DNA from: an uncultured Anaerolineales bacterium
GTDB lineage: Bacteria; Chloroflexota; Anaerolineae; Anaerolineales; UBA11858
DNA length: 64,000 bases
NCBI GenBank assembly: GCA_964448865.1
Contig: CAYUXO010000001.1
Location: 4,747-68,746 of the forward strand
Direction: 5' to 3'
In this document: one piece after another, positions 1 to 64,000 of the stretch
Layout of the letters: every line of letters begins with the position of its first letter
How positions within the stretch are numbered: the stretch's first letter is position 1
Position numbers and translations under genes: made by a program
The notes under the pieces: generated by a model
Seen by the model: the letters and a program-made list of their open reading frames with translations, nothing else
Told to the model about the DNA's origin: nothing
The model's database searches: none

Positions 1-75
1 AGTATTGAAGAAGTGCTGGAAGCTGCTTTATCAGCGAAAAAACCAGCCCCCCGGAAGAAAAAACCTTCCAAATGA
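1..75 (+). CDS. 3' end of an upstream CDS (last 24 aa, ...SIEEVLEAALSAKKPAPRKKKPSK*); product not assignable
   Basis: The frame is open from the window edge to TGA at 73-75. It is too short for a family call. Confidence 0.3.
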   Translation, partial: SIEEVLEAALSAKKPAPRKKKPSK

Positions 76-409
76 TTTATGTCAAGCTGCCATCTAGTCA
101 GAATATGACTTTATTTGCCGGGTACTATTGTATTAAGTTGCGTTGAGGAACAACCAATATCAGAGATCAGATATTAACTACCAGGAAATACAGGCAGAAT
201 TAAGAGTTCCATTATTTCTCCCACCAGGAGACCTTCTGCCAAGGAAATCGAATATTGATCCTGGCCCAAGATAGATCTTTTGTTCCCTCCGTGATAATTA
301 ATTATGCAGTGAATATATCAAATGTTTGACCCTTCCAGTATTAAACAGGATGATGGTCAGGCTAGTCAGGGTGTTTCCTGATATCTATTCCTGTAATCGT
401 GAGGATATT

Positions 410-2161
410 GTGGCAACAAAAAATAATCGTACCGGTCTAACCTGGTACACCATGGATTTACATTTACATACCCCTGCATCTGAAGATTATCTTCAGCCGG
501 AAATTGGATATCTGGATATCTTGAGAGAAGCTGCCAAAAAAGGCCTGGATATTATCGCCTTTACAGATCACAACACAGTCGCGGGATACCGCCGGATGCA
601 GGAAGAAATAGACCAGTTGAAATTACTCCAGAAGCTTAATCGCCTGCATCCTGAGGAAGAATCCCGGTTAAATGAATACGGTAAACTTCTTCAACGGGTT
701 CTGGTTTTGCCGGCATTTGAGTTCACAGCAACTTTTGGATTTCATATCCTGGCCATATTCCCGTATGACAAACCGGTCAGGGATATAGAACATCTTTTGC
801 TGGAATTAAATATACCCTCAGAGAAATTGGATGAAGGTTCGGTAACTGTTGGAGCAAGTGTTGATGTGTTGACTGCCTACAAAGCCATTCAGGAAGCTGG
901 AGGGATGGCAATCGCAGCCCATGCTAATTCCAATAATGGAGTGGCCATGCGCCGCTTCCCATTTGGGGGACAAACAAAAATCGCCTATACCCAGGACCTC
1001 AACCTGGCTGCACTGGAAGTAACTGATCTGGAGAAGAAAGGCCGCCATTCTACTGCATCCTTCTTCAGCGGGAACAAACCTGAATATCCCCGGCGTATGC
1101 ACTGCATCCAGGGATCAGACGCCCACCTTCTAGTCAAGAAAATCAAATTCCAAAACAAACTGGGAGTAGGGGACCGAACAACTGATGTCCGGCTTCCGGA
1201 TAAGAGCTTCCAGGCTATCCAGGATCTTTTCGCAAGCAATAACTTTTCGAGAACCCAGCCCCATCAGCTCGGCTCTCAACCAGCTTATGATTTTATTCGA
1301 GACGCCAGGCAGGAAGGGGCAACCTTCATGCAGGACTTCCACGAGAAGATCACTATCCGTGGTGGGAATTTATACTCGATCATCGCTGATGTCTGCGCAT
1401 TTGCCAACTCAAATGGCGGCACGCTCTACCTGGGAATTTCCAGTGATCCCGGCAAGAAATTTGAAGGAATCCCGCGTCCCAAACAGGGCGTTGAAAAACT
1501 GCAAGAGGAAATTAGTAAACGCATCAGTCCTGAACTGGAATGTAAATTTGAGGTCCAGGAAACTGAAGGTAAAAAAGTCATCCAGGTGATGATTCCCAAA
1601 GGTGTCGACCCACCCTATGCCGTGGATGATAACAAGATCTATCTGCGTACTGAAACAGAAACCGGGATGGCTGTGCGGGATGAGATTGTGGAAATGGTGC
1701 TGCAGGGAGAAAAGAAGAAAGGTCCAAGTCCTGCGGAAATCCATGCTGAACCGCTGCCCATCCCGGGGTCAAAGGATGTTTCCCAGATGGTTGCACCTGA
1801 AGGTGATCAGCCGGCTGATCTGGGTCCACCCAAAACAGGTGTGGAGGTTGTTTCTGTTAATACCAGGGGTGGGCAGGACTATTACACCGTTCGGGATCTG
1901 CGGAATGACAGTGTAGTTAAGAACGTGACATTAAAATCTTCCCGCCGGTTGTGGCATTATGCTATCTCTCAGTATGCTAAACTTCCTAAAAAAATCGATA
2001 CCCTTAAGGTTTCCTGGCAGGGTGATCTGGGTATGGTCACCAGAAAGAAAAGGGGCAACTACACCAGTTATGACCTGATCCAGCGGACCAAGGACGGGTA
2101 CCGTCATTATTACGGAGTGACAGATGATGGTATCCATGGCAGCTGGGAAGGTTTGATCTAA
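410..2161 (+). CDS. PHP-domain phosphoesterase fused to an AlbA_2/Schlafen-like domain and an uncharacterised C-terminal domain
   Basis: ORF 326..2161. PHP metal-ligand motifs are [27 protein letters not shown] and GSDAH. The AlbA_2-like core is [18 protein letters not shown]...[16 protein letters not shown] at 410 follows GAGGA (401-405) and is preferred over TTG 326. ATG 453 is also possible. Confidence 0.7.
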
Positions 2162-2173
2162 TAGAGTTGGTAT

Positions 2174-2686
2174 ATGATCCTTAGATTTGCTGTATTGACT
2201 GTTTCGGACAGGTCAGCAGCTGGTACCCGGGAAGACACTTCCGGCCCGGCTCTGGTTGGAGCTATAAAAAACGCTGGATGGGTAGTTACCCAGACAGCTA
2301 TTGTCCCTGATGATATTGAGGCGATCGGGAAACTGTTGACAGATTGGTCCGATAGTGGAGAAAACCAGGTGATCCTGACTACCGGGGGTACGGGTTTTTC
2401 TCCCAGGGATGTCACCCCGGAAGCAACCAGGCGTGTAATTGATCGTCCTGCGCCAGGCCTGGCAGAAGCCATGCGAGCTGGCAGCTTAACAATCACTCCC
2501 CATGCCATGTTATCCCGGGCTGAAGCCGGCATCAGGAAGACGACTTTGATAGTTAATCTTCCAGGCAGTCCCAAAGGGGCTCTTGAAAATTTCCGTATCA
2601 TAGCCCCGGTTCTTACCCATGCCATACAATTACTTGAAAATGACAGCCAGGCTGAGACGAGCCATCAGCGTCCCCTGGCAGCTTGA
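2174..2686 (+). CDS. mog: MogA/MoaB-family molybdopterin adenylyltransferase (molybdenum cofactor biosynthesis)
   Basis: 170 aa. Motifs are AVLTVSDRSAAGTREDTSGPAL and ILTTGGTGFSPRDVTPEAT, typical of the Mog/MoaB fold. Confidence 0.75.
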   Translation: MILRFAVLTVSDRSAAGTREDTSGPALVGAIKNAGWVVTQTAIVPDDIEAIGKLLTDWSDSGENQVILTTGGTGFSPRDVTPEATRRVIDRPAPGLAEAMRAGSLTITPHAMLSRAEAGIRKTTLIVNLPGSPKGALENFRIIAPVLTHAIQLLENDSQAETSHQRPLAA

Positions 2687-2715
2687 GTGGAGCTTATATC
2701 AAGAGGAGAAAAAAT

Positions 2716-4080
2716 ATGAAACGTTCTCTATGGATCGCCACCTTATTCATAATAATCGGACTACTTTTCGCTGCCTGTGCCAGCCAGCCTGAGCCCGTAG
2801 TGGAAACTGAAGTACCTGATGCGAATAACCCCATGTCAGCCATACAGACATTAACTGCATCAACCACGCTGGTTCCGCCAACTCCTGTTGGTGGGGTTGT
2901 GGTTGAAGGACCGGATGACTATGTTGGAATAGTCAGACAGGCCTGGAGCATTATAAATGCGGAATATGTACGGGATAATTATAATGGCGCTGATTGGCCA
3001 GCTATTTATGATGAATATGTAGGTTTAGCAGAAGATATAACTTCATCAGAAGATCTGTGGGTGTTATTGGCTGATTTGGTTTCCGAATTAAATGATGATC
3101 ACAGTCGTTTTGTGCCGCCGGAAAGGATGGGCGCAGAATTCAGTATTGAGACCAAAGATGACCCTGAACCAAGACCTGCCACTGGAATAGTGGTTTGGCC
3201 AGGTCCTGGTCGGGAAGATGAATATCTAACTATTTGGGATGTTTGTGAACTCAGCTCAGCTGCGTCTGCTGGTCTAACCCGGGGAGACATAATATTGGCT
3301 GTGGATGGAGTAGCGGTTGAAAAAATTGATGGTGAATTTCCAAGAGACGTCCGTATTGCTTCAATATTTGGGACAGATGGAAATTCTGTCAGTTTGACAG
3401 TGTGGCAGGGACCAGATCAGGACCCTGTAGATATAAACTTGCCATTAGGTGGTGTCGGGAATTGCCCCTACAGATATTTTTACGTGGTGAATGAAAATCC
3501 ACGCATTGCATATATCAGGGTGCCGGACTTTGATGGTGATACCGAATCATATCTCTTGAAAACCCTTGCAGAATTAGAAGAAGAGGGGGATCTGGATGGT
3601 TTGATCGTGGATGTTCGTCATAACCCCGGCGGAAATTCAGATGCGTCAACAGAAGTATTTGCTGAAGGCATAGTTGGCACAGAGGGGCCTTTCAGGGAAG
3701 GTGAGCAGAGGACAATTTACCGGATGCGTGGTCCGGTGGGTTGGAATGACATTACCCCGCTGGTTGTGCTAACAGATGGCGCCAGTCACAGCGCGGCTGA
3801 TTATTTTCCGGCATCTTTGAAGGAGCTGGAGCGAGCTACCATTGTAGGTATGAACTCAGCTGGCAACACAGAGGGCATCACCAGTTGGCTTCTGGCAGAC
3901 GGCACTTTGATACGATTGGCTGTCACAACCCTGGCGTTGAATGATGGTACTGTATTGGAAGGAATTGGTGTAACGCCCGACGTGATCGTTCCCCTGGGAA
4001 CCTGGGGGCTGAAGGCAAAACCCTATGATACCCAGATCCAGGCAGCCATTGATACATTGCTGGATATGATCGGAGAATAA
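2716..4080 (+). CDS. S41-family (C-terminal processing / tail-specific) peptidase, predicted lipoprotein
   Basis: ORF 2683..4080. ATG 2716 follows AGGAG. The signal peptide plus lipobox is MKRSLWIATLFIIIGLLFAAC. LIVDVRHNPGGN and LTDGASHSAADYF are S41 catalytic-region motifs. Confidence 0.75.
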   Translation: MKRSLWIATLFIIIGLLFAACASQPEPVVETEVPDANNPMSAIQTLTASTTLVPPTPVGGVVVEGPDDYVGIVRQAWSIINAEYVRDNYNGADWPAIYDEYVGLAEDITSSEDLWVLLADLVSELNDDHSRFVPPERMGAEFSIETKDDPEPRPATGIVVWPGPGREDEYLTIWDVCELSSAASAGLTRGDIILAVDGVAVEKIDGEFPRDVRIASIFGTDGNSVSLTVWQGPDQDPVDINLPLGGVGNCPYRYFYVVNENPRIAYIRVPDFDGDTESYLLKTLAELEEEGDLDGLIVDVRHNPGGNSDASTEVFAEGIVGTEGPFREGEQRTIYRMRGPVGWNDITPLVVLTDGASHSAADYFPASLKELERATIVGMNSAGNTEGITSWLLADGTLIRLAVTTLALNDGTVLEGIGVTPDVIVPLGTWGLKAKPYDTQIQAAIDTLLDMIGE

Positions 4081-4096
4081 TTAGGACAATAAGTAG

Positions 4097-4127
4097 AAAA
4101 AAACCGCCTGTTATCAGGCGGTTTTTA
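4097..4127. terminator. Bidirectional rho-independent terminator between convergent genes
   Basis: aaaaaaaCCGCCTGttatCAGGCGGttttt. The GC-rich stem has an A-run on one side and a T-run on the other. Confidence 0.8.
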
Positions 4128-4138
4128 GTTAATCATAA

Positions 4139-4224
4139 GGATGCGGGATCCTGCAGGAAATCCTGTAAACACCTATTAGAATTGAGAATGCAGGATTCAC
4201 TATCACCCAGAGGATCCCGCATCC
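4139..4224. repeat. REPIN-like inverted doublet of the 13-nt motif GGATGCGGGATCC
   Basis: GGATGCGGGATCC at 4139-4151 and its exact reverse complement GGATCCCGCATCC at 4212-4224. It lies in the convergent intergenic gap. The same core motif flanks the RAYT-like genes at 58.1-58.8 kb. Confidence 0.75.
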
Positions 4225-4242
4225 TCTTTATTAATTCAGTCC

Positions 4243-5406
4243 TCACCCGATCTTCAGCGTTCCTTCTTCAAAGAGCTTACGGGCGATTACCAGGCGCTGG
4301 ATCTCACTTGTGCCTTCCCCGATGGTCATTAATCTGGCAGCTTTATACATGGCTTCAACAGGATATTCGCGGCTGTAACCGTAGGCGCCATGAATCTGGA
4401 TGGCGCTGTAGGCAGCCTTTTCTGCCATTTCAGTAGCAAACAGTTTGGCTATCGCGCCGGCCTGGGTATAGGGTTTTCCTTGATCTTTCAACCAGGCGGC
4501 ATAATACACCATTAATCGAGCGGCATGAATATCTGCGGCTGCATCGGCAACCATCCATTGGATGGCCTGGTGTTCCTTTAATACCTTTCCGAAGGTTTCC
4601 CGTTCCTTGGCATATTTGATCCCCTCATCCAGGGCTGCCTGGGCAATTCCCACTGATAATGCCCCCACAGCGATCCTTCCTCCATCCAGGATCTTCAAAG
4701 TTTGCCCCAATCCCTCGCCTTCATTTCCCAGCAAGTTCCCTTGAGGGACCACGACATTATCATATCTGACCTCATGGCTGTGGGTCCCACCAGCGCCCAT
4801 TTTCTTTTCAGGAGGCGCGATGGATAAACCTTCTGAATTTGTGGGAACGATTATTAAACTCATCCCGTGTGATTTGGAATCCGGGTCGGTTTTTATCAGC
4901 GTAACAATAAAATCAGCTTCGCTGGCATTGGTAATCCAGGATTTCGATCCCTGAATCACCCAATCATCCCCTTGTTTTTTGGCTTTGGTTTGAATACCCC
5001 GCAAATCCGATCCAGCCTGAGGTTCTGTTAATGCCAGTGAGGTCAATTTGCCATCACCACTTACGACAGGAGGTAGAAATTGTTCTTTTTGCTCTGCGGT
5101 TCCAAACAATGATACTGCAGCGCAGCCAAGTTCATTATGAGCTTCGATTGTCAGTGCTGTGCCCCCATCTCCCCAGGCTAACTCTTCTATCGCTATGGCA
5201 ATACTGATTGGATCCAGGTCCGATCCTCCGTAACCCTCTTCAACACACATTCCCAGCAATCCGATTGGACCCATTTTCTTGATCAGGGAACCAGGAATTT
5301 GTTCTTTTTCATTTATTTCCTGAGCCAGGGGCTTAAGTTCCCTGGCAACAAAATCATGGACAGCTTTCCGCCATAATCTTTGTTCCTCAGATAGATGGAA
5401 ATCCAT
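4243..5406 (-). CDS. Acyl-CoA dehydrogenase (short/medium-chain, butyryl-CoA dehydrogenase-like)
   Basis: 387 aa. Motifs are LTEPQAGSDL, QGSKSWITNA and IYEGTSEIQRLVIAR-like GEGTSEIQRLVIARKL, giving the ACAD fold end to end. Confidence 0.85.
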   Translation of the reverse strand: MDFHLSEEQRLWRKAVHDFVARELKPLAQEINEKEQIPGSLIKKMGPIGLLGMCVEEGYGGSDLDPISIAIAIEELAWGDGGTALTIEAHNELGCAAVSLFGTAEQKEQFLPPVVSGDGKLTSLALTEPQAGSDLRGIQTKAKKQGDDWVIQGSKSWITNASEADFIVTLIKTDPDSKSHGMSLIIVPTNSEGLSIAPPEKKMGAGGTHSHEVRYDNVVVPQGNLLGNEGEGLGQTLKILDGGRIAVGALSVGIAQAALDEGIKYAKERETFGKVLKEHQAIQWMVADAAADIHAARLMVYYAAWLKDQGKPYTQAGAIAKLFATEMAEKAAYSAIQIHGAYGYSREYPVEAMYKAARLMTIGEGTSEIQRLVIARKLFEEGTLKIG

Positions 5407-5594
5407 GGTGTTCTCCTTTAATATTTTGTTTGCGGATGGAGATTATCCCGGATTACAGTTTCAGGGACCTGTCTTAATTCTATACGGAACTGGCTCTATA
5501 AGCAATTATATTCTTTAATCAGGTGAGAAGGCACAGCTCATTCCCTCTGGTAGAATTTAGGCAGAGAAAAATTAACTTGGAGAAATAGTCCATT

Positions 5595-6416
5595 ATGAAT
5601 AAACCAGTGGTTCTGATCACAGGTGCATCATCGGGGATTGGAGCAAACACAGCGCTTACCCTGGGAAAAAAAGGATACCGAGTTGTCCTGGCTGCCAGGC
5701 GCAAGGACCGCCTGGATGGGATAGTTGATCAAATTCGGGGTGGTGGTGGAGAAGCTATTTCGGTTCAATTGGATATGTCGCAGTTGGAACAGATAAAAAA
5801 TATCGTGACAATGATTTGGCAGGAATACGGGGCAGTAAATATTCTGGTGAATTGTGCAGGGTCAGCCCGGCATTTATGGCTGGATGAACAATCCCTGGAG
5901 TCGGATATTCAAATGCAAATCCAGGTGAATTTAATTGGAATGATCCAATTAACCCGGGCTGTTCTGCCGGACATGTTGGCTGCAGGAGCTGGGCAAATCA
6001 TACATGTTTCCTCGATTGCTTCATGGATAGGGATCCCAACTTATTCGATTTACAACGCAAACAAATTCGGTTCCAGGGGATTTTTTGAGGGACTCAGAAG
6101 AGAACTGCGGGGAACAGGGGTGATCGTATCGGAAGTTTTCCCTGGTGCTGTAGATACGGAATTTGCCCAGGATCCAGATCTAGCCTGGAAAACGACAACT
6201 GTAACGCCCCAATTTGCGTTGTTAAGTACCCAGGCAGTTGCCGATAAGATTTTCCAGATGATCCAGAAAAAGAAAACCAGATCAGTCATTCCTGGAATAA
6301 TGTGGCCGGCTATTTGGGCAAATGCGTTTTTTCCTGGCTTTGTCAGCTGGATATTATCAAAGTATTTTTATACTAAAAATGGGAAAAGATATTCCTGGCG
6401 GGAAAGCAGAGATTAA
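5595..6416 (+). CDS. Short-chain dehydrogenase/reductase (SDR) family oxidoreductase
   Basis: The cofactor motif is TGASSGIGANTA. NCAG and the YSIYNANK (YxxxK) catalytic motif are present. The C-terminal tail is hydrophobic. Confidence 0.85.
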   Translation: MNKPVVLITGASSGIGANTALTLGKKGYRVVLAARRKDRLDGIVDQIRGGGGEAISVQLDMSQLEQIKNIVTMIWQEYGAVNILVNCAGSARHLWLDEQSLESDIQMQIQVNLIGMIQLTRAVLPDMLAAGAGQIIHVSSIASWIGIPTYSIYNANKFGSRGFFEGLRRELRGTGVIVSEVFPGAVDTEFAQDPDLAWKTTTVTPQFALLSTQAVADKIFQMIQKKKTRSVIPGIMWPAIWANAFFPGFVSWILSKYFYTKNGKRYSWRESRD

Positions 6417-6439
6417 AAAACAGCCCATTGGGCTGTCTT
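6415..6439. terminator. Bidirectional hairpin terminator between convergent genes
   Basis: aaaaaACAGCCCAtTGGGCTGTctt sits directly after the SDR stop codon. Confidence 0.6.
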
Positions 6440-6461
6440 AATATGGGAATGATTCCATTAA

Positions 6462-6950
6462 TTAATCTTCAGTTACCCCTTCAGCAGGTGGTCCTTCAGG
6501 TATTTTCTGTTCTTCTTCCAGGATATAAATGCCATTTCTGACCTGGTTTAACACTCTTTCTAAAGCAATTTCCAGATTTGTCAGAGTTTCGGCAACGTAC
6601 TCATCAGCGTCGCTCTGGGTCTTTTTAGCTTTCAGTTCAGCTTCTAACTCGATTTGAGAGGCTTTTTTCTTGGATTCCTGGACAATACTATCGCGATCAG
6701 ATAGTTTTTCGCTCTTTTCCTTAGCAATGTTCAAAGTTCTGTTTGCTTCTTCTTTTGCCTGGGCCATCACCCGGTCTTTCTGAGACAAAATCTGCTGCGA
6801 TTTTTTTACTTCTTCAGGTATAGCGACACGCATCTGGTCAATTAGATCCAGCATTCTATCTTCATCAACAATAACATTATGGGTAAAAGGAATGGAACGG
6901 CTGTGATTAATCAATTCTTCCAATCGATCCACAAGATGTAGAATGTCCAT
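6462..6950 (-). CDS. Coiled-coil protein of unknown function (ATP-synthase-b/DivIVA-like charged helix)
   Basis: 162 aa. It has long K/E-rich heptad-like stretches (KEEANRTLNIAKEKSEKL...ELEAELKAKK). No catalytic motif was recognised. Confidence 0.4.
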   Translation of the reverse strand: MDILHLVDRLEELINHSRSIPFTHNVIVDEDRMLDLIDQMRVAIPEEVKKSQQILSQKDRVMAQAKEEANRTLNIAKEKSEKLSDRDSIVQESKKKASQIELEAELKAKKTQSDADEYVAETLTNLEIALERVLNQVRNGIYILEEEQKIPEGPPAEGVTED

Positions 6951-7001
6951 GCTGATTCCTCCAGAAGAAGTATCAACTAGTATAACATGATTTGGATTTT
7001 C

Positions 7002-7523
7002 TCAATCTCTCAGTGAGGTGTGGGGGACGATATTCTGATCACTGCCAAGTTCTTCAAATCGTTCCTTCAAGGCTTTCTCAACCATCGCCGGCACCATTGA
7101 ACTCACATCTCCACCCAGGGCTGCAATTTCGCGGACTGTGGATCCACTTAAAAAAGTATGGTCCTTGTTGGTTATCAGCGCTACTACTTCAATATCAGGT
7201 GCGAGGCTGTGATTTGCAAGAGCCATTCTGAATTCATATTCAAAATCCGAAAACACCCTCAATCCTCGTACAATTACCTGGGCGTCTATTTTATGGCAGA
7301 AGTCAACTGTCAGACCGCTGTAGCCCATTACTTTTATATTAGGGGTTGTTAAGACTTGCTCGGCCAGGGAAATTCTTGTTTCTGGTGGAAACAATAATTT
7401 TTTCAACGGTTGATCATATACAGCTACGATAACCTCATCAAACATGCGAGATGCCCGTTGGGCGATATCAATATGGCCAAAATGGATTGGATCAAAAGTA
7501 CCCGGGAAAACTGCTCTTATCAT
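7002..7523 (-). CDS. coaD: Phosphopantetheine adenylyltransferase
   Basis: The N-terminus AVFPGTFDPIHFGHIDI carries the nucleotidyltransferase HxGH motif. GLRVFSDFEYE and ISGSTVRE-like motifs are present. Confidence 0.9.
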   Translation of the reverse strand: MIRAVFPGTFDPIHFGHIDIAQRASRMFDEVIVAVYDQPLKKLLFPPETRISLAEQVLTTPNIKVMGYSGLTVDFCHKIDAQVIVRGLRVFSDFEYEFRMALANHSLAPDIEVVALITNKDHTFLSGSTVREIAALGGDVSSMVPAMVEKALKERFEELGSDQNIVPHTSLRD

Positions 7524-7556
7524 GAATCGCTCCTCAGCATATTGATCATCTGATCC

Positions 7557-10043
7557 CTAACTGATATCACCTGTATTTTTTCTGCCCCAGAATTGCTCCA
7601 CAGCAGCTTTTAACTGTTGATGATTCTCCTGGTTGAGTTCAGGATCATCCTGGAATAAAGCGGTGGCTTCTCCGCGGGCTTTCTCAACCAGCTCAAGGTC
7701 TGTGATGCTTGCTAATTTAAGTTCAGTATAGCCTGATTGGCGTGTGCCCAGGAATTGTCCAGGACCCCTGATCTCCAGATCCTTTTCAGCGAGAGCAAAA
7801 CCATCATTGGTGTTGGCCATTGCCATCAATCGTTGATTTTCAATATCATCCGCTGATCCTGGGATCAGGATGCAGTAGGATTTTTGGTTACCGCGACCAA
7901 CCCGGCCCCGGAGTTGGTGCAGCTGTGCCAGGCCGAAGCGGTGGGCTCCTTCGACCAGCATCACGGTAGCATCTGGAATATCCACCCCAACTTCAACCAC
8001 TGTTGTTGAAACCAGGATCTGGATCTCTTTATTCCTGAATTGGGTCATGATCTTTTCTTTGTCATCAGCTTTCATCTGACCGTGCAGCAATCCCACTTTA
8101 TAGTTGGTAAATACTTCTTTCTCCAATCGGCTGAATTCTTCAACAGCTGCTTTTCCATCGACCTTCTCACTTTCTTCAACCAGGGGATAAATGATAAAAG
8201 ACTGATTGCCGAGATCTGCTTGACGGCGCAGTAGACTATATGCCCGCTCAATTTCACGGGGATATAAAACGTGGGTTTCAACCGGCAATCTGCCTGGCGG
8301 CATTTCATCAATGATTGATAATTCCAAATCTCCATATAAGGTTAAAGCCAGCGAACGAGGAATAGGTGTCGCTGTCATAACGAGCAGGTGGGGGTTGTCG
8401 CCTTTTTCGCGCATTTTTGCCCTTTGCTGCACGCCAAATTTATGCTGCTCATCAATGATAGCCAGTCGAAGTTTTTGGAATTCAATGGGATCTTGCAGCA
8501 GGGCGTGGGTACCGACAATCAGTTTGATATCGCCATTTTTAAGCCCCTGCCGGATGATCTTTTTCTCATTTTCGGGGGTCCCGCCAATCAATAATTGGAT
8601 CTGATCTTCCTTTAACCCTCCCCCACTGAAAGAGAGCAGTTGCTTTAGACTCTGAAAGTGCTGTTCAGCAAGGATGCTGGTGGGAGCGAGGAAAGCTGCC
8701 TGTGCTCCGCCCTGGATTACGATCAGGCAAGCCAGGGCAGCGATAACTGTTTTGCCTGATCCAACATCACCTTGTAATAGACGATTCATCGGTGATCCGG
8801 ACCGAAGATCTTCCCGGATCTGGTTGAGAGCATTAATCTGGGCTGAAGTCAGCTGGAAAGGTAGTTTTTTTAGTCTGATCTGGAGCCAATCCTCCGAGCT
8901 TTCAAACACCTCACCTGGCCGGCTCTCCCAATGTTTCTTTTGATTAAGAACTCCCATTTGCAGCAGGAAAAGCTCATCAAATGCCAGGCGTTTTTTTGCC
9001 TGGTGGAGAGATTGTTCCGTATCAGGAAAATGAATCTCGCGGATGGCATCAGTGAGTCGCGGCAGTGAGTTCTTTTTGAGTATATTCTCTGGCAGGGGAT
9101 CGTCCAGGGATGAGGCGTATTGACCTACAGTATCATGGATGACCCGTCGGAGCCATTTCTGGGTGATATCACGGGTCAGGGGATATACCGGCACAATCCG
9201 GTTAGTGTGCAGTTGTTTTTTACTTAAAGGTTCCCACTCAGGATTGTTCAGGACAAGTTTTCCGAGGTATTGTTCAATCACGCCGCTCAGAACAACCTGT
9301 TTTGCACTGTTGAGTTGTCCTTCTATCCAGGGTTGATTAAACCAGGTTGCCCGAATTGCACCGCTTTTATCAGAGATCAGAGCTTCCACCAATTTCATCT
9401 TTCCGCTGCGGACACTCCTGGTGATCACGTTTTCGACTGTGCCTATGATAGTGACATCTTCGCCAAACCAGAGACTGCCAATTGATTTTAAACTTGAATA
9501 ATCATCATGGCGTCTGGGAAATGTATACAATAGATCCCGCACTGTTGTTATACCCATCCTTGCCAGAGCAGATTCCTTTTTAGAACCAATGCCCTTGATA
9601 CTGGTGATGGGCGTTGCAAGATCTAATTTCTTTTCGGGTGCTGGTGCGGGTTTTATTACAACAACCGGTTCGGGTGAATCAGGAGAAGTTTTCTTATCAA
9701 CCGGAGCTGGGGTTCTTTCTTCCCGGGGTGGTTCTGGTTTGGGTTGACTACTCGGAGCGGGTATCTCAATCTCCGGGATCGACTTCCCACCCAGATCCTT
9801 TTTACCTACCCGCTGCCAGATGCCCTTTAAAGCAACCTCGCGGGATTCTTCACTCAGGCGATGGTAATCCCTTAATCTGCTGATTACTGCCTGAATGACC
9901 TGTTCAGGTAATTGATTCTCTCTGGCTTCTAATTCCCAGTCAGAGAGGATATTCGCCAATCCCCCCAATACCGCTTTGTTGTCATACCCCCGTTCTGCTT
10001 CTAACCGGAAGAATTTTCTTAGTTTTTGTATTGATGGTTTCAT
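7557..10043 (-). CDS. recG: ATP-dependent DNA helicase RecG with a ~150-aa N-terminal extension
   Basis: Helicase motifs are GDVGSGKT, DEQHKFG, MTATPIPR, VEGAHRFGLAQLHQLRGRVGRG and TRRHDD-like FPRRHDD. The wedge/OB region is present. The N-terminus has a Pro-rich linker. Confidence 0.9.
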   Translation of the reverse strand: MKPSIQKLRKFFRLEAERGYDNKAVLGGLANILSDWELEARENQLPEQVIQAVISRLRDYHRLSEESREVALKGIWQRVGKKDLGGKSIPEIEIPAPSSQPKPEPPREERTPAPVDKKTSPDSPEPVVVIKPAPAPEKKLDLATPITSIKGIGSKKESALARMGITTVRDLLYTFPRRHDDYSSLKSIGSLWFGEDVTIIGTVENVITRSVRSGKMKLVEALISDKSGAIRATWFNQPWIEGQLNSAKQVVLSGVIEQYLGKLVLNNPEWEPLSKKQLHTNRIVPVYPLTRDITQKWLRRVIHDTVGQYASSLDDPLPENILKKNSLPRLTDAIREIHFPDTEQSLHQAKKRLAFDELFLLQMGVLNQKKHWESRPGEVFESSEDWLQIRLKKLPFQLTSAQINALNQIREDLRSGSPMNRLLQGDVGSGKTVIAALACLIVIQGGAQAAFLAPTSILAEQHFQSLKQLLSFSGGGLKEDQIQLLIGGTPENEKKIIRQGLKNGDIKLIVGTHALLQDPIEFQKLRLAIIDEQHKFGVQQRAKMREKGDNPHLLVMTATPIPRSLALTLYGDLELSIIDEMPPGRLPVETHVLYPREIERAYSLLRRQADLGNQSFIIYPLVEESEKVDGKAAVEEFSRLEKEVFTNYKVGLLHGQMKADDKEKIMTQFRNKEIQILVSTTVVEVGVDIPDATVMLVEGAHRFGLAQLHQLRGRVGRGNQKSYCILIPGSADDIENQRLMAMANTNDGFALAEKDLEIRGPGQFLGTRQSGYTELKLASITDLELVEKARGEATALFQDDPELNQENHQQLKAAVEQFWGRKNTGDIS

Positions 10044-10049
10044 TGAAGA

Positions 10050-10880
10050 CTATTTTACCACTGCTGCAAATCCCAATCCGTTTGGACCAACATGCGTTCC
10101 AATGATTGTTGTGACATTAACCAGCAGGGGAGAGGTGACCTCCGTTGGTGAGTATTGATCGATAAAACGCTGCCCATCATCTGCCGCATTTGTGTGAAGT
10201 ACCGCCAGGTTTTCAATGATTCCTAAACTCTGGAGGACTTCAGCTAACTGCCGGATACCTTTCCCGCGGGTCCTTGCCATACCGCGATTGATTATTTCTC
10301 CTCCCGTAAGTTCAAGAATTGGTTTGATTTGCAGAATCGAACCGATCCGGGCTTTTGCCCAGGAAACCCGGCCGCTGCGTTGAATATACTCAAATGTATC
10401 CAGCATAGCAAAAACACGTGACCTGTCCAGGATTGATTTTATCTCCAGGAGAATTTGATCTGTCGGGAGGCCATTTTTGGCACACCTGGCAGCTTGAATA
10501 ACTTGAAATCCCAAACCCATGCTCAACTGTTCACTGTCAATTACCTGGATTGATTGGGAAAATTCCAGGGCCGCCAGCCTGGCCGCGTTATATATTCCGC
10601 TTAATAAACTTGAAGCATGCAGGGAAATGATCTCGGTGAAGCCCTGATCGAAAATCGTAGAGTAAAGCTGTTGGCACCTGCCTGAAGAAGGGGCTGCTGT
10701 TGTGGGAACCTGTTTTAACTCAGGCAGCTTTCGATAAAAATCATTCCTGGAGAGATCAAATCCGTCCCGATAGGTTTTATTATCAAGGGTCAAATCAACC
10801 GCAATTTGATAGATATTAAAATCATCCAGGATTTCTCTGGGAATATCTGAGGTGCTGTCTGTCACAATGGCCGTTGTCAA
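10050..10880 (-). CDS. DegV-family fatty-acid-binding protein (FakB-like)
   Basis: 276 aa. The N-terminus is AIVTDSTSDIP. The DegV fold pattern is present and the gene is adjacent to a DAK2/FakA-like gene. Confidence 0.85.
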   Translation of the reverse strand: MTTAIVTDSTSDIPREILDDFNIYQIAVDLTLDNKTYRDGFDLSRNDFYRKLPELKQVPTTAAPSSGRCQQLYSTIFDQGFTEIISLHASSLLSGIYNAARLAALEFSQSIQVIDSEQLSMGLGFQVIQAARCAKNGLPTDQILLEIKSILDRSRVFAMLDTFEYIQRSGRVSWAKARIGSILQIKPILELTGGEIINRGMARTRGKGIRQLAEVLQSLGIIENLAVLHTNAADDGQRFIDQYSPTEVTSPLLVNVTTIIGTHVGPNGLGFAAVVK

Positions 10881-10987
10881 TGGTATCTTCCCTGCTTATA
10901 CAAACGGCGGAGCTTATGACTAAGTCCGCCGAGTAATTATGTATGGAATTAATCCCGGGTAATTAGATTTGGATAATTTCCCGAGGT

Positions 10988-12640
10988 TTACTCAATCGAT
11001 AGGATGAACTGATAATGAGGTTGACCACCGTACTGCAGTTCTATCTCAAGGTCGGGGTATTTACCCTCGATCATTTCAGCCATTTCCTGGGCTTTCTCCG
11101 GTGTGGTATTTTCACCATAGAACATGGTTAATAGTTCAAATTCTTCAGCCTTGGCAATTTCCAGGAAAATCAGACAGCCATCGCTGAGGTTTTTATTTGA
11201 TGCCACGAGTTTGCCATTGTGGAGAGAGATTATTTCGCCCTCTTTGACAGTAATGCCATCGATTTCCACATCTCTGACTGATGTGGTGATCTCTCCGCTT
11301 TCAATTTCTTTTATAGCAGACTCCATATCAGCGACAACATTCTCAAGTTCTTGCCCGGGGATTAATCTCAGCATAGCAGCAAGACCCTGTGGAACAGTTA
11401 CTGTAGGAATCACTTTGACCTGTTTGACCGACACCTCAGCGGCTGATTTGGCAGCCATTAGAATGTTTTTGTTATTTGGTAGAATAATTATTTTATCTGT
11501 TGGCAAATCCTCAAAAGCCTCCAGGATTTCCTGGGTGCTGGGGTTCATGGTTTGCCCGCCTCCAACTATCGCTGCCGCCCCAAGGCTGGCAAAGATCCTC
11601 GAAAAGCCTATTCCAGGAGATATAGTAATCAGGGCAATATCATCGGGTCCAATGTTGGCCAGCTTAATTGGTTCTTCCTTGCTGCCAGGACCCATTTGAA
11701 TCATCAGGTTTTCGATATGGACCTTGCTTATGGTTCCCAGAGTCATCGTGTAATCGATAGGTTCGTAGCGTTTATCTGTTGGAACGTGGATGTGCATGCG
11801 GTACATGCCATCTCCTTCACCGACCTGGATGGATGTTCCGATTTTTTCTAGATCCTCGTAAAAATTTTCCAGCACCAGGGGTTCGTGGGGCTCGAAATCG
11901 ACAATCACCTCATAATCCTGACCGGGTTCTGCGCTATTCATGGCTTCCTGCTGGCCGATCATGGATAAAGGCTTGACGTGGACGGGTTCGATATCCAGGG
12001 GTTCGCCCTCAATAAAACGGACCATACCTTCAAAAATAATCATCAACCCCTTGCCGCCAGCATCAACCACACCAGCTTCCTTAAGGACATCAAGCAGTTC
12101 CGGCGTATAGTCAACCGAGACTTTGGCTGCTTCAGTGATCAATTTTAGAAGTTGATAGGGATCCTCGGTTTCTTTAAGATGTTGTTCCCCTGCCAGGGCC
12201 ATGTCTTTGCAGACTGTTAGTATTGTCCCTTCTACTGGCTTGACAACTCCTTTATAAGCGGTGTCCCGGGCTTGTTTTAACCCTTCAACCAGATACGCTC
12301 CATCCAGGTTTTGACACTTCTCGATTCCCTTCGAAAAACCTCGCCAGATTTGGGAGAGGATCACTCCGGAATTGCCTCTTGCGCCCATCAATGCCCCGTG
12401 GGCTAATTTGCCGGCCAGTGTTCCTACATCATTATTTGAAACATCTGCGATCTCATCAATAGCTGCCTGGAGGGTTAAGACCATATTGGTACCAGTATCT
12501 CCATCCGGAACAGGAAAAACATTCAAAGCATTTACAGATTCCTGATTTGTCCGCAGCCAGGTCAGGCCTGCGTTCATTAATACTCGGAATTGAGCACCAT
12601 CGATCGGCGGGTTATTTTTAATGGTTTGTTCTCCACTCAT
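10988..12640 (-). CDS. DAK2-domain protein, YloV/FakA-like (fatty acid kinase ATP-binding subunit)
   Basis: 550 aa. The Dak2 phosphate-binding region is VFPVPDGDTGTNM and MGARGNSGVILSQ. The C-terminal DegV-like/uncharacterised domain is as in YloV. Confidence 0.85.
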   Translation of the reverse strand: MSGEQTIKNNPPIDGAQFRVLMNAGLTWLRTNQESVNALNVFPVPDGDTGTNMVLTLQAAIDEIADVSNNDVGTLAGKLAHGALMGARGNSGVILSQIWRGFSKGIEKCQNLDGAYLVEGLKQARDTAYKGVVKPVEGTILTVCKDMALAGEQHLKETEDPYQLLKLITEAAKVSVDYTPELLDVLKEAGVVDAGGKGLMIIFEGMVRFIEGEPLDIEPVHVKPLSMIGQQEAMNSAEPGQDYEVIVDFEPHEPLVLENFYEDLEKIGTSIQVGEGDGMYRMHIHVPTDKRYEPIDYTMTLGTISKVHIENLMIQMGPGSKEEPIKLANIGPDDIALITISPGIGFSRIFASLGAAAIVGGGQTMNPSTQEILEAFEDLPTDKIIILPNNKNILMAAKSAAEVSVKQVKVIPTVTVPQGLAAMLRLIPGQELENVVADMESAIKEIESGEITTSVRDVEIDGITVKEGEIISLHNGKLVASNKNLSDGCLIFLEIAKAEEFELLTMFYGENTTPEKAQEMAEMIEGKYPDLEIELQYGGQPHYQFILSIE

Positions 12641-12685
12641 GCCAAGTACTCCTAACGGAATGAATCCAAATAGCTATTTCAATAA

Positions 12686-13045
12686 TTAATGTTCTTCGTT
12701 GCTGATCCGGAGTCCTTGAACATGGACATTGATCTCGTTTACGGGAAGTCCAAGGGAGTTTTCAACTTGATAACGTACAGTGTTGGCTACGCTAGCGGCA
12801 ACAGACTTAATTCTGGTGCCGTATTCAACGATGACGTAGATATCAATATTGATTTCTTTGTTCTTATATTCAACATCAATGCCGTGAGTGGGATCCTTGA
12901 CAATCGCCCGGGCAAGCTCGTCAGCGATATTTTTGGATGCCAAACCCACCACGCCATACGAGCGCTGGACAGCTTGAAAAGCTATCGTAGCTATGGCTTG
13001 TTTAGAAATTTCAATGTCGCCCAATGAAGCTTTTTCTTTTTTCAT
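12686..13045 (-). CDS. Asp23/Gls24-family envelope stress protein
   Basis: ORF 12686..13057. ATG 13045 has a GGTGA SD. The Asp23 pattern is SYGVVGLA...VDIYVIVEYG..I..VA..V...V and the position upstream of DAK2 is conserved. Confidence 0.8.
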   Translation of the reverse strand: MKKEKASLGDIEISKQAIATIAFQAVQRSYGVVGLASKNIADELARAIVKDPTHGIDVEYKNKEINIDIYVIVEYGTRIKSVAASVANTVRYQVENSLGLPVNEINVHVQGLRISNEEH

Positions 13046-13269
13046 AAAAATCACCATTCTTTTTGGTTAGAAGGAGTTGATTTATGTGCAGATGCCAAAT
13101 TTTAACATAGAATCAGGGGATCAGGGGCAGCCTCTTGTGGATTGGTGGGTAGTATGGTAATATTGGCGGGCTTGGCTGAATGGTTCTATTGGTTCACCAA
13201 AATTTTTAACCTTCAGTTACTGGCTTATTGAGATCATCAGTTTATCATTAATGAATGAGGGTACAAGCT

Positions 13270-13449
13270 ATGGCTAAATGTGAAGAATGTGGAAAAACCA
13301 CAGCATTCGGGCGATCTCGCCCCTGGTCGAAAAAGACCACAAAACGCAAATTTAAACCTAATTTGCAGCAAGTTACTGTGTATGTAGACGGAAAAAAAGC
13401 CCGGAAAACACTTTGTACACGCTGCATTAGAACCTTAACAAAAGTCTGA
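13270..13449 (+). CDS. rpmB: 50S ribosomal protein L28
   Basis: MAKCEECGKTTAFGRSRPWSKKTTKRKFKPNLQQV... It is basic, about 60 aa, and carries the L28 signature. It is divergent from the Asp23-DAK2 genes as in Firmicutes. Confidence 0.9.
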   Translation: MAKCEECGKTTAFGRSRPWSKKTTKRKFKPNLQQVTVYVDGKKARKTLCTRCIRTLTKV

Positions 13450-13510
13450 GCCACTATTAATAACACAAAAAATCAGTATTGGTTGTGAGGGAAACGGTCG
13501 ATACAATTTC

Positions 13511-13547
13511 TTCCCGGAGAGTGAACTGCTCCGGGAATTTCTATTTA
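13511..13547. terminator. Bidirectional terminator between rpmB and rpe
   Basis: TTCCCGGAGagtgaactgCTCCGGGAAtttctattt. The 9-bp stem is followed by a T-rich tract. Confidence 0.7.
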
Positions 13548-13550
13548 ACC

Positions 13551-14213
13551 CTAAATCTTTTCTATCAGTGAGTCAATTCCCGCTTTAATCCCACCGGGAT
13601 GCTTGAATATTGAACTGGCAGCAACAAATACCCTGGCCCCGTTTTCATATGTTTGCCGAATGCTAGCCGGGCTGATGCCGCCGTCCACTTCAATTGGGAC
13701 ATCAGATTTGATCTCATCCAGCATTTTTCGAATTTCCCTGATCTTGGGCACTACTTCCGGCATAAAGGATTGACCGGAGAATCCTGGGTTGACTGTCATT
13801 ACCAGCACAAGGTCAGCATACTTCAGGAAGGGCTGGATTTTATCCGCGCTGGTAGCAGGATTGAGGGTAATTCCCGCTTTACAACCTAATTCGCGTATCC
13901 TCTCCAGGGTTTGATCCATTTCGGGGCAGGTTTCTATGTGCACAGTCAAATTGCTGGCACCTGCATCTGCGAATCTGTCCAGATAGCGTTCTGGATCCTT
14001 GATCATCAAATGAACGTCCAAAGGTAAATCCGTTGCCCTTCGGCAGGCTTCAACAATAAAAGGCCCCATGGAAATATTAGGCACAAATTGCCCATCCATC
14101 ACATCGACATGGAACCAGTCTGCGCCAGCGTCTTCTGCCTGCTTCAGCTGGTTTCCCAGTTGAGTGAAATCTGCAGATAGTATGGAAGGCGAGATTATAT
14201 AATCCTTATTCAT
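13551..14213 (-). CDS. rpe: Ribulose-phosphate 3-epimerase
   Basis: SILSADF, HVDVMDGQFVPN, DVHLM, MTVNPGFSGQ and VDGGI form the full Rpe motif set. Confidence 0.92.
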   Translation of the reverse strand: MNKDYIISPSILSADFTQLGNQLKQAEDAGADWFHVDVMDGQFVPNISMGPFIVEACRRATDLPLDVHLMIKDPERYLDRFADAGASNLTVHIETCPEMDQTLERIRELGCKAGITLNPATSADKIQPFLKYADLVLVMTVNPGFSGQSFMPEVVPKIREIRKMLDEIKSDVPIEVDGGISPASIRQTYENGARVFVAASSIFKHPGGIKAGIDSLIEKI

Positions 14214-14292
14214 AATGATTTTCTTTAAACTTCAAATAATTGATTCAAATATGTCCTGGTCTGGCATTGATGACCCTGGTGTCAAATATACC

Positions 14293-15294
14293 CTAATTCA
14301 CCTGGTAATAAACCCAAAGCCAGAAGGGAATTAGACCCCCGACTGTAATTAGCGCCAGCAAACCAAGCAGTATCGTTAACCACTGCCTGCCTGGTCTTTT
14401 GCCCTCCAATCTCTTGATTAGTTTCAGTTTTCTGTCTTCTGGTTTGGTTTCAGGGACATCCTCGAGTTCGGAATCATTATATTCAGTAAAACTGATCACT
14501 ATCCTTCCCAACTGGTCGGCAGTCCTGTACCTGGTAGTGGGTTCCTTGGATAATACTTTGAGGATGATTGTTTCAAGTTCTGGAGAAATCTCTGGGTTAA
14601 TATCCCGGGGGAGGGGTGGGTCTTCAAAGCGGTGGAGCAAGGCCAGCTCTTGAGGAGAAGGATCAGTGAATGGAAGCTGGCCTGTCAGTACCTCAAAAAG
14701 AACAACACCCAGGCTGTACACATCTGATGCGGGAGAAGGCGCTTTTCCAGCTGCCTGTTCAGGTGAAAAATATGCCGGGGAACCCCAGATTGCCTGTGTT
14801 TGTTCGTCATGTTTTACAGAGGCAAGCGCTCTGGCAATTCCAAAGTCAGTGACTTTAAGGCGGTTATCGGGGGTAATCAACATATTGTGGGGTTTGATAT
14901 CACAATGAACCAAACCCGCTCTATGAGCATAACCAATACCTGCGCAAGCCTGAACAATTAAGCGTGTTGCCTGGTAGATGGGCAAGGCTCCAGTTTCTTT
15001 GATTTTCTGTTTGAGGTCCTTCCCAGGCACATACTCCATAACAATGAACAAACGGTCCTGGTCAAACCCGAAATCGTGAACAGTGACAATATTTGGGTGT
15101 GTGAGATTGGCTGCTGCCCGGGCTTCTTCCTTAAATCGTTCTTGAAATGCCTGGGATGATGAAAAATCCTTCCTGAGTATTTTCACCGCGATGGTTCGAT
15201 CCAGCATGAGATCAGTAGCCTGGTAGACAATGGCCATACCCCCTTCACCGAGTTTTCTATCAAGTCTGTAGCGATCGTTTAGAGTCTCAGTCAT
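14293..15294 (-). CDS. Hanks-type Ser/Thr protein kinase with a C-terminal membrane anchor
   Basis: GEGGMAIVY, AVKIL, HCDIKPHN, VTDFGIA and SPEQ are present. The C-terminal TM is WLTILLGLLALITVGGLIPFWLWVYY. Confidence 0.9.
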   Translation of the reverse strand: MTETLNDRYRLDRKLGEGGMAIVYQATDLMLDRTIAVKILRKDFSSSQAFQERFKEEARAAANLTHPNIVTVHDFGFDQDRLFIVMEYVPGKDLKQKIKETGALPIYQATRLIVQACAGIGYAHRAGLVHCDIKPHNMLITPDNRLKVTDFGIARALASVKHDEQTQAIWGSPAYFSPEQAAGKAPSPASDVYSLGVVLFEVLTGQLPFTDPSPQELALLHRFEDPPLPRDINPEISPELETIILKVLSKEPTTRYRTADQLGRIVISFTEYNDSELEDVPETKPEDRKLKLIKRLEGKRPGRQWLTILLGLLALITVGGLIPFWLWVYYQVN

Positions 15295-15342
15295 GCCGGT
15301 ATTTCCTTAAAAATAAGCCGATTTGATTGTACCACCAACTAT

Positions 15343-15371
15343 TTGACGGTGATATCTGTATGGAGTACACT
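15343..15371 (+). promoter_or_regulatory. Sigma70-like promoter, TTGACG-17 bp-TACACT
   Basis: The -35 TTGACG (15343-15348) and -10 TACACT (15366-15371) have 17-bp spacing. The promoter is upstream of the lipid-kinase gene. Confidence 0.5.
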
Positions 15372-15420
15372 GTGATTTGATATCATGTTCGTTCATGTCT
15401 TGATAAGGTTATGGTGGAAA

Positions 15421-16365
15421 ATGAGAGGTCGATTACTTTATAATCCCATGGCAGGCCGATTTCCTTCTCAACCCCTTGTAGAACGGGCAGCCAAAATCCT
15501 GGAAGCCAATGGTTGGAAGGTGAAGATTCTGCAAACTAAAGGTGGGGAACACCTTACCAGGATGGCAAAAAGAGCCGCCTCTGCCGGAATGGATGCTGTT
15601 TTTGTTGCAGGCGGTGATGGTTCAATACATCAGGCAGTAGCTGGTTTATTGGGAAGTGAAACGGCTCTTTGTGTCTTACCGGCAGGCACAGGCAATGTTT
15701 GGGCCCAGGAATTGGGTTTGCCATTATTATCATGGACAAATTGGACTGCTCTCGAAACCACCGTTAAAAAAATGCTAAACGGATCAATACGCACCATGGA
15801 TATAGGATTATGCCAGGGAATTCCGTTTCTGTTATGGGCAGGAGCAGGCTTTGACGCCTTTGTTACCCATCATCTTGAACCCCGGGCAAGATGGCAGAAG
15901 CAATTTGCTGTTCCTCAGTATTTAGCCAATGTCGCCTGGTACGCCCGAAGTTGGGAGGCAATGAATTTGCAGATTTGGGCAGATGGAGAAAAAGTTACCG
16001 GCACATTTATCCTTGCCCTGGTAACTAATGTTCACCTTTATGCTGGCGGACTGGCAGAAATCTCACCCGGCGCCAGGATCGATGATGGATTAATGGATTT
16101 GTGGCTTTTCGCAGGAGAATCCATGATGGATATGGCCCAGCATATGTTTGATCTTGCTTCAGGCAAACATCTTGATTCTGAAAAAACCCGGCAGATAGCC
16201 TGTCGTGATATCAAGATGAAATCAGAGGTAGATATATATCTTCAACTGGATGGAGAACCAATTTCACCATCAAAGAATGTAACTATTTCATTAAAACCTC
16301 AATCGTTAAAGGTAATGGTTCCCAACGATTTGCCAAGGCCTCTATTTTCCAAGAATGAGTCATGA
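15421..16365 (+). CDS. Diacylglycerol/lipid kinase family protein (YegS/BmrU-like)
   Basis: ORF 15385..16365. Homologs start like MRGRLLYNPMAG. AGGDGSIHQAV and LPAGTGNV are the DAGK catalytic-domain motifs. Confidence 0.8.
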   Translation: MRGRLLYNPMAGRFPSQPLVERAAKILEANGWKVKILQTKGGEHLTRMAKRAASAGMDAVFVAGGDGSIHQAVAGLLGSETALCVLPAGTGNVWAQELGLPLLSWTNWTALETTVKKMLNGSIRTMDIGLCQGIPFLLWAGAGFDAFVTHHLEPRARWQKQFAVPQYLANVAWYARSWEAMNLQIWADGEKVTGTFILALVTNVHLYAGGLAEISPGARIDDGLMDLWLFAGESMMDMAQHMFDLASGKHLDSEKTRQIACRDIKMKSEVDIYLQLDGEPISPSKNVTISLKPQSLKVMVPNDLPRPLFSKNES

Positions 16366-16820
16366 AAGATATTATCAATCCCTGGGTAATTGCCGGAGCA
16401 GTTCTCACAGCCAGCCTTTTGTTAGCGGTTAGTTTTTTTGCTGCCGGGACATTGTTTCCTGGAAATAAAAATAGCTATTCAGGTGATGCTGTATTAACTG
16501 TAATTCCCGTTCCAACATACACCCCAACAGCTCTGCCAACCGAACCTTTGAACACACCGACAATTGAACCAGTAGTCGGTATTCAGGTTGGAATTAATGT
16601 ACAAATCATAGGAACCGAAGGGGAAGGACTGAGGCTGCGGCGAGATCCATCCTTAAGTGGTGAAATTGTTTATCTTGGTCTCGAGGGGGAAATTTTCCTC
16701 GTTAAGGGTGGTCCGCAGGAACGAGATGGTTACTTATGGTGGCAGTTGGTTGCCCCCCTGAATGAATCCAGAACAGGCTGGGCAGTATCAAATTTCCTTC
16801 GACCAGTTCAAAGCCCATAA
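16362..16820 (+). CDS. Membrane-anchored protein with a C-terminal SH3-like domain (function unknown)
   Basis: The ATGA overlap with the upstream gene suggests translational coupling. It has an N-terminal TM, a Pro/Thr linker, then GLRLRRDPSLSGEIVYL...GYLWWQL...GWAVSNFL (bacterial SH3 pattern). Confidence 0.5.
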   Translation: MKDIINPWVIAGAVLTASLLLAVSFFAAGTLFPGNKNSYSGDAVLTVIPVPTYTPTALPTEPLNTPTIEPVVGIQVGINVQIIGTEGEGLRLRRDPSLSGEIVYLGLEGEIFLVKGGPQERDGYLWWQLVAPLNESRTGWAVSNFLRPVQSP

Positions 16821-16857
16821 AAAAACAGAAGGCACTGCCTTCTGTTTTTCTTTTTTT
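16821..16857. terminator. Bidirectional rho-independent terminator
   Basis: aaaaACAGAAGGCAcTGCCTTCTGTttttcttttttt lies between convergent genes. Confidence 0.85.
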
Positions 16858-16870
16858 GATAATCTAATAC

Positions 16871-17542
16871 TTAATCTTTTGTCAGATGAACCAGATGGTT
16901 ACTCAGATTATGTTTGACTGCATAAGCAGCCGCTTCTGCTCTATTGCTGACATCCAGCTTTGAGAGAATACTGCTGACATAATTTCTCACAGTACCTTCT
17001 CCCAGGTAAAGTGTTTTGGCGATCTCCCGATTAGTTTTACCTTCGGAGACATGGATGAGAACGTGTTTTTCCTGGTCTGTGAGATCTGTAAAAGCGGATG
17101 CTTCTTCTTCCCGGGCAGCTTTCCTGACTTCTGTAAATATTCGTTGAGTGACTGCAGGATCTAACAAAGCTTCCCCTCGGCCCACTGCCTCAATAGCATC
17201 GATTAACTCATTGCTGCCAACCTGTTTAAGGATATAGCCAGAGGCGCCTGCTCTTATGGATGAGAAAAGCATTTCATCCTCTGCGTAGGAGGTTAGCATG
17301 ATCACTTTGGTATCTGGATATTTGTTAATAATTTTCTCGCAGGCTTCAATACCGGATCCACCTGGAAGCCGGACATCCATGACAACCACATCGGGATGAT
17401 ACTGGTCAACTTTGGTGACAGCTTCATCACAAGTGGATGCTTCTGCAACAACCTGGAATTTGGTATGTCTGTCCAATAAGGATTTCAACCCTAATCGGAC
17501 AACTTCGTGATCATCAACTAATAAAATCCGCTGAAAGGACAT
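16871..17542 (-). CDS. NarL/LuxR-family response regulator
   Basis: The receiver has [27 protein letters not shown] and a conserved Lys. The C-terminal HTH_LuxR is [43 protein letters not shown]. Confidence 0.9.
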
Positions 17543-17648
17543 CTTTTAACTCCTGTATAGTTTGGAGAGTATATACCAGAGTGGTTAAGCTGGCAAGGAG
17601 ATTCACTATTGTGTAGTTTCAAATAACTGCTGGTTAACAGGGTCGGAA

Positions 17649-18377
17649 TTACTCCTCGGCCTCTTGATTTCTCTTGTAATTTACAAAACGGTATCCAACT
17701 CCTCGCTCCGTGAGAATGTACTTGGGATCGGAAGGATCTTGCTCGATTTTTTTCCTGAGATAGTTCACGTAAAGTCTAACGTAGTGGGGTTCATCTTGAT
17801 ATTCAAACCCCCAAACCTTAGTAAGCAGCTGCTCGTGGGTATTTACCCATCCGGCATTCTGGACCAGATGGTACAGCAAGCGGTATTCAGTTGGCCGCAG
17901 ATCAACCTTTTGCCCTTCAACCCATACTTCTCTCCGAGAAAAATCGATTGTCAATCGCTCATCAACTTTAATGAGATCAACCTGATCATCTGTGAAGGAT
18001 TTTGTCCTGCGTAGAACAGCCCGGATACGGCTGACTAATTCCCTGGGACTGAATGGCTTGGTAATGTAATCATCTGCACCCAATTCCAGTCCCTGGATGC
18101 GGTCGTCTTCTTCACCTTTTGCGGTTAACATGATCACCGGAACATTATTTACTTCCCGGATCTTTTTGAGAACCTCAAAACCATTAATATCCGGCATCAT
18201 GATATCTAACAGGATTAAATCTGGCAGTTGGGTGCGTACTTGTTCCAGCGCGTCTTTTCCATTATAGGCAGTGATAACTTCAAATCCATCCTGTTCAAGG
18301 TTTAACTGGATAAAACGCACCATGCGTTGTTCGTCATCGACGGCAAGTATTTTATATCGTGTGTTATCTGGACTCAT
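17649..18377 (-). CDS. OmpR/PhoB-family response regulator (winged-helix)
   Basis: The receiver has [25 protein letters not shown] and ITKPF. The C-terminal trans_reg_C is [12 protein letters not shown]...[13 protein letters not shown]...[11 protein letters not shown]. Confidence 0.9.
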
Positions 18378-18381
18378 ATTT

Positions 18382-18624
18382 TTATTCCCTGATGAAACTA
18401 ACTACGTCCTCAGCGGTTTCTCCCGGTAATATTTCCATAAAGCTGATTTCTGCCCAAGGCCAATAAACAGATACCACGTTACGCTCAAGAAACATTAAAT
18501 CTTTGCCATCCCTTTGCCGGGGATTGCTGAGTTTAATCAAGGTGTCGTTTGCTTCCGGCAACTCATCAATCTCAGCTAGCATTGGTTCAGCACTTCTGGT
18601 ATGCACGATTACAGAATGTGACAT
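18382..18624 (-). CDS. Small hypothetical protein (80 aa) embedded in the signalling operon
   Basis: It sits 4 nt from the downstream RR gene and 12 nt from the upstream FHA gene, on the same strand. No motif was recognised. Confidence 0.45.
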
Positions 18625-18636
18625 ATTGATCCTTTC

Positions 18637-19158
18637 TTACTTTACTTCTTTGGGCAAGATTACTTTCAAATTAAATTTACCTAGAGATAACACATCTCCA
18701 TGGTTTAATGGAACTTCCGAATTTGCAGGTATTTCATAACCATTGACGCTTGATCCATTTGCAGATCCAAGATCAATGACAAAGATTTTGTTCTTTGTTT
18801 CATCAATGCGAATTGTAGCATGGAGCCGGGAAACGCCCATATCAAAGGCATCAAATTGATCCAGATCGACATCAGGAGTGATTACTTGTCCCTCAACATA
18901 ACGTCCGATTGTGAATACATCCTGGTCCGGCAAGTTTATTACTTCCTCTCCATCAATGTAATAAAGTATAAAGTTCCTGCTCTCCAACAACTTCTTGGGG
19001 ATGGTATTTCTGATATCTAAATCCTGACTTCGTGCCTGAGAGGGATAAACAAACGTATCCACTTTCTTCCCAGTGAGGTAAGCTATTTGTGATCCACATT
19101 CACTGCAGAATAAGACGCCTTGAAATTCCTGGTTATTACATACTTTGCAGCTGATCAT
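18637..19158 (-). CDS. Zinc-ribbon + FHA-domain protein
   Basis: The N-terminus CKVCNN...FCSECGS is a CxxC...CxxC ribbon. The FHA core is FTIGR...GVSRLHATI...VIDLGSANGSSVNG. Confidence 0.85.
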   Translation of the reverse strand: MISCKVCNNQEFQGVLFCSECGSQIAYLTGKKVDTFVYPSQARSQDLDIRNTIPKKLLESRNFILYYIDGEEVINLPDQDVFTIGRYVEGQVITPDVDLDQFDAFDMGVSRLHATIRIDETKNKIFVIDLGSANGSSVNGYEIPANSEVPLNHGDVLSLGKFNLKVILPKEVK

Positions 19159-20612
19159 GTTTTATCCGGGAGAAGCAATCTGATAGTTCCATATTTCAAT
19201 TGCTTTTTTCCAGTAGGGCTGAAATTATTATTAGATTTGATATGGTCTGCCTCATTCATGGCAATTTTTGCCAGGGCATCTTCACCTTTTGCCATTAAAT
19301 GGGACGAAAGGTTTATCAACCTTTGATAGGCAGTTCCAGGATTTCCGCTGGAGATATCCCTTTGAGCTTTCTCCTGCAGGCGGAAAAAAGTCAGGTGGGA
19401 GATAGATCTGAATATTTCGTCTGGCGGCGGTTCTAATTCTTCCGATTTTGCTGCAACGGGTCGCTTAAGTGTGATTGGAATCGTGTAATCCCGGGGAGTT
19501 CGTTTTATTAAATACTCTCCTGCGGCGATCACTGCCTGGTCAATCCCTTTGGTGATCGGTTCAATTAAAAATTCAAAAAGCAACCGGTGCTGTTGATCCT
19601 TTTTAAGGATTCCCAGGGTGTATACTTCCTGGACGGGCAAGGGCAGCGTGTCGGGAAGGATCCGGAATGCCGATAACATTGTCACTCCTGGAGCAGGTGT
19701 GATTTCCAGAGACAATCGTCGAGAATAGGCTTGCCTGAGTGAAGTTATGCTTTGCTCTATAAAATCCTTGATGTTTTTTGAGTCTTGAATAAACATGGAC
19801 TGGCCGCCTGTCTGGGCACAGATCTGATCTATAAACTCATCATTCCACTCAATACCGATACCCAGGCCGCTGATACCAATATCAAAATCAATCGCAGATT
19901 TTGCCAAACTGAAACAATTTTCTTCATCGCCGTATGTATGTCCATCCGTGATCAGAATGATGTGATTAACATAATCTGACACGGAATTCTTTCTGATTTC
20001 TTCAAACCCTGCTTCCAAACCCTGAAATATTTCCGTTCCACCTTCCGCAAAGAGGTTATTTACGCTGGATTCTATTTTAGCTGTCGTTGGTTGGGATTGG
20101 CTGGGCATTAGTACTTTAGCTCGATCATTGAAGCTCACTACTGAGATCAGATCATCATCAGCCAGGTCTCGAATGATCTCTTTGGTGGCAGCCTTGAGGA
20201 TTTCCAGCCTGGCACCAGACATTGAGGTGGAGGTGTCCAGTACTAGGGAAATATTGAGAGGTAAAACTGCCTTTTGTTTTTCCTCCTGGCTGGACACGAT
20301 ATCAACCAGGGTGTAGATAACCTGGGGTTCCTCCATCCTGAATAATGCACTTTGACTGTACTCCATTGTTGTATGGATAGAAGAAACGGTATCATCAGGC
20401 TCTCGATCATCGTCATAGGCATTCTTCGTATTCGGATTTGAGAGGACCTTGTATGCTTCCTGGATATCGAGAAATAATTGAGTGGCCCCCTCGTTCTTAT
20501 TTACATCTGGATGGGCTTTTCTGGCAGCCAGACGATAAGCTTTTTTAATTGCATCTTCAGATGCACCCGTGTCAATATTCAACCTGCTGTAAAAATCGGT
20601 TTTATCAGGCAT
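19155..20612 (-). CDS. J-domain (DnaJ-like) + von Willebrand factor A domain protein
   Basis: The J domain carries HPD (DFYSRL...AYRLAARKAHPDVN...AYKVLSNP). The vWA has a MIDAS LVLDTSTSMSG and VVSFNDRA. The C-terminal ~170 aa are uncharacterised. A 4-nt overlap links it to the FHA gene. Confidence 0.85.
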   Translation of the reverse strand: MPDKTDFYSRLNIDTGASEDAIKKAYRLAARKAHPDVNKNEGATQLFLDIQEAYKVLSNPNTKNAYDDDREPDDTVSSIHTTMEYSQSALFRMEEPQVIYTLVDIVSSQEEKQKAVLPLNISLVLDTSTSMSGARLEILKAATKEIIRDLADDDLISVVSFNDRAKVLMPSQSQPTTAKIESSVNNLFAEGGTEIFQGLEAGFEEIRKNSVSDYVNHIILITDGHTYGDEENCFSLAKSAIDFDIGISGLGIGIEWNDEFIDQICAQTGGQSMFIQDSKNIKDFIEQSITSLRQAYSRRLSLEITPAPGVTMLSAFRILPDTLPLPVQEVYTLGILKKDQQHRLLFEFLIEPITKGIDQAVIAAGEYLIKRTPRDYTIPITLKRPVAAKSEELEPPPDEIFRSISHLTFFRLQEKAQRDISSGNPGTAYQRLINLSSHLMAKGEDALAKIAMNEADHIKSNNNFSPTGKKQLKYGTIRLLLPDKT

Positions 20613-20629
20613 GGTGTCCGGTCAGTTCC

Positions 20630-21550
20630 TTAAGAAAACTCTACCAAGATTGCCGAGATGTTATCTGGTCCGCCGGCATCATTGGCTGCATCAATTAATC
20701 TGTCACAAATGTCCTGGGCAGAAATGCCGGATTTAATTATGGCTGAAATAATTGTTTGATCTACAATGCTCCATAATCCATCTGAGCAGACCAGCAGGTA
20801 ACCTGATTCGGGTCTCTTGTCAGAGATGATTTCTGGGTCAAAGGGTTCCCCCTGTCCGAGTGCGCGATAAAGCACGTTCCTCTGGGGGTGAACCGCGGCT
20901 TCTTCCGGAGTAATCTGCCCTAACTCCTGCAGCCGTTTGACTAGGGAGTGGTCTCTGGTAAGTGCTTCGAGGTTGCCTTTCTTATCGACCGAATATATCC
21001 TACTGTCCCCTACGTGCGCCAGGGTCATATGTTCACCAACGATCAGGATCGCAGTAACCGTAGTTCCCCCACCATACGACTTCTTAATGATCTCTGAGTT
21101 GGCTTTTTCAATGCCGGCGTGGAATACTTCGCGGAAGGAAAGTTCGCCTTGCTCGGGATCCAGACTCATCAAAGGTGTGTAGATTTCAGTGAGAATATAA
21201 CCGACTAAAGTTCGTATAGCTAACTCACTGGCAATTTCGCCATTTTTATGACCGCCCATGCCATCGGCGATTACATAAAGACCGAAAGGGAGCTCGGTTT
21301 CATTGTAGGAAAACATTGTGGTCAGAGTAAAGAAAGCGTCTTCGTTATGGGTTCTTTGTTTTCCAACAGACAATCCGTATCCGACAGAGATGTGGGGAGA
21401 ACTGTATCCTACCAGTTTAGTATCGACTGGAGCGGTTATTTTTTCCAGCTCTTTGGTCGTTGCATTGGGATCTGTGTCTTGAAGATCCAATCCCGGAGTT
21501 GATTTTTTCTGAAATAGATTTAGAAGTTTTGAAATCAAATTATTTGTCAT
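20630..21550 (-). CDS. PP2C-family Ser/Thr protein phosphatase
   Basis: RTHNEDAF, VIADGMGGH, GDSRIY, LVCSDGLW and GGPDNISAILV form the complete PPM motif set. Confidence 0.9.
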   Translation of the reverse strand: MTNNLISKLLNLFQKKSTPGLDLQDTDPNATTKELEKITAPVDTKLVGYSSPHISVGYGLSVGKQRTHNEDAFFTLTTMFSYNETELPFGLYVIADGMGGHKNGEIASELAIRTLVGYILTEIYTPLMSLDPEQGELSFREVFHAGIEKANSEIIKKSYGGGTTVTAILIVGEHMTLAHVGDSRIYSVDKKGNLEALTRDHSLVKRLQELGQITPEEAAVHPQRNVLYRALGQGEPFDPEIISDKRPESGYLLVCSDGLWSIVDQTIISAIIKSGISAQDICDRLIDAANDAGGPDNISAILVEFS

Positions 21551-21590
21551 GTTCTCTCGTTTGCTGTAGATTTGTCGGTTATTTCAACTA

Positions 21591-23417
21591 TCAGGCAGGC
21601 AAAGCGTAAATTTTATTATCGGCCGCTCCGATGAAAAGTATATCGTCGATTATGATAGGAGAACCAGTGATTGCGCCTTCAGCCTGGTATTTCCATCTCA
21701 GGCGGCCGCTGGGAGCGTGCAAGCTGTAAACCATCCCATCAATGTTGCAAAAATATACCGCGCCTTTATAGAATACTGGCGAGCTGTTGATCTGGTTGTC
21801 AGTATCATAACTCCAGATCTTCTTGGTGGATTTAATACTTACACAATAGAATGTATTATCTGTGGATCCAACATAGATGTGATTTTCATTGGTCGTGGGT
21901 GTGCAAATTGATCCGCTTTCCATCCGGAAACGCCAGATGATCCAGCCGGATTTTGCATCGATGGCATAGAGTACTCCGTCGAGGGATGTTATGTAGATGA
22001 CATTATTGTAAAAATGGGGTGACCCGGTGACAGCCCGCTTGGCAGCAGTTCGCCATTTGATATTGCCGCTGAAGTCATAACACTGGATTTCCCCGTCTTC
22101 ACATCCAATGTATACCAGTTCATTTTCCACGAGGGGGCTGGATCGGATCCTAGAACCCAGATTCACACTCCAGGCCTCTCTACCGGCCATCAGATTCAAT
22201 ACATGCAGGTGCTCATCATCTGATCCAATAAACAGGTGCCCTTCTGCAATGACAGGCGAGGAGTAGATTGCACCATCCGTGGATTGGACCCAGACTTTTT
22301 TTCCATTCCGGCAGGAAATGGCATGGACATACTGGTCTGTAGAGCCAAAATAAAGCTTGTTTTCATAAATAGCGGGTTTGCTGACAATGCCGCCATCTGC
22401 GGCATATTTCCAGACGAATTTACCATTGTCGGCTTCCAGGGCGTATAGATTATGATCATAGGATCCAATATATATAACCCCATCAGCGTAACTGGCTGTT
22501 CCCCGGATCTCATCTTCACATGCGAATGTCCAGATAGGGGAGTGGCTTTGATCCTGGAAGTACTGAGTAGCCTGGGCAACAGTGATTTCATCCTCAAACA
22601 TCCCGGTCTTCTGCGCCAGGGCTACCAGTGCTTTTCTCATGATGGCAGCACTTTCGAAGCGATCCGGGGGATTATACATTAACGCCGTGTTGATGATGGT
22701 TTCCAATGCCACGCTAATATCCGGATTCGCTTGCCGGATGGGGCGTTCATCAAATGTGAAAGGAGGTTCTGTGCGAGGATCCTGGTTAGTTAGCAGGTGG
22801 TGGAGAGTCGCACCGAGGGCATAGATATCAACCGCTTCGGTAGCTTCTCCACGATACTGCTCAGGAGGAGAATATCCTTCCGTGCCGATCATGGTTCCTT
22901 TGCTTCCAATCTGGAAGGTTTTTGCGATGCCGAAGTCAACCAGACGGATTTGATTTCTCCGGGTGATCATGACATTGGCAGGTTTAATATCCCTGAAGAT
23001 TATCGGCTCCGGATCATGTGTGTGCAGGTAATCCAGCACATCACAGAGGGCGATCGCCCAGGCAATTACCTCTTCTTCCTGAAAAGGTGATCTGTGCTGT
23101 TGAAGTTTAATTTCCAGGTTATCGCCCTCAACAAACTCCATCACCAGGTAAGAGCGAGCCCCCAGAGTAAAATAGTCGTAAATGGTAGGGATTGAAGGAT
23201 GGCTGACTGTAGCGAGGATATTGGCTTCTCTCTCGAAACCTTCCACGATAGTATCTCTCATTTCCTGATCAGTGGCCTGGTTGATCATCTCTTTGACAGC
23301 GACGATCTTTTCAACCTTGAAGCGCAAGTCCTGAGCCCGGTAAACAGCGCCCATACCACCGCGGCCGACAGTAGATAGGATTTTATATCTACCTTCCAGT
23401 TTGGTTCCTGGCTGCAA
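21591..23417 (-). CDS. Hanks-type Ser/Thr kinase fused to a PQQ-like beta-propeller repeat domain
   Basis: The kinase has GRGGMGAVY, AVKEM, FRDIKPANV, VDFGIA and SPPEQ. The C-terminal ~320 aa hold repeated ...G.IY.GS.D..LYA... blades (at least 7 repeats). Confidence 0.9.
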   Translation of the reverse strand: MQPGTKLEGRYKILSTVGRGGMGAVYRAQDLRFKVEKIVAVKEMINQATDQEMRDTIVEGFEREANILATVSHPSIPTIYDYFTLGARSYLVMEFVEGDNLEIKLQQHRSPFQEEEVIAWAIALCDVLDYLHTHDPEPIIFRDIKPANVMITRRNQIRLVDFGIAKTFQIGSKGTMIGTEGYSPPEQYRGEATEAVDIYALGATLHHLLTNQDPRTEPPFTFDERPIRQANPDISVALETIINTALMYNPPDRFESAAIMRKALVALAQKTGMFEDEITVAQATQYFQDQSHSPIWTFACEDEIRGTASYADGVIYIGSYDHNLYALEADNGKFVWKYAADGGIVSKPAIYENKLYFGSTDQYVHAISCRNGKKVWVQSTDGAIYSSPVIAEGHLFIGSDDEHLHVLNLMAGREAWSVNLGSRIRSSPLVENELVYIGCEDGEIQCYDFSGNIKWRTAAKRAVTGSPHFYNNVIYITSLDGVLYAIDAKSGWIIWRFRMESGSICTPTTNENHIYVGSTDNTFYCVSIKSTKKIWSYDTDNQINSSPVFYKGAVYFCNIDGMVYSLHAPSGRLRWKYQAEGAITGSPIIIDDILFIGAADNKIYALPA

Positions 23418-23720
23418 GTATTCAAGAGTTTTTGCGTCTTTATTCAGATTCTGGGTTATTTTTCTTGTTTCCAGACCGGTCCTCCCCGATGGATTTCCCT
23501 CAAATAATTCATTTTCAGTAATAAATACTTTATTTGCATTAATAAATGGATTTTATCATATTACCTTAAGCCACCGCCAAAGCAAATACGCTCAGAATAG
23601 GCCTGAACTCTATTCGGAGCAAAACCAGTGGGTATTATGATTAACTAAGGGTATTATAATGAAGGGTGGATGAACAGCAAATGACAGTTTGGTTAGGATG
23701 TTTATGCTGGAAGGATCACT

Positions 23721-25112
23721 ATGACCGATATGAACAATTACGCATCACCATTTTCCTGGAGATATGGCTCTTCCGAAATGAGGCAGATCTGGAGTCTAAA
23801 TCAAACCCGCTTGTTATGGAGGAAGTTGTGGGTGGTCCTGGCCGATGTTCAGAAGGAATATGGACTGGTATCTGCTGAACAGGTTGAAGAATTGCGAGAT
23901 CAACAGTACAACATTGACCTGGATCGAAGCCAGGAGATCGAGAAACAGATCCAGCATGATCTAATGGCGGAATTAAAAGTATTTGCCGAGCAGTGCCCGG
24001 AGGCCGGCGGCATCCTGCATCTGGGCGCGACTTCAATGGATATCAAGGATAATACCCTGGTATTACAGCAAAAAGCTGCCCTGAACTTGTTGGTAGAAAA
24101 AATCAAACAGCTGCTGATCACGCTGGCAGGGATTATTGAAGACGTGGCGGAGCTGCCTCTGATCGCATTTACACATCTTCAACCAGCTGAACCATCTACT
24201 CTAGGATATCGTCTGGCTCAGCCAGCACAGGATCTACTAATCTATTATCAGCTTTTAACCCAGTTTAATGATGACATTATGGGAAAAGGATTTACCGGAG
24301 CAGTGGGCAGCAGCGCATCTTTTGCTACCTTGCTTGGCAAGGAAAATCTGCCGGCATTTCAGGAGAAAATGGCTAAGAAATTAGGATTGAATTTCTTTGA
24401 TGTTGTCAGCCAAACCTATCCCAGAACCCAGGATTACCGCTTATTGTCAATCCTGGCCGGGATGGGGGCAGTATTGTATAAATTTGCTTTTGATTTACGA
24501 ATATTACAATCACCTGGTTTTGGAGAGCTGGCGGAACCTTTTGGGGGTGAGCAGATAGGCTCGTCTGCGATGCCGTTTAAGCAGAACCCTATCAAGGCTG
24601 AAAAGATCAATTCTCTGGGCAGATACCTGGCTCAACTTCCCCGCATTGCCTGGGACAATGCAGCCCATTCGCTGCTGGAAAGGACGCTGGATGACAGCGC
24701 CAACCGGCGGATCATCATCCCCGAGGCGTTTTTATGCGCCGATGAGATGCTGGATGCCAGTTTGAATATTCTGGAAGGTTTGGTTGTAAATAAATCAAGG
24801 ATCAAGCAGAATCTGGAAAATTATGGTCCTTTCGCGGCTACTGAAAAATTACTGATGCTGCTTGTAAAAGCTGGAGCTGACCGGCAAAAGATGCACGGTT
24901 TGATCCGGGGGCACTCCCTTCTGTCCTGGTCTGCGATCCAAAAGGGAGAACCAAACCCCCTGGTGGATCTATTGATTGAGGACCAGGAAATTCAGGTTTA
25001 CCTGTCAGCAGAGCAAATTAGGGATTCCCTGTCTGGTTTATCTTACCTGGGAGACACCGTTAAGAGATCTCAGGATATGGTCAACCTCATTAATAAAAAA
25101 ATCAGCAGCTGA
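23721..25112 (+). CDS. purB: Adenylosuccinate lyase
   Basis: The N-terminus is YASPFSWRYGSSEMRQIWS. The fumarate-lyase signature is GSSAMPFKQNP. The protein is 463 aa. Confidence 0.8.
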   Translation: MTDMNNYASPFSWRYGSSEMRQIWSLNQTRLLWRKLWVVLADVQKEYGLVSAEQVEELRDQQYNIDLDRSQEIEKQIQHDLMAELKVFAEQCPEAGGILHLGATSMDIKDNTLVLQQKAALNLLVEKIKQLLITLAGIIEDVAELPLIAFTHLQPAEPSTLGYRLAQPAQDLLIYYQLLTQFNDDIMGKGFTGAVGSSASFATLLGKENLPAFQEKMAKKLGLNFFDVVSQTYPRTQDYRLLSILAGMGAVLYKFAFDLRILQSPGFGELAEPFGGEQIGSSAMPFKQNPIKAEKINSLGRYLAQLPRIAWDNAAHSLLERTLDDSANRRIIIPEAFLCADEMLDASLNILEGLVVNKSRIKQNLENYGPFAATEKLLMLLVKAGADRQKMHGLIRGHSLLSWSAIQKGEPNPLVDLLIEDQEIQVYLSAEQIRDSLSGLSYLGDTVKRSQDMVNLINKKISS

Positions 25113-25128
25113 ATTTTCAGCTGCTGAT
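25101..25128. terminator. Bidirectional hairpin terminator; the purB stop codon lies inside the stem
   Basis: aaaaaaATCAGCAGCTGAAttTTCAGCTGCTGATaa. The stem is a perfect 13 bp, between convergent genes. Confidence 0.7.
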
Positions 25129-25170
25129 AATAGTTCGACCTTATTATTATTGATATCAGAACCAATACGA

Positions 25171-26163
25171 TTAACGAAAATCAGGGGGAAAATCCGGTTT
25201 GTTATCCAATATATCTTCAATACTCTCAACCACATCCGGGGTTAGCTTATCCACAATATCAATGGCCTTCATGTTATCTTTTACCTGCTCAGGCTTGGAC
25301 GCTCCTGTGATTACAGTGCTGACATTGGGATTCAGCAAACACCAGGCGAGAGCCAATTGGGCTGTGGTGCAGCCCAGTTTTTCTGCTATGTCTGCAAGTT
25401 TAATCACCTTTTTTATCTGATCTTTGGCTTCATCAGCAGTAAAACGTTTTTTGATCCATTCATATCCCGGTAGGTTGGCACGGGAATCCTTGGGGATCCC
25501 GTTATTGTATTTGCCTGATAACAAACCACTTGCCAATGGGCTCCAGATAGTCGTTCCCAGACCAATTTCTGTATATAAACGGTGGTATTCTGCTTCCACC
25601 CGATCCCTGTGGAACATATTGTATTCAGGTTGTTCCATCAGGGGAGGTATCAGATGTTCCTGGCGGGCAAACCCATAGGCTTGGGTGATTTGCTGGGCAG
25701 ACCATTCACTTGTGCCCCAATAAAAAGCTTTGCCCTGGTTGATCAAGTGGTTAAATGCCCGAACAGTTTCTTCGATCGGGGTATGAAGATCAGGTCGATG
25801 GGCAAATACGAGGTCAACATATTCGACCCCCATTCTTTTAAGGGATGCATCCATGCCTTCTATGATATGCTTCCGTGATAAACCTTTTTCATTTGGACCA
25901 TCTCCGCCCCAGAAGATCTTGGTTGAGAGCACCAGGTCATGTTGTTTCCAACCGGTTTTCTTGATCACTTCGCCCATGATCATTTCAGCATCACCGTCAT
26001 TATAGACTTCAGCGTTATCAAAGAAATTTACCCCGGCATCATAGGCAATTGTCATTAATTTAACTGCTTTATCGATATCCACCTGGCTGCCAAAAGTTAC
26101 CCAGGAGCCAAACGATAATTCGGACACTTTCAATCCTGAGTTCCCTAGGAATCTGTATTTCAT
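25171..26163 (-). CDS. Aldo/keto reductase (Kv-beta/YajO-like subgroup)
   Basis: [39 protein letters not shown] and the C-terminal ITGASKPEQ are present. Confidence 0.85.
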
Positions 26164-26191
26164 GGTTCTGCCTCCAATAATATATTGATAA

Positions 26192-26971
26192 TCAAAGCTT
26201 AATGATGTTTTCTTTAGCCTCAGCCATTAATAGATCAGAGGCTGCAGCTATGATAGAAAATGATATTTCCTGGTAATCAGCGCCCGCTTGAGCCGGGAAA
26301 GGACCTTTCTCACCCAGAGATTCGATTACCCCTCCCGCTTCACTGACAATCAACCAACTACCCGCATAGTCCCATATTTTTGGTGTACTTTCAAAGGCTA
26401 GTATAGCAGTATTCTTGGAAATCAGACAGAGATGATAGGCTGCTGCGCCAAGTGAGCGTCTTTTGTAGGGAAGATTTACCTTATAACGCTGATCCATTCG
26501 GGAACAATGGACAAAAATAGAAAAAAGGGCATCACTGCTTTTTTCACTTACCTGAAGATCCACGCCGTTTAATTCAGCACCCTGTCCTTTCACAGCAGAA
26601 AAGAGTTCTTCGGTTTCGGGAAAATATAAAGCGGCAGTCTGGGGATAACCATCTACCAGATGAGCTATAGATACCCCCCAGTAATTCAAACCCTGGCTGA
26701 AATTGACAGTCCCATCCAGGGGGTCGATAACCCAGACATGCCGGTTATCAGGGAATATCGTATTTCCTTCTTCACTGAGAATCTGATCGTCCGAAAATTC
26801 CCTTAATATCATTTCCTGGATCAACCGATCTGCTGCCCGGTCTGCCTCAGTGACCAGGGTTTGATCTGCTTTCAGAGTACTCTGGAGATTGACTTTATGA
26901 AAATAATCTTGCAATAATTTTCCAGTTTGTAGAGCTGCCTCTACAGCCAATGCTAAACGTGTGATTGCCAT
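26192..26971 (-). CDS. Inositol monophosphatase family protein
   Basis: [12 protein letters not shown], the metal-binding motifs and WDYAG are present. Confidence 0.8.
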
Positions 26972-26984
26972 TCTTTCTTGTCCC

Positions 26985-27866
26985 TCATAACGGGTATATC
27001 ATTGGAATATCTGTTCTGCTCTGCTCTATACTGGGATTTTGTAGATATTCAGCTACAGCCTGATCGAGGTTGATTTCTCCTCCCAGTACTCTTGATTTGT
27101 ACTGCCGGAACCAGTGAGATAACTGCGGCCACCCCAATTTCAACTCTGCTAATACCAGCTCTGCCAGCGGTCCGCCATCAGGTATAAATCCGGATTGTTC
27201 GTAGTCCCCAACGGCTGCCGGCAGATCATAATCTATCCGAATAATTTCACCTGTCCAACCTCCCTTACCTAAGGTAATCTGGGCGTAAGCAGCCCGTTTA
27301 TCACCATCGAATGACAAACCAACCGATCCAGTATTGATGACAACAGTTCCCTGGAAGTCCTTTATAAATGGTTGGTGCGTATGCCCGATCAGGAAAACAT
27401 CAGCTTCGCTATCTACCAGATTTTTCAGATCAGAGTCGGAAGAGTCAGGGTAGATGCCCACGCGATCCCCGGCAGTGGATGCGTGCAGACCACGGATGAG
27501 CTGATTATTCTGAAGGACCAGATCAAGCTTTTCAGGCATTTCTGCCACAGACTGAATTTCATTTTCATTTAAGGACTGAAAGGTCCAGTAAATGATCTTG
27601 CGGAGTTCGAATTCCAATCCATGCAAAGGGAAATCTGGATCAGTAAAATTCAGGACATATCCTTCGTGATTGCCCTTTATTATCCTCCAATCGTCAGTTT
27701 TTATTTTCTCTTGGATCAGATGCAGGCAGTCAAGTGACCTTGGACCACGATTGATAATGTCACCTAATACAAGAACCCGGTCTGGCTTCCAACGTTCAAT
27801 ATGGTCGATGGCGGCAATCAAGGCCTGGTAATTACCATGAATGTCAGCAATGGCTGCAATTTTCAT
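26985..27866 (-). CDS. Calcineurin-like metallophosphoesterase (PrpE/ApaH-like)
   Basis: IADIHGN, VLGDIINRGP, GNHE and IGHTH form the MPE motif series. Confidence 0.8.
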   Translation of the reverse strand: MKIAAIADIHGNYQALIAAIDHIERWKPDRVLVLGDIINRGPRSLDCLHLIQEKIKTDDWRIIKGNHEGYVLNFTDPDFPLHGLEFELRKIIYWTFQSLNENEIQSVAEMPEKLDLVLQNNQLIRGLHASTAGDRVGIYPDSSDSDLKNLVDSEADVFLIGHTHQPFIKDFQGTVVINTGSVGLSFDGDKRAAYAQITLGKGGWTGEIIRIDYDLPAAVGDYEQSGFIPDGGPLAELVLAELKLGWPQLSHWFRQYKSRVLGGEINLDQAVAEYLQNPSIEQSRTDIPMIYPL

Positions 27867-27869
27867 GGA

Positions 27870-29852
27870 TCAGGTCTGGGATTCTGCTATTTGCACGTAA
27901 TCCTGGGTTTCATATTTTTTTGCGAAATTACCCAGCAAGTTGAGCAGGTCCTCTGCTATCTGAGCCTTTTTTTCAGCGTCTTCCAGGCTCCAGGTCCGGC
28001 TTTTCACCTCAAGGAAAGTTCCCAGGGAAGGATCATCAATCCGGTCGAGATTGATGAAGAACTCAATCTCGTGGAAACAAACCTTCCAGCGCTTCCGGTC
28101 TTTTTCAATATATGACTCTTCGGCAGGGTTGAAGTATTCACGATAAAATCTGAGGCTGTGCGGAGCAGGGGCGATGAACCTGCTCCGGGAAAGCAGCACA
28201 TCCTGGGGGAAATGGCGCTCACGCTTGGGACCGATTAATGTCAAACGGTAGCGTATATTTTCTACCTTTTCTTGATCATCTAAAAACTCGTCTTCGCGGT
28301 AGCGCAGCCAACCCTCTTCAGGATCTTCGAATTTGAAATAAGTGTCATATTCATGGTAGCGGCGGTAATAGAGTATCTCCAGATCTGATGATTTCAAACG
28401 CTTGATGACATCTTCCGGATCATCTACTTTAACTTTCACCTGAACTTCATAGCTTTCCTGTTCCTCGGCGCCACCAATGGCGATCAATTTTGAGTAGACG
28501 GACTGGAACCGCTCGATTAAGAATTGGTCAATATCCTTAGCGAGGGCTTGAGCCCGGGGGAGCAGCTCATCAAGGTCTATGGTTAATAACTCTTTTGAGC
28601 GCATGAGCCATTTTCCATCGACCATCACATCAGTAACATCCGTGGATTTGGCTGCATAGACAAGCTGGGCATAAACGCCCTCGGAATCATTTCTATACTG
28701 GGGTGAATTGTGCAAAGTTTGGAGATCCACCAGGATCAGGTCGGCTTTTTTCCCCTCAGAAATTGAACCAGTCTGATCACCCAGATGGATCGCTTTGGCC
28801 CCCATACTGGTCGCCATAGCAATTGCGGTGCGGGCTGGCACTACGGTTGGATCACCACTGCTTCCTTTGGCCAAAAGTGCAGCAAGGCGCATTTCTTCAA
28901 ACATATCCAGGTCATTATTTGAAGACACTCCATCGGTGCCGATACCAACGTTGAGTCCCTGTTCTAGCATTCGGTTAACAGGGGCAATTCCAGATGATAA
29001 TTTTAGGTTTGAGGTGGGATTGTGAGCAACACCCACACCATATTTATTCAGAGTATGCATTTCCCGTTCATCGATATGGACACAGTGAGCGGCGATTACT
29101 TTGCACTGAAATATACCAAATTGTTCAACATAAGGGACTACCGGCATATCATGGGTGTCCAGGCTGTCTTCAACTTCCTGAGCTGTCTCAGCGATGTGAA
29201 TATGCAGGGGGACGTTATATTTTTGAGCCATTGCCGCGGCTGATTCCAGAATGTCCTCCGTGGAAGTATAGGCTGCATGGGGAGCAATCGCAGGTGTGAT
29301 CAGAGAATGATCTTTCCACTTTTTGATCATTTTTTCCGATGCTGCCAGGGATTCTTCATAAGATGCTGCATCAGGGGAGGGGAATTTTAAGATAGTTTGG
29401 CAGCAAACAGCCCTCAACCCTGCTTCGGCTGCGGCCTCAGCTACCTGATCCTCAAAATAATACATATCTGCAAATGATGTCACTCCGGATCGGATCAGTT
29501 CTGCACAGGCCAGAGAGGTTCCCAGCTTTACAAATTCCGGGCTGACAAATTCCCTTTCTACAGGCATGATATAACCCAGAAGCCAGACATCCAGCCGTAA
29601 ATCGTCACCCAGTCCCCGCAGTAGATTCATAGGAACATGGGTGTGTGAGTTTACCAATCCAGGCATGAGCACTTTTCCGCCACAATCGATCACCTCGCTA
29701 GCCTGGAATTCCTTTTTAAGCTCTTCAGAATCTCCCACAGCAGTTATCTGGTCGCCTGATACAGCGACAGCTCCGTTCTCATAACGGGAAAAACTATCAT
29801 CCATGCAGATCACATAGGCGTTTGTAAACAGAAAATCAACTTTTTTTGCCAT
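27870..29852 (-). CDS. MtaD-like amidohydrolase (5-methylthioadenosine/SAH deaminase family) fused to a C-terminal CYTH-like domain
   Basis: ORF 27870..29921. ATG 29852 follows GGTGAGG. N-terminal motifs are [24 protein letters not shown] and GTDG. The C-terminal ~200 aa show the CYTH pattern YEVQVKV...LRYRED...[10 protein letters not shown]...KDRKRWKV...FINLD...LGTFLEVK. Confidence 0.75.
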
Positions 29853-30066
29853 ATTTACCTCACCTGGTAATTCCAGGATAGTACTCAATTTCTGTGAAAT
29901 GATTAGATAAGATTGTATCACTACCCAATTACTTTTAATAGGCGTACCCGATAAGGATTAACGGGCAGCTAACCAGCTGGAAACAGGGTATAAAGGGTTG
30001 ATTTTTAGCCCGTCCAAGCCGGATTTGGAGGGGCTCTGGAGGGGTGTTGTATGGTAAAATAGAGCA

Positions 30067-31089
30067 TTGATGAATATGAACAAAATCGTCCTTCCAGAGC
30101 CCCCAAATGTTCTAAAATCCATCCGAAATGGATTTGACGCCATCACTAAACATTTGATTTTATTGCTCTTTCCCGTGGGGCTTGACCTGGTCTTATGGTT
30201 TGCTCCTCACCTTCAACTCAAATCCCTCATCGAGGGATTGATTTTGGAGATGATTGAAGTATCCGCTCTTCTCCCTGCTGATTTTGGAGATGTAATGGAA
30301 GCTGGCCAGGAGATCTGGCAATTGGCTGCGGAACGGATAAATCTATTCCTGGTCTTGCGTTCCTTACCTGTAGGAATATTTAGTTTACTGACTTCCATCC
30401 TCCCGGTAAAAAATCCCCTGGGCAGTCCGATATTTTGGGATGTTCCGACGATGAGCGGCGCTATTATATTCAGCCTGTTGATTTTTATCGTCGGACTGGC
30501 ATTTGGTGGAATTTATTTTTCAGGGGTCAGGCAGGCTGCTTTATTTGATCAGGTCAGGTGGAGGAAAGTTCTCAGTGAATGGCCCCGGGTGAGCCTTCAG
30601 TCACTGCTGTTAAGCCTATTGTGGTTGATTTTATTTTTAGCAATCATGGTCATCGGAAGCTGTGCTGCAACCGGGATCACATTTTTCAGTGTCTCCCTGG
30701 GTCAAATTGTCATAATCCTGTTCGGCGTTATCTCGTTTTGGTTCATTTTCCCCATATTTTTTTCCCCCCATGGAATTTATTCCCAGGGTCAAAAAGCTTG
30801 GAAATCACTGCTAACAAGCGTTCGGTTAACCAATTTGACCTTTGTTAAGACAAGCCTGTTTATCATTATTGCTATCCTGGTAAATCAGGGATTAAATATG
30901 GTCTGGCAGATACCACCAGAAGAATCCTGGTTGATGGGAATAAGCATTATTGGGCATGCTTTTGTTACAACCGGTATGTTAGCAGCCAGCTTTGTATATT
31001 ACCAGGACATGGTTCGCTGGGCAGAAGAGCTGCAGGTACTCAGCGCGCCAGGCCCCATCGTTGAAGAACGGCCAACCTTAGAGAAATAA
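30067..31089 (+). CDS. Polytopic membrane protein of unknown function
   Basis: 340 aa with about 7-8 hydrophobic segments. No motif was recognised. Confidence 0.55.
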   Translation: MMNMNKIVLPEPPNVLKSIRNGFDAITKHLILLLFPVGLDLVLWFAPHLQLKSLIEGLILEMIEVSALLPADFGDVMEAGQEIWQLAAERINLFLVLRSLPVGIFSLLTSILPVKNPLGSPIFWDVPTMSGAIIFSLLIFIVGLAFGGIYFSGVRQAALFDQVRWRKVLSEWPRVSLQSLLLSLLWLILFLAIMVIGSCAATGITFFSVSLGQIVIILFGVISFWFIFPIFFSPHGIYSQGQKAWKSLLTSVRLTNLTFVKTSLFIIIAILVNQGLNMVWQIPPEESWLMGISIIGHAFVTTGMLAASFVYYQDMVRWAEELQVLSAPGPIVEERPTLEK

Positions 31090-31106
31090 CCCTGATCATG
31101 GTATGA

Positions 31107-33062
<1,956 letters not shown>

Positions 33063-33081
33063 GAACTAAAAACTATACCTC

Positions 33082-34188
33082 ATGTCATTAGAACAAGGTC
33101 AGCTCCTACGCGAACGATACAGGATTATTGAGGTTCTGGGCCACGGTGGAATGGGTTCTATTTTCCGGGCCGTGGATGAAAACCTTGGTCTGGAGGTCGC
33201 AGTCAAGGAGAATTTGTTCACTATCGAAGATTATGCTCGGCAGTTCCGCCGGGAAGCCATAATCCTGGCTAATTTGCGCCATCCCAATCTTCCCCGCGTC
33301 TCAGATCATTTCAGCCTTGAAGATCAAGGACAATACCTGATCATGGATTACATCGAAGGCGAAGACCTCCAGGAAAGATTGGAGCGGATTGGTTCCTTCG
33401 AAGAGGAAGAAGTAGTCTTTATTGGAGCAGCCATCTGTGATGCACTTTCCTATATGCATTCCAGGGATTCTATGGTGTTGCATCGGGATATTAAACCTGC
33501 CAATGTGCGGATTACACCCGATGGGGGAGTTTATTTAGTTGATTTTGGCCTGGCAAAGGTGATATACGGCGATCAAACCACAACCACCGGTGCCCGGGCA
33601 ATGACCATGGGATTCTCACCTCCAGAGCAATATGGAGCTGCCCGGACAGATGCCCGGACGGATATTTATTCACTTGGCGCTACATTATATACATCGTTAA
33701 CAGGTTTTACACCTGAAGACAGCCTGGCCCAGACCATGGATCAGCTAGAGCTCACTCCAGTTAGAGAAAGGAATCCTAAAGTCTCCAAACGGGTTTCAGA
33801 AGCTGTTGAACGAGCTCTCCAGGTCCGACCCAATGATCGCTGGCAGATGGCTGCTGAGTTTAAAAATGAACTTCTAAAAGCTCAAAGCGGTCGGTTCAAT
33901 ATCAATTTTGGCTTCGATTTTAAAGGTCAAATAAAAACATCAAAAATAGAGAAAGGACCCCCGGCCGGGAAAGTATCCCGGGGAATTGAAACCAAAGAGA
34001 TCACCAGGAAGAGAGCCAAAGGTTCCCAGGAAAAAAAGAAAAATGTTCACGGACCCCAGAAAAAGATCGATAGAGGTGGTTGTCTTTCTTTACTTGCGTT
34101 ATTGGGATTGATTTTAATCCTAGGTGGGGCGGTGTTCTCGTTGTTGAACCCTACCCTGGCCCGAATTCTGTTGAACTACTTTTTTTGA
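33082..34188 (+). CDS. Hanks-type Ser/Thr protein kinase with a basic linker and C-terminal TM
   Basis: GHGGMGSIF, AVKEN, HRDIKPANV, VDFGLA and SPPEQ are present. The C-terminal TM is LSLLALLGLILILGGAVFSLL. Confidence 0.9.
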   Translation: MSLEQGQLLRERYRIIEVLGHGGMGSIFRAVDENLGLEVAVKENLFTIEDYARQFRREAIILANLRHPNLPRVSDHFSLEDQGQYLIMDYIEGEDLQERLERIGSFEEEEVVFIGAAICDALSYMHSRDSMVLHRDIKPANVRITPDGGVYLVDFGLAKVIYGDQTTTTGARAMTMGFSPPEQYGAARTDARTDIYSLGATLYTSLTGFTPEDSLAQTMDQLELTPVRERNPKVSKRVSEAVERALQVRPNDRWQMAAEFKNELLKAQSGRFNINFGFDFKGQIKTSKIEKGPPAGKVSRGIETKEITRKRAKGSQEKKKNVHGPQKKIDRGGCLSLLALLGLILILGGAVFSLLNPTLARILLNYFF

Positions 34189-34278
34189 TCTTTTATCCCT
34201 GAAATTCCCCTTCAATTATTTCTTTAGAAAATAATCTTTGAATTCATGTGATTTTAATCATAAAATCATGGAATTTAC

Positions 34279-34334
34279 TTGTCAGACAATTGACAGATAG
34301 GGGAGTTTTTGTTAAACTTGAAGTTGTCAGACAA
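34279..34334 (+). promoter_or_regulatory. Sigma70-like promoter (TTGACA-17-TAAACT) bracketed by two identical 11-bp palindromes TTGTCAGACAA (candidate GntR/HutC operators)
   Basis: The palindrome occurs at 34279-34289 and 34324-34334. The -35 is TTGACA (34290-34295) and the -10 is TAAACT (34313-34318). It sits 21 bp upstream of the first gene of the catabolic island. Confidence 0.55.
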
Positions 34335-34354
34335 GTCGTTACTCAGGATATACT

Positions 34355-35740
34355 ATGCCGACTCTCCTTGTTAAAAATGCCCAGGTCCTTGTTACAATGG
34401 ATAACCACCGTCATGAGATTGAGAATGGTGGTATTTTTATTAAAGACGGATTTATAGAGGCAGTAGGAAAATCTGATCAGCTTCCCTCAAAAGCAGATCA
34501 GATTCTTGATTTAAAAGGGCATATTGTGCTGCCTGGCCTTGTCAATACTCACCATCATTTTTATCAGACATTAACCCGGGTGGTACCAGATGCTCAGGAT
34601 GCAAATTTATTTAACTGGTTGAAAACTCTCTATCCAATTTGGGCCCGGATGAGGCCGGAAGATATCAGAATATCTACTCAAACTGCTCTGGCTGAACTGG
34701 CTTTATCAGGATGCACCACTGCATCTGATCATCTATATCTATTTCCCAATGGATCAAAGTTGGATGATGAAATTGAAGCAGCGCTTGAAATTGGCGTTAG
34801 ACTTCACGCGTCGCGTGGTTCCATGAGCCTGGGTGAAAGCAAAGGTGGGTTGCCTCCTGATAGTGTAGTAGAAGATGAAGATCAAATTCTTAAAGACTCC
34901 CTGCGTTTAATTGAGGCTTATCATGACAGCCAGCCAGGTTCAATGACCCAGATTGTGCTGGCTCCCTGTTCTCCGTTCAGTGTTACAGGTGATCTGATGC
35001 GTGAAAGTGCAGCTCTTGCCCGACAATATGGGGTTCAGCTGCATACCCACCTGGCCGAAACTGAAGATGAGGTCGATTTTACTATTCAGAAATTTGGTAA
35101 ACGCCCGGTAGCCTATATGGAAGAAGTTGATTGGATTGGTCCTGATGTCTGGTTTGCGCATTCGGTTTATTTGGATAAAGGGGAGATCGGAATTTACGCA
35201 GAACACGGCTGTGGCGTGGCTCACTGCCCGAGCTCAAATATGAGATTAGCGTCTGGCGCTGCTCCCATTCTGGATATGCTTGCAGCAGGTGTTAATGTCG
35301 GATTGGGTGTGGATGGCTCAGCCAGTAATGATGGATCACATCTCCTGGAAGAAACCCGCCAGGCTATGCTCCTGTCCCGGCTCAGAGCCGGTATTATGGG
35401 AGCTTCCCGCTCCGGAAAAAGTGATCAAAAAATCATGACTGCCAGAGGTGCCCTGGAACTGGCTACCATTGGTGGCGCAGAAGTTCTGGGAAGATCGGAT
35501 ATAGGTTCTCTTGAACCAGGAAAAGCAGCCGATTTCACAGCAATCAACCTGAACAGGATCGATTATGCGGGAGCACTGCATGACCCGGTAGCGGCTGTAG
35601 TATTTTGCGCTCCCGTAAAAGTAGACTATACAGTCGTAGGCGGTAAATTTGTGGTCAAGGATGGCCAGCTAACCTCACTTGATTTACCGGTCCAGATAGA
35701 AAAACACAATCAAGCAGCGGCAAGATTGTTAAATAACTAA
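34355..35740 (+). CDS. Amidohydrolase of the 8-oxoguanine deaminase / SsnA / AtzB-like group
   Basis: The N-terminus is LLVKNAQVLVTMD...GGIFIKDGFIEAVG. LPGLVNTHHHFYQTL, HTHLAET, HSVY and GVDGSASND are present. Confidence 0.7.
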   Translation: MPTLLVKNAQVLVTMDNHRHEIENGGIFIKDGFIEAVGKSDQLPSKADQILDLKGHIVLPGLVNTHHHFYQTLTRVVPDAQDANLFNWLKTLYPIWARMRPEDIRISTQTALAELALSGCTTASDHLYLFPNGSKLDDEIEAALEIGVRLHASRGSMSLGESKGGLPPDSVVEDEDQILKDSLRLIEAYHDSQPGSMTQIVLAPCSPFSVTGDLMRESAALARQYGVQLHTHLAETEDEVDFTIQKFGKRPVAYMEEVDWIGPDVWFAHSVYLDKGEIGIYAEHGCGVAHCPSSNMRLASGAAPILDMLAAGVNVGLGVDGSASNDGSHLLEETRQAMLLSRLRAGIMGASRSGKSDQKIMTARGALELATIGGAEVLGRSDIGSLEPGKAADFTAINLNRIDYAGALHDPVAAVVFCAPVKVDYTVVGGKFVVKDGQLTSLDLPVQIEKHNQAAARLLNN

Positions 35741-35775
35741 TTGGGGATTATTTTTATTTACTAGGGAGTAAATGT

Positions 35776-37584
35776 ATGACCAGAGAACAGATCAGCAAAC
35801 GCACCAGATCCCTGGTAGATGTGGCAATGGGCCGGGCAGAAGCCGATATAGTGATTCGCAACGGCCAATGGGTTTGTGTTCAGTCTGGAGAAATCATCCC
35901 GGGTATAGATATTGCCATTATTGGCGAAAGAATCGCATTTGTGGGAGAAGATGCCAGCCATACCATCGGCGAAAGCACCCGGGTGATAGATGCTGATGGA
36001 AAATACCTGGTGCCTGGGTTGCTTGACGCACACATGCATGTTGAGTCGGGAATGGTGACCATCACAGAGTTTGTGAGGGCGGTTGCTCCCCGGGGTACTA
36101 CCGGAATGTTCATAGATCCCCATGAGATTGCCAATGTATTTGGTCTCAAGGGTGTTCGTTTGATGGCTGAAGAGGCAGAAACCCAGCCTATCCATGTTTG
36201 GGTCCAGGTGCCTTCCTGCGTTCCGTCAGCACCCGGCTTGGAAACTCCCGGAGCATCCATCGGCCCGGAAGATGTTGAAGAAGCAATGAAGTGGAAAAAT
36301 ATTATTGGGCTGGGAGAAATGATGAATTTCCCGGGAGTATTCTCCAGCGATGAAAAAATGCATCTGGAGATGGCTGCCACCCGGGCAGCTGGCAAGGTGA
36401 TTGGGGGACATTATGCCTCACCTGATCTGGGAATACCCTTCCATGGTTATGTCGCGGGGGGAGCAGAAGATGATCATGAAGGCACCAGGAAAGAAGATGC
36501 GGTGGCCAGGGTTCGCCAGGGCATGAAATCCATGTTGCGCTACGGATCAGCTTGGCTCGATGTCGAAGCCCAGGTCAAGGCTATCACCGAGGACGGATTG
36601 GATTCGCGTAATTTTATACTTTGCACAGATGATTCCCATTCGGAAACGCTTGTAAATGATGGTCATATGGATCGGGTTCTGAGACACACCATTGGTCTTG
36701 GAGTTGATCCAATGACTGCGCTCCAGATGGCTACTATCAATACAGCAGAACATTTTGGGATGGCCAGGGATATGGGACAGATCGCGCCGGGTAGATTTGC
36801 AGATATCCTCTTGGTGTCAGACCTCGAGAATTTCCAGGCGGAACTGGTCATCGCCAAAGGTGAAGTCCTGGTTGAATCAGGGCAGTGGAAAATAGAGTTG
36901 CCCCCGATTTCCTATCCCGACTGGATAACTAATTCTGTGAATATGAAAAGTTCATTAACTGCTGAAAATTTCCGACTGCCTGTTGATGAAAATATATCAT
37001 CTGGTGAGTTACTGGCTCATGTGATAGGAGTTATCGAAGGTCAAGCCCCCACTAGACACCTTCAAATTCCGGTTAAGGCAGAAAATGGTGAGATACGGGT
37101 AAACCTGGAGGAAGATCTGTCAAAAATCGCTCTGGTTGAGCGGCACCAGGGAACAGGCGGGGTGGTTGTTGGATTGGTGTCCGGGTTTGGTTTAAAAGGG
37201 AAGTGTGCCATTGGCTCTACTGTTGCCCATGATTCCCATCATATGATTGTCGTTGGCACGGATGAAGGTCTAATGGCTTTGGCTGCCAACCAGCTGGCAG
37301 AGATGAATGGCGGCCAGGTAGTGGTTAAAGATGGGGTGGTGATCGGGCAGGTCGCCCTTCCTATTGCGGGACTGATGTCTAATAAACGGGCTGAAGTTGT
37401 CGCTGAAGAAGCTGCCACTGTGCTGGAAGGTTTCCGCACCTGCGGCTGCACGATTGCCAATCCTAATATGCAGCTGAGCCTGTTGGCATTGGTAGTGATA
37501 CCTTCATTGCGTATTTCTGATCTGGGGCTGGTTGATGTAGACGCCTTTTCATTTATCCCTGTTCTTGAAGGAGAAGGCTCTTGA
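35776..37584 (+). CDS. Adenine deaminase (AdeC family), paralog 1
   Basis: 602 aa. It has VPGLLDAHMHVESGM, EMMNFPGV and GHYA, plus the C-terminal AdeC domain (VERHQGTG...STVAHDSHHMIVVG). Confidence 0.75.
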   Translation: MTREQISKRTRSLVDVAMGRAEADIVIRNGQWVCVQSGEIIPGIDIAIIGERIAFVGEDASHTIGESTRVIDADGKYLVPGLLDAHMHVESGMVTITEFVRAVAPRGTTGMFIDPHEIANVFGLKGVRLMAEEAETQPIHVWVQVPSCVPSAPGLETPGASIGPEDVEEAMKWKNIIGLGEMMNFPGVFSSDEKMHLEMAATRAAGKVIGGHYASPDLGIPFHGYVAGGAEDDHEGTRKEDAVARVRQGMKSMLRYGSAWLDVEAQVKAITEDGLDSRNFILCTDDSHSETLVNDGHMDRVLRHTIGLGVDPMTALQMATINTAEHFGMARDMGQIAPGRFADILLVSDLENFQAELVIAKGEVLVESGQWKIELPPISYPDWITNSVNMKSSLTAENFRLPVDENISSGELLAHVIGVIEGQAPTRHLQIPVKAENGEIRVNLEEDLSKIALVERHQGTGGVVVGLVSGFGLKGKCAIGSTVAHDSHHMIVVGTDEGLMALAANQLAEMNGGQVVVKDGVVIGQVALPIAGLMSNKRAEVVAEEAATVLEGFRTCGCTIANPNMQLSLLALVVIPSLRISDLGLVDVDAFSFIPVLEGEGS

Positions 37585-38309
37585 TCAAGGATAATAACGT
37601 TTCCAGGTCTTTACATGAACAGCTCAGCACCTTGATTGCAGACACAGAATCTGGAGAGCAGCTGCCTTCAGAACCCAGGCTGGCAGAAGATTTGGGAGTT
37701 TCCCGAGCTACTCTGAGGGAAGCAATGCGGACTTTCGAAACCCGGGGATTGCTGGAGCGGAAACAAGGCGTGGGGACCTTTGTCATTCACCCAATTCACG
37801 TTTTCGACAGCGGATTGGAGCACCTAATCAGTCTGGAAACTATTGCTGACCATCTTGGTTTGGTAGTTTCAATGGGAGAGCTGAAAGTATGCCAAAAACT
37901 GGTTGATTTTGACCTTTCCCAGGAATTAGGATTACCGGAGAGCGAAAAGATCATTCATGTTTCGAGGGTGATCCAGGCAGACAATAAACCAGTAGCATAC
38001 CTGGAGGATAACCTGCCCATTGATGTGATTAGTGAAGAGGAAGTAAAGTATCACTTCACAGGTTCTGTTCTGGATCTGTTGATCAAACGGGATGATATTC
38101 CGCTGGCAAGTTCAAAATGTGACATAAGTGCCACTGGTGCCACTCCAGACCTGGCAGCAGCGCTGGAAATTCAAGTGAACGATCCCCTGCTGGTTTTTTC
38201 ATCATTGTTGTTTTCTACCCGGGGCAGGATCATTGATTCTTCATTCAGTTATTTTATTCCCGGGTATTTTCATTTTCATATTGTCCGCCGGGTAGGTTAT
38301 CAAACCTAA
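37581..38309 (+). CDS. GntR-family transcriptional regulator, HutC/UTRA subfamily
   Basis: The N-terminal wHTH is LPSEPRLAEDLGVSRATLREAMRTFETRGLLERKQGVGTFV. A C-terminal UTRA-like effector domain is present. The TTG start overlaps the upstream stop. Confidence 0.85.
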   Translation: MIKDNNVSRSLHEQLSTLIADTESGEQLPSEPRLAEDLGVSRATLREAMRTFETRGLLERKQGVGTFVIHPIHVFDSGLEHLISLETIADHLGLVVSMGELKVCQKLVDFDLSQELGLPESEKIIHVSRVIQADNKPVAYLEDNLPIDVISEEEVKYHFTGSVLDLLIKRDDIPLASSKCDISATGATPDLAAALEIQVNDPLLVFSSLLFSTRGRIIDSSFSYFIPGYFHFHIVRRVGYQT

Positions 38310-38413
38310 AGCGGTTATGTCAGGAGGAAAACAAATAATATAAATCACCTATCGAAAAACATAGACGACAATCAAATCAAGCATATAGGATTATTTTTCA
38401 AAGGAGTACGATC

Positions 38414-39367
38414 ATGAGAAGTTTTGTAGGACGTGACATCATATCATTGAAGGATATTGAACGACATGAATTTGAACGAATTTTTGAAGTTGCCAAGAAG
38501 TTGGCACCAATCGCTCAAAATCGCAAGAATGTGGATTTGTTAAAAGATAAAATCATGGTGACTGCTTTTTACCAGCCGTCCACCCGCACCCGCCTGGCTC
38601 ACGAATCAGCAATGCTTCGCCTGGGCGGTAAAGTAACTGGTTTTTCTGATGCCAAGATGACTCGCGCTGGTGACTTCTATATGGAGTCCATCAAGGACAC
38701 TTTCAAAATGCTCGAAAATTATGGCGATGTGATCGTTATGCGCCACTTCCAGAAAGGTGCTCCTCACGAAGCAGCCAAATGGGTTAGCATTCCGATCATT
38801 AACGGTGGAGATGGATGGGGAGAACATCCTACCCAGATCCTGACCGATCTTTATACTATTCTGACCGAGAAAGGTCGTCTTGACGGTCTGAAGTGGGTTG
38901 CAGTTGGTGATATGAGGATGCGCACTATGCACTCCCTGGGACATGCCTTAACCCAGTACGACTGCCCAATCACCTTTATCTCTCCCAAAGACATGCAGCT
39001 TCCTGATGAATACCGGGAAGACTTCAAACGCAACAGCCTGAACTTCACTGAGGGTGATGATGTTCGCGAAGTTATAGCTGACGCAGATGTTATTCTGGTT
39101 GAACCTGTTGTGCAGCCGGATTACACCAAATCCCGCGACGAACGGGATGGCGATGTCGCTTTGACACCTCCGGAATTCCAGATTACCAAAGAATTGCTGG
39201 AAACCAAGGCTAAATCTGATGCGGTTCTGCTGCACTCCTTGCCCCGCATGGATGATATTCCTCCGGATGTCGATCAGACCCGCTGGGCTCGCTACTGGAA
39301 AGAAGGATTTAATGGCGTTGTGATGCGCATGGCTCTGCTGGCCCTGGTTCTGGGTGCAGAAGAGTAA
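38414..39367 (+). CDS. Carbamoyltransferase, ATCase-like but divergent in the second-substrate loop
   Basis: STRTR (YQPSTRTRLAHE), RH, GEHPTQ, GDMRMRTMHS and HSLPRMDDI are present. The usual ATCase S-x-KGE-x-x-DT segment is replaced by SDAKMTRAGDFYMESIKDT. Confidence 0.7.
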   Translation: MRSFVGRDIISLKDIERHEFERIFEVAKKLAPIAQNRKNVDLLKDKIMVTAFYQPSTRTRLAHESAMLRLGGKVTGFSDAKMTRAGDFYMESIKDTFKMLENYGDVIVMRHFQKGAPHEAAKWVSIPIINGGDGWGEHPTQILTDLYTILTEKGRLDGLKWVAVGDMRMRTMHSLGHALTQYDCPITFISPKDMQLPDEYREDFKRNSLNFTEGDDVREVIADADVILVEPVVQPDYTKSRDERDGDVALTPPEFQITKELLETKAKSDAVLLHSLPRMDDIPPDVDQTRWARYWKEGFNGVVMRMALLALVLGAEE

Positions 39368-39470
39368 AAAAACGATAGATCAATTCTCGGCAGACTGACT
39401 CCGATCGATCTGCCGGGAATTAATTAAATGTTCAGGTGTCCGCATTCTGAACGGAAATAAGGAGATAACC

Positions 39471-40451
39471 ATGATAACTGATTTACGAGGTCGCGATTTA
39501 ATTGGCGATCTGGATTTTACAAAAGAAGAAGTTGAGACCGTTCTCGAGGTTGCCTGGGATCTTAAAAAGAAACGGGCATTAGGTGAACGGCATGCCTTGC
39601 TTCAGGATAAGACCCTCTGTATGTTATTTTTCTTTTCAAGTACCCGAACCAGGGCATCTTTTGAGTCTGGCATGGCTCAGCTTGGTGGGCATGCAGCCTT
39701 TTTGGAAAGCCGCACCACCCAGGTTTCCCACGGGGATACTGAAAAAGAACTGGGAGAGATCCTGGGCCGATATTTTGACGGCATTGCTATCCGCCATGTT
39801 GATTGGGGAGTAGGCAATCAATATATCAATAACGTAGCCTCAGCATCCCGGTCGCCTGTCTTAAATATGCAGTGTGAGGTTTACCACCCCCATCAGTGTC
39901 TGGCAGACATTATGACCATATTTGAGAAAAAAGGCCCCAATCTGCGTGGAAAGAAAATTGTGATTTCTTGGGCTTATGCCTCTTCCTACCTGAAACCTAT
40001 CTCTGTTCCCCAATCCCTGATCCTGCAAATGCCCCGCTTTGGCCTGGATGTCACCCTGGCTCATCCACCAGAATTCAAATTAATGCCTGAGATTATGGAG
40101 CAGGCCCGAGCCCAGGCAAAGATATATGGCGGAAAATTTGAAGTTGTTGATGATATGAAAGAAGGGTTTAAGGATGCGGATATTGTGTATGCCAAATCCT
40201 GGGGACCTTTACTGACAACCCAGGATCCGGAAGAAGGCAAGAAGATCCAGGATAAATACAAAGATTGGATCACTGATTCCAAGAAAATGGCCCTGGCTGA
40301 TAAAGATGCGATCTACATGCACCCGCTGCCAGCAGATCGGGATGTAGAAGTCACCAGTGAAGTGATGGATGGTCCCCAGTCAGTGGTATTCGACCAGGCT
40401 GAAAACAGAATGCACGCCCAGAAAGCAGTCATGGCTCTGACCATGCGCTAG
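39471..40451 (+). CDS. Carbamoyltransferase, OTCase/YgeW-like
   Basis: SSTRTRASFE, HPHQCLAD and HPLPADR are present. The atypical ISWAYASSYLKPISVPQ and YAKSWG segments resemble what I recall of the YgeW-type subgroup. This was not verified. Confidence 0.7.
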   Translation: MITDLRGRDLIGDLDFTKEEVETVLEVAWDLKKKRALGERHALLQDKTLCMLFFFSSTRTRASFESGMAQLGGHAAFLESRTTQVSHGDTEKELGEILGRYFDGIAIRHVDWGVGNQYINNVASASRSPVLNMQCEVYHPHQCLADIMTIFEKKGPNLRGKKIVISWAYASSYLKPISVPQSLILQMPRFGLDVTLAHPPEFKLMPEIMEQARAQAKIYGGKFEVVDDMKEGFKDADIVYAKSWGPLLTTQDPEEGKKIQDKYKDWITDSKKMALADKDAIYMHPLPADRDVEVTSEVMDGPQSVVFDQAENRMHAQKAVMALTMR

Positions 40452-40460
40452 GAGAGTAGT

Positions 40461-41417
40461 ATGGAAAAAGAAAAGAAAGTTGCTGTTGTCGCGATTGGCG
40501 GAAATTCCCTGATCAAATCCAAACAGCAGCAAACCGTTCAGGACCAGTACAAAGCCGCCCAAGAGACAGCTTTACACCTGGTGGACATGATTGAAGCCGG
40601 CTGGGTTATCGCTATTGGTCACGGCAATGGTCCCCAGGTTGGATTTATTCTGCGGCGCTCTGAGATTGCCCATAAGGTTGAGGGTATGCATGAACTTCCC
40701 CTTGATGTTTGTGGGGCAGACAGCCAGGGAGCGATTGGTTACTCTTTGCAGCAGAACATTCAAAACGAATTGAAAAAACGAGGCATCAATAAACCTGTGG
40801 CCACTGTGATCACCCAGGTCAGGGTTGATCCAAATGACCCTGCCTTTCAGACACCTGCCAAACCAATCGGAACCTTCATGGAAGAAGATGAAGCCCAGAA
40901 AAGAAAAGAAGAATTGGGTTGGGACATTGTCGAAGATGCCGGTAGGGGCTGGAGACGGGTGGTAGCTTCCCCTCTACCGGTAGAAATCATGGAACTTGAC
41001 GCGATCAAAGCTTTGATTGAAAGTGGTGTTATCACCATCACAGTTGGCGGCGGCGGCATTCCTGTGATTGAAACTGAGGCCGGTGTGATCGGCACCGCCG
41101 CAGTGATCGACAAGGATTTTGCCTCGGCATTTCTTGCCAATGAGATCAATGCTGATATGCTGTTGATTTCAACTGCGGTCGAGAAAGTATCCTTGAATTT
41201 TGGCAAACCTGATCAGGTAGATGTTGATCAGATGACAGTGGCGGAAGCCAAAGCATACCTGGATGAAGGGACACACTTTGCCAAAGGTTCCATGGAACCC
41301 AAGATCAGAGCGATTGTCAGCTTCCTGGAGCAGGGCGGTAAAGAAGCCCTGGTCACCAATCCTGAAAATATCGGACGAGCCCTCAAAGGCGAAACAGGTA
41401 CACGGATTATTCCATAA
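40461..41417 (+). CDS. arcC: Carbamate kinase
   Basis: VVAIGGNSL, GHGNGPQVG, GGGGIPV and the amino-acid-kinase fold are present. The protein is 318 aa. Confidence 0.85.
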   Translation: MEKEKKVAVVAIGGNSLIKSKQQQTVQDQYKAAQETALHLVDMIEAGWVIAIGHGNGPQVGFILRRSEIAHKVEGMHELPLDVCGADSQGAIGYSLQQNIQNELKKRGINKPVATVITQVRVDPNDPAFQTPAKPIGTFMEEDEAQKRKEELGWDIVEDAGRGWRRVVASPLPVEIMELDAIKALIESGVITITVGGGGIPVIETEAGVIGTAAVIDKDFASAFLANEINADMLLISTAVEKVSLNFGKPDQVDVDQMTVAEAKAYLDEGTHFAKGSMEPKIRAIVSFLEQGGKEALVTNPENIGRALKGETGTRIIP

Positions 41418-41598
41418 CATTCAGATTTATAAGCTTGGATGGACATAAGTTATAAGAAGATATCCTTCTTTAGGACGAAAAGAAATATTCAAGTATACTT
41501 ATGTTATCCAAGTAACGACACAAAATAAAAAAGGAGGCTTTTCTCAATAGTAATGCAGGAAAAGAACCATTGAAATTCCAATGTATAGAGGAGAAAAA

Positions 41599-42864
41599 AT
41601 GAGAAAGAAAAGTCTATGGTTAGTGGTAAGTCTGATGGTGATTGCGGCATTTGTCTTCACTGCCTGCCAGCCTGCGCCTGCTACGGAAGCACCCAAGGAA
41701 GAAGAGGCTGTGGTAGAAGAAGAGATGGAAGAAGAGGAAGCCGAAGGCGGCTTGCAGATTCCTGACGTTGAGGAAGGAAAATTCAATGTCGCCATAGTGA
41801 TGCTCAGCAACCATGATGATGGTGGCTGGTCGCAGGCACAGTGGGAAGGTATTAACTACCTCGAGGACAATCTGGACGGCGTGCATACTTCTTACCTGGA
41901 ATTGGTGGCAGAAGGTGCTGACTCCGAGCAGGTATTCCGCGCTCTGGCCCGTAAGGGCTTCGACTTGATCTTCGGTGGATCCTTTGGTTATATGGATTCC
42001 ATGGAAGTTGTCGCTGAGGAATTCCCCGAGATTGGTTTTGTTCATATTTCTGGTTACAAATTCAATGGAACCAACTTCGGCAACTTGTTTGGCGAAATGG
42101 AAGTGATGAAATATGTAGCCGGTATGATCTCGGGTTCCCGGGCCAAGGCAGATGGCGCCACCCGCGTTGGTGGTATGGCCACATTCCCCATCCCCGAAGA
42201 ATTCCGCTTGTTTAATGCCTTTGCATTGGGTGTTCAGGAGACCTGCCCCGAATGTGATGTTGACATTCGCTGGATCTTCACCTGGCACGATCCCATTGTT
42301 GAACGAGAAGGATCTGATTCCTTGTTCGATGCTGGCTCCCACGTTGTGATAACCGGAGCAGATACCCCGGCTTCCGCTTTAGCAGCAGCAGACCGCGAAG
42401 GTGTTTATGGTATCACCTATGACTGGGTTGGCTCCTGCACAATAGATGAGTGCCTGACCGCTCCTTACTGGGTTTGGGGACCAGTATTCGTTGGTGTTAC
42501 AGAACAGGTTATGGCTGGAACCTATCCATACATGGCCGATTACTTTGATGCCTCCACCGGCGGCGTTGGCCTGTACGGTTTGATGGAAGGACAGGAAATG
42601 CAGCCTGGTGTCGCCAGCCTTCCCGCTGAGGATCTGGCCAAAATTCAAGCTGTAATGGCTTCTGTTGCAGCAGGTGAATTCGATCGTTTTGATGTGTTTG
42701 CAGGACCCATCGTGGATATTGACGGCAACATTGTTGTTCCGGATGGCGAATTTATGACCCAGGCAGATATTGACCAGTTTGCGCCCGGCGCACCTGGTTT
42801 TGAAGCCACCTATGGTATGTACTGGTGGAATCAGAATATCGCAGCTGACCTGCCTGACCTCTAG
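41599..42864 (+). CDS. BMP-family (PnrA-like) ABC transporter substrate-binding lipoprotein
   Basis: ORF 41581..42864. ATG 41599 follows AGAGGAG. The signal plus lipobox is MRKKSLWLVVSLMVIAAFVFTAC, followed by an acidic linker. The BMP pattern is DGGWSQA...GFDLIFG... Confidence 0.8.
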   Translation: MRKKSLWLVVSLMVIAAFVFTACQPAPATEAPKEEEAVVEEEMEEEEAEGGLQIPDVEEGKFNVAIVMLSNHDDGGWSQAQWEGINYLEDNLDGVHTSYLELVAEGADSEQVFRALARKGFDLIFGGSFGYMDSMEVVAEEFPEIGFVHISGYKFNGTNFGNLFGEMEVMKYVAGMISGSRAKADGATRVGGMATFPIPEEFRLFNAFALGVQETCPECDVDIRWIFTWHDPIVEREGSDSLFDAGSHVVITGADTPASALAAADREGVYGITYDWVGSCTIDECLTAPYWVWGPVFVGVTEQVMAGTYPYMADYFDASTGGVGLYGLMEGQEMQPGVASLPAEDLAKIQAVMASVAAGEFDRFDVFAGPIVDIDGNIVVPDGEFMTQADIDQFAPGAPGFEATYGMYWWNQNIAADLPDL

Positions 42865-42873
42865 ATCTCACTG

Positions 42874-42906
42874 ATTTGGGTGACCAGAATATCTGGTCAC
42901 CCAAAT
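42874..42906 (+). promoter_or_regulatory. Perfect 15-bp stem hairpin between the SBP and ATPase genes (intra-operon stabiliser/attenuator)
   Basis: ATTTGGGTGACCAGAataTCTGGTCACCCAAAT. No T-run follows, so it is probably not a full terminator. Confidence 0.6.
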
Positions 42907-42969
42907 TCACCAGCAATTATTCCATTATTTTATATAACGCCAGATTAATCTCATACAAAGTGGTGGCTT

Positions 42970-44520
42970 ATGGTAAATGAACTTAACACCTCGGACCATG
43001 TAGTACTTATGAGGTCCATCACAAAACGATTTCCAGGTGTGATTGCCAATGACCAGGCTGATTTTGATCTTCGCAAAGGAGAGGTCCATGCTTTGTTAGG
43101 GGAAAATGGAGCTGGAAAAAGCACCCTGATGAATGTGTTGGCCGGTTTATACCGTGCGGAGAGCGGATCCATTTTTGTTCATGGCAAACAGGTTAATTTC
43201 GGGTCCCCCAGAGAAGCCATCAATGCCGGAATCGGCATGGTCCACCAGCATTTTATGCTGGTTCCGTCCCAATCAGTGACAGAAAATATACTTCTGGGAT
43301 TGAGTGAACCCCGTTTCCGAATGCGATTATCAGAATTTAATAAGAAGGTTGCTGACATAGCAGAACAATATGGATTGCACGTTGATCCTGATGCAAAGAT
43401 CTGGCAGCTTTCAGTCGGCGAGCAGCAGAGGGTTGAAATTCTAAAGATGCTTTACCGGGGAGCGGATGTGTTGATCATGGATGAACCTACAGCTGTGCTT
43501 GCTCCTACTGAAATCTCAGAATTATTTAATACTCTACGCTCAATGACCGATCAGGGCAAATCGATTGTGTTCATCAGTCACAAGCTCCAGGAAGTGATGG
43601 AGATCTCTGACCGGGTTACTGTTCTGCAGAAAGGAAAAGTATCTTCCAGCGGGATATACACCAAGGATGTATCGAGGGCTGAATTGGCGCATCTTATGGT
43701 CGGCCGGGAAGTGGTTTTCCGGGTGGAAAAGAAAGAAGTTCAAGCAGGAGAAACAGTTCTTGATGTAAAAGGCTTGAAAGCTATTAATGATAAGGGCATT
43801 CAGTCATTGAATGGTGTCAGTTTAAATGTTCGCCAAGGCGAAATTGTTGGATTGGCAGGTGTGGCTGGTAATGGACAGAACGAACTTGCTGAAGCCCTGG
43901 TTGGCTTAAGGGAAGTTACAGAAGGATCTATATCAGTAAATGAAAAAGATATCACCAATAAACCTGTCAAATTGGGCATCCGTCATGGTATATCATTGAT
44001 TCCAGCGGACCGAACCCTGGTGGGAACAGCTCCTAATCTAAGTGTGACCGATAACATGATCATGAAAAATTATGATCAACCACCAATTTCAAAGGGTTGG
44101 AGGGTGCTATCATCTGTAGCAGAGGATTATGCTTCGGAACTAAAAGAAGCTTATGACATCATTGTGCCATCTATAAATACTTCGGTCAGACTATTATCGG
44201 GGGGGAATCTTCAAAAAGTTATTCTTGCCAGAGAAATCTCCAGTGAACCAAAGTTAATGGTTGCTGTGCAGCCTACCAGGGGATTGGATGTTGGCGCAAT
44301 TGAGGGGGTGCAAAAGCTTCTTTTATCTCAACGAGAGTCCGGTGCTGCAATCTTACTGATATCAGAAGAACTCGAAGAATTATTAACCTTAAGTGATCGG
44401 ATTTATGTGATTTATGAAGGTGAGATTATGGGAGAAATCAGTGATGGAGATATCGATAAGATCGGCCAGATGATGACCGGTACTCCTCTCGAGCAAATTG
44501 AAGCAGAAGGAGGGAAATAA
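42970..44520 (+). CDS. ABC transporter ATP-binding protein with two fused NBDs (sugar/nucleoside type)
   Basis: GENGAGKST, LSVGEQQRVEI and LIMDEPT lie in the first half. GVAGNGQNEL, LSGGNLQKV and the D-loop lie in the second half. Confidence 0.9.
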   Translation: MVNELNTSDHVVLMRSITKRFPGVIANDQADFDLRKGEVHALLGENGAGKSTLMNVLAGLYRAESGSIFVHGKQVNFGSPREAINAGIGMVHQHFMLVPSQSVTENILLGLSEPRFRMRLSEFNKKVADIAEQYGLHVDPDAKIWQLSVGEQQRVEILKMLYRGADVLIMDEPTAVLAPTEISELFNTLRSMTDQGKSIVFISHKLQEVMEISDRVTVLQKGKVSSSGIYTKDVSRAELAHLMVGREVVFRVEKKEVQAGETVLDVKGLKAINDKGIQSLNGVSLNVRQGEIVGLAGVAGNGQNELAEALVGLREVTEGSISVNEKDITNKPVKLGIRHGISLIPADRTLVGTAPNLSVTDNMIMKNYDQPPISKGWRVLSSVAEDYASELKEAYDIIVPSINTSVRLLSGGNLQKVILAREISSEPKLMVAVQPTRGLDVGAIEGVQKLLLSQRESGAAILLISEELEELLTLSDRIYVIYEGEIMGEISDGDIDKIGQMMTGTPLEQIEAEGGK

Positions 44521-44521
44521 G

Positions 44522-45655
44522 ATGGCTGAGATCCCTTCAAATAAATCTGTTTCTGGTTGGAAATTCCCATTCCGTATCAAAATAGAGAACAGGATTGATA
44601 ATCCTCCCAAATGGCTGACACCAGTTCTTTCCTTAGGTGCAGTTGTTATCGCGTTATTAATTGGTGCCGTGGTGATCTGGTTGGGGGGTGGAAAACCCTG
44701 GGCAGCGTATACACACATCGCTAAGTATTCCCTCGGAAGTGTTGGTGTTCTCTCCGATACTTTGGTCAAGGCCATCCCGCTCATGCTGGTGGGTCTGGCT
44801 TGTTCAATAGCTTTCCGGATGAAACTCTGGAATATCGGGGCTGAGGGACAATTCTTCCTGGGTGCCTTCGGTGCCAGTATGGTGGTACTGCTGCCGGTGC
44901 TACCTATGGAAGCGCCCAAGTGGCAGTTTATCCTGGTCGCGGCAATATTCGGAATGATCTTTGGTGCTGCCTGGGGTTTTATACCGGGATTCCTGAAGGC
45001 TCGCTACAATGTCAATGAGATCATCTCCACCCTGATGATGAACTACATAGCAATCGAGTGGAATAACTATTTTATTTATGGAGTTTGGTCTGAGAGTGGA
45101 TTCCAGATGTCACGCATGTTCCAACGCAATGCCTGGCTGCCGCGTCTGTCGGACCTGGCCAAGAAATGGCCCTTCTTTAGTGGATTAACTACTCACATGG
45201 GTCTGGTATTCGCAATAATTGCTGCCATCATCCTGTGGGTTGTCTTGAATAAAAGCAGATGGGGATACGAAATTAGATTAATTGGCGATAATCCCAAAGC
45301 GGCAGAGTATGCAGGAATATCCATCAAAAAGAATATTGTGCTGGTTATGATGGTATCTGGTGCTTTGGCTGGATTGGCTGGATCATCTGAAATCATGGGG
45401 GTTGTTCACCGATTACAGGGACACATTTCCCCGGGGTATGGTTTTACCGGGATAATCATTGCCTGGCTGGCTAAACTCAATCCGCTGGCAGTGATCCTGG
45501 TATCGATTTTATTTGGGGCATTGATCCTGGCAGGAAGAGAGGTACAACCGGCTGGGATACCAACCTTAATCCAGGGACTAATTATGGTTTCCTTGATCGC
45601 GAGTGATTTCTTCTATCGAAATCGGGTCAGGATCATCCGGAAGGTGGAGGGTTAA
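44522..45655 (+). CDS. ABC transporter permease (BPD_transp_2 type)
   Basis: ORF 44498..45655. ATG 44522 follows GAAGGAGGG. It is polytopic and carries the NIGAEGQ motif. Confidence 0.85.
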   Translation: MAEIPSNKSVSGWKFPFRIKIENRIDNPPKWLTPVLSLGAVVIALLIGAVVIWLGGGKPWAAYTHIAKYSLGSVGVLSDTLVKAIPLMLVGLACSIAFRMKLWNIGAEGQFFLGAFGASMVVLLPVLPMEAPKWQFILVAAIFGMIFGAAWGFIPGFLKARYNVNEIISTLMMNYIAIEWNNYFIYGVWSESGFQMSRMFQRNAWLPRLSDLAKKWPFFSGLTTHMGLVFAIIAAIILWVVLNKSRWGYEIRLIGDNPKAAEYAGISIKKNIVLVMMVSGALAGLAGSSEIMGVVHRLQGHISPGYGFTGIIIAWLAKLNPLAVILVSILFGALILAGREVQPAGIPTLIQGLIMVSLIASDFFYRNRVRIIRKVEG

Positions 45656-45657
45656 TT

Positions 45658-46629
45658 ATGAATTTTATACTTATCTTGGCATCCGGTGTTGCAACTGGAA
45701 CCGTATTATTATATGCCACCGTAGGTGAAATATTTGCCGAGCGGTCCGGTGTATTAAACCTGGGTGTGGAAGGCATGATGTTAGTTGGGGCTATGTTTGC
45801 CTATAAGACTGCTGCTGCGACAGGTAATGCCTGGGTTGGTCTTCTTGTGGCAATGCTGGCTGCGGGTTTAATAAGTCAAATCCATGCTTTCATAACCATT
45901 ACCTTGCAGGCGGATCAGGTAATATCCGGCCTGGCACTCAACTTCCTTGCGGTCGGAATCAGCCTGGTTCTGGGAGAAGGTTTGACCAGCCTGCGGGATG
46001 TTGTTCCCCAACTGCCCAAGTTTTCCATTCCAGGACTGGCACAGATACCCTGGCTTGGGGGCATTTTCTTTAATAACCAAAGTATCATGGTTTATATTGG
46101 TTTCTTGTTCATACCCCTGGCCTGGTATTTTATCAACCGCACCCGGCCGGGTATGCATCTAAGGGCAGTAGGTGAATATCCTGCGGCTGCCGATACACTC
46201 GGTATCCGGGTATACCTGCTCCGGTATATGTATGTGTTTGTTGGTGGGTTACTGGCAGGAGTAGCAGGAGCTACCATCAGTCTTTCCATTTCACCTGGAT
46301 GGTTCGGTGGTTTAACAACAGCTGGTCAAGGCTGGATTGCCATTGGCCTGGTGATTTTTGCCCAGTGGAACCCGATCAGGGCTGCCTTCGGTGGATTCAC
46401 ATTTGGCGCGCTCAGGCGATTGGTGCTGGATCTCCAGGGGCCTGCCATGATACTTGGCATATCAAATCCCTTTTATACCAACATCAATTACGGCTTTTTC
46501 CTGAAAATGATACCTTATATCTTCACAGTTGTTTTCCTGGTGATCGGCATCCGTGAAGCGAACCGAAAACGAATCGGGACGCCAGCAGCTCTGGGTTTAC
46601 CCTATATCCGCGGTCAGCGCGGTTTGTAA
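45658..46629 (+). CDS. ABC transporter permease, second subunit
   Basis: It is polytopic, has the GVLNLGVEGMM motif, and starts 2 nt after the previous stop. Confidence 0.85.
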   Translation: MNFILILASGVATGTVLLYATVGEIFAERSGVLNLGVEGMMLVGAMFAYKTAAATGNAWVGLLVAMLAAGLISQIHAFITITLQADQVISGLALNFLAVGISLVLGEGLTSLRDVVPQLPKFSIPGLAQIPWLGGIFFNNQSIMVYIGFLFIPLAWYFINRTRPGMHLRAVGEYPAAADTLGIRVYLLRYMYVFVGGLLAGVAGATISLSISPGWFGGLTTAGQGWIAIGLVIFAQWNPIRAAFGGFTFGALRRLVLDLQGPAMILGISNPFYTNINYGFFLKMIPYIFTVVFLVIGIREANRKRIGTPAALGLPYIRGQRGL

Positions 46630-46632
46630 TCC

Positions 46633-48387
46633 ATGATCAGTTTATCCGAACGTAAAGACTTAATCAGGGCAGCCCTTGGTGAAGTACCGCTAGACCTGCG
46701 GATTGACCACGTCCAGGTTGTTAATGTATATACCGGGTCTATTGAACCAGGTAGTATTGGCATTAAAGACGGCAGGATTGTCACACCCTATGGGGTGGAT
46801 TATCAAGCCCGGGAAGTATATGACGCGGGGGGTCGATATGCTCTTCCTGGTTTCATTGATTCTCATGTTCATCTGGATTCAACTCTGGTAATTCCGGAAA
46901 ACCTTGGCCAATTACTGCTTCCCAGAGGGACAACTGTCATGCTTTCTGATCCGATGGAGATCGCCAATGTGGCTGGTCTTCCGGGGTTTAAGGCATTATT
47001 GAACTCTATCGATAAATTGGATTACCACATCTTGCTGGAGGTTTCCTCCCGTGTTCCAACAGCTCCGGGTTTAGAAACCACAGGTGGTGAACTTGATTTG
47101 CAGGATGTGAGTGAAATTCTCACCTGGCCTGAAGCTGTCAGCCTGGGCGAACTGGATCCATCCAAGATCCTGGAAATGCGGGATGAATATCTTCTTAAAA
47201 TAGAAGCCGCTTTAAAATTGGGAAAGATTTGCAATGGACATGCAGTTGGCCGAGTTGGCAAAGAACTTGTTGCCTATGCCTGTGGCGGGTTGGCTGACGA
47301 TCATGAATGTGTTGATTATAACGAAGCCCTGACCCGGCTGCGTCTGGGAATGGCAGTCCTGATCAGAGAGGGCAGCACGGAACGAAATTTGGACTTGATA
47401 TTAGAAGGGGTTGTCCGTGAGGGCACATATTCGCACCATCTGATGTTTTGCACTGATGATAAACATCCAGACGAGATCCTGGAAGAAGGCCATATTGATT
47501 TTATGGTTAACCGGGCTGTTGAACTTGGATTGACTCCTGTCCAGGCCATTCAGATGGCAACCATAAATGCGGCACAACATTTTCGAATTGAACATCTGGT
47601 AGGTTCACTTTCTCCCGCTCGCTGGGCAGATATCCTGCTTGTTGAAAATCTTCAACAAGTTAAGCCTGATAAAGTGTTTTTCAAGGGAAAATTAGTAGTT
47701 GAGGGTGGGACTTATGTCGGCTCCCTTCCCAAACCAGATTATCCTGATTGGTTATTTAACACAGTAAAACTAAAAGCTGGTAAAGATCCAACTGATTTCA
47801 TACTCGAACATGATCAGGAAAAAGCCCATGTTTGGGTGATAGATTTATTTCCAGACCAGATTATCAATACCAGGACAAAAGCGGAGCTTCCGGTCTTGAA
47901 CGGTGCCGTCCAGACTGATCCTGATCGGGACATCCTCAAGCTGGCTGTGGTGGAGCGGCACGGAAAGAATGGCAATATAGGGGTGAGCTTCGTAAAAGGT
48001 TTTGGACTAAAGAATGGTGCTCTGGCGTCCTCCATCGCCCATGATCACCATAACATCATAGTTGCCGGAACCAATGACAGGGACATGGCTATCTGCGTGG
48101 ATTCTATTGAAGAAATGCAGGGTGGTTTTGTGATTGTCTCTGAGGGAGAGGTGCTGGGAAAATTGGCCCTTCCTATCGGTGGTTTATTGAGCGAGGAACC
48201 GGTAGACAGCATTATTTCAGGCCTGGAGGAAATCAATCAGACCTACCATAAACTTGGTGGAACGCTTCCCGCACCCTTTATGACGATTTCATTTATCGGG
48301 CTGCCAACTGTTCCGGATCTGGGACTTTCTGATATGGGTTTGATTGATGTCCTTGCCCATAAGTTGATCAGTTCCTTTGTGGATTAG
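46633..48387 (+). CDS. Adenine deaminase (AdeC family), paralog 2
   Basis: 584 aa. It has LPGFIDSHVHLDS and the C-terminal VERHGKNGN...SIAHDHHNIIVAG. It starts 3 nt after the permease stop. Confidence 0.7.
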   Translation: MISLSERKDLIRAALGEVPLDLRIDHVQVVNVYTGSIEPGSIGIKDGRIVTPYGVDYQAREVYDAGGRYALPGFIDSHVHLDSTLVIPENLGQLLLPRGTTVMLSDPMEIANVAGLPGFKALLNSIDKLDYHILLEVSSRVPTAPGLETTGGELDLQDVSEILTWPEAVSLGELDPSKILEMRDEYLLKIEAALKLGKICNGHAVGRVGKELVAYACGGLADDHECVDYNEALTRLRLGMAVLIREGSTERNLDLILEGVVREGTYSHHLMFCTDDKHPDEILEEGHIDFMVNRAVELGLTPVQAIQMATINAAQHFRIEHLVGSLSPARWADILLVENLQQVKPDKVFFKGKLVVEGGTYVGSLPKPDYPDWLFNTVKLKAGKDPTDFILEHDQEKAHVWVIDLFPDQIINTRTKAELPVLNGAVQTDPDRDILKLAVVERHGKNGNIGVSFVKGFGLKNGALASSIAHDHHNIIVAGTNDRDMAICVDSIEEMQGGFVIVSEGEVLGKLALPIGGLLSEEPVDSIISGLEEINQTYHKLGGTLPAPFMTISFIGLPTVPDLGLSDMGLIDVLAHKLISSFVD

Positions 48388-48401
48388 CTGAGGTTAGAGT
48401 T

Positions 48402-49268
48402 ATGCAGGAATTTGGTTATCACAGACCGAGGACAATCTCAGAGTTAAAAGAACATCTTAGCCAATCAGGAGCACGAGTGTTGGCGGGTGGCACTGACATT
48501 ATTCCCAAAATGCGCCAGGGAAAATTTTCTGCGCCAATATTGATCGATACCAGCAGGATCGATTCACTTCATTTTATAGAAGATCTGGGTAATGAAATTG
48601 TTTTAGGTGCGCTTATTACTCACCAGGAAATTGCCGATTCTCCCCTGCTGTCTAATATTAATCCCGGGTTAAAGAAAGCAGCGGAGAGCATTGGTTGTGT
48701 TCAAACACGTTCAAGGGGAACATTAGGTGGCAACATAGCGAACGCATCTCCTGCCGCAGATACAATCCCGCCTCTATTGACATTTGATACTTCAGTTCTC
48801 CTTCAAAGCCTCACTGGTGAGCGCAGGCTCGCGCTTGAGGACTTTATCAAAGGACCAGGTGAGACGGATCTACAGATGGGAGAGTTTATTCACAGTGTAA
48901 GTTTTTCACCACTGAAAGGAAAATGGGGGTCTGATTTTATCAAAGTCAGAAAACGAAATGGCATGGCTATCTCAGTAGTCAATGTTTCGGCAGCTGTTGT
49001 TTTGGATGATGAGGGTTTATTCAAAGATGTCCGGATCGCATTGGGAGCTGTTGCTCCGGTAGTATTGCGCCTTCGGAAATCTGAAGAATTCCTACTGGGG
49101 GAAAAGCCTGCTCCTGAGATTTATGACAAAGTAGCCGAGGTCAGTCAGGAAGAAATCAATCCAATTTCGGACATCAGGTCATCAGAGGCGTATCGCCTGC
49201 ATTCAGCAGGGGTGATCCTGCGCCGGGTACTAGAGTCAGCTGTGGAACAGGCCAGGGGGAGAAATTAA
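48402..49268 (+). CDS. Molybdenum hydroxylase (xanthine dehydrogenase family) FAD-binding subunit
   Basis: AGGTDIIP, GTLGGNIANASPAADT and the CO-dehydrogenase flavoprotein C-terminal pattern are present. Confidence 0.85.
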   Translation: MQEFGYHRPRTISELKEHLSQSGARVLAGGTDIIPKMRQGKFSAPILIDTSRIDSLHFIEDLGNEIVLGALITHQEIADSPLLSNINPGLKKAAESIGCVQTRSRGTLGGNIANASPAADTIPPLLTFDTSVLLQSLTGERRLALEDFIKGPGETDLQMGEFIHSVSFSPLKGKWGSDFIKVRKRNGMAISVVNVSAAVVLDDEGLFKDVRIALGAVAPVVLRLRKSEEFLLGEKPAPEIYDKVAEVSQEEINPISDIRSSEAYRLHSAGVILRRVLESAVEQARGRN

Positions 49269-49747
49269 TGACTGAAATAACTGTGTCCTTCACCTTGAAC
49301 GGCAAAAAAACAACCTTGACCAGTATTCCGAATCGGACTTTACTGGATGTTCTGCGGGAGGACCTGGGATTAACAGGTGCAAAAGACGCCTGCGGCGGCG
49401 AGGGTGAATGCGGTGCCTGTACGGTATTACTGGATGGAAAACCGATCAATTCCTGCCTGGTATTCATTGGTCAAATTGAGGATGGAAACCTTATTACCAT
49501 TGAGGGATTGGCTTCAAAAGATCATTACCTTCCAATTCAACGGGCTTTTGTGGAAGCAGGTGCTGTTCAATGTGGTTACTGCACTCCTGGTGCTGTTCTA
49601 GCAGCCAAAGCGCTGCTTGATATTGATCCCAATCCATCAGATGAGGAAATCAGGGAAGGTTTATCAGGCAATTTGTGCCGCTGTACCGGGTATAACAAAA
49701 TGGTTGATGCGGTTCACCAGGTGATAAATGAGGCATCGAATGGCTGA
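49268..49747 (+). CDS. Molybdenum hydroxylase [2Fe-2S] subunit
   Basis: CGGEGECGACTVLLDG, NSCL, QCGYCTPG and CRCTGY are present. Confidence 0.9.
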   Translation: MTEITVSFTLNGKKTTLTSIPNRTLLDVLREDLGLTGAKDACGGEGECGACTVLLDGKPINSCLVFIGQIEDGNLITIEGLASKDHYLPIQRAFVEAGAVQCGYCTPGAVLAAKALLDIDPNPSDEEIREGLSGNLCRCTGYNKMVDAVHQVINEASNG

Positions 49748-51992
49748 TCAATACCAGGCTATTGGAAAGACAGAAACCCGTAAGGATGCCTGGGCCAAGG
49801 TATCTGGTAAAGCGCTCTATACAGCGGATATTCCAGTTGAAGGGCTAAGCTGCGGTTTGATCCTTCGATCACTCCACCACCACGCCCAGATCCTGGAAAT
49901 TGACACTTCTACTGCAATAAAAATGCCTGGTATTCAAGCTGTCTTAACTTCACAGGATATTCCTGGAGATAAAGTATTTGGCCCTCTAGTACAGGATCAG
50001 CCGTCCCTGGCGGTAGATGTTGTCAGGCACCTGGGAGAACCGGTAGTATTGATCATTGCTGAATCCCGGGAACAAGCTCAAGCTGCCAGTGCGAATATTC
50101 AAATTAACTATGAAATCCTTCCTGCCATCTTTGATCCGGTAGAAGCTGCAAAATCAGATTCTGCCAAGATTCACGATGATGGAAATATCTTATCGGAACT
50201 GCATGTTGACAGTGGTGATCTTAAGGCTGGATTTGAAGCAGCTGACCAGATCCTGGAAGATACTTATTACCTTCCCAGAATATCTCCCGGTTATATGGAA
50301 CCGGAAACATCCCTGGCTGTCTGGGAAGATGATCAATCCATCACTGTCTGGGTCAGCTCCCAGCATCCCTTTGTAGATCAGAGGTTCATATCAGCAGCCC
50401 TTGGCCTGCCGGTAGAAAAAGTCCGTGTGAAAAGTGCTGTGATTGGTGGAGCTTTTGGCGGCAAAGAGGACTCCAGCCTGGCAATCCTGGCTGCCCTGGG
50501 AGCCTGGGCAATTAAGGGCAATGTTAGATTAGTTAATTCCCGCCGGGAATCTTTTTTAGCCCATCCAAAAAGACATCCCGCTCAAATTAGATACAAATTG
50601 GGTGCGAAAACTGACGGGACAATTACCGCCCTGGAGGCCGAAGTCCATATGGACACCGGTGCCTATTCCTCCTATGGTCCGGCAGTAGCCATGATCCTGA
50701 CCGAAACACTTTCAGGGTCCTATCGGATTCCTAATGTTCACATTGATACCTATGTGGTTTATACCAATTCCCCCATCTCTGGTGCAATGCGCGGGTTTGG
50801 CAGTCCCCAGGCACATTTTGCAGTTGAGAGCGCCCTGGATATGATGGCAGAACAGCTTGGTCTGGATCCGATCCAGATCAGGGAGATCAATATTCTCAAA
50901 CCTGGGGATAAAGTATTTACAGGAGTGGCCTTAAACAATACAGCCAAAGCATTACCGGTTTGTTTGGAAAAAGCCGGGGAGCTAGTTAATCAATATAGGA
51001 AGATCGATCCTTCACCAGGAAAGGTTGCTGGCGTAGGTTTTGCTCTGGCTGCCCAGACTATGGGTCTGGGAGCTAATGTGCCGGATGACTCTACCCACAG
51101 GCTGGAATGGTCTCCGGATGGAAGAATTTTGATCCATCTGGGTGCGCCTGATCTGGGACAGGGTCTGGCCATGGCAGCAGAACAGGTCACAGCCGAGGTC
51201 ATGGGCATTCCTTATGACCTGGTAGAAACTCTTCCGTTGGATACATTGATCACACCTGATGGTAATGTTACCTGCGCTTCCCGGATGACCTATATGGCAG
51301 GTAATGCCTTGATGGATGCCTCGAGAACTTTGATCAAGGATTTGATCCATCATGCCAGCAGACTGCTGGAAATTCCTGAAGATGAACTGGTTTATCAGGA
51401 TGGAAATATCATCAAAGCTGATGGATCATCTGTTCCCGCAGTGGAATTTCTAAGCAGATTGGCAGAAGAATCCATCATATTGACAGCTGAAAGCACCTTC
51501 AGTTTCCCTTATCCTGAAGATACAACTCCACAACACCTGCCGATCGGTATGCCCCATGTGCTGTACTGTTTTGGCGCCCAGGTTGCCCGGGTGGAAGTTG
51601 ATCCGGATTTGGGAACTGTCGAGGTTACCCATTTCGCAGCTATCCATGATGTCGGTCAAGTGATCAGCCAGCCGGGTGTGGAAGGACAGATTGAGGGCGG
51701 CGTTGCAACAGGATTAGGCTATGCCCTGTTTGAAACCATGCTTCAGAAAGGCGACCACTGGGTGGATAGTTTTACTGAGTACCTGCTTCCCACAGCAGTA
51801 GATTTGCCGGTAAATTATCAGAATATCATTCTTGAGATCCCTGAAGCGAGTGGACCTTTTGGCGCTAAAGGTATCGGTGAGATTCCCCTGGTTCCAACAG
51901 CGCCTGCAGTGGCTAATGCCGTATATGATGCAGTTAAAGTCAGAGTAAATAGTCTGCCTATCACTCCTGAAAAAGTGTTGGGCTTGGTTTAG
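49740..51992 (+). CDS. Molybdenum hydroxylase (xanthine dehydrogenase family) molybdopterin-binding large subunit
   Basis: ORF 49728..51992. ATG 49740 overlaps the upstream stop. It has the Ald_Xan_dh a/b-hammerhead N-terminus (KVSGKALYTAD), GGAFGGK, and MRGFGSPQ-like AMRGFGSPQ. Confidence 0.88.
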   Translation: MADQYQAIGKTETRKDAWAKVSGKALYTADIPVEGLSCGLILRSLHHHAQILEIDTSTAIKMPGIQAVLTSQDIPGDKVFGPLVQDQPSLAVDVVRHLGEPVVLIIAESREQAQAASANIQINYEILPAIFDPVEAAKSDSAKIHDDGNILSELHVDSGDLKAGFEAADQILEDTYYLPRISPGYMEPETSLAVWEDDQSITVWVSSQHPFVDQRFISAALGLPVEKVRVKSAVIGGAFGGKEDSSLAILAALGAWAIKGNVRLVNSRRESFLAHPKRHPAQIRYKLGAKTDGTITALEAEVHMDTGAYSSYGPAVAMILTETLSGSYRIPNVHIDTYVVYTNSPISGAMRGFGSPQAHFAVESALDMMAEQLGLDPIQIREINILKPGDKVFTGVALNNTAKALPVCLEKAGELVNQYRKIDPSPGKVAGVGFALAAQTMGLGANVPDDSTHRLEWSPDGRILIHLGAPDLGQGLAMAAEQVTAEVMGIPYDLVETLPLDTLITPDGNVTCASRMTYMAGNALMDASRTLIKDLIHHASRLLEIPEDELVYQDGNIIKADGSSVPAVEFLSRLAEESIILTAESTFSFPYPEDTTPQHLPIGMPHVLYCFGAQVARVEVDPDLGTVEVTHFAAIHDVGQVISQPGVEGQIEGGVATGLGYALFETMLQKGDHWVDSFTEYLLPTAVDLPVNYQNIILEIPEASGPFGAKGIGEIPLVPTAPAVANAVYDAVKVRVNSLPITPEKVLGLV

Positions 51993-52018
51993 TTTTCTTC
52001 AAAGGAGATACAAAACGA

Positions 52019-53260
52019 ATGGGAAGTTTTACAGGTTATCAATGTTCAATTTGCGGCAAGCAATACCAACCGGGAGAAGTGACCTATACCTGCCCGGATG
52101 ATAACGGCATCCTCGATGTGCTGCTGGATTATCAGGATCTGGAAAATAAAACAACTGACGAGCTGATCCTGAAGGATGAAAATTCTTTATGGCGTTACTT
52201 TCCGCTCATCCCCGTGGAAAATCTAATTGGTGAAGGCACCACTCTGCGATCGGCAGGCTGGACTCCAACATATTCTCCCCCCCAGTTGAAAAGGAACCTT
52301 GGTGTTAAACAGCTCTGGGTCAAAGATGAGAGCAGCAACCCGACGGCGTCATTTAAGGACCGGGCCAGTGCAGTTCTGGTTGCCCGTGCGAAGGAGATAG
52401 GAGCAGAGGTGATTGTTACAGCTTCTACTGGCAACGCGGGAGCCGCTTTGGCCGGAATGGCTGCTGGAGTGGAACAGGAGTCAGTAATTTTTGCCCCTAA
52501 AACAGCTCCACAGGCGAAAATTGCCCAATTACTGATCTACGGTGCCCGGGTGATCCTGGTAGATGATAATTATGACGCTGCCTACCAGCTATCCCTGGAA
52601 GCGACTGAGGAATTCGGCTGGTATAACCGCAATACGGGATACAACCCCTTCACAGCAGAAGGAAAAAAGACCGCAGCCTATGAAATCTGGGAACAGGTGT
52701 TATTAACTAATCAGTTGGATAAACCCCTGTGTGTATTTGTATCTGTTGGGGATGGTAATATTATCTCTGGAATTCACAAGGGATTTAAAGATCTTTACAG
52801 GATTGGCCAGATCAAGCACATGCCGCGTATCTTCGGCTGCCAGTCAACCGGTTCTGCAGCAATCTATAATGCTTATAAATCCGGGAAAGAAGAAATCAAA
52901 CCAGTGTCTGCAACTACTATGGCAGACAGTATCTCGGTGAACCTGCCCAGTGATGGTCTTAGAGCGCTGCGGGCAGCCACTCAAACTGATGGTGCCTACG
53001 TCGCAGTTGAAGATGAAAAAATCCTGAAAGCAATTGCTGATCTTGGTGAAGTGGGAATCTTCTCTGAACCAGCAGGGGCAACCAGCCTGGCAGGTTTGAA
53101 ACTGGCTCTTGCCGATGGTTTGGTAAAGGAAGATGATCCAATTTTGGTTTTGAATACCGGCAGTGGGTTAAAGGATGTCAAAGCAGCCATGCAGGCGGCC
53201 GGAGAGGCTCCGGTCATAAAGCCGGTCCTTGATGAGGTGAAAAAGCTTCTCGGGAATTGA
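52019..53260 (+). CDS. Threonine-synthase-like fold-type-II PLP enzyme with an N-terminal zinc ribbon
   Basis: CSICG...YTCP is the ribbon. NPTASFKDRAS carries the PLP lysine. ASTGNAGAA and the GSG loop are present. The ATG follows AAGGAG. Confidence 0.7.
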   Translation: MGSFTGYQCSICGKQYQPGEVTYTCPDDNGILDVLLDYQDLENKTTDELILKDENSLWRYFPLIPVENLIGEGTTLRSAGWTPTYSPPQLKRNLGVKQLWVKDESSNPTASFKDRASAVLVARAKEIGAEVIVTASTGNAGAALAGMAAGVEQESVIFAPKTAPQAKIAQLLIYGARVILVDDNYDAAYQLSLEATEEFGWYNRNTGYNPFTAEGKKTAAYEIWEQVLLTNQLDKPLCVFVSVGDGNIISGIHKGFKDLYRIGQIKHMPRIFGCQSTGSAAIYNAYKSGKEEIKPVSATTMADSISVNLPSDGLRALRAATQTDGAYVAVEDEKILKAIADLGEVGIFSEPAGATSLAGLKLALADGLVKEDDPILVLNTGSGLKDVKAAMQAAGEAPVIKPVLDEVKKLLGN

Positions 53261-53293
53261 CCGCAAGGGTTGCACTCAAAAGGTGAGGTTAGG

Positions 53294-54229
53294 ATGAATA
53301 CCAGACCAACATTTTCAATCATTGCTCCTATTTATAACGAGATCGATAACATCACAACTTTGTATGAGCGAGTCACCGCTGTGATGGATCTAACTGATGA
53401 ACCCTGGGAATTTGTAATGATAGATGATGGGTCCTCCGATGGATCGACCGAGGCCATCCTGGAGTTGAGGAGAAAGGACAGTAAAATAGTCCCGGTGATT
53501 TTTGCCAGGAATTTTGGGCACCAAATAGCAGTCACCGCAGGTTTGGATTACAGTCAGGGCGAGGCAGTCATCATCATTGATGCTGATTTGCAGGACCCTC
53601 CTGAAGTGATCCTTGACCTGATTGGGAAGTGGCGTGAAGGTTATGAAGTGGTCTATGCCACCAGGTCCAAACGGGAAGGAGAGAGCCGGTTTAAACTCTT
53701 CACCGCAGCAGCTTTTTACCGACTGATCCAGCGCATTACTGACGTAGACCTTCCCATGAACACAGGCGACTTCCGGCTGCTGGACAGTAAAGTGGTCGAG
53801 GTTATGAACCAGATGCGTGAGAGACACCGTTTTCTGCGGGGTATGTCGGTCTGGGTTGGGTTTAAACAGACTGGCGTGGAATATGAACGAGCGGAAAGAT
53901 TCGCAGGAGAATCCAAGTATCCACTTAAGAAGATGTTCAGATTGGCTAGTGATGCAATTACAGGATTTTCATATTTTCCACTCCAACTGGCGACATACCT
54001 GGGATTTTTTGCCGCAGGGACAGGTATCCTGGCCATACTCGTTATGATTGTCTTACGCTTGACAGGCTCTCAGCTATTTTATGGGCAGGGGATAACCCTG
54101 ATTGCCGTCTTGTTCCTGGGAGGGATTCAACTGATCTCTATCGGTATGCTGGGTGAATATGTTGGCAGACTGTATGATGAAGCAAAGAGCAGGCCGTTAT
54201 ATATAGTGAGGAAAGATCTGGAGGTGTAA
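53294..54229 (+). CDS. Family-2 glycosyltransferase (polyprenyl-phosphate sugar transferase, GtrB/ArnC-like) with two C-terminal TMs
   Basis: ORF 53270..54229. ATG 53294 follows [37 protein letters not shown] and C-terminal hydrophobic helices are present. Confidence 0.8.
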
Positions 54230-54317
54230 CAGGGCAAGGAATAATTTGAATATTAACAATAATATCTGCAGGATTTTATTATTCTAATTTACTTGATTGT
54301 TTGGAAAGGAAAATAAC

Positions 54318-55778
54318 ATGATTGATCTCAGTTTGGATAAGAAACAATTGGAACGCACAGTAGAACGAGCCAGGGAACAGAATATTATCATTCCGACATT
54401 TGCTCAGATGAGGGATCCCGATCTGATCCCTGACAGTATCAAAGAAGAGCTCAAGAATATCGGATTGTGGGATATTACCTCCCGTAACCTGTTCCGCATC
54501 ACCTGGAAGAATGAGCCTGTGGCAACAGGCGGCGGTTATGGCGGAGTAAACTTTGTCGAACTTCCCTCCAGTCTAACAGGAGTTGAGGCCCGGATAGTTG
54601 CCCTGGTAGGGAAATGGTTCCCAACCGGAGCTCATAAAGTTGGCGCTGCTTACGGATGCCTTGTTCCTCCTCTGATCACTGGCCAATTCGATCCGACAGA
54701 ACATGAAGCAGTCTGGCCCTCAACCGGCAACTACTGTCGGGGCGGAGCTTATGACTCGGCTTTGCTGGCCTGTAAATCAGTGGCGATTCTGCCAGAGGAA
54801 ATGAGCCGGGAGCGCTTTGAATGGCTAGAGAAAGTTGCTGGAGAGGTTATTGCCACTCCCGGATCCGAAAGTAATGTAAAAGAGATCTACGATAAGGTCT
54901 GGGAATTACGTGCAACCCGGGATAATATTTTTGTCTTCAACCAATTTGACGAATTTGGAAATTATCTCTGGCACTACGATATCACCGGTCATGCAATGGA
55001 AGAAGTCCTGCAGCAGGTTATGGGACCGAACGATGAGTACCGGGGAGTGGCCCTGACAACAGGTTCTGCTGGAACAATTGGCTGTGGAGATTACCTGAAG
55101 CAGCTCTTCCCCAGCAGCAAGATAGCTGCCGGAGAGGCTTTGCAATGCCCGACACTTCTGGAAAATGGCTTTGGCGCCCATCGCATTGAGGGTATTGGTG
55201 ATAAACACGTTCCCTGGATTCACAATGTCAAAAACACCGATATGATTATCGGGATTGACGACAATACTGTGGTAAATCTGGCCAGGTTGTTTAATGAGCC
55301 TGAAGGCAGAAAATACCTGGTAAAACAGGGAGTTTCAGAGGATCTGGTTGGACAATTGGATCTGCTTGGTTTTTCAAGTATTGCCAATACAGTGATGGCG
55401 ATCAAGATGGCAAAGTATTACGAGATGGACGAGAACGATATCATCTTGACTGTCTGGACCGATTCGATGGAATTGTATGAAAGCCGTTTGAAGGAAATGC
55501 ATGATGAAATTGGTGATTACACTGAAGTTGACGCTGCCCGGACCCACGCCCAGTATCTGGATGGCCTGACCCCCAATTACCTACAAGATCTGCGCTACGA
55601 AGATCAGCGCCGGGTTCATAACCTGAAGTATTTCACCTGGGTAGAGCAGCAGGGCAAAACCTTTGAAGAGATCCAGTCTCAATGGTATGATCGCGATTAT
55701 TGGACCAATTTCCAGAAACAAATTCCGGAGATTGATGGTTTGATTGACGAGTTTAATGCGAAAGTTGGTTTGATCTAG
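54318..55778 (+). CDS. Large fold-type-II PLP-dependent enzyme (Trp-synthase-beta/cysteine-synthase-like; possibly OrtB-like thiolase/lyase)
   Basis: ORF 54297..55778; ATG 54318 is preferred. FPTGAHKVGAAYG is the candidate PLP lysine. STGNYCRGGA, TTGSAGT and GIGDKH are present. The ~100-aa C-terminal extension is uncharacterised. Confidence 0.6.
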   Translation: MIDLSLDKKQLERTVERAREQNIIIPTFAQMRDPDLIPDSIKEELKNIGLWDITSRNLFRITWKNEPVATGGGYGGVNFVELPSSLTGVEARIVALVGKWFPTGAHKVGAAYGCLVPPLITGQFDPTEHEAVWPSTGNYCRGGAYDSALLACKSVAILPEEMSRERFEWLEKVAGEVIATPGSESNVKEIYDKVWELRATRDNIFVFNQFDEFGNYLWHYDITGHAMEEVLQQVMGPNDEYRGVALTTGSAGTIGCGDYLKQLFPSSKIAAGEALQCPTLLENGFGAHRIEGIGDKHVPWIHNVKNTDMIIGIDDNTVVNLARLFNEPEGRKYLVKQGVSEDLVGQLDLLGFSSIANTVMAIKMAKYYEMDENDIILTVWTDSMELYESRLKEMHDEIGDYTEVDAARTHAQYLDGLTPNYLQDLRYEDQRRVHNLKYFTWVEQQGKTFEEIQSQWYDRDYWTNFQKQIPEIDGLIDEFNAKVGLI

Positions 55779-55798
55779 AGCTCTATCTGCTGGATCTG

Positions 55799-55829
55799 GA
55801 TGCGGGATATTACTGAAATCCCGCATCCT
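55799..55829. repeat. Short hairpin built from the same REP core (GGATGCGGGAT / ATCCCGCATCC); likely also a terminator
   Basis: GGATGCGGGATattactgaATCCCGCATCC is followed by tttatt, 20 nt after the stop of the PLP gene. Confidence 0.7.
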
Positions 55830-55842
55830 TTATTCAAAACAT

Positions 55843-55850
55843 GTATAATG
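55843..55850 (+). promoter_or_regulatory. Possible extended -10 promoter element TGTATAAT
   Basis: The TGnTATAAT match is 70 nt upstream of ATG 55922. No good -35 was seen. Confidence 0.3.
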
Positions 55851-55921
55851 AAAGATAACGGGGGAAATGATTATTCTCAGAAAATGAATTAAGCGCTTCT
55901 TTAAAGTAAGGGGGTTAATTG

Positions 55922-56500
55922 ATGAATAAATCTTACTTGTCGCCTATGGCTTTAATCCTGGTTGCAATTATCCCTTCACCGGAGGATTTGCAGTTAGCCC
56001 GGATCCTGGGATGGTATCGCATCCCACTTCGATCAGCTCCCCGGATTCTTAATGTCGACTACCTGGCTTTTTATCAACCGGCCTCATTTAAACAAAGGAA
56101 ATGGCAGGTCGAATATTTGGCAGCGGTTCTGGGGCATGAATTGACCACAAGAATTGAACTGCTCAAGGACCAGGCAGATCATCCCCGAGCTGAGGAAGAG
56201 TACTATAAAATTCAGCTGGGTTCAATTCAGAAATTAAGCCAGCCAATTTCGGCTGCTGATTGGAAAAGATTCACGTTTTTGTACACAACCGGGGAATATT
56301 TTCGGGGGGCAAAAATCCTTACTGACCTGACCGTTTGTCCATCAGAAAGAAGAGCGCTTTGGAAGACTCTCCGGGATCGAGCCAGCAGCCAATCCAGGTA
56401 TTTTGAAGAATGGGATATTCCAGATGATCTGCCCCTGGATGCGCTGTCCGCCCTGCTGGGTATTACATCAGATCAGTTTGATGGTAATGAATGGAAATGA
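55922..56500 (+). CDS. Conserved-looking hypothetical protein (GWYRIP...YLAFYQ motif)
   Basis: 192 aa with an AGGGGG SD. No domain was recognised with confidence. Confidence 0.5.
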   Translation: MNKSYLSPMALILVAIIPSPEDLQLARILGWYRIPLRSAPRILNVDYLAFYQPASFKQRKWQVEYLAAVLGHELTTRIELLKDQADHPRAEEEYYKIQLGSIQKLSQPISAADWKRFTFLYTTGEYFRGAKILTDLTVCPSERRALWKTLRDRASSQSRYFEEWDIPDDLPLDALSALLGITSDQFDGNEWK

Positions 56501-56614
56501 TTATTGATTTCTGCCAGTTATTACTTGAGAGGACTGCAGGATGAAGAAATGGCCTGGGGTATAATCTTCCCAACGGGTCAATTATTATGAATCTGGGTTG
56601 AAAAAGGATTAATA

Positions 56615-58036
56615 ATGGGAACGACATTAATAAAGAATGGAACTTTAATTACTGCAGAAAAATCATTCCCAGCTGACCTGTTGATTGTCGATGAACAAAT
56701 TGCCCAGGTAGGGGAGAATCTGGAAGCTCCTGGGGCAGAGATTGTAGATGCCGGGGGACAATTTGTGTTACCAGGTGGAATCGATCCCCATGTGCATCTG
56801 GACCTGGCAATGTTTGAAACTGTTTCGTCTGATGATCATTATACAGGCCATAAAGCTGCAGCTTTTGGGGGTACCACAACAGTAATGGATTTTGTTGAGG
56901 ATAAGGACCCTGACCTATTGAAAAATATTTCCGCGTTAAGGGAAAAAGCTGATCCCAAAGCAGCTATTGATTACAGTTTCCACCTCAATATCACAAAATT
57001 CGATCAAAAAGTAGCCGACCAGATTCCAGCCATTTTGAAATCGGGAGTGACAACGCTAAAGGTATTTACAGCCTATAACAACCGTCTGCGTCTTCAGGAT
57101 GGAGAAATATTCCAGTTAATGCTGAAAGCAGCTGAATACGGTTTATTGACCATGCTTCACGCTGAAAATGGTGACGTGATTGACATCCTTGTAGCCCAGG
57201 CACTAAATGCTGGCCGCACAGAGCCAATCTGGCATGCCAGGACTAGACCTGCCTGGGGTGCAGTGGAGGCTGTGTTACGGGGCGCTGCCCTGGCAGCCCA
57301 GGCTGATGCACCGTTGTATATCGTTCATATGAATACTGCCGGGGGGATCGACCAGCTGGCGTATGCCAGGGAGCGCGGTTTAAAGGTAATGGGAGAGACC
57401 TGTCCTCAATATATGTTCTTCTCTGAAGAGGACCTGGAACGACCGGATGGAGCTAAATGGATTTGTTCTCCTCCCATGAGGACCAAAATCGATCAAGCCA
57501 GGATCTGGCAGGGATTAACAGCAAACACTTTGCAAACAGTAGGCACTGACCACTGTCCATTTTTCTATGATGGGACCAAACCAATTGAATATGAAGGATA
57601 CCCCGTGATGATTCCCGGAAAAGAACTGGGAAAAAATGATTTTACAAAGATTCCTAACGGATTACCGGGGGTGGAGGACAGGATGCCGATTCTCTGGACA
57701 GAAGGTGTTGGAAAGGGAAAAATTACGGCTAACCAATTTGTCGCTTTTACAAGTACAAATCCGGCAAAGATATTTGGTTTATATCCTAAGAAAGGTTGTT
57801 TAGAGCCCGGGTCAGACGCTGACCTGGTGATCTGGGATCCCGGGAAGAAATTGATTTATGGAGTTGATGTTGCTCATCATCGGACTGATTACAACCTTTA
57901 CGAAGGCTGGGAGCTGGAAGGATATCCTGAAAAAGTATTCCTACGGGGGAAATGCATTGTTGATGGTGAAAAATGGCTCGGTAAAAAAGGTCAGGGAAAG
58001 TTCCTGGCAAGGAAGCCATTTGCAGAGGTAGTTTAG
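56615..58036 (+). CDS. Dihydropyrimidinase / D-hydantoinase (cyclic amidohydrolase)
   Basis: LPGGIDPHVHL, TLKVFTAY (carboxylated Lys), MLHAENG, VHMNT and GTDHCPF are present. The protein is 473 aa. Confidence 0.85.
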   Translation: MGTTLIKNGTLITAEKSFPADLLIVDEQIAQVGENLEAPGAEIVDAGGQFVLPGGIDPHVHLDLAMFETVSSDDHYTGHKAAAFGGTTTVMDFVEDKDPDLLKNISALREKADPKAAIDYSFHLNITKFDQKVADQIPAILKSGVTTLKVFTAYNNRLRLQDGEIFQLMLKAAEYGLLTMLHAENGDVIDILVAQALNAGRTEPIWHARTRPAWGAVEAVLRGAALAAQADAPLYIVHMNTAGGIDQLAYARERGLKVMGETCPQYMFFSEEDLERPDGAKWICSPPMRTKIDQARIWQGLTANTLQTVGTDHCPFFYDGTKPIEYEGYPVMIPGKELGKNDFTKIPNGLPGVEDRMPILWTEGVGKGKITANQFVAFTSTNPAKIFGLYPKKGCLEPGSDADLVIWDPGKKLIYGVDVAHHRTDYNLYEGWELEGYPEKVFLRGKCIVDGEKWLGKKGQGKFLARKPFAEVV

Positions 58037-58060
58037 GGAATATCTAATATTGAGAAGGGA

Positions 58061-58085
58061 CACGGTATCCTCAAAGGATACCGTG
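58061..58085 (+). terminator. 10-bp hairpin after the hydantoinase gene
   Basis: CACGGTATCCtcaaaGGATACCGTG. There is no clear T-run, so the terminator role is tentative. Confidence 0.45.
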
Positions 58086-58098
58086 TGGGGAGATGAAT

Positions 58099-58180
58099 GG
58101 ATGCGTGATCCTGAGTCAAATAATTGATAAAATCGCTTTGATAATCATCAGTTATAAGTAAATATAAGGATCATGCATCC
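58099..58180. repeat. REPIN-like inverted doublet (GGATGCGTGATCC ... GGATCATGCATCC)
   Basis: The forward arm is 58099-58111. The reverse arm is 58168-58180, with 1 mismatch to the exact reverse complement. The arm-to-arm offset of 69 nt compares with 73 and 70 nt in the other doublets. Confidence 0.7.
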
Positions 58181-58203
58181 TATCAATTCAATGGGGGAAA
58201 TAT

Positions 58204-58758
58204 ATGGATCAAGCAAGACTTGATTTTGGTCTTTTTTATCACAACAGAGGAAATAATAGGGGTCCGATATTTACAGAGGAACGTAATTATTATTACTTCC
58301 TTGATTTAATGAGGAAGTATCTCCTTCCAATTTTGGATTTGTACGCCTATTGTTTGCTTCCAAATCATTTCCATTTGTTGATCAGAGTATAAGATTTGGA
58401 AAATTTTCAATCAGAATCTAATTCAGCTCGAAATCTATCAATTTCACTTAGTTCATTTTTTGGCACATATACCAAAGGATTTAATAAGAGTAATAGACGT
58501 ACAGGGAAATTATTTGAAGGTCGTTTTAAGAGAAATTTGATATTAAACGATCAACAGTTATTTCAAACAATTAAGTATATTCATCATAATCCGCAGAATC
58601 ATGGATTGGTAAAGGATTTCAGGATTTGGCCATACTCATCATATTGGAATTACATAAATAGAAATTCGGGAGGGTTAATATATGAAGGATTATTATATGA
58701 TAGAGATTTTTACATTGCCGTCATGAGTGTTATTGAAGGTGAATCAGAGGATGCGTGA
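58204..58758 (+). pseudogene. RAYT-like IS200/Y1 (HUH) transposase interrupted by one in-frame TAA (58390-58392)
   Basis: ORFs 58204..58392 and 58396..58758 are in the same frame. The HUH motif is LPNHFHLLI. GKLFEGRFK and the catalytic-Tyr motif YIHHNP are present. The stop aligns with the Lys (AAA) of paralog 2. Confidence 0.75.
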
Positions 58759-58831
58759 TCCTCTGACTGGAAACCATCTGAGAATATAAGTAAGAACATT
58801 TAATTATTGAAATACTCAGGATCACGCATCC
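58749..58831. repeat. REPIN-like inverted doublet (GGATGCGTGATCC ... GGATCACGCATCC)
   Basis: The forward arm is 58749-58761 and contains the TGA stop of the upstream pseudogene. The exact reverse complement lies at 58819-58831. Confidence 0.75.
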
Positions 58832-58854
58832 TGAGGAATCATAGGGGGAATTTC

Positions 58855-59448
58855 ATGGATAAGAAATATTTCCAATTCAGTGAATTTTATTATTTATATT
58901 TTTGGGGAAATCATCGTGAAGCTCTCTTCAGAGAAGATAAAAATTACCATGTCTTCCTTGATTTATTTAGAAAATATTTATCTCCAATATCCGATTTGTA
59001 TGCTTATTGTCTGTTACCGACACATTCGCACTTGATATTGAGAATTAAAGACTATGTTGATATTGGCTGTTATTATTTCGATGGTCAAATGATCTGGAAA
59101 CAGATAAAGACTTTTTTTTGTTCTTATATTCACTGGAATAATAAAAATTCAAATGGTACACCAAAAATACTTGGCAGTAAATATTACGGAAGAAACCTTG
59201 ACTGTATAGAATCCTTATACAAGTTGATCCCCTACATTCACCAAAATCCTGAAAATCATGGCATTGTGTCAGACTACAAATTCTGGCCTTATTCCTCTTA
59301 CCATACATATTTCAAAAGAGATCGAAGGTCCTTTTTAGCTAGAATACTATTCTCTGATGATGAGTTATACAATACAATTATGGCAATGCACGGGAAAACG
59401 ATTAAACTAGAGGAGTGGAACTATTATCAAAAGGAAATGGTTTCCTGA
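58855..59448 (+). CDS. RAYT-like IS200/Y1 transposase paralog 2 (divergent)
   Basis: ORF 58807..59448. ATG 58855 is chosen by analogy with paralog 1 (SD GGGGGAA + ATGGAT). LLPTHSHLILRI (HUH-like) and PYIHQNPENHG are present. The central GRF motif is degenerate (GSKYYGRN). Confidence 0.65.
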   Translation: MDKKYFQFSEFYYLYFWGNHREALFREDKNYHVFLDLFRKYLSPISDLYAYCLLPTHSHLILRIKDYVDIGCYYFDGQMIWKQIKTFFCSYIHWNNKNSNGTPKILGSKYYGRNLDCIESLYKLIPYIHQNPENHGIVSDYKFWPYSSYHTYFKRDRRSFLARILFSDDELYNTIMAMHGKTIKLEEWNYYQKEMVS

Positions 59449-59478
59449 AAGAAAGCCCTTTCCTACGACAGAAATCTT

Positions 59479-60345
59479 ATGAAAAACCTTACCGTAAAGG
59501 ACTTTACTTTCGACTGGGGAACCCGAACATATATCATGGGTATCCTCAACCTCACACCGGATAGTTTTTCGGGAGATGGACTGACTGGAGAGGGTCTGGA
59601 TTCGGCGTTAAAACAAGCCCGGGAATTTGTGGAATCCGGAGCGGATATCCTTGATGTAGGGGGAGAGAGCACTCGCCCGGGAGCTGATCCTGTATCAGCT
59701 GAAGAAGAAATTGACCGGGTTCTGCCGCTAATAACCCAGCTTGTAGATGAATTTGATATTCCAATATCGATTGATACCTATAAATCATCTGTCGCCAGGC
59801 AAGCAGTCAAAGCTGGGGCCGCGATCATCAATGATGTCTGGGGTTTTCGAGCGGACCCGGATCTGGCAGCTTTTGCTTCTCATTCTGGTGTCCCCGTGAT
59901 CCTGATGCACAACCGCAGCACACCCAATAACGCCGCTGTTCGAGAACAACTGGGAGGGCGATATGTCGGTGTTGAATATGATGATTTATTGGAAGATGTC
60001 AAATCTGAACTGCTCGAGAGTGTTTCCCTGGCTAACCAGGCAGGTATTCCAGACCATATGATCATTCTTGATCCGGGAATCGGTTTTGGAAAAACTGTTG
60101 AACAAAATCTGGAATTGCTCAATAGATTAAATGAGATCCGTTCCCTCGGATATCCTGTTTTATTGGGTCCCTCCCGGAAATCATTCATTGGTTATACTCT
60201 TGACTTACCCCTGGATGATAGAGTTGAGGGCACTGCCGCTGCAGTCGCAGTTGGCATCACTCGTGGAGCAGATATCATCAGGGTGCATGACGTGCCCGAG
60301 ATGGTAAGGATAGCTCGTATGACAGACGCCATTGTAAGGTCCTGA
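59479..60345 (+). CDS. folP: Dihydropteroate synthase
   Basis: GILNLTPDSFSGDG, DVGGESTRPGA, SIDT and GPSRKSF form the full DHPS motif set. Confidence 0.92.
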   Translation: MKNLTVKDFTFDWGTRTYIMGILNLTPDSFSGDGLTGEGLDSALKQAREFVESGADILDVGGESTRPGADPVSAEEEIDRVLPLITQLVDEFDIPISIDTYKSSVARQAVKAGAAIINDVWGFRADPDLAAFASHSGVPVILMHNRSTPNNAAVREQLGGRYVGVEYDDLLEDVKSELLESVSLANQAGIPDHMIILDPGIGFGKTVEQNLELLNRLNEIRSLGYPVLLGPSRKSFIGYTLDLPLDDRVEGTAAAVAVGITRGADIIRVHDVPEMVRIARMTDAIVRS

Positions 60346-60374
60346 TAAAGTTTAATTAGTACCTGGATAAGATT

Positions 60375-60406
60375 AAATCCGCTGTGTCTCCGCAGCGGAT
60401 TTTTTG
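60375..60406 (+). terminator. Rho-independent terminator after folP
   Basis: AAATCCGCTGtgtctccgCAGCGGATtttttg. Confidence 0.85.
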
Positions 60407-60471
60407 TTCTTATGCCAAATTAACATTCATACGGTAAATTGAAATCATAGCAGTTACCACCGGAGGATTGC

Positions 60472-62358
60472 ATGGCTGATCGAAACGGGTCAAACCTGGA
60501 GAATTCCAGCGGACCGATAGCTTTCCAAACTGAAATAAAACAACTATTGAATATCCTGGTCCATTCCTTGTATACAAAAAGGGAGATATTCTTACGGGAA
60601 TTATTATCGAATGCATCTGATGCGTTAACTCAAATGAGATTTATTCAGCAGACTGATCCAGATATATTGGATCCTTCCCTCGATCTGGAGATCAAAATTG
60701 ATCTGGATCCGGAAAGCAACATCTTAAAGATATCTGATTCCGGTATAGGAATGACCAGTGAAGAGCTGGAAACCAACTTGGGCACAATTGCCCAGTCGGG
60801 CGCCAGAGAATTTATAGAAGCTGCTGAGGGAGATGATCCAAACCTGGTGGATGTGATAGGGCGTTTTGGGGTCGGTTTTTACTCAGTCTTTATGGTTGCT
60901 GATTGGGTGAGAGTATCTTCCAGAAGTTACCAACCCGCTGAAAACCCATCCAGCTGGTATGCGACCGGAGCTGATACATTTGAAATAGGATCATCTGATA
61001 AAGAAAATCGCGGAACGGTTATTGAAATAAAACTTAAGGAAGATGCCCGTGAATTCTCAGATCTTTCCAGAATCCGGGAGATCATTAAAACACATTCGGA
61101 TTACATACCTTATCCGATATTCCTGGGAGATGATAAAGATCAGGTCAATCGTCAAAATGCGATCTGGCGGGAAAATCCCCGATCTGTCGAGGATGGTCAG
61201 TACCAGGATTTTTATCGGCAGTTAACTCTTGAATTGGAAGCTCCTTTGGAAAAGATACATTTTGTTGCTGATGCGCCATTAATGATTTATTCCCTGCTTT
61301 TCATGCCTTCAAAACTTGATCGAGGATTGTTTACCCTGCGGGATCAGGATGGCTTGAGGCTTTATGCCCGCAAAGTTCTCATTGAAGATTACTCAAAAGA
61401 CCTGCTGCCGCCATATTTTAGATTTATACAGGGTGTTGTTGATGCTGAGGATTTACCGCTGAATGTATCGCGTGAAAGCGTTCAAACAACCGCGTTGATC
61501 AATAAGATCAATAAAATACTCACCAATCAAGTGATCCGGAAGCTCAAAGATATGGCTGACAAAGAACCGGATCTTTACCTTCAGTTCTGGTCCGAATTTG
61601 GCCAATTTATCAAAGAAGGTGTGGCAGCCAATGATGAAAATAAGGAAAAGTTATCAAGTTTGCTGCGGTTTCACTCCACTACTATTCCAGATCAATGGTC
61701 CTCCCTGGATGATTATCTCGAACATATGAAACCTGGACAGGATAAGATTTACTATATTCTAGGCGATGATGAAAGCTCTGTCTCTCGCAGTCCCCATCTG
61801 GATTATTTTCAAACCCATTGTTACGAGGTTCTGACATTAACAGACCCGGTTGATTCATTTTTATTGATGGGATTGAGAGATTATAAAGAATATCCTCTGC
61901 AAAATGTAGCCGATTCAGACCTGGTACTTCCTGAGGAAACTGCAGAAGGGGAGGAGGGCGAAGAACCATCTTCACCTCTCCCTGATGAGCAGATCCAAAC
62001 ACTGGTTGATACCTTCAAGGAAATTCTTGCAGATAAGGTCAGTGATGTACGCACAACGGACAGGCTGACCAATTCTGTAGCCCGCTTGGTTGATACCAAA
62101 GGTTCTTTAGGTCAAGAAATGCAGCGAGTTTACCGCATGATGGACCGGGAGTACCAGATTCCTAAAAAGATCCTTGAGATTAACCCAAACCATCCCATAA
62201 TGAAACAGCTGGTATTACTTGAGAGCGATAATTCGCTTACCGGTCTGGTTGTGGAACAAATTTTTGAGAGCGCTTTATTGATTGAAGGTTTACACCCTGA
62301 TCCAGCAGCGATGATTCCCCGCATTCAACAACTAATGGAATCAGCGCTGAGGAAATAA
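60472..62358 (+). CDS. htpG: Molecular chaperone HtpG (Hsp90)
   Basis: FQTEIKQLLNILVHSLYTKREIFLRELLSNASDA, GRFGVGFYS and LNVSRE are present. The protein is 628 aa. Confidence 0.92.
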   Translation: MADRNGSNLENSSGPIAFQTEIKQLLNILVHSLYTKREIFLRELLSNASDALTQMRFIQQTDPDILDPSLDLEIKIDLDPESNILKISDSGIGMTSEELETNLGTIAQSGAREFIEAAEGDDPNLVDVIGRFGVGFYSVFMVADWVRVSSRSYQPAENPSSWYATGADTFEIGSSDKENRGTVIEIKLKEDAREFSDLSRIREIIKTHSDYIPYPIFLGDDKDQVNRQNAIWRENPRSVEDGQYQDFYRQLTLELEAPLEKIHFVADAPLMIYSLLFMPSKLDRGLFTLRDQDGLRLYARKVLIEDYSKDLLPPYFRFIQGVVDAEDLPLNVSRESVQTTALINKINKILTNQVIRKLKDMADKEPDLYLQFWSEFGQFIKEGVAANDENKEKLSSLLRFHSTTIPDQWSSLDDYLEHMKPGQDKIYYILGDDESSVSRSPHLDYFQTHCYEVLTLTDPVDSFLLMGLRDYKEYPLQNVADSDLVLPEETAEGEEGEEPSSPLPDEQIQTLVDTFKEILADKVSDVRTTDRLTNSVARLVDTKGSLGQEMQRVYRMMDREYQIPKKILEINPNHPIMKQLVLLESDNSLTGLVVEQIFESALLIEGLHPDPAAMIPRIQQLMESALRK

Positions 62359-62382
62359 CGTTATCTTATCCCACATCAAATA

Positions 62383-62418
62383 GAAAGCGGAAAGATGAAT
62401 CAACCCTTTCCGCTTTTA
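62383..62418 (+). terminator. Rho-independent terminator after htpG
   Basis: GAAAGCGGAAAGatgaatcaaccCTTTCCGCTTTt. Confidence 0.75.
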
Positions 62419-62778
62419 ATGATTCAAAATGTTCAAATCGGATTTGTTTCTACCAGTCCTCAGAACTAAAATCAGAAATATCACTGAACCAAGAATACTT
62501 GCAGCCCCGCCGCCATACCAGATTGTTTGGGATATGTGTCAATAAAGTGCCTTAGTTTTGTGATGATATTGATTTCGACTGGATATTTTCGGGTGGGTTT
62601 AACCATTAGTTATCTATGAGAGTTCCTTATTTATATACAATGACATCATTGTAATGCACTCCCGTCAATTATAGAATTTCAATATCTGTTTTCCGGCCTA
62701 TTCGTATATAATAGAACCCTATCACCCCAAGAGAGGGTTAATACTATTTCCAATAGAATATTCAGGACTGGATAAAAC

Positions 62779-63546
62779 ATGACTCATATATTAGTGACCA
62801 ATGATGATGGAGTTACCGCACCGGGCTTATATGCCCTTGTGAAAGCTTTGAGAGAGCTGGGGGATGTCAGTGTCCTGGCCCCTGACCGGAACTGGTCTGC
62901 CTCAGGACATGTTAAAACACTCCATCGCCCTTTGCGAGTGAAAGAAATACCGCTGAGTGATGGCACAACTGCGCTTGCCAGTGATGGAGCGCCCTCTGAT
63001 TGTGTTGCTCTGGCAGTTCTGGGTATACTCCAGGACATTGATCTGGTTGTGTCTGGCATTAATCCCAATGCGAATGTCGGGCATGATGTGACTTATTCCG
63101 GAACTGTAACTGCAGCTATGGAAGCTGTGATCTGGGGCTTACCAGGTTTGGCCGTATCCCTGGATAGCCCGGACAATCACCTCGGCCTCCTGGATTATGC
63201 TCCGGCAGCTGAATATGCTCGCCGGGTCGTGGAGATGATGCTAGAGAAGAAGTTTCCAGACGATGTTGTGCTCAATTTAAATGTTCCCGGCCTGCCGCTG
63301 GATGAGATCAAAGGCCTCCAGATCACCAGGCAGGGTTTGCGTGTATATCACGATGAGTTGTTAACCCGCATGGATCCCAGGGGAGTTCCATACTACTGGA
63401 TTGGTGGGGATCCGCCATCTGGTATCCCCAATCAGGGAACTGATTATGGGGCACTTAAGGCGGGATATGCGTCGCTGACACCCTTGAATTTGGACCTTAC
63501 CGCGGTAGATGTCCTGGAGACACTTAAAAAAACGATATCTGAGTGA
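62779..63546 (+). CDS. surE: 5'/3'-nucleotidase SurE
   Basis: ILVTNDDGVTAPG, SGINPNANVGHDVTYSGTVTAAMEA and LTPL are present. Confidence 0.9.
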   Translation: MTHILVTNDDGVTAPGLYALVKALRELGDVSVLAPDRNWSASGHVKTLHRPLRVKEIPLSDGTTALASDGAPSDCVALAVLGILQDIDLVVSGINPNANVGHDVTYSGTVTAAMEAVIWGLPGLAVSLDSPDNHLGLLDYAPAAEYARRVVEMMLEKKFPDDVVLNLNVPGLPLDEIKGLQITRQGLRVYHDELLTRMDPRGVPYYWIGGDPPSGIPNQGTDYGALKAGYASLTPLNLDLTAVDVLETLKKTISE

Positions 63547-63564
63547 TAGTTATCCAGGAAATAT

Positions 63565-64000
63565 ATGATGTCCCAGAAAAATAATGATACGACTTTGATA
63601 ACCACTTCAAGGGGAATCAAGAAATATCTATTGGTTTCCTTTGGATTTCTTTTACTTTTGGCCTGGCTGCTTAACACACCTCCGGGCTTGCTTGGCAAGA
63701 CGGACGCAGTCGGATATGCTGTTTGCCACAGAATTAGCTCCCATTCCTTTTTTTTAGCTGACAGGCCATTTTCCCTATGTGCCCGCTGTTCAGGGCAGTA
63801 CCTGGGGTTCTTATGGGGTTTTAGCCTTCAGGTAATTCTGGCAAAAAAGAGGGTTGGATTTCCTAAACCGTTTTATCTTATGTTATTGGGTGTATTCTTC
63901 CTGGCTTATTTTATTGATGGAGTTAACTCAGCCCTGCACCTTTATCCCGGGTTGGATCGATGGTCATTATATGAGCCGATCAATGAGCTCAGGTTGTTTA
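63565..64000 (+). CDS. DUF2085-like membrane protein, 5' part (runs off the window)
   Basis: I translated this frame by hand; it is not in the ORF track. The translation reads MMSQKNNDTT...AVCHRISSHSFFLADRPFSLCARCSGQYLGF... The CH...CARC.G pattern and TM segments are present, and the frame is open to the window end. Confidence 0.6.
   Translation, partial: MMSQKNNDTTLITTSRGIKKYLLVSFGFLLLLAWLLNTPPGLLGKTDAVGYAVCHRISSHSFFLADRPFSLCARCSGQYLGFLWGFSLQVILAKKRVGFPKPFYLMLLGVFFLAYFIDGVNSALHLYPGLDRWSLYEPINELRLF

What the first reader, a model, noticed from the sequence alone, without database searches (positions are those of the whole stretch)
34279..58036. A 24-kb plus-strand nucleobase (probably purine) catabolic island with an ATP-yielding carbamoyl-phosphate branch
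The genes are nearly all contiguous on one strand. They are:
- an SsnA/8-oxoguanine-deaminase-like amidohydrolase and an AdeC-like deaminase
- a GntR/HutC regulator
- two carbamoyltransferases and a carbamate kinase
- a BMP-type ABC importer (4 genes)
- a second AdeC-like deaminase
- a three-subunit Mo-hydroxylase
- two fold-type-II PLP enzymes
- a hydantoinase

The component families overlap those of the E. coli K-12 ygeW-ygeX-ygeY-hyuA-yqeA / ssnA-ygfM-xdhD region and related clostridial purine-fermentation clusters. The shared families are carbamoyltransferase, PLP lyase, hydantoinase, carbamate kinase, SsnA and XDH-family enzymes.

The set also differs: I recognised no M20 peptidase and no YgfK-like or selenium-related genes in this window. 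It has extra AdeC paralogs and an extra ATCase-like enzyme. The island could encode a variant anaerobic purine or ureide degradation route that is not described for this lineage.
Basis: partly seen in the sequence, partly recalled or inferred. Interest (0 to 1): 0.72.

Follow-up and report, generated by a model that had tools for sequence, protein, structure and literature searches.

The report
Anaerolineales purine-breakdown cluster with ATP-yielding carbamoyl branch
This is a conserved, probably repressor-controlled gene cluster of anaerobic Chloroflexota (Anaerolineales) that most likely breaks down purine bases and harvests ATP from their urea-like groups through two unusual carbamoyltransferases and a carbamate kinase; it is a new variant of the gut-bacterial uric-acid pathway described in 2025, but its ring-reducing and first ring-opening steps are not encoded here.

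Summary
In detail: 19 same-strand genes lie at 34355-58036 with the listed families.

In 79 Anaerolineales genome loci the block PLP413-GT2-PLP493-unk193-hydantoinase keeps its order. The GntR/two-carbamoyltransferase/carbamate-kinase, Bmp-ABC and AdeC2/Mo-hydroxylase modules are shuffled in upstream.

A palindrome, TTGTCAGACAA, flanks the promoter-like site before the first gene. All 28 exact copies in 1.33 Mb of related loci are intergenic, before the deaminase gene (11), PLP493 (16) or GT2 (1). This points to one regulon.

Both carbamoyltransferases are non-canonical. One is a "pseudo-ATCase" (HSLP, RxQ lost). The other has a motif set matching no described class. The "threonine synthase" lacks the invariant ThrC arginine.

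CT2, CK and Hyd are 36-50% identical to E. coli YgeW, YqeA and HyuA. YgeY-like peptidases sit in or beside the pseudo-ATCase slot in some relatives.

SsnA, YgfK, XdhD-type, YgeX and selenium genes are absent.

Best reading: a purine funnel plus a ygeW/hyuA/yqeA-like lower pathway, possibly giving two carbamoyl phosphates per purine. New variant of a known kind; interest moderate.

The parts
34279..34334 (+). Control region. Two copies of the palindrome TTGTCAGACAA (34279-34289 and 34324-34334) bracket a sigma-70-like promoter (TTGACA 34290-34295, 17-nt spacer, TAAACT 34313-34318), 21 nt upstream of the first ATG. Probable operator pair of the cluster's GntR/HutC regulator.
   Evidence: 5 matches at <=1 mismatch vs 1.24 expected, and 0 of 100 shuffles reach 5; all 28 exact copies in 1.33 Mb of related loci are intergenic; 8 of 8 orthologous deaminase genes and 15 of 59 PLP493 genes have it upstream, and no other cluster gene except one GT2.
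34355..35740 (+). 8-oxoguanine-deaminase-family amidohydrolase (461 aa), head gene of the regulon. Inferred role: deamination of an aminopurine (8-oxoguanine or guanine type).
   Evidence: NF006055, 681 bits vs cut-off 532; SsnA models 155-160 bits, below 444-455; 28% to GuaD, 25% to SsnA.
35776..37584 (+). AdeC-family amidohydrolase 1 (602 aa). Inferred adenine (or modified adenine) deaminase.
   Evidence: Adenine_deam_C domain; TIGR01178, 513 bits vs 472.5. In relatives the gene before GntR is this one, the 8-oxoG-deaminase-like gene, or both.
37581..38309 (+). GntR/HutC-type transcription regulator (GntR HTH + UTRA effector domain)
   Evidence: It keeps its position before the carbamoyltransferases in 24 of 27 informative loci.
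38414..39367 (+). Pseudo-ATCase carbamoyltransferase (pATC, 317 aa). The carbamoyl-phosphate site is intact; the aspartate site is lost.
   Evidence: STRTR and HPTQ are kept, HPLP has become HSLP, and 'TRIQKER' is replaced by 'EPVVQPD'; matches the pseudo-ATCase motif classes; motifs are fixed in orthologues; 78-92% identical across Anaerolineae contigs.
39471..40451 (+). Second carbamoyltransferase (CT2, 326 aa), from the OTC/AOTC/YgeW radiation, of unknown specificity
   Evidence: below every NCBIfam cut-off. STRT/HP(H/F)Q/KSWG/HPLP; no OTCase SMG or HCLP; 36% identical to YgeW (199 bits).
40461..41417 (+). Carbamate kinase (318 aa)
   Evidence: TIGR00746, 376 bits vs 358; NF009007, 405 vs 266; 50% identical to E. 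coli YqeA.
41581..46629 (+). Bmp/PnrA-type ABC importer: lipoprotein substrate-binding protein (41581-42864), double ATPase (42970-44520) and two permeases (44498-45655, 45658-46629). A perfect 15-bp-arm hairpin at 42874-42906 lies between the SBP and ATPase genes.
   Evidence: This module is optional in relatives.
46633..48387 (+). AdeC-family amidohydrolase 2 (584 aa), 35% identical to AdeC1
   Evidence: (TIGR01178, 488 bits vs 472.5). It travels with the Mo-hydroxylase genes in relatives.
48402..51992 (+). Three-subunit molybdenum hydroxylase: FAD subunit (48402-49268), 2Fe-2S subunit (49268-49747) and Mo subunit (49728-51992). Inferred xanthine/purine dehydrogenase type.
   Evidence: below all equivalog cut-offs; best PDB match is 4-hydroxybenzoyl-CoA reductase alpha (392 bits); XDH about 225. 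GGAFGGKE, MRGFGSPQ and GEIP are conserved; Arg is kept where XdhD has Gln; 32% to XdhA vs 27% to XdhD.
52019..53260 (+). ThrC-paralogue PLP enzyme (PLP413) with an N-terminal Cys-rich ribbon. It is not a canonical threonine synthase.
   Evidence: five solved ThrCs have NxxRxEGQKT and STG(N/D)T; this protein has NPFTAEGKKT and STGNAGAA; fixed in 82 of 82 orthologues.
53270..54229 (+). GT2 glycosyltransferase of the GtrB/ArnC/PgfS type with two C-terminal membrane helices (probable start 53294). Its role in the cluster is unexplained.
   Evidence: It follows PLP413 in 75 of 79 loci.
54297..55778 (+). Divergent CysK/CBS-like fold-type-II PLP enzyme (PLP493; probable start 54318, 486 aa). Inferred beta-eliminating lyase. 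Followed by a stem-loop at 55798-55828.
   Evidence: PLP lysine, Asn loop and phosphate loop align; 78-98% identical across Chloroflexota; 43-44% homologues lie beside TauE/SafE, RidA and M20 genes on Rhizobium and Bosea plasmids; operator upstream in 15 of 59 relatives.
55919..56500 (+). Conserved protein of unknown function (unk193; probable start 55922). Possibly a PUA-like fold.
   Evidence: no family; 6,676 relatives, all 'hypothetical'; the model has pLDDT 51; Foldseek gives only weak YTH/EVE/ASCH hits (TM about 0.3); it keeps its position between PLP493 and Hyd.
56615..58036 (+). D-hydantoinase/dihydropyrimidinase (473 aa), a HyuA-family cyclic amidohydrolase. Followed by a stem-loop at 58060-58086.
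   Evidence: TIGR02033, 521 bits vs 393; allantoinase model 250 vs 358; 39% identical to E. coli HyuA..

Best explanation
This is a chromosomal, probably repressor-controlled purine-catabolic regulon conserved in Anaerolineales.

**Shown by sequence analysis:**
- the gene families
- their conserved order
- the shared palindromic operator
- the non-canonical active-site motifs

**Inferred pathway:**
1. Nucleosides or bases enter through the Bmp-type ABC importer.
2. Aminopurines are deaminated by the 8-oxoguanine-deaminase-like enzyme and the two AdeC paralogues.
3. The XdhA-like Mo-hydroxylase oxidises the products towards xanthine and urate.
4. One or more dearomatising and first ring-opening steps follow that are NOT encoded in the cluster.
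5. The HyuA-like hydantoinase opens a hydantoin- or dihydropyrimidine-type intermediate to a (di)ureido acid such as 2,3-diureidopropionate.
6. The ureido groups are removed by phosphorolysis. The YgeW-like CT2 takes one. The pseudo-ATCase most likely takes the other, in place of, or alongside, the hydrolytic YgeY peptidase used by E. coli.
7. Carbamate kinase converts the carbamoyl phosphate to ATP, up to two ATP per purine.
8. The remaining diamino acid is converted to pyruvate and ammonia by one or both divergent fold-type-II PLP enzymes, which stand in for YgeX.

The GntR/HutC protein probably represses at least two promoters through TTGTC-W-GACAA sites.
For: - **Families and thresholds:**
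- **Direct homology to E. coli proteins:** YgeW 36%, YqeA 50%, HyuA 39%, XdhA 32%.
- **pATC:** it keeps the carbamoyl-phosphate motifs but has lost the aspartate-binding RxQ, and HPLP has become HSLP. This is fixed in orthologues.
- **CT2:** it lacks the OTCase ornithine motifs.
- **Both CTs sit immediately before the carbamate kinase** in 24 or more loci.
- **Conserved gene order:** 79 loci, all annotated Chloroflexota (mostly Anaerolineales), despite shuffling of the upstream modules.
- **Operator:** it lies upstream of 8 of 8 deaminase genes and 15 of 59 PLP493 genes, and of no other cluster gene except one GT2.
- **Head of the operon:** it is always a purine-type deaminase, either 8-oxoG-deaminase-like, AdeC-like or both.
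- **YgeY-like M20 peptidases** (39-41% to E. coli YgeY) occur inside the same operon in L004, L066, L072, L083 and L097. In L066 one sits exactly in the pATC slot with pATC absent.
- **Mo subunit:** it has XDH-type residues, including the Arg that XdhD replaces with Gln.
- **PLP493 relatives** lie beside RidA and TauE/SafE genes, typical of beta-eliminating lyases.
- **The biochemistry of the homologous E. coli and Clostridium enzymes** is published (PMC12507026; bioRxiv 10.1101/2025.04.24.650524; PMC12990295).
Against: - There is no SsnA, YgfK/UacX-type or F420-type reductase, XdhD-type urate reductase, YgeX, YqeB/YqeC or SelD in the window or in any of the fetched related loci. The middle of the known pathway is therefore missing, and whole genomes could not be inspected.
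- CT2 scores below the YgeW models (202-211 bits vs cut-offs 453-500) and about as well against OTC and AOTC models, so it is not a YgeW orthologue.
- pATC and YgeY-like genes co-occur in L004, L072 and L097, so simple replacement is not proven.
- The direction of the carbamoyltransferase reactions cannot be read from sequence. Carbamate kinase can also work anabolically in some organisms.
- The window itself has no operator copy before PLP493.
- A GT2 membrane glycosyltransferase and an unknown protein are constant members with no role in this scheme.
- In the closer relatives, synteny also extends to housekeeping folP and htpG, so part of the order conservation reflects shared ancestry.
- No expression or enzyme data exist.
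Confidence: 0.5

Rival explanations
1. Ureide (allantoin/allantoate) fermentation. The hydantoinase acts as an allantoinase. The pseudo-ATCase phosphorolyses allantoate to ureidoglycine plus carbamoyl phosphate, as proposed for the Rubrobacter pseudo-ATCase. CT2 removes the second carbamoyl group (for example from oxalurate), and carbamate kinase makes ATP. No ring reduction is required.
For: - Barba et al. [quoted passage not shown]
- Allantoate has two ureido groups, which matches two carbamoyltransferases.
- This reading would explain the absence of any reductase or SsnA.
Against: - Hyd scores 521 bits on the D-hydantoinase model but only 250 on the allantoinase model (cut-off 358).
- pATC has HSLP. 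The Rubrobacter-type subgroup 1 signature is HPLA with AIA/AIS/SIA.
- The allantoate route needs no fold-type-II PLP lyase, yet PLP493 is co-regulated and highly conserved.
- YgeY-like peptidases in the operon point to the diureidopropionate branch.
- No uricase, HIU hydrolase or ureidoglycine-processing genes recur nearby.
Confidence: 0.15
2. Catabolism of another cyclic ureide: dihydropyrimidines, 5-substituted hydantoins or N-carbamoyl amino acids. Hyd opens the ring. The two carbamoyltransferases phosphorolyse two related N-carbamoyl (beta- or alpha-) amino acids. The purine deaminase and XDH genes are merely co-located feeder or salvage functions.
For: - Hyd is an above-threshold member of the dihydropyrimidinase/D-hydantoinase equivalog.
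- The purine modules (AdeC2-XDH, Bmp-ABC) are optional across relatives.
- Distant pseudo-ATCases occur with creatininase or with a DHO_dh-type reductase.
Against: - The operator links a purine-type deaminase gene directly to PLP493-unk193-Hyd.
- The operon head is always a purine-type deaminase.
- Beta-amino acids from pyrimidines would not need fold-type-II beta-lyases.
- No dihydropyrimidine dehydrogenase recurs nearby.
Confidence: 0.12
3. No single pathway. The region is a syntenic mosaic of separate housekeeping functions (pyrB, argF and arcC for carbamoyl-phosphate use, thrC, a cysK-like gene, a cell-envelope GT2) lying next to purine salvage genes, conserved only through common descent.
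For: - pATC passes the TIGR00670 ATCase cut-off (255 vs 237) and PLP413 passes TIGR00260 thrC (175 vs 167).
- The GT2 gene has no obvious catabolic role.
- Synteny extends to folP and htpG in the closer relatives.
Against: - pATC has lost the Asp-binding RxQ and HPLP.
- CT2 lacks the ornithine motifs.
- PLP413 lacks the invariant ThrC Arg in 82 of 82 orthologues.
- A GntR/HutC regulator and a shared operator tie the units together.
- The block persists where the flanking housekeeping genes differ.
Confidence: 0.06

Closest known systems
E. coli ygeW-ygeX-ygeY-hyuA-yqeA / ygfK-ssnA-ygfM-xdhD cluster: the reductive 2,8-dioxopurine (yanthine) uric-acid pathway (Li et al. 2025, PMC12507026; Liu et al. 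2025, bioRxiv 10.1101/2025.04.24.650524)
   Same: - A HyuA-family hydantoinase (39% identical), a carbamate kinase (50%) and a YgeW-related carbamoyltransferase (36%).
- An XDH-family enzyme and purine deaminases nearby.
- YgeY-like peptidases (39-41%) inside the operon in some relatives.
- The same logic of ureido phosphorolysis to carbamoyl phosphate to ATP, ending with a fold-type-II PLP enzyme.
   Different: - No SsnA, YgfK/UacX, XdhD-type reductase, YgeX or selenium-cofactor genes.
- An additional pseudo-ATCase.
- Two unrelated PLP enzymes (a ThrC paralogue and a CysK-like protein) instead of YgeX.
- A GntR/HutC regulator instead of sigma-54 YgeV/UacR.
- A Bmp ABC importer instead of UacT/XanQ permeases.
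- Conserved GT2 and unk193 genes.
Pseudo-ATCases of Barba et al. 2013 (PMC4016543), especially subgroup 2 (Nocardioides sp. JS614: pseudo-ATCase next to a ygeW homologue, xdhABC and hyuA)
   Same: - An ATCase-like protein with STRT and HPTQ, H[ST]LP instead of HPLP, and RxQ lost.
- It is adjacent to a YgeW-like carbamoyltransferase.
- XDH subunits and a hydantoinase are in the same cluster.
   Different: - The residues replacing RxQ (…VEPVVQP…) fit the subgroup 3 'VXP' pattern better than the subgroup 2 'GX[SC]' pattern.
- Different phylum and an anaerobic lifestyle.
- The carbamate kinase, PLP enzymes and regulator context were not described there.
- The Nocardioides genome could not be inspected here.
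Rubrobacter xylanophilus ureidoglycine carbamoyltransferase route (pseudo-ATCase subgroup 1) and E. coli / Streptococcus oxamate transcarbamylase with carbamate kinase in allantoin fermentation (PMC4016543; PMC11326118; PMC9843812)
   Same: A catabolic carbamoyltransferase coupled to carbamate kinase gains ATP from a purine-derived ureide; a cyclic amidohydrolase lies upstream.
   Different: - The motif signature differs (HPLA with AIA/AIS/SIA vs HSLP with VEP/VQP).
- There is no allantoinase-type enzyme, uricase or glyoxylate genes here.
- E. coli oxamate transcarbamylase (AllFGH) is an unrelated protein family.
Arginine deiminase pathway (catabolic OTCase + carbamate kinase)
   Same: The energy-conserving principle is the same: phosphorolysis of a ureido compound followed by substrate-level phosphorylation.
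   Different: CT2 lacks the ornithine-binding SMG and HCLP motifs, and there is no arginine deiminase or arginine/ornithine antiporter.

Membership tests
Reductive 2,8-dioxopurine (urate) pathway gene cluster | SsnA ring-opening amidohydrolase (IPR017700 / TIGR03314) | tested here: not met
   TIGR03314 155 bits vs cut-off 455.5, NF005540 160 vs 444; 25% identity to E. coli SsnA. None in the related loci.
Reductive 2,8-dioxopurine (urate) pathway gene cluster | Dearomatising reductase (YgfK, UacX/PydA-type, or the F420 luciferase-like enzyme) | tested here: not met
   no YgfK or YgfT hit in the window; no recurrent reductase family in 83 related loci. The rest of the genome could not be inspected.
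Reductive 2,8-dioxopurine (urate) pathway gene cluster | XdhD/XdhAC-type urate-reducing Mo enzyme | tested here: not met
   27% to XdhD vs 32% to XdhA. The window enzyme keeps Arg in MRGFGSPQ where XdhD has Gln. It has separate FAD and FeS subunits like XdhABC.
Reductive 2,8-dioxopurine (urate) pathway gene cluster | HyuA-family hydantoinase (IPR011778 / TIGR02033) | tested here: met
   521 bits vs 393; 39% identical to HyuA over the full length.
Reductive 2,8-dioxopurine (urate) pathway gene cluster | YgeW knotted carbamoyltransferase | tested here: inconclusive
   CT2 is 36% identical (199 bits); it scores 202-211 bits against the YgeW models (cut-offs 453-500) and 259 against the OTC and AOTC models; the motifs differ (HPHQ/HPLP vs YgeW HPTQ/HCLP).
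Reductive 2,8-dioxopurine (urate) pathway gene cluster | Carbamate kinase adjacent to the carbamoyltransferase | tested here: met
   TIGR00746 376 vs 358; 50% identical to YqeA; 9-bp gap after CT2.
Reductive 2,8-dioxopurine (urate) pathway gene cluster | YgeY M20 peptidase | tested here: not met
   absent from the window. It is present (39-41% identity) in the same operon in the related loci L004, L066, L072, L083 and L097.
Reductive 2,8-dioxopurine (urate) pathway gene cluster | YgeX 2,3-diaminopropionate ammonia-lyase | tested here: not met
   the DAP ammonia-lyase models score 56-64 bits vs cut-offs 276-532; only 27% identity over 206 aa for PLP413, and no hit for PLP493.
Reductive 2,8-dioxopurine (urate) pathway gene cluster | Selenium-cofactor trait genes (YqeB, YqeC, SelD) | tested here: not met
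   no YqeB or YqeC in the window. SelD was not queried, and the rest of the genome is not available.
Aspartate carbamoyltransferase (PyrB) | Asp-binding RxQ (E. coli R229/Q231) and the HPLP loop | tested here: not met
   RxQ is replaced (…VEPVVQP…), and HSLP is found in 24 of 24 orthologues. The score passes TIGR00670 only marginally (255 vs 237) and fails NF002032 (224 vs 263).
Pseudo-ATCase (Barba et al. 2013) | STRT + HPTQ kept, H[ST]LP or HPLA instead of HPLP, RxQ lost, gene context away from pyrC | tested here: met
   The context is GntR-pATC-CT2-CK. Whether a genuine pyrB exists elsewhere in the genome was not tested.
Ornithine carbamoyltransferase | Ornithine-binding DxxxSMG and HCLP motifs | tested here: not met
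   CT2 has KSWG and HPLP; below the OTCase cut-offs (259 vs 306; 247.5 vs 280.85).
Threonine synthase (ThrC) | Invariant Arg in NxxRxEGQKT and Thr in STG(N/D)T (phosphate site, from my own knowledge of ThrC structures), plus the PLP lysine | tested here: not met
   the Arg is present in all 5 solved ThrCs; PLP413 has Thr and STGNAGAA; 82 of 82 orthologues agree. The PLP lysine motif SFKDR is present. TIGR00260 is passed only marginally (175 vs 167).
Xanthine dehydrogenase family (purine hydroxylase type) | Three cofactor modules, plus Glu/Arg/Glu equivalents of bovine E802, R880 and E1261 (numbering from my own knowledge), and no CODH active-site loop | tested here: met
   Equivalog cut-offs are not reached, however (pucD 541 vs 784; XdhA 484 vs 780), so substrate specificity remains open.
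8-oxoguanine deaminase (NF006055) | Score above the curated equivalog cut-off; catalytic activity | tested here: met
   681 bits vs 532. The activity itself is not testable with these tools.
GntR/HutC regulator with operator | GntR HTH + UTRA domain, and palindromic operator(s) at regulated promoters | tested here: met
   for the domains; for the conserved TTGTC-W-GACAA pairs. Binding itself was not tested.

The most novel reading that the evidence does not exclude
Anaerolineales run a purine fermentation that differs from both known anaerobic routes in three ways:
1. Both ureido groups of the ring-derived diureido acid are harvested as carbamoyl phosphate, by a YgeW-like enzyme and an orphan pseudo-ATCase. 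That would give two ATP per purine and assign the first physiological function to that pseudo-ATCase class.
2. The terminal deamination uses new fold-type-II PLP lyases: a ThrC paralogue without the phosphate-binding Arg, and a 486-aa CysK-like enzyme.
3. Ring dearomatisation and opening do not use SsnA or YgfK, and instead rely on the AdeC-like or 8-oxoguanine-deaminase-like amidohydrolases, the unknown 193-aa protein, or both.
Probability: 0.2. Interest if true: 0.75.

Novelty: new variant of a known kind. Interest (0 to 1): 0.55.

Why it matters
- **Ecology.** Anaerolineales are abundant fermenters in sediments, digesters and sludge that live largely on necromass. A conserved cluster that turns purine bases into ATP by substrate-level phosphorylation would be a concrete energy source for them.
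- **Extending the 2025 pathway.** It would carry the gut-bacterial uric-acid pathway into an environmental phylum, in a form that may conserve twice as much energy per purine.
- **Orphan enzymes.** It offers a testable function for pseudo-ATCases, which have been orphans since 2013. It also flags a threonine-synthase look-alike and an ATCase look-alike that automated pipelines will misname.
- **Unknown chemistry.** It points to unknown enzymes for purine-ring reduction and opening in this lineage.
- **Regulation.** The operator motif gives a handle for defining the whole regulon in complete genomes.

Tried and rejected
- **Rfam scan of the whole window:** no riboswitch or other RNA family.
- **Promoter and terminator scans:** counts are no higher than in shuffles; only the site at 34290-34318 was used, because the operator copies flank it.
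- **AlphaFold2 models of unk193 and PLP493:** both are poor (mean pLDDT 51 and 48). The Foldseek hits for unk193 (YTH/EVE/ASCH, TM about 0.3, E >= 4e-3) are only a hint. The PLP493 model was not searched.
- **Profile search of unk193 against PDB sequences:** nothing.
- **tblastn of pATC against plasmids:** only genuine pyrB genes at 40% identity or less.
- **Contexts of distant pseudo-ATCases (42-50% identity):** heterogeneous and on short contigs, so they do not inform the function of this family.
- **Xanthinase (Rabinowitz) pathway:** the gene-cluster paper (Tong et al.) is not in the library, so membership in that pathway could not be tested. It generates only one ureido group and needs a decarboxylase and a formiminotransferase, neither of which was identified among the Pfam or NCBIfam matches here.
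- **Genuine ATCase, OTCase or ThrC readings:** rejected on the active-site motifs.
- **CO-dehydrogenase or aldehyde-oxidase reading of the Mo enzyme:** rejected.
- **'Horizontally acquired island':** rejected on composition and on conserved housekeeping flanks.

Full report
**1. The observation**

The reported stretch holds 19 open reading frames, all on the + strand, from 34355 to 58036. Inter-gene distances run from -23 to +163 bp.

| Coordinates | Gene (label used here) | Key evidence |
|---|---|---|
| 34355-35740 | 8-oxoguanine-deaminase-family amidohydrolase (oxoGdeam) | NF006055, 681 bits vs cut-off 532 |
| 35776-37584 | AdeC-family protein 1 (AdeC1) | TIGR01178, 513 bits vs 472.5 |
| 37581-38309 | GntR+UTRA regulator | Pfam domains |
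| 38414-39367 | ATCase-like carbamoyltransferase (pATC) | TIGR00670, 255 vs 237 |
| 39471-40451 | second carbamoyltransferase (CT2) | below all cut-offs |
| 40461-41417 | carbamate kinase (CK) | TIGR00746, 376 vs 358 |
| 41581-46629 | four-gene Bmp-type ABC importer | Pfam domains |
| 46633-48387 | AdeC-family protein 2 (AdeC2) | TIGR01178, 488 bits vs 472.5 |
| 48402-51992 | FAD / 2Fe-2S / Mo hydroxylase | Pfam domains |
| 52019-53260 | fold-type-II PLP protein (PLP413) | PALP domain |
| 54297-55778 | fold-type-II PLP protein (PLP493) | PALP domain |
| 56615-58036 | D-hydantoinase/dihydropyrimidinase (Hyd) | TIGR02033, 521 vs 393 |

Gene calls on identical metagenome contigs suggest slightly later starts for three genes: 53294, 54318 and 55922.

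The flanks are housekeeping genes (gyrB and a Ser/Thr kinase upstream; folP, htpG and surE downstream), and base composition is unremarkable. However, this is a conserved chromosomal cluster, not an acquired island.

**2. What the individual proteins are**

*First amidohydrolase.* It is not SsnA. The SsnA models score 155-160 bits against cut-offs of 444-455, and the protein is 25% identical to E. coli SsnA.

*The ATCase-like protein (pATC).* It keeps the carbamoyl-phosphate motifs STRTR and HPTQ. It has HSLP instead of HPLP, and 'TRIQKER' (the aspartate-binding RxQ) is replaced by 'EPVVQPD'. That is the signature of the 'pseudo-ATCases' defined by Barba et al. 2013. It is fixed in the orthologues: HSLPR in 24 of 24.

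*The second transferase (CT2).* It falls below every curated cut-off. It has KSWG (as in acetylornithine/YgeW-type enzymes) rather than the ornithine SMG motif. Its combination STRT/HP(H/F)Q/HPLP fits no described class.

*PLP413.* It passes the thrC model only marginally. All five solved threonine synthases have NxxRxEGQKT and STG(N/D)T. PLP413 has NPFTAEGKKT and STGNAGAA, in 82 of 82 orthologues. From my own knowledge, that Arg binds the phosphate of O-phosphohomoserine. PLP413 is therefore a neofunctionalised ThrC paralogue.

*PLP493.* It is a divergent CysK/CBS-like enzyme with the PLP lysine, Asn loop and phosphate loop in place. It is 78-98% identical across Chloroflexota. Its only annotated relatives found (43-44% identity) lie on Rhizobium and Bosea plasmids. 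There they sit next to TauE/SafE exporters, a RidA imine deaminase, M20 peptidases and amino-acid transporters. That setting is typical of beta-eliminating amino-acid lyases.

*The Mo subunit.* It resembles 4-hydroxybenzoyl-CoA reductase and nicotinate dehydrogenase more than bovine XDH in overall score. It nevertheless carries GGAFGGKE, MRGFGSPQ and GEIP. From my own knowledge, these are the equivalents of bovine E802, R880 and E1261. It keeps the Arg that E. coli XdhD replaces with Gln, and it is closer to XdhA (32%) than to XdhD (27%). It is not a CO-dehydrogenase or aldehyde-oxidase type.

*unk193.* It has thousands of 'hypothetical' relatives. Its AlphaFold model is poor, and the weak Foldseek hits to PUA-like folds are no more than a hint.

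**3. Conservation of the neighbourhood**

A scan of species-representative genomes with PLP413 returned 79 loci. All are annotated as Chloroflexota and most as Anaerolineales, at 62-92% identity. I mapped all 19 window proteins onto them.

The ordered block PLP413-GT2-PLP493-unk193-Hyd is the constant part:

| Gene following PLP413 | All 79 loci | 35 full-length loci |
|---|---|---|
| GT2 | 75 | 35 |
| PLP493 | 58 | 31 |
| unk193 | 44 | 27 |
| Hyd | 36 | 26 |

Upstream of the block the arrangement is modular:
- **Compact form:** oxoGdeam-GntR-pATC-CT2-CK directly before PLP413.
- **With transporter:** a form with the Bmp-ABC module inserted.
- **As in the window:** a form with AdeC2 and the Mo-hydroxylase inserted.

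pATC-centred look-ups gave the same picture. The gene before GntR is the 8-oxoG-deaminase-like gene, an AdeC-like gene, or both.

No reductase, SsnA or other new enzyme family recurs in these loci. The recurrent extras are a second Bmp-type ABC system, an AI-2E permease, an Exo_endo_phos protein and mobile-element fragments. In the closer relatives folP and htpG also recur. That last point shows that part of the order conservation is simple shared ancestry.

**4. Evidence for co-regulation**

The 166-bp region before the first gene contains two copies of the perfect palindrome TTGTCAGACAA (34279-34289 and 34324-34334). They bracket the best promoter-like site in the region: TTGACA, 17 nt, TAAACT. 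In the window the motif is over-represented: 5 matches at one mismatch or fewer against 1.24 expected, and 0 of 100 shuffles reach 5.

In 1.33 Mb of related loci all 28 exact copies are intergenic. They often occur as pairs roughly 45-55 bp apart.

| Location of exact copies | Count |
|---|---|
| before the deaminase gene | 11 |
| between GT2 and PLP493 | 16 |
| before GT2 | 1 |

At one mismatch or fewer, 8 of 8 deaminase genes and 15 of 59 PLP493 genes carry the motif upstream. Apart from one GT2 gene, no other cluster gene does.

This is the pattern expected for the operator of the cluster's GntR/HutC regulator controlling at least two promoters. It ties the deaminase-regulator-transferase-kinase operon to PLP493-unk193-Hyd. 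The window itself has no copy before PLP493.

**5. Comparison with the known anaerobic urate pathway**

In E. coli and clostridia the pathway runs as follows:
1. Urate is reduced to 2,8-dioxopurine (XdhD/YgfM or XdhAC).
2. The ring is dearomatised (YgfK or UacX).
3. It is opened by SsnA to ureidomethyl-hydantoin.
4. It is opened again by HyuA to 2,3-diureidopropionate.
5. One ureido group is removed by YgeW, yielding carbamoyl phosphate and then ATP via YqeA.
6. The other ureido group is hydrolysed by YgeY.
7. YgeX converts 2,3-diaminopropionate to pyruvate.

Direct BLASTP against the K-12 proteins:

| Window protein | E. coli protein | Identity |
|---|---|---|
| CT2 | YgeW | 36% |
| CK | YqeA | 50% |
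| Hyd | HyuA | 39% |
| Mo / FAD / FeS subunits | XdhA / XdhB / XdhC | 32 / 29 / 44% |

There is no YgfK, YgeY, YqeB, YqeC or MocA in the window, and no real YgeX.

YgeY-like M20 peptidases (39-41% identical to E. coli YgeY, about 300 bits) do occur inside the same operon in five related loci. Among the 27 loci where the slot before CT2 is readable:

| Content of the slot before CT2 | Loci |
|---|---|
| pATC only | 22 |
| YgeY-like + pATC | 2 |
| YgeY-like only (in L066, exactly in the pATC position) | 2 |
| neither | 1 |

A more diverged contig has AdeC-like – pATC (63%) – YgeY-like.

The lower half of the cluster is therefore recognisably ygeW/ygeY/hyuA/yqeA-like. The pseudo-ATCase is an added or alternative ureido-cleaving enzyme.

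**6. Most likely mechanism**

*Shown:* the families, the order conservation, the operator and the motif changes.

*Inferred:*
1. Bases or nucleosides are imported.
2. Aminopurines are deaminated (8-oxoG-deaminase-like enzyme, AdeC1, AdeC2).
3. The XdhA-like enzyme hydroxylates the products.
4. After reduction and ring-opening steps that are not encoded here, Hyd opens a hydantoin- or dihydropyrimidine-type ring.
5. CT2 and pATC phosphorolyse the ureido groups.
6. Carbamate kinase makes ATP.
7. PLP493 and/or PLP413 deaminate the residual diamino acid.

I put about 0.5 on this scheme as a whole. I put more (about 0.8) on the general statement 'purine/ureide catabolism with a carbamoyl-phosphate-to-ATP branch'. 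I put less (about 0.3) on the specific claim that both ureido groups yield carbamoyl phosphate.

The main weaknesses are:
- the missing middle of the pathway
- the co-occurrence of pATC with YgeY-like genes in some loci
- the unexplained GT2 and unk193 genes
- the absence of any experimental data

**7. Rivals**

- **Allantoin/allantoate fermentation.** This would need no reductase and has a precedent for a pseudo-ATCase. However, Hyd is not allantoinase-like (250 bits vs cut-off 358). The motif signature differs from the Rubrobacter subgroup. The co-regulated PLP lyase and the YgeY-like genes fit diureidopropionate better.
- **Pyrimidine or hydantoin catabolism.** This is possible for the Hyd/transferase/kinase core. 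It does not explain the purine-type head genes under the same operator.
- **A mosaic of housekeeping pyrB/argF/thrC genes.** This is contradicted by the fixed loss of the defining active-site residues.

**8. Novelty**

- The anaerobic reductive pathway was published in 2025.
- Pseudo-ATCases next to ygeW-like, xdh and hyuA genes were noted in Nocardioides in 2013, without a function.
- Li et al. mention SsnA clusters with an F420-type reductase in Chloroflexota. Those were found through SsnA, which this cluster lacks.
- I found no description of this Anaerolineales cluster, its operator, its two PLP enzymes or the pATC/YgeY alternation in the searchable literature.

It is a new variant of a known kind. 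Interest is moderate (0.55). The interesting points are the possible doubling of the ATP yield, a candidate function for an orphan enzyme class, and the implied unknown ring-reduction and ring-opening chemistry.

Noticed in passing
window 53270-54229 (probable start 53294): A GtrB/ArnC/PgfS-like GT2 glycosyltransferase with two C-terminal membrane helices sits between the two PLP genes and follows PLP413 in 75 of 79 related loci. In some relatives an AI-2E-family permease is inserted between PLP413 and GT2. The PLP413-GT2 pair also persists in about 8 loci that lack PLP493 and Hyd. It has no obvious role in purine catabolism.
   Followed up: partly
window 58396-58758 and 58000-60000: A truncated REP-associated tyrosine transposase (RAYT) ORF lies in a low-GC stretch (0.37) just after the hydantoinase gene. 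Full-length members of the same family sit downstream of Hyd in 8 related loci (for example L012, L014, L018, L020, L021, L023, L031).
   Followed up: partly
window 27870-29921 (- strand): A 683-aa amidohydrolase of the TRZ/ATZ / MTA-deaminase group with a C-terminal extension of about 200 aa. It is below all NCBIfam cut-offs, and its SsnA-model score (226-230 bits) is higher than that of the cluster's own deaminase. It lies 4.4 kb upstream on the opposite strand, next to metallophosphoesterase, inositol-monophosphatase and aldo-keto-reductase genes.
   Followed up: partly
window 42874-42906; also 55798-55828 and 58060-58086: A perfect 15-bp-arm hairpin with a 3-nt loop lies between the Bmp substrate-binding-protein gene and the ATPase gene; it may be an mRNA-stability element. 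Perfect 11- and 12-bp stem-loops lie directly after PLP493 and after Hyd.
   Followed up: no
L002, L004, L028, L029, L030 (between pATC, CT2 and CK); L032, L036 (between unk193 and Hyd): Small '23S rRNA intervening-sequence protein' genes (PF05635, about 125 aa) are inserted at varying intergenic positions of the cluster in 10 related loci, as if mobile.
   Followed up: no
L008-L014, L024, L025 and others (between the permease and ATPase genes upstream of PLP413): A second Bmp-type ABC system occurs in 20 related loci. Its substrate-binding protein is an internally duplicated (tandem) Bmp domain of about 596 aa.
   Followed up: no
L085 (Rhizobium sp. NXC24 plasmid, 8959-10458) and L086 (Bosea vaviloviae plasmid, 9070-10404): Full-length homologues of PLP493 (43-44% identity) in Alphaproteobacteria lie beside TauE/SafE sulfite-exporter-family genes, RidA, M20 peptidases and amino-acid/TRAP transporters. 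This suggests an uncharacterised beta-lyase family, possibly a desulfonating one.
   Followed up: partly
window 17649-23417 (- strand) and 33082-34188 (+): A signalling cluster: response regulator, FHA-domain protein, VWA-DnaJ protein, PP2C phosphatase and a Ser/Thr kinase fused to a beta-propeller. A second Ser/Thr kinase lies immediately upstream of the purine cluster. In relatives the corresponding kinase is fused to Tricorn/PD40 repeats.
   Followed up: no
window 326-2161 and 2174-2686; 23721-25112: A 611-aa protein with a Schlafen AlbA_2 domain is followed by a MogA/MoaB-type molybdenum-cofactor biosynthesis gene. An adenylosuccinate lyase (purB, 335 bits vs 326) lies 9 kb upstream of the cluster.
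   Followed up: no
L092 (248-5149): A 50%-identical pseudo-ATCase relative sits in a different putative catabolic cluster with an SDR, an Asp/Glu-racemase/Amdase-like protein, a DHO_dh (PydA/UacX-family) reductase and an aminotransferase. Other RxQ-less ATCase-like proteins sit with creatininase + SHMT or with HMGL-like + aminotransferase genes. Together they indicate a broad, unexplored radiation of such carbamoyltransferases.
   Followed up: partly

What the first reader, a model, noticed from the sequence alone, without database searches (positions are those of the whole stretch)
38414..41417. Two non-orthologous carbamoyltransferases sit directly upstream of a carbamate kinase
One enzyme is ATCase-like. 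It keeps STRTR, HPTQ and H-x-LPR, but the Asp-binding S-x-KGE loop is replaced by SDAKMTRAGDFYMESIKDT. The other is OTCase/YgeW-like, with the unusual segments SWAYASSYLKPISVPQ and YAKSWG. Pairing with carbamate kinase implies catabolic phosphorolysis of one or two carbamoylated compounds to carbamoyl phosphate, and then ATP. I cannot read the substrates from the sequence. A catabolic ATCase-like enzyme would be notable.
Basis: partly seen in the sequence, partly recalled or inferred. Interest (0 to 1): 0.6.

Follow-up and report, generated by a model that had tools for sequence, protein, structure and literature searches.

The report
Two carbamoyltransferases ending anaerobic urate breakdown
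An aspartate-carbamoyltransferase look-alike that can no longer bind aspartate, a compact YgeW-type carbamoyltransferase and the genome's only carbamate kinase form a conserved Chloroflexota operon that most likely strips both ureido groups off the last intermediate of anaerobic uric-acid breakdown and turns them into ATP.

Summary
The three ORFs and every quoted motif are present, and the genome has a separate canonical pyrB (beside pyrC and pyrF) and a separate argF.

The ATCase-like protein (pATC) keeps the whole carbamoyl-phosphate site. It has lost the aspartate side-chain binders: K84 to D, R229 to P, Q231 to V, R234 to D. It belongs to the "pseudo-ATCases" of Barba et al. 2013. It forms a tight orthologous group (62-94% identity, versus 42% or less to PyrB) that always sits beside the second enzyme (OTCl).

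OTCl is a short YgeW homologue. It shares the YgeW-only motifs and tracks SsnA and YgeY across Chloroflexota.

The genome also holds XdhD/YgfM, an F420-dependent reductase, SsnA and HyuA, but no YgeW, YgeY, YgeX or uricase.

Best reading: this is the tail of the reductive (2,8-dioxopurine) urate pathway. OTCl does the YgeW step. pATC cleaves the second ureido group by phosphorolysis, the step E. coli does by hydrolysis with YgeY. That would give two carbamoyl phosphates, and so two ATP.

In a 301-genome sample, 10 of the 14 OTCl-positive genomes lacking YgeY carry pATC. The other four are incomplete or contaminated. pATC and YgeY also co-occur in eight genomes.

Substrates are inferred, not shown. 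This is a new variant of a known kind.

The parts
34279..34334 (+). Promoter-like site (TTGACA-17-TAAACT) flanked by two exact copies of the palindrome TTGTCAGACAA. Likely the operator of the GntR/UTRA regulator and the start of the operon.
   Evidence: Exact copies occur only at 34279 and 34324 in the window. This is the best promoter-like match in 34000-42000, and no + strand terminator-like site lies between pATC and the end of the carbamate kinase gene; the only + strand site in the scan is inside the Ade1 gene at 37338-37356.
34355..35740 (+). TRZ/ATZ-type amidohydrolase, closest to 8-oxoguanine deaminase. Probably a feeder deaminase.
   Evidence: NF006055 scores 681 bits (cut-off 532). 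It lies upstream of the triad in 42 of 80 loci.
35776..37584 (+). Adenine-deaminase-family amidohydrolase, copy 1.
   Evidence: TIGR01178 scores 513 bits (cut-off 472). Present in 41 of 80 loci.
37581..38309 (+). GntR/UTRA (HutC-type) transcription regulator.
   Evidence: Pfam GntR + UTRA. Present in 60 of 80 loci.
38414..39367 (+). pATC, a pseudo-ATCase. The carbamoyl-phosphate site is intact and the aspartate side-chain site is rebuilt. Proposed to cleave an N-alpha-ureido group of a diaminopropionate derivative by phosphorolysis.
39378..39425 (+). Stable intergenic hairpin between the two carbamoyltransferase genes, with no U tract.
   Evidence: Free energy -30.1 kcal/mol, z-score -3.5. Not repeated elsewhere in the window.
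39471..40451 (+). OTCl, a compact YgeW-type (AOTCase-like) carbamoyltransferase. Proposed counterpart of E. coli YgeW.
40461..41417 (+). Carbamate kinase, the only one in the genome. 50% identical to E. coli YqeA.
41581..46629 (+). BMP/PnrA-type ABC importer: binding protein, ATPase and two permeases.
   Evidence: Follows the triad in about 30 of 80 loci.
46633..48387 (+). Adenine-deaminase-family amidohydrolase, copy 2.
   Evidence: TIGR01178 scores 488 bits.
48402..51992 (+). Xanthine-dehydrogenase-type molybdenum hydroxylase: FAD, 2Fe-2S and Mo subunits.
   Evidence: The Mo subunit is 32% identical to E. coli XdhA.
52019..53260 (+). Threonine-synthase-like fold-type-II PLP enzyme. It is the genome's best match to diaminopropionate ammonia-lyase and a candidate substitute for it.
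   Evidence: Present in 28 of 80 loci.
54297..55778 (+). A 493-aa fold-type-II PLP enzyme (PLP2) that travels with the triad.
   Evidence: Orthologues occur in 38 of 301 genomes, including 18 of 19 pATC-positive genomes.
56615..58036 (+). HyuA-like D-hydantoinase/dihydropyrimidinase.
   Evidence: TIGR02033 scores 520 bits (cut-off 393). 39% identical to E. coli HyuA.

Best explanation
The three genes are the energy-conserving end of the reductive (2,8-dioxopurine) uric-acid pathway in its Chloroflexota, F420-dependent form.

Upstream enzymes open both purine rings to give 2,3-diureidopropionate. These are XdhD/YgfM, an F420-dependent LLM reductase and SsnA on contig C24, plus HyuA in the window.

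OTCl is a short YgeW homologue with an AOTCase-like pocket suited to an N-alpha-acylated substrate. It removes one ureido group by phosphorolysis, most likely the 3-ureido group.

pATC is built like ATCase, which handles N-alpha-carbamoyl amino acids. Its binders for the beta-carboxylate are replaced by Asp, Pro and Val. It removes the other ureido group, most likely the 2-ureido group, from 3-amino-2-ureidopropionate or from the diureido compound itself. The product is 2,3-diaminopropionate.

The carbamate kinase converts both carbamoyl phosphates to ATP. This gives two ATP per urate instead of the one obtained in E. coli, where YgeY hydrolyses the second group.

Shown here: gene content, orthology groups, residue changes, co-occurrence. 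Inferred: the substrates, the regiochemistry and the order of the two steps.
For: 1. Extra paralogues. Canonical pyrB and argF lie elsewhere in the genome.

2. pATC catalytic site. S52, T53, R54, T55, R105, H134, Q137, R167, L267 and P268 (E. coli numbering) are kept in 86 of 86 family members. S80 is R, K84 is D, R229 is P, Q231 is V, E233 is P and R234 is D. The AF2 model (pLDDT 95) matches PALA-bound ATCase 1ml4 at TM 0.88.

3. pATC is a discrete group. Identity is 62-100% in 19 of 301 sampled genomes, and the next-best hit is PyrB at 42% or less. The clade has 99% SH-aLRT support, inside the RAGD-loop pseudo-ATCases.

4. OTCl resembles YgeW. It is 36% identical to E. coli YgeW and 31% to ArgI. 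It is sister to YgeW with 99% support. It shares YgeW-only motifs. No true YgeW is in the genome.

5. The pathway is present. SsnA (476 bits), XdhD-like, YgfM-like, F420 biosynthesis genes and an LLM oxidoreductase are on C24. HyuA is in the window. The Chloroflexota F420 variant was noted in 10.1101/2025.05.19.654654. In loci L050 and L102 the LLM/SsnA/XDH/HyuA/PLP genes sit directly around the triad.

6. Missing genes. No YgeY (best 29 bits), no YgeX, no uricase and no OHCU decarboxylase were found in this 91.6%-complete genome.

7. Phyletic pattern in 301 genomes. OTCl is in 60, tracking SsnA and YgeY. Of the 14 OTCl-positive genomes without YgeY, 10 have pATC, from five lineages. The other 4 are 58-84% complete or 8% contaminated. 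pATC is next to OTCl in 18 of 19 genomes; the exception is at a contig end.

8. Precedent. The pseudo-ATCase UGTCase cleaves allantoate by phosphorolysis, and allantoate is the one-carbon-shorter analogue of 2,3-diureidopropionate (PMC4016543). YgeW plus YqeA make ATP from 2,3-diureidopropionate (10.1101/2025.04.24.650524).
Against: pATC is not a simple replacement for YgeY. In 8 of 46 YgeY-positive, OTCl-positive genomes, and in 21 of 80 related loci, the order is GntR-YgeY-pATC-OTCl-CK. So the two may have different substrates.

Six pATC-positive genomes (families f40 and f17) lack a canonical SsnA. They have only a 41%-identical relative nearby.

The two 2025 preprints disagree on which ureido group YgeW removes; this disagreement is noted in PMC12990295. 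The regiochemical assignment here therefore rests on analogy.

Alignment of the 80s loop contains an indel, so the K84-to-D equivalence is less certain than the R229-to-P one.

No enzyme assay, no expression data and no ligand modelling were available.
Confidence: 0.55

Rival explanations
1. pATC serves a parallel branch and acts on another ureido compound. Candidates are N-carbamoyl-beta-alanine or beta-ureidoisobutyrate from reductive pyrimidine breakdown (with the HyuA-like enzyme acting as dihydropyrimidinase), or allantoate/ureidoglycine as in UGTCase. It would share the carbamate kinase with OTCl.
For: pATC co-occurs with YgeY in one operon in many genomes, which argues against pure redundancy. 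The HyuA-like protein passes the model shared by D-hydantoinases and dihydropyrimidinases. A catabolic beta-alanine transcarbamylase has been speculated (PMC4581275). UGTCase is the only characterised pseudo-ATCase (PMC4016543).
Against: pATC is never found away from OTCl. The neighbourhood is purine-related throughout: Ade-like enzymes, XDH, 8-oxoguanine-deaminase-like enzyme, and SsnA/LLM in L050 and L102. No uricase, OHCU decarboxylase or allantoinase-type hit was found in the genome. The UGTCase signatures HPLA and AIA are not present; here they are HSLP and PVV. R167, which binds the alpha-carboxylate, is kept, and that fits an alpha-amino acid better than beta-alanine.
Confidence: 0.2
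2. pATC is a true but divergent catabolic aspartate carbamoyltransferase. It would degrade N-carbamoyl-aspartate, for example from orotate or dihydroorotate fermentation.
For: It passes the NCBIfam ATCase model (255 bits, cut-off 237) and is named aspartate carbamoyltransferase by public sources. Its fold matches ATCase.
Against: The residues that hold the aspartate beta-carboxylate (K84, R229, Q231) are replaced in all 86 family members, two of them by residues of opposite or no charge. No dihydroorotase or orotate gene lies in the cluster. A canonical PyrB exists elsewhere.
Confidence: 0.05
3. pATC is a second, partly redundant enzyme for the same bond as OTCl, or a non-catalytic partner of it.
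For: The two genes are always adjacent. pATC is unusually conserved: 11 clusters against 24 for OTCl at 86% identity in the same loci.
Against: All carbamoyl-phosphate and catalytic residues are invariant, which argues for catalysis. The two second-substrate pockets are built on different templates, ATCase-like versus AOTCase/YgeW-like. Genomes with OTCl and YgeY alone are common, so OTCl does not need pATC.
Confidence: 0.1
4. The cluster is anabolic. The kinase would make carbamoyl phosphate and the transferases would build a carbamoylated product.
For: Transcarbamylase equilibria favour carbamoylation. Diaminopropionate carbamoyltransferases exist in antibiotic biosynthesis (PMC4581275).
Against: The operon has a GntR/UTRA repressor-type regulator, an uptake ABC system, deaminases and a Mo hydroxylase. 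It has no biosynthetic tailoring or export genes. Its homologues YgeW and YqeA are shown to be catabolic and ATP-forming (10.1101/2025.04.24.650524).
Confidence: 0.05

Closest known systems
Pseudo-ATCases of Barba et al. 2013 (PMC4016543), in particular subgroup 2 (Nocardioides sp. JS614; function unknown) and subgroup 1 (UGTCase Rxyl_2847 of Rubrobacter xylanophilus)
   Same: An ATCase paralogue that coexists with a genuine PyrB. STRT and HPTQ are kept and RxQ is lost. The H265-P268 motif is altered (HSLP here, H[ST]LP in subgroup 2). As in subgroup 2, it lies next to a ygeW homologue with xdh genes and hyuA nearby. As in subgroup 1, it lies next to a carbamate kinase in a purine-catabolic cluster.
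   Different: The RxQ position reads PVV, not AIA (subgroup 1) or GX[SC] (subgroup 2). The family is a separate, tightly conserved Chloroflexota clade. I could not obtain the 2013 sequences, so orthology with subgroup 2 or 3 is untested. The proposed substrate is a ureido derivative of diaminopropionate, not allantoate.
YgeW/YqeA step of the reductive (2,8-dioxopurine) urate pathway of E. coli and Clostridium sporogenes (bioRxiv 10.1101/2025.04.24.650524; 10.1101/2025.05.19.654654)
   Same: A YgeW-type carbamoyltransferase is followed by a carbamate kinase and linked to XdhD, SsnA and HyuA. ATP is made from a ureido group. The kinase is 50% identical to YqeA, and OTCl is 36% identical to YgeW with shared signature motifs.
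   Different: OTCl is 70 residues shorter, lacks three YgeW insertions and fails the YgeW model (202 bits against a cut-off of 500). A second, ATCase-like transferase is present. This genome has no YgeY or YgeX. The reductase is an F420-dependent LLM enzyme instead of YgfK.
Aspartate carbamoyltransferase catalytic chain (PyrB), e.g. Pyrococcus abyssi 1ml4 and E. coli
   Same: Same fold (TM 0.88), about 37-41% identity, identical carbamoyl-phosphate site, and R167 kept.
   Different: K84, R229, Q231, E233 and R234 are replaced. The 80s loop is rebuilt as T-R-A-G-D-F-Y. There is no pyrI and no pyrimidine gene nearby.
Arginine deiminase and agmatine deiminase pathways (catabolic OTCase or PTCase plus carbamate kinase)
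   Same: The same logic applies: phosphorolysis of a ureido group to carbamoyl phosphate, then substrate-level phosphorylation.
   Different: Here two different transferases feed one kinase, and the carbamoyl donors come from a purine skeleton.

Membership tests
Aspartate carbamoyltransferase (PyrB, TIGR00670) | Whole-protein HMM score above the curated cut-off | tested here: met
   255.3 bits against a cut-off of 236.95. The genome's real PyrB scores 374.
Aspartate carbamoyltransferase (PyrB, TIGR00670) | Aspartate-binding residues K84, R229 and Q231 (RxQxER motif) | tested here: not met
   They are D87, P231 and V233, invariant or nearly so in 86 family members. All 22 canonical ATCases in the same alignment have K84, and 20 of 22 have R229 and Q231.
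Aspartate carbamoyltransferase (PyrB, TIGR00670) | Carbamoyl-phosphate site (S52 T53 R54 T55, R105, H134, Q137, L267 P268) | tested here: met
   All kept in 86 of 86 members, except L267 (83 Leu, 3 Phe).
Aspartate carbamoyltransferase (PyrB, TIGR00670) | Sole ATCase of the genome, or linked to pyrimidine biosynthesis genes | tested here: not met
   A canonical pyrB lies next to pyrC and pyrF on C126.
Pseudo-ATCase (Barba et al. 2013, PMC4016543) | STRT and HPTQ kept, RxQ lost, H265-P268 motif altered, paralogue of a genuine PyrB, branching with ATCases | tested here: met
   STRT, HPTQ, HSLP, PVV. The tree places it inside the ATCase side, among about 30 representatives with the same R-A-G-D loop; support for that larger grouping is only 81-89.
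Pseudo-ATCase subgroup 1 (UGTCase) | HPLA at H265-P268 and AIA/AIS/SIA at R230-Q232; allantoinase nearby | tested here: not met
   HSLP and PVV. No allantoinase-type hit was found apart from HyuA and PyrC.
Pseudo-ATCase subgroup 2 (Nocardioides type) | H[ST]LP and GX[SC]; adjacent ygeW homologue, xdhABC and hyuA | tested here: inconclusive
   The HSLP motif and the gene context match. GX[SC] does not (PVV). The reference sequence was not obtainable, so no direct comparison was made.
Pseudo-ATCase subgroup 3 (marine type) | HSLP and VXP; Na+ symporter and asparaginase nearby | tested here: inconclusive
   HSLP matches. 'VQP' occurs two residues downstream of the aligned RxQ position, so the match depends on the alignment. 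The gene context does not match.
YgeW knotted carbamoyltransferase (TIGR03316 / NF005538) | HMM score above cut-off | tested here: not met
   202 bits against 500, and 211 against 453. Three YgeW insertions/tail are missing.
YgeW knotted carbamoyltransferase (TIGR03316 / NF005538) | YgeW signature motifs: H-G-[ED]-T 80s loop, N-[LM]-Q-C, W-A-Y-x-x-S-Y-x-K-P-x-S-V-P-Q loop, Y-x-K-S-W | tested here: met
   Alignment with E. coli YgeW. The motifs are conserved across 75 OTCl sequences.
YgeW knotted carbamoyltransferase (TIGR03316 / NF005538) | Trefoil knot | not tested
   The model's best fold match is the knotted AOTCase 3kzk, but the knot-forming loop 171-174 has pLDDT below 50. Topology was not computed.
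YgeW knotted carbamoyltransferase (TIGR03316 / NF005538) | Adjacent carbamate kinase, and co-occurrence with SsnA, HyuA and YgeY | tested here: met
   CK lies 9 bases downstream. OTCl is in 60 of 301 genomes, tracking SsnA (56) and YgeY (48-59).
Carbamate kinase (TIGR00746) | HMM score above cut-off | tested here: met
   376 bits against 358. 50% identical to YqeA.
Reductive urate (2,8-dioxopurine) pathway gene set | XdhD/YgfM, dearomatising reductase, SsnA, HyuA, YgeW, YgeY, YgeX, carbamate kinase | tested here: inconclusive
   XdhD, YgfM, SsnA, HyuA and CK are present. YgfK is replaced by a candidate F420 LLM reductase. YgeW is replaced by OTCl. YgeY and YgeX were not found. The activity of the substitutes is untested.

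The most novel reading that the evidence does not exclude
pATC is a previously undescribed transcarbamylase specificity: an N-alpha-carbamoyl-2,3-diaminopropionate (or 2,3-diureidopropionate) carbamoyltransferase, evolved from ATCase by charge reversal of the side-chain pocket. It would make anaerobic urate breakdown in Chloroflexota yield two ATP per purine by substrate-level phosphorylation. It would also assign a function to the orphan 'pseudo-ATCase next to ygeW' arrangement noted in 2013.
Probability: 0.45. Interest if true: 0.7.

Novelty: new variant of a known kind. Interest (0 to 1): 0.55.

Why it matters
The reductive urate pathway was worked out only in 2025, and in gut bacteria. Its published form conserves energy from one of the two ureido groups and discards the other by hydrolysis.

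This finding suggests that a widespread group of environmental anaerobes has added an ATCase-derived enzyme that can capture the second group as well. The group is Anaerolineae and relatives, and the pattern scan that found them hit its 600-stretch limit (579 of the 600 encode a relative). That would double the ATP yield of the step.

It gives a concrete, assayable candidate function to a pseudo-ATCase subfamily that public databases name aspartate carbamoyltransferase. It shows how ATCase specificity can be retargeted by a few charge changes. It may also help settle the open disagreement over which ureido group YgeW-type enzymes cleave.

For annotation, it flags a systematic misnaming of both genes.

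Tried and rejected
1. Simple replacement of YgeY by pATC. I expected complementary distribution, but 8 sampled genomes and 21 of 80 loci have YgeY directly upstream of pATC. The claim was softened to 'can stand in for YgeY'.

2. A decayed pATC in genomes with YgeY-OTCl only. No remnant was found in the 750-bp gap of G019.

3. A fusion protein in high-GC relatives, suggested by open frames of 677-810 aa. The extra 400 residues have no domain, so these are read-through frames of GC-rich DNA.

4. Contexts of more distant pseudo-ATCase representatives (P0128, P0133, P0142, P0129, P0135, P0137). The contexts were unrelated or the contigs too short, so they gave no help with function.

5. Clostridial xanthine to 4-ureido-5-imidazolecarboxylate route. 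I considered it for the ureido substrate. It is not supported, because the SsnA/XdhD/LLM/HyuA set fits the reductive urate route.

6. Expression. No RNA holder was listed for this DNA, so no reads were laid.

7. The intergenic hairpin as a REP element. It is not repeated in the window.

8. A tree including AOTCase, SOTCase, PTCase, UGTCase and the Nocardioides protein. Their sequences could not be obtained, so only E. coli PyrB, ArgI and YgeW served as named references.


Full report
**1. What is there.**

Three + strand ORFs lie at 38414-39367 (317 aa, here pATC), 39471-40451 (326 aa, OTCl) and 40461-41417 (318 aa, CK), separated by 103 and 9 bases. pATC and OTCl both carry the two carbamoyltransferase Pfam domains, and CK is an amino-acid-kinase fold protein. 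CK passes the carbamate kinase equivalog TIGR00746 (376 bits, cut-off 358).

pATC scores just above the NCBIfam ATCase cut-off (255 against 237). OTCl is below every curated cut-off: OTCase 259/306, N-acetylornithine CTase 259/288, YgeW 202/500.

**2. They are extra paralogues.**

The assembly is 2.7 Mb in 198 contigs and 91.6% complete. It has four carbamoyltransferase genes. One is a canonical PyrB, which scores 374 bits, has the K84 loop and RVQKERF, and lies beside pyrC and pyrF. Another is a canonical ArgF at 390 bits. CK is the only carbamate kinase in the genome.

**3. The neighbourhood.**

The genes sit in a run of + strand genes:
- an 8-oxoguanine-deaminase-like amidohydrolase;
- an adenine-deaminase-family enzyme;
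- a GntR/UTRA regulator;
- pATC, OTCl and CK;
- a BMP-type ABC importer;
- a second adenine-deaminase paralogue;
- a three-subunit xanthine-dehydrogenase-type enzyme;
- a threonine-synthase-like PLP enzyme, a GT2 and a second PLP enzyme;
- a HyuA-like D-hydantoinase.

The best promoter-like site lies upstream of the first gene. It is bracketed by two exact copies of a palindrome that occurs nowhere else in the window. No + strand terminator-like site lies between pATC and the end of CK; the only + strand site in the scan is inside the Ade1 gene at 37338-37356.

**4. Link to the reductive urate pathway.**

Two 2025 preprints describe anaerobic urate breakdown. The route runs from 2,8-dioxopurine through a dearomatising reduction, ring opening by SsnA and HyuA to 2,3-diureidopropionate, removal of one ureido group by YgeW (phosphorolysis, with ATP made through carbamate kinase YqeA), hydrolysis of the other by YgeY, and finally YgeX (10.1101/2025.04.24.650524; 10.1101/2025.05.19.654654). 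The second preprint notes that Chloroflexota clusters carry an F420-dependent luciferase-family enzyme in place of YgfK.

This genome fits that description. Contig C24 carries:
- SsnA (476 bits, cut-off 455);
- an NADPH:F420 reductase and cofC, cofD and cofE;
- an LLM-class F420 oxidoreductase;
- a YgfM-like FAD subunit;
- an XdhD-like protein, 36% identical to E. coli XdhD.

Identities to the E. coli proteins are HyuA 39%, SsnA 35% and CK-YqeA 50%.

Not found in this genome: YgeW above cut-off (OTCl is the best hit), YgeY (best 29 bits), YgeX (the best hit is the window's threonine-synthase-like enzyme at 49 bits), uricase and OHCU decarboxylase.

**5. OTCl is a compact YgeW.**
- It is more similar to E. 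coli YgeW (36% identity, 199 bits) than to ArgI (31%, 142 bits).
- It groups with YgeW at 99% SH-aLRT against the two OTCases in a quick ML tree.
- It shares the motifs that set YgeW apart from OTCases: the H-G-[ED]-T loop, N-[LM]-Q-C, the loop W-A-Y-x-x-S-Y-x-K-P-x-S-V-P-Q and Y-x-K-S-W.
- It lacks three YgeW insertions, which explains the low HMM score.
- The AF2 model (pLDDT 86) best matches N-acetylornithine carbamoyltransferase and Pyrococcus OTCase.

**6. pATC is a pseudo-ATCase.**

Barba et al. 2013 (PMC4016543) defined pseudo-ATCases as ATCase paralogues that keep STRT and HPTQ but lose RxQ. One of them, UGTCase, cleaves allantoate by phosphorolysis next to a carbamate kinase. Another, in Nocardioides, lies next to a ygeW homologue, xdhABC and hyuA, and its function is unknown.

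pATC fits the general definition. In an alignment with E. coli PyrB, the carbamoyl-phosphate site and R167 are kept in all 86 family members. The changes are S80 to R, K84 to D, R229 to P, Q231 to V, E233 to P and R234 to D.

The rebuilt 80s loop (T-R-A-G-D-F-Y) is shared by about 30 other 50%-identity cluster representatives that also lack RxQ.

Within that clade, pATC forms a tight, well-supported group (99%). The AF2 model (pLDDT 95) matches PALA-bound ATCase at TM 0.88.

pATC does not carry the UGTCase motifs. Its relation to the 2013 subgroups 2 and 3 could not be settled without their sequences.

**7. Distribution.**

The best 80 are all Chloroflexota-type loci at 74-94% identity. In those loci, OTCl follows pATC in 73 and CK follows in 66, and the rest are mostly truncated by contig ends. 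The AH/Ade1/GntR genes precede in about 42. The importer, PLP enzymes, GT2 and HyuA follow in many. In L050 and L102, the LLM, SsnA, XDH, HyuA and PLP genes directly surround the triad.

In an even sample of 301 Chloroflexota genomes:

| Feature | Genomes |
|---|---|
| pATC orthologues (62% identity or more; next best is PyrB at 42% or less) | 19 |
| OTCl (48% identity or more) | 60 |
| SsnA above cut-off | 40 |
| YgeY above cut-off | 48 |

pATC is adjacent to OTCl in 18 of 19 genomes; the exception is at a contig end.

**8. The test of 'pATC replaces YgeY'.**

The simple version failed. Eight sampled genomes and 21 of 80 loci have the order GntR-YgeY-pATC-OTCl-CK.

A weaker pattern holds. Of 14 OTCl-positive genomes with no YgeY above cut-off, 10 carry pATC, drawn from five family- or genus-level lineages. 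The other four are 58%, 73% or 84% complete, or 8% contaminated. Among 46 OTCl-positive, YgeY-positive genomes, only 8 carry pATC.

So every well-assembled genome in the sample with the YgeW-type enzyme has at least one of YgeY or pATC. Relatives are not independent, so this is suggestive rather than statistical.

Genomes with YgeY-OTCl only show no pATC remnant.

Six pATC-positive genomes lack a canonical SsnA but have a 41%-identical relative, an XDH and the PLP2 enzyme next to the pair.

**9. Mechanistic reading.**

ATCase and UGTCase act on N-alpha-carbamoyl groups next to a carboxylate. pATC keeps the alpha-carboxylate binder R167. It replaces the residues that hold the aspartate beta-carboxylate with acidic or neutral ones. 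That suits a side chain carrying an ammonium or a ureido group, as in 3-amino-2-ureidopropionate or 2,3-diureidopropionate.

OTCl and YgeW share with N-acetylornithine carbamoyltransferase the Y-x-K-S-W motif in place of the OTCase D-x-x-x-S-M-G. That suits a substrate whose alpha-nitrogen is acylated and whose distal ureido group is cleaved.

The coherent order is therefore:
1. OTCl removes the 3-ureido group.
2. pATC, or YgeY where present, removes the 2-ureido group.
3. A PLP enzyme deaminates diaminopropionate.

This matches the regiochemistry of 10.1101/2025.04.24.650524. It does not match that of 10.1101/2025.05.19.654654, and the disagreement is acknowledged in PMC12990295. The reverse order, with pATC acting first to give albizziin, is not excluded.

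All of this is inference from analogy and distribution. No assay exists.

**10. Last step.**

YgeX-like genes (470 bits or more) occur in only 4 of the 60 OTCl-positive genomes. The 493-aa PLP enzyme of the window has orthologues in 38 of 301 genomes, including 18 of 19 pATC-positive ones. Together with the threonine-synthase-like enzyme, it is the obvious candidate for the diaminopropionate-consuming step.

**11. Prior knowledge and novelty.**

Already known:
- carbamoyltransferase plus carbamate kinase as an ATP-yielding module;
- the YgeW/YqeA step;
- pseudo-ATCases, including one catabolic member;
- the adjacency of a pseudo-ATCase to a ygeW homologue in one actinobacterium.

Neither 2025 preprint mentions an ATCase-like enzyme. 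'Pseudo-ATCase' occurs in only one paper of the searchable library.

New here:
- delineation of a large, tightly conserved Chloroflexota pATC family bound to a compact YgeW homologue;
- its placement in the F420 variant of the reductive urate pathway;
- the charge-reversal pattern in the side-chain pocket;
- the phyletic evidence that it can take the place of YgeY.

I rate it a new variant of a known kind, of moderate interest and directly testable.

**12. Limits.**
- The genome is a fragmented MAG, so absences are 'not found'.
- The tree is a quick ML search with few named references.
- The 80s-loop alignment has an indel.
- No RNA data were available.

Noticed in passing
L017 (G000 contig C24) 1-13821: The upstream half of the pathway lies on another contig: XDH FAD subunit, a fused FeS/Mo XDH, SsnA, NADPH:F420 reductase, cofE/cofD/cofC, an LLM-class F420 oxidoreductase, a YgfM-like subunit and an XdhD-like protein. 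F420 biosynthesis genes are embedded in a purine-catabolic cluster.
   Followed up: partly
window 52019-53260 and 54297-55778: Two fold-type-II PLP enzymes travel with the triad. YgeX was found at 470 bits or more in only 4 of the 60 OTCl-positive Chloroflexota genomes sampled. PLP2 orthologues occur in 18 of 19 pATC-positive genomes. They are likely substitutes for diaminopropionate ammonia-lyase, or may carry out a different final step.
   Followed up: partly
window 35776-37584 and 46633-48387: Two adenine-deaminase-family paralogues lie in one cluster, and both pass TIGR01178. Copy 1 accompanies the triad in 41 of 80 loci and copy 2 in only 4. One may have a substrate other than adenine.
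   Followed up: no
window 39378-39425: A stable hairpin (-30 kcal/mol, z-score -3.5) with no U tract lies between the two carbamoyltransferase genes. It is not repeated elsewhere in the window. It could be an mRNA-processing or stability element.
   Followed up: partly
window 34279-34334: Two exact copies of TTGTCAGACAA, 45 bases apart, bracket the best promoter-like site. They are the only exact copies in 64 kb and are probably the operator of the GntR/UTRA regulator at 37581-38309.
   Followed up: partly
L027 and L045: Contigs labelled 'Candidatus Heimdallarchaeota' (122 kb) and 'Candidatus Eisenbacteria' (2 Mb) carry the triad at 93% and 77% identity to the window. They are probably mis-binned or mislabelled Chloroflexota DNA.
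   Followed up: no
loci L024-L103: pATC is more conserved than its neighbour OTCl in the same genomes: 11 against 24 clusters at 86% identity. It stays at 74-78% identity across Anaerolineales, Caldilineae and Ardenticatenaceae, which is unusually strong constraint for an accessory enzyme.
   Followed up: partly
L108 9794-11965 and relatives G245, G253: In GC-rich relatives the pATC reading frame stays open for 677-810 codons upstream. The extra part has no Pfam domain, so it looks like a stop-free frame rather than a fusion.
   Followed up: yes
window 27870-29921 (- strand): A 683-aa amidohydrolase. It is the second-best SsnA-model hit in the genome (227 bits) and has about 240 residues C-terminal to the amidohydrolase domain with no Pfam match. 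It lies just upstream of the gyrB region.
   Followed up: no

What the first reader, a model, noticed from the sequence alone, without database searches (positions are those of the whole stretch)
58099..59448. Tandem RAYT-like Y1 transposase genes, each preceded by an inverted REP doublet
Two paralogous IS200/Y1 (HUH) transposase-like genes sit head-to-tail. Each is preceded by the same layout: GGATGCGTGATCC, a ~56-nt spacer, its reverse complement, a GGGGGAA SD, then ATGGAT. This is the arrangement described for REP-associated tyrosine transposases and REPINs (Nunvar 2010; Bertels and Rainey 2011). Those systems have been characterised mainly in Proteobacteria, whereas the surrounding genes look Chloroflexota-like. 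A tandem RAYT pair with one decaying copy is also unusual, because RAYTs are typically single-copy per REP family.
Basis: partly seen in the sequence, partly recalled or inferred. Interest (0 to 1): 0.72.

Follow-up and report, generated by a model that had tools for sequence, protein, structure and literature searches.

The report
Tandem RAYT genes with REP doublets
This is a domesticated-transposase locus of a known kind: two paralogous RAYT nuclease genes, one broken by a stop codon, each preceded by an inverted pair of their short palindromic REP repeats, inherited at one fixed chromosomal site across a group of Anaerolineales bacteria.

Summary
Window 58099-59448 holds two head-to-tail HUH/Y1 genes that are 38% identical. 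Each is preceded by GGATGCGTGATCC, a 56-57 nt spacer, its reverse complement, a GGGGGAA ribosome-binding site and ATGGAT. Copy 1 carries an in-frame TAA that recurs in five independent assemblies.

Both proteins match only the NCBIfam RAYT model, below its cut-off. The only solved structure a family profile finds by sequence, and the best fold match of the copy 2 model, is E. coli TnpA-REP (4ER8). No tnpB or IS ends are present.

The same REP pairs occur elsewhere: two more intergenic sites in the window, and 40 doublets in the window, its close relatives and related Chloroflexota MAGs. Their arms always agree (T/T or G/G), spacers are mostly 54-60 nt, and they lie in intergenic DNA. In one MAG, three dispersed doublets are 95-97% identical through the spacer.

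The gene pair is an old duplication into two clades, A and B. It sits between the same amidohydrolase and folP genes in every relative examined. Different relatives carry both genes intact, one decayed, or only A.

Verdict: a genuine REP/RAYT system and a new member of a known kind, closest to TnpA-Y1 subclass 2.6 (RAYT group 5). The conserved tandem pair and the 15-nt REP without a GTAG tag are modest variations. Nuclease activity is inferred, not shown.

The parts
58099..58180 (.). REP doublet 1 (REPIN-like). Left arm GGATGCGTGATCC at 58099-58111 (+). Right arm at 58168-58180 (-) with one mismatch. Spacer 56 nt.
   Evidence: As single-stranded DNA it folds into a long hairpin closed by the two arms, z = -3.9.
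58193..58199 (+). GGGGGAA Shine-Dalgarno-like motif, 4 nt upstream of the copy 1 ATG.
   Evidence: The same motif and spacing are seen upstream of orthologues.
58204..58758 (+). Copy 1: B-clade RAYT pseudogene. HuH motif is HFH and the Tyr motif is YIHHNP. It keeps the canonical RTGKLFEGRF motif. Its TGA stop lies inside the left arm of doublet 2.
   Evidence: NCBIfam NF047646 58.8 bits. Intact orthologues P0037 (88% identity) and P0039 (78% identity) exist. dN/dS is 0.20.
58390..58392 (+). In-frame TAA nonsense codon in copy 1. Intact orthologues have Lys here.
   Evidence: The split is reproduced in L001-L005.
58749..58831 (.). REP doublet 2. Both arms are exact: 58749-58761 (+) and 58819-58831 (-). 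Spacer 57 nt.
   Evidence: Hairpin z = -4.6.
58844..58850 (+). GGGGGAA Shine-Dalgarno-like motif upstream of copy 2.
58855..59448 (+). Copy 2: A-clade RAYT, intact, 197 aa. HuH motif is the atypical HSH and the Tyr motif is YIHQNP. The central motif has diverged to NGTPKILGSKYYG.
   Evidence: NF047646 51.1 bits. AlphaFold2 model with pLDDT 89. Best fold match is 4ER8, E 1e-7. dN/dS is 0.16-0.29.
59433..59465 (+). GGAAATGGTTTCC ... GCCCTTTCC element spanning the copy 2 stop codon. It is conserved downstream of the A gene in other genomes and may be a second small-palindrome type or a terminator.
4139..4224 (.). REP doublet 3, the G variant: GGATGCGGGATCC / GGATCCCGCATCC with a 60-nt spacer. It lies between convergent genes, just after a terminator-like hairpin.
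   Evidence: Hairpin z = -5.0.
55798..55828 (.). Tight palindrome GGATGCGGGAT-9 nt-ATCCCGCATCC followed by a T-rich tail. It looks REP-derived and terminator-like. It lies in the same intergenic region where three related MAGs carry a G/G doublet.
   Evidence: z = -4.8.

Best explanation
This is the REP/RAYT locus (a 'REPtron') of an Anaerolineales-type Chloroflexota genome. It holds two anciently duplicated, chromosomally fixed HUH/Y1 single-strand DNA nucleases, one from clade B (copy 1) and one from clade A (copy 2). Each is flanked by its cognate repeat, a 15-nt palindromic REP (A-GGAT-GCGKG-ATCC-T, a 5-bp stem with a 5-nt loop). The REPs are arranged as inverted doublets about 70 nt apart.

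By analogy with E. coli TnpA-REP, the proposed mechanism is as follows. The enzyme binds the REP hairpin in single-stranded DNA. It cleaves through the Tyr of the Y-x3-NP motif, with the HuH histidines holding the metal. It then rejoins strands, which occasionally copies a whole doublet (a REPIN) into other intergenic sites.

In this genome copy 1, the more canonical enzyme, has been inactivated by a fixed nonsense mutation. The doublets here have unrelated spacers. The local system therefore looks old or quiescent and partly decaying.

Shown here: protein family and fold, REP association, intergenic dispersal, arm concordance, vertical inheritance, purifying selection. Inferred: nuclease activity, the substrate strand and cleavage site, and that RAYT moves the doublets.
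For: **Protein**
- Only NF047646 (REP-associated tyrosine transposase) matches, at E 5.5e-16 and 1.3e-13.
- A family profile finds a single credible PDB entry, 4ER8 (TnpA-REP), at E 2e-6. The family's YIHQNP aligns on DYIYINP, which places the Tyr on Y115 by my count of the printed alignment.
- The copy 2 model (pLDDT 89) matches 4ER8 best (E 1e-7, TM 0.66). IS608 and ISDra2 TnpA come only at about 1e-3.

**REPs**
- There are four inverted pairs in the window, all intergenic.
- The strict doublet pattern finds 32 loci in reference genomes. 29 of them are in Chloroflexota/Anaerolineales MAGs, with 10 doublets in each of two MAGs.
- A looser pattern run on the window, three close relatives and those 29 loci lists 40 doublets (two nested, several orthologous or duplicated between related genomes). 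Their arms are always concordant (T/T or G/G), and 35 of 37 non-redundant spacers are 54-60 nt although 45-75 was allowed in the scan.
- None overlaps a plausible gene.
- They fold as long hairpins, z = -3.9 to -5.3.

**Propagation as a unit**
- Three doublets on different contigs of one MAG are 95-97% identical through the spacer, with unrelated flanks.
- L044 has an extra doublet downstream of gene A that close relatives lack.
- A doublet is present, decayed or absent at one orthologous intergenic site.

**Domestication**
- The genes lie between the same amidohydrolase and folP wherever both flanks are visible, down to about 70% nucleotide identity; in L055 folP itself is missing and htpG follows.
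- There is a single locus per genome and no tnpB.
- dN/dS is 0.16-0.29.

**Coupled decay**
- The sister lineage L007 lacks B.
- Its A gene has HuH changed to HSY and the Tyr changed to Phe.
- Both of its REP arms are degenerate.
Against: - Both proteins score below the curated NCBIfam cut-off (58.8 and 51.1 bits against 80). They do not hit Pfam Y1_Tnp at E<=1.
- The REP lacks the 5' GT[AG]G or CGTC tag that is essential for E. coli TnpA-REP binding and cleavage. It is also shorter than classical REPs.
- Copy number is low. I found at most 10 exact doublets per related genome, and only two non-RAYT sites in these 64 kb.
- Doublets in the window have spacers at background similarity, so there is no sign of recent transposition in this genome.
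- Copy 2 has a non-hydrophobic HuH (HSH). It has also lost the Arg equivalent to R97, which contacts the REP stem in E. coli.
- No biochemical data exist for this clade.
Confidence: 0.85

Rival explanations
1. These are ordinary IS200/IS605-family insertion sequences. Two autonomous copies inserted side by side, and the inverted repeats are their subterminal hairpin ends.
For: The proteins have the HUH/Y1 fold shared with TnpA of IS608 and ISDra2. Distant homologues carry Pfam PF01797. The genes are flanked by hairpin-forming sequences.
Against: - No IS200/IS605 NCBIfam or Pfam model matches, and 4ER8 outranks every IS TnpA.
- The Tyr motif is Y-x3-NP (class 2) rather than Y-x3-Q.
- There is no tnpB neighbour.
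- The genes occupy one fixed syntenic site in all relatives, over deep divergence, instead of variable multi-copy sites.
- The two copies are 38% identical ancient paralogues.
- The repeats occur far from any transposase gene.
Confidence: 0.03
2. The repeats are host structural or regulatory hairpins, such as terminators, mRNA stabilisers or protein-binding sites, kept by selection. The RAYT-like proteins no longer move them. The proteins may persist for a non-transposition role such as binding or processing these sites.
For: - The arms are perfectly conserved while the spacers have drifted to background similarity with their length retained, which suggests selection on the arms rather than recent copying.
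- Many doublets sit 5-30 nt from gene ends.
- The site at 55798-55828 looks like a working terminator built from REP arms.
- Copy 2 and its clade carry atypical catalytic-region motifs, yet dN/dS is about 0.2. The pairwise comparisons that include L007, whose orthologue has lost one HuH His and the Tyr, give 0.18-0.26.
Against: - Near-identical dispersed doublets in one relative, BIME-like REP arrays next to the genes and gain/loss polymorphisms all indicate active copying in at least some lineages.
- The simple terminator scan found nothing at the RAYT-flanking doublets.
- This reading is compatible with the main explanation rather than exclusive of it.
Confidence: 0.1
3. The resemblance to a REP system is coincidental. 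The motif is a local duplication artefact created when the gene was tandemly duplicated along with its upstream region.
For: Both upstream regions share the same layout, as expected if a gene-plus-leader unit was duplicated.
Against: - The genes are only 38% identical, while the 13-nt arms are identical and the spacers between them are unrelated.
- The same arms occur 54 kb away in the window and on many contigs of other genomes that have no RAYT gene nearby.
Confidence: 0.02

Closest known systems
TnpA-Y1 subclass 2.6 of Quentin et al. 2018 (PMC6006769), equal to RAYT group 5 of Bertels et al. 2017 (PMC5581495)
   Same: - Motif signature: N/T-H-u-H, YIH[QN]NP and a conserved SS in the C-terminal extension.
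- Length of about 180-195 aa.
- Genes flanked by 'atypical secondary structures' without GTAG, with copies of them elsewhere in the genome.
- About 1.8 divergent paralogues per genome at about 41% identity.
- More distant homologues of copy 1 come from Bacteroidota, the home phylum of subclass 2.6.
   Different: - The host is Chloroflexota (Anaerolineales).
- The conserved WQ motif is replaced by F-E (LFEGRF/Y).
- Clade A uses T-H-F/S-H.
- The two paralogues are adjacent and fixed at one syntenic site.
- Assignment rests on the published motif table only. No reference sequences were available for a joint phylogeny.
E. coli TnpA-REP / RayT (YafM), PDB 4ER8, and its REP/BIME 'REPtron'
   Same: - Best and only significant solved-structure relative.
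- HuH plus Y-x3-NP active site.
- Gene flanked by its cognate REPs.
- REP arrays next to the gene in some relatives (L054).
- Extragenic dispersal.
   Different: - Only 19% identity over the fold alignment.
- The E. coli REP is about 32 nt, with a bulged stem and an obligatory 5' GTAG guide. This one has a 15-nt core with a 5-bp stem and no tag.
- E. coli has a single gene, whereas this locus has two.
REPIN-RAYT systems of Pseudomonas fluorescens SBW25 and relatives (Bertels and Rainey 2011, PMC3116915; RAYT groups 2 and 3)
   Same: - Inverted REP doublets at a fixed offset of about 70 nt that form long hairpins.
- Arms that co-vary.
- Vertical inheritance of a non-duplicating RAYT.
- In the L007 lineage, an A gene that has lost catalytic residues sits beside degenerate REP arms, as expected if repeats decay once the enzyme fails (that expectation is from my own reading of this literature, not re-checked here).
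   Different: - Population size here is tens at most, not hundreds (group 2 and 3 flanking 16-mers average 57 and 140 occurrences per replicon).
- Most doublets have unrelated spacers rather than forming a quasi-species around a master sequence. One MAG is the exception.
Here two paralogues are adjacent and flanked by the same REP.
IS200/IS605 TnpA (IS608, ISDra2)
   Same: HUH/Y1 fold and recognition of DNA hairpins in single-stranded DNA.
   Different: - No model hit.
- A Y-x3-NP motif rather than Y-x3-Q.
- No tnpB.
- Not multi-copy.
- Fixed syntenic position.

Membership tests
RAYT / TnpA-REP (class 2 TnpA-Y1) | HuH motif plus a catalytic Tyr in a Y-x3-NP motif on an HUH fold | tested here: met
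   Copy 1 has HFH and YIHHNP. Copy 2 has HSH and YIHQNP. The Tyr aligns with Y115 of 4ER8. The copy 2 model matches 4ER8 best. Caveat: Ser as the middle HuH residue in copy 2 is atypical.
RAYT / TnpA-REP (class 2 TnpA-Y1) | Score above the curated family thresholds (NCBIfam NF047646 cut-off 80 bits; Pfam PF01797 gathering score) | tested here: not met
   The scores are 58.8 and 51.1 bits against a cut-off of 80. There is no Pfam hit at E<=1. These are divergent members; more distant homologues do carry PF01797.
RAYT / TnpA-REP (class 2 TnpA-Y1) | Gene flanked by palindromic repeats that also occur elsewhere in the genome, outside genes | tested here: met
   Both genes are flanked. In L044 doublets lie on both sides of each gene. 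Extra intergenic sites are at 4139-4224 and 55798-55828. Related MAGs carry 10 doublets each, none overlapping a plausible gene. A genome-wide count for the window's own genome could not be made.
RAYT / TnpA-REP (class 2 TnpA-Y1) | Low copy number, vertical inheritance, no near-identical duplicates | tested here: met
   Every homologue examined sits next to the same amidohydrolase, and between it and folP wherever both flanks are visible. The paralogues are 38% identical. Only these two genes were found in the window.
RAYT / TnpA-REP (class 2 TnpA-Y1) | Canonical REP with a 5' GT[AG]G (or CGTC) tetranucleotide at the foot of the hairpin | tested here: not met
   In a profile of 105 REP copies, only A at position -1 and T just after the core are conserved outside the 13-mer, and there is no tag. 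The feature is also absent in subclass 2.6 according to PMC6006769, so it does not define the whole class.
RAYT / TnpA-REP (class 2 TnpA-Y1) | Site-specific ssDNA cleavage and strand transfer on the cognate REP | not testable with these tools
   This requires biochemistry. It has been shown only for E. coli TnpA-REP (PMC3479197).
REPIN (REP doublet forming hairpin) | Two REPs in inverted orientation at a characteristic distance, folding into one long hairpin | tested here: met
   40 doublets were listed, and 35 of 37 non-redundant spacers are 54-60 nt. Hairpins with 14-19-bp stems fold with z = -3.9 to -5.3.
REPIN (REP doublet forming hairpin) | The doublet replicates as a unit, giving many near-identical copies including the spacer | tested here: inconclusive
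   This is met in one related MAG, where three dispersed copies have 95-97% identical spacers and unrelated flanks. Arm concordance in all doublets also supports it. It is not met in the window or in the two MAGs with the most doublets, where spacers are at background similarity.
IS200/IS605 insertion sequence | TnpA with a Y-x3-Q motif, usually a tnpB partner, defined left and right ends, and multiple mobile copies | tested here: not met
   No model hit. The motif is Y-x3-NP. The neighbours are an amidohydrolase and folP. The site is single and syntenic.

The most novel reading that the evidence does not exclude
The A and B paralogues may be more than redundant duplicates. They could form a conserved two-component RAYT: a canonical catalytic subunit (B) and a diverged partner (A) that in some lineages loses HuH, Tyr or DNA-contact residues yet stays under purifying selection. 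The two might act together, as a heteromer or with divided roles, on the two arms of a doublet or on the T and G REP variants.

That would address an open problem stated for E. coli TnpA-REP: how a monomeric RAYT coordinates events at both ends of a REP pair (PMC3479197).

Support:
- One A gene and one B gene are adjacent at the same site in at least seven species-level lineages, in either order.
- Both show dN/dS of about 0.2.
- Both are flanked by the same REP.

Against:
- Several lineages keep only A (L007, L055, L056).
- B is decaying in the window and in L038.
- A retains fully canonical motifs in L052 and L054 although B is present.

On balance, partial redundancy is the more likely explanation.
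Probability: 0.1. Interest if true: 0.65.

Novelty: new member of a known kind. Interest (0 to 1): 0.35.

Why it matters
The finding extends REP/RAYT systems to Anaerolineales-type Chloroflexota, with a well-resolved example. I found no paper that mentions RAYTs together with Anaerolineae.

It also offers a natural comparative series at one fixed locus:
- both paralogues intact (L043, L044, L052, L054, L035);
- the canonical paralogue knocked out by a fixed nonsense codon (this window);
- that paralogue deleted, with the survivor's catalytic residues and the flanking REPs degenerate (L007).

Such a series could be used to test, in a new phylum, whether REPIN populations depend on their RAYT. 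It could also show what a RAYT does for the host when it is retained without its catalytic residues.

The very small, tag-less REP (15 nt) is a simple substrate for asking how class 2.6-like enzymes recognise DNA.

For annotation, both genes currently fall below the curated thresholds and appear as hypothetical proteins. The split copy 1 is called as two ORFs.

Tried and rejected
- **Pfam scan of both proteins.** No hit at E<=1.
- **Rfam scan of the whole window.** No family reached its gathering score.
- **Promoter and terminator consensus scan of 57900-59600.** Nothing above shuffle expectation, and nothing at the doublets.
- **Repeat search of the whole window.** No other dispersed repeat family was found.
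- **One paralogue per REP variant.** I asked whether the T and G loop variants are each served by one paralogue (A with T, B with G). I first counted MAG JAIORG as 'A only, T only'. However, contig L054 carries the identical A protein (P0025) with a B gene and an 816-nt REP array upstream. JAIORG is simply fragmented there. In L052 and L054, B is flanked by T-type REPs. The idea has no support and could not be tested without whole genomes.
- **A diverges only when B is present.** Rejected, because A is canonical in L052 and L054 alongside B.
- **GGAAACNGTTTCC palindromes as a second REP family.** There is only one weak match in the window and two in L056. Left as a side note.
- **Non-Chloroflexota hits in the genome scan.** The Bifidobacterium and Acidobacteriota hits (L011, L015, L023) do not share the A...T flanks of the REP, and the Acidobacteriota ones sit in GGGATCC/GGGATGC simple repeats. 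I excluded them.
- **The window's own genome.** It did not appear in the genome-contig scan, so a genome-wide count for this organism was not possible.
Full report
**1. Observation**

Upstream of each gene lies the same layout:
- GGATGCGTGATCC (58099-58111 and 58749-58761);
- a spacer of 56 or 57 nt;
- the reverse complement (58168-58180 with one mismatch, and 58819-58831 exact);
- GGGGGAA;
- ATGGAT (ATG at 58204 and 58855).

Copy 1 (58204-58758) is a single reading frame interrupted by TAA at 58390-58392. Copy 2 (58855-59448) encodes an intact 197-aa protein. The two proteins are 38% identical (E 1e-42).

The motif is over-represented in the window. It occurs 7 times against 1.7 expected, and the 11-mer core occurs 10 times against 2.8. 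No shuffle of 100 reached either value.

Eight of the ten core occurrences form four inverted pairs, all between genes:
- the two pairs at the RAYT genes;
- a third doublet at 4139-4224, the G variant GGATGCGGGATCC, between convergent genes and just after a terminator-like hairpin;
- a tight palindrome at 55798-55828.

The copy 1 stop codon is a real allele. The same 62 aa + 120 aa split is called in five independent assemblies that are 99.8-99.9% identical to the window.

**2. What the proteins are**

- Pfam gives nothing at E<=1.
- NCBIfam gives a single family for both proteins, NF047646 'REP-associated tyrosine transposase'. The scores are 58.8 and 51.1 bits, below the curated 80-bit cut-off.
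- A profile of the family finds one credible solved structure, E. coli TnpA-REP (4ER8), at E 2e-6; the only other listed match (4L3I, E 0.49) is not significant. The YIHQNP motif aligns on DYIYINP. Counting along the printed alignment puts the family's Tyr on Y115.
- An AlphaFold2 model of copy 2 (pLDDT 89, pTM 0.86) matches 4ER8 best: E 1e-7, TM 0.66 normalised to the target. IS608, ISDra2 and IS200 TnpA structures follow at about 1e-3.
- Copy 1 has HFH, RTGKLFEGRF and YIHHNP.
- Copy 2 has HSH, a diverged NGTPKILGSKYYG and YIHQNP. In E. coli, R97 in the equivalent stretch makes a base-specific contact with the REP stem (PMC3479197). Copy 2 has Lys at that position.
- The superfamily is very large. 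A search of 50%-identity cluster representatives returned 48,096 at E<=1e-3 and 2,246 at E<=1e-30.
- No tnpB gene or IS ends are present. The neighbours are an amidohydrolase, folP and htpG.

**3. The repeats in other genomes**

An exact scan of one genome per species for GGATGCRKGATCC-N45-75-GGATCMYGCATCC returned 32 loci.
- 29 are in Chloroflexota/Anaerolineales MAGs, with 10 doublets in each of two MAGs.
- The three loci in Bifidobacterium and Acidobacteriota are unrelated and were set aside: they lack the REP's A...T flanks, and the Acidobacteriota ones are simple-sequence repeats.

A profile of 105 copies defines the REP as A-GGAT-GCGKG-ATCC-T, with no conserved GTAG or CGTC tag.

A looser pattern run on the window, three close relatives and those 29 loci lists 40 doublets; two are nested, and several are orthologous or duplicated between related genomes. 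Among them:
- the two arms always carry the same K variant, T/T or G/G;
- none overlaps a plausible gene, and many lie 5-30 nt from a gene end;
- six doublet-type sequences folded as single-stranded DNA give a long hairpin closed by the two arms, z = -3.9 to -5.3.

Evidence that doublets are copied as units:
- In MAG JAIORG, three doublets on different contigs have 95-97% identical spacers with unrelated flanks. They are 86% identical to the doublet next to the RAYT gene.
- Contig L054 carries an 816-nt array of REPs and 20-nt tandem REP units between its two RAYT genes. This resembles the BIME clusters of the E. coli REPtron.
- Contig L044 has a third doublet downstream of gene A that replaces the 3' end found in its close relatives.
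- In one intergenic region there is a G/G doublet in three MAGs, variously decayed, none in a fourth, and the tight palindrome in the window lineage.

Outside these cases and orthologous sites, spacers are at background similarity: mean 0.595 against 0.566 for shuffles. This includes the three doublets in the window. The copies in this genome are therefore old, or only the arms are being maintained.

**4. The locus is fixed and the pair is ancient**

Every homologue whose context I retrieved sits beside the same amidohydrolase, and between it and folP wherever both flanks are visible:
- close relatives at 87-96% nucleotide identity (L007, L043, L044-L051);
- MAGs at only 70-77% identity in the flanking genes (L035, L020+L030, L033, L038, L026, L040);
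- contigs carrying proteins 45-51% identical to the window's (L052, L054, L056);
- L055, where folP itself is missing and htpG follows the RAYT gene directly.

A neighbour-joining tree resolves two sister clades, and every tandem pair consists of one A and one B.
- Clade A is like copy 2, with T-H-F/S-H.
- Clade B is like copy 1, with N-H-F-H.

| State of the locus | Where |
|---|---|
| Order B-A | window, L043, L044, L052, L054 |
| Order A-B | L035, L030+L020, L038, L033 |
| Both genes intact | L043, L044, L052, L054, L035 |
| B truncated | L038 |
| B frameshifted (possibly a long-read error) | L033 |
| B with an HuH His-to-Tyr change | L020 |
| Only A present | L007, L055, L056 |

Both genes are under purifying selection, with dN/dS of 0.16-0.29. 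The flanking amidohydrolase gives 0.06-0.09 and folP gives 0.10-0.19. The comparisons involving the window's copy 1 give 0.20, so its nonsense mutation is recent.

In L007, B is absent. Its A gene has HSY in place of HSH and FIHQNP in place of YIHQNP. Its flanking REP arms are degenerate: GGATCCGTGATCC and GGATCATGTATCC.

**5. Interpretation**

This is a REP/RAYT system. It consists of domesticated, vertically inherited HUH/Y1 nuclease genes with cognate palindromic repeats arranged as REPIN-like doublets.

The mechanism is inferred from E. coli TnpA-REP, not shown here. It comprises binding of the REP hairpin in single-stranded DNA, Tyr-mediated cleavage and strand transfer.

In this genome the more canonical paralogue is dead and the doublets look old. 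The system therefore appears quiescent or partly decaying.

**6. Comparison with known systems**

The published motif table of Quentin et al. 2018 points to subclass 2.6, equal to Bertels group 5. Its features are NH[LIV]H, YIH[QN]NP, SS, about 179 aa, 'atypical secondary structures' as flanks with copies elsewhere in the genome, 1.8 copies per genome at 40.7% identity, and a mainly Bacteroidetes distribution. Bacteroidota proteins are indeed the next-closest homologues of copy 1.

REPs and RAYTs are already reported in Chloroflexi. GTAG repeats are reported in PMC3733652. Group 4 is reported as common in Caldilineae in PMC5581495. I found no paper that mentions RAYTs together with Anaerolineae, and the word 'tandem' does not occur in the two classification papers.

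The differences are the Anaerolineales host, the adjacent A/B pair fixed at one site and sharing one REP, the F-E replacement of the WQ motif, and the very small REP.

**7. Verdict**

The finding is real and correctly interpreted. It is a new member of a known kind, of moderate interest as a comparative system. The most novel reading still open is that A and B work together as a two-component RAYT. Lineages that keep only A make this unlikely.

Noticed in passing
window 55798-55828: Tight palindrome GGATGCGGGAT-9 nt-ATCCCGCATCC followed by TTTATT, downstream of a PALP-domain gene. It looks like a terminator built from two G-type REP arms, as if a doublet had lost its spacer. It is conserved in L007 and L043. 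Three more distant MAGs have a full G/G doublet in the same intergenic region.
   Followed up: partly
window 58746-58758: The last three codons and the stop of copy 1 (E-D-A-stop, GAGGATGCGTGA) are encoded by the left REP arm of doublet 2. The same is true in the intact orthologues of L043 and L044.
   Followed up: partly
window 58060-58086: Perfect hairpin ACACGGTATCC-TCAAA-GGATACCGTGT, 24 nt after the amidohydrolase stop codon and just before REP doublet 1. There is no T tract after it. Its function is unknown.
   Followed up: no
window 59433-59465; L052 5380-5450; L056 8325-8355; L035 about 1770-1800: Small palindromes of the form GGAA-N5-TTCC (GGAAATGGTTTCC, GGAAGCCGTTTCC, GGAAACNGTTTCC) sit downstream of the A gene in all genomes examined. 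They also lie on both sides of the lone A gene in L056, and they form terminator-like hairpins elsewhere. This may be a second or older REP class with the same 4-bp stem and 5-nt loop architecture.
   Followed up: partly
L054 626-1442: An 816-nt intergenic array lies between the B and A genes. It contains three REP doublets, extra REP copies at 65-76 nt spacing, and about six to ten tandem 20-nt units (GGATGCGTGATCT + 7 nt). It resembles the BIME clusters flanking E. coli rayT.
   Followed up: partly
L055 10001-10594: In this 1.05-Mb contig the A-clade gene (P0007) ends in ...RISGMTDAIVRA. That matches the C-terminus of FolP (RIARMTDAIVRS in the window). The folP gene itself is missing and htpG follows directly. 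This is apparently a deletion that fused the RAYT gene to the folP 3' end.
   Followed up: no
window 58204-58755 compared with L044 3195-3773: Synonymous divergence of the B gene between the window and L044 is dS 0.50. That is about three times the value for the adjacent A gene (0.17) and the amidohydrolase (0.15). It suggests recombination or a separate history for B within this closely related group.
   Followed up: no
L020 7479-8000: The B-clade gene of MAG CAWAOV has NYFH in place of the NHFH HuH motif, that is, the first His is changed to Tyr. Its orthologue in CAVOGS (L035) is otherwise nearly identical. This may be another independent inactivation of B.
   Followed up: no
window 3722-3734: A single one-mismatch copy of the core (GGATGCGTGGTCC) lies inside the 465-aa peptidase-like ORF. 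It has no partner arm and no A...T flanks, and is most likely a chance match.
   Followed up: partly
window 4100-4127: Terminator-like hairpin AAAAAACCGCCTGTTATCAGGCGGTTTTT lies directly upstream of REP doublet 3. In several MAG loci as well, doublets lie immediately after terminator-like hairpins at gene 3' ends.
   Followed up: no
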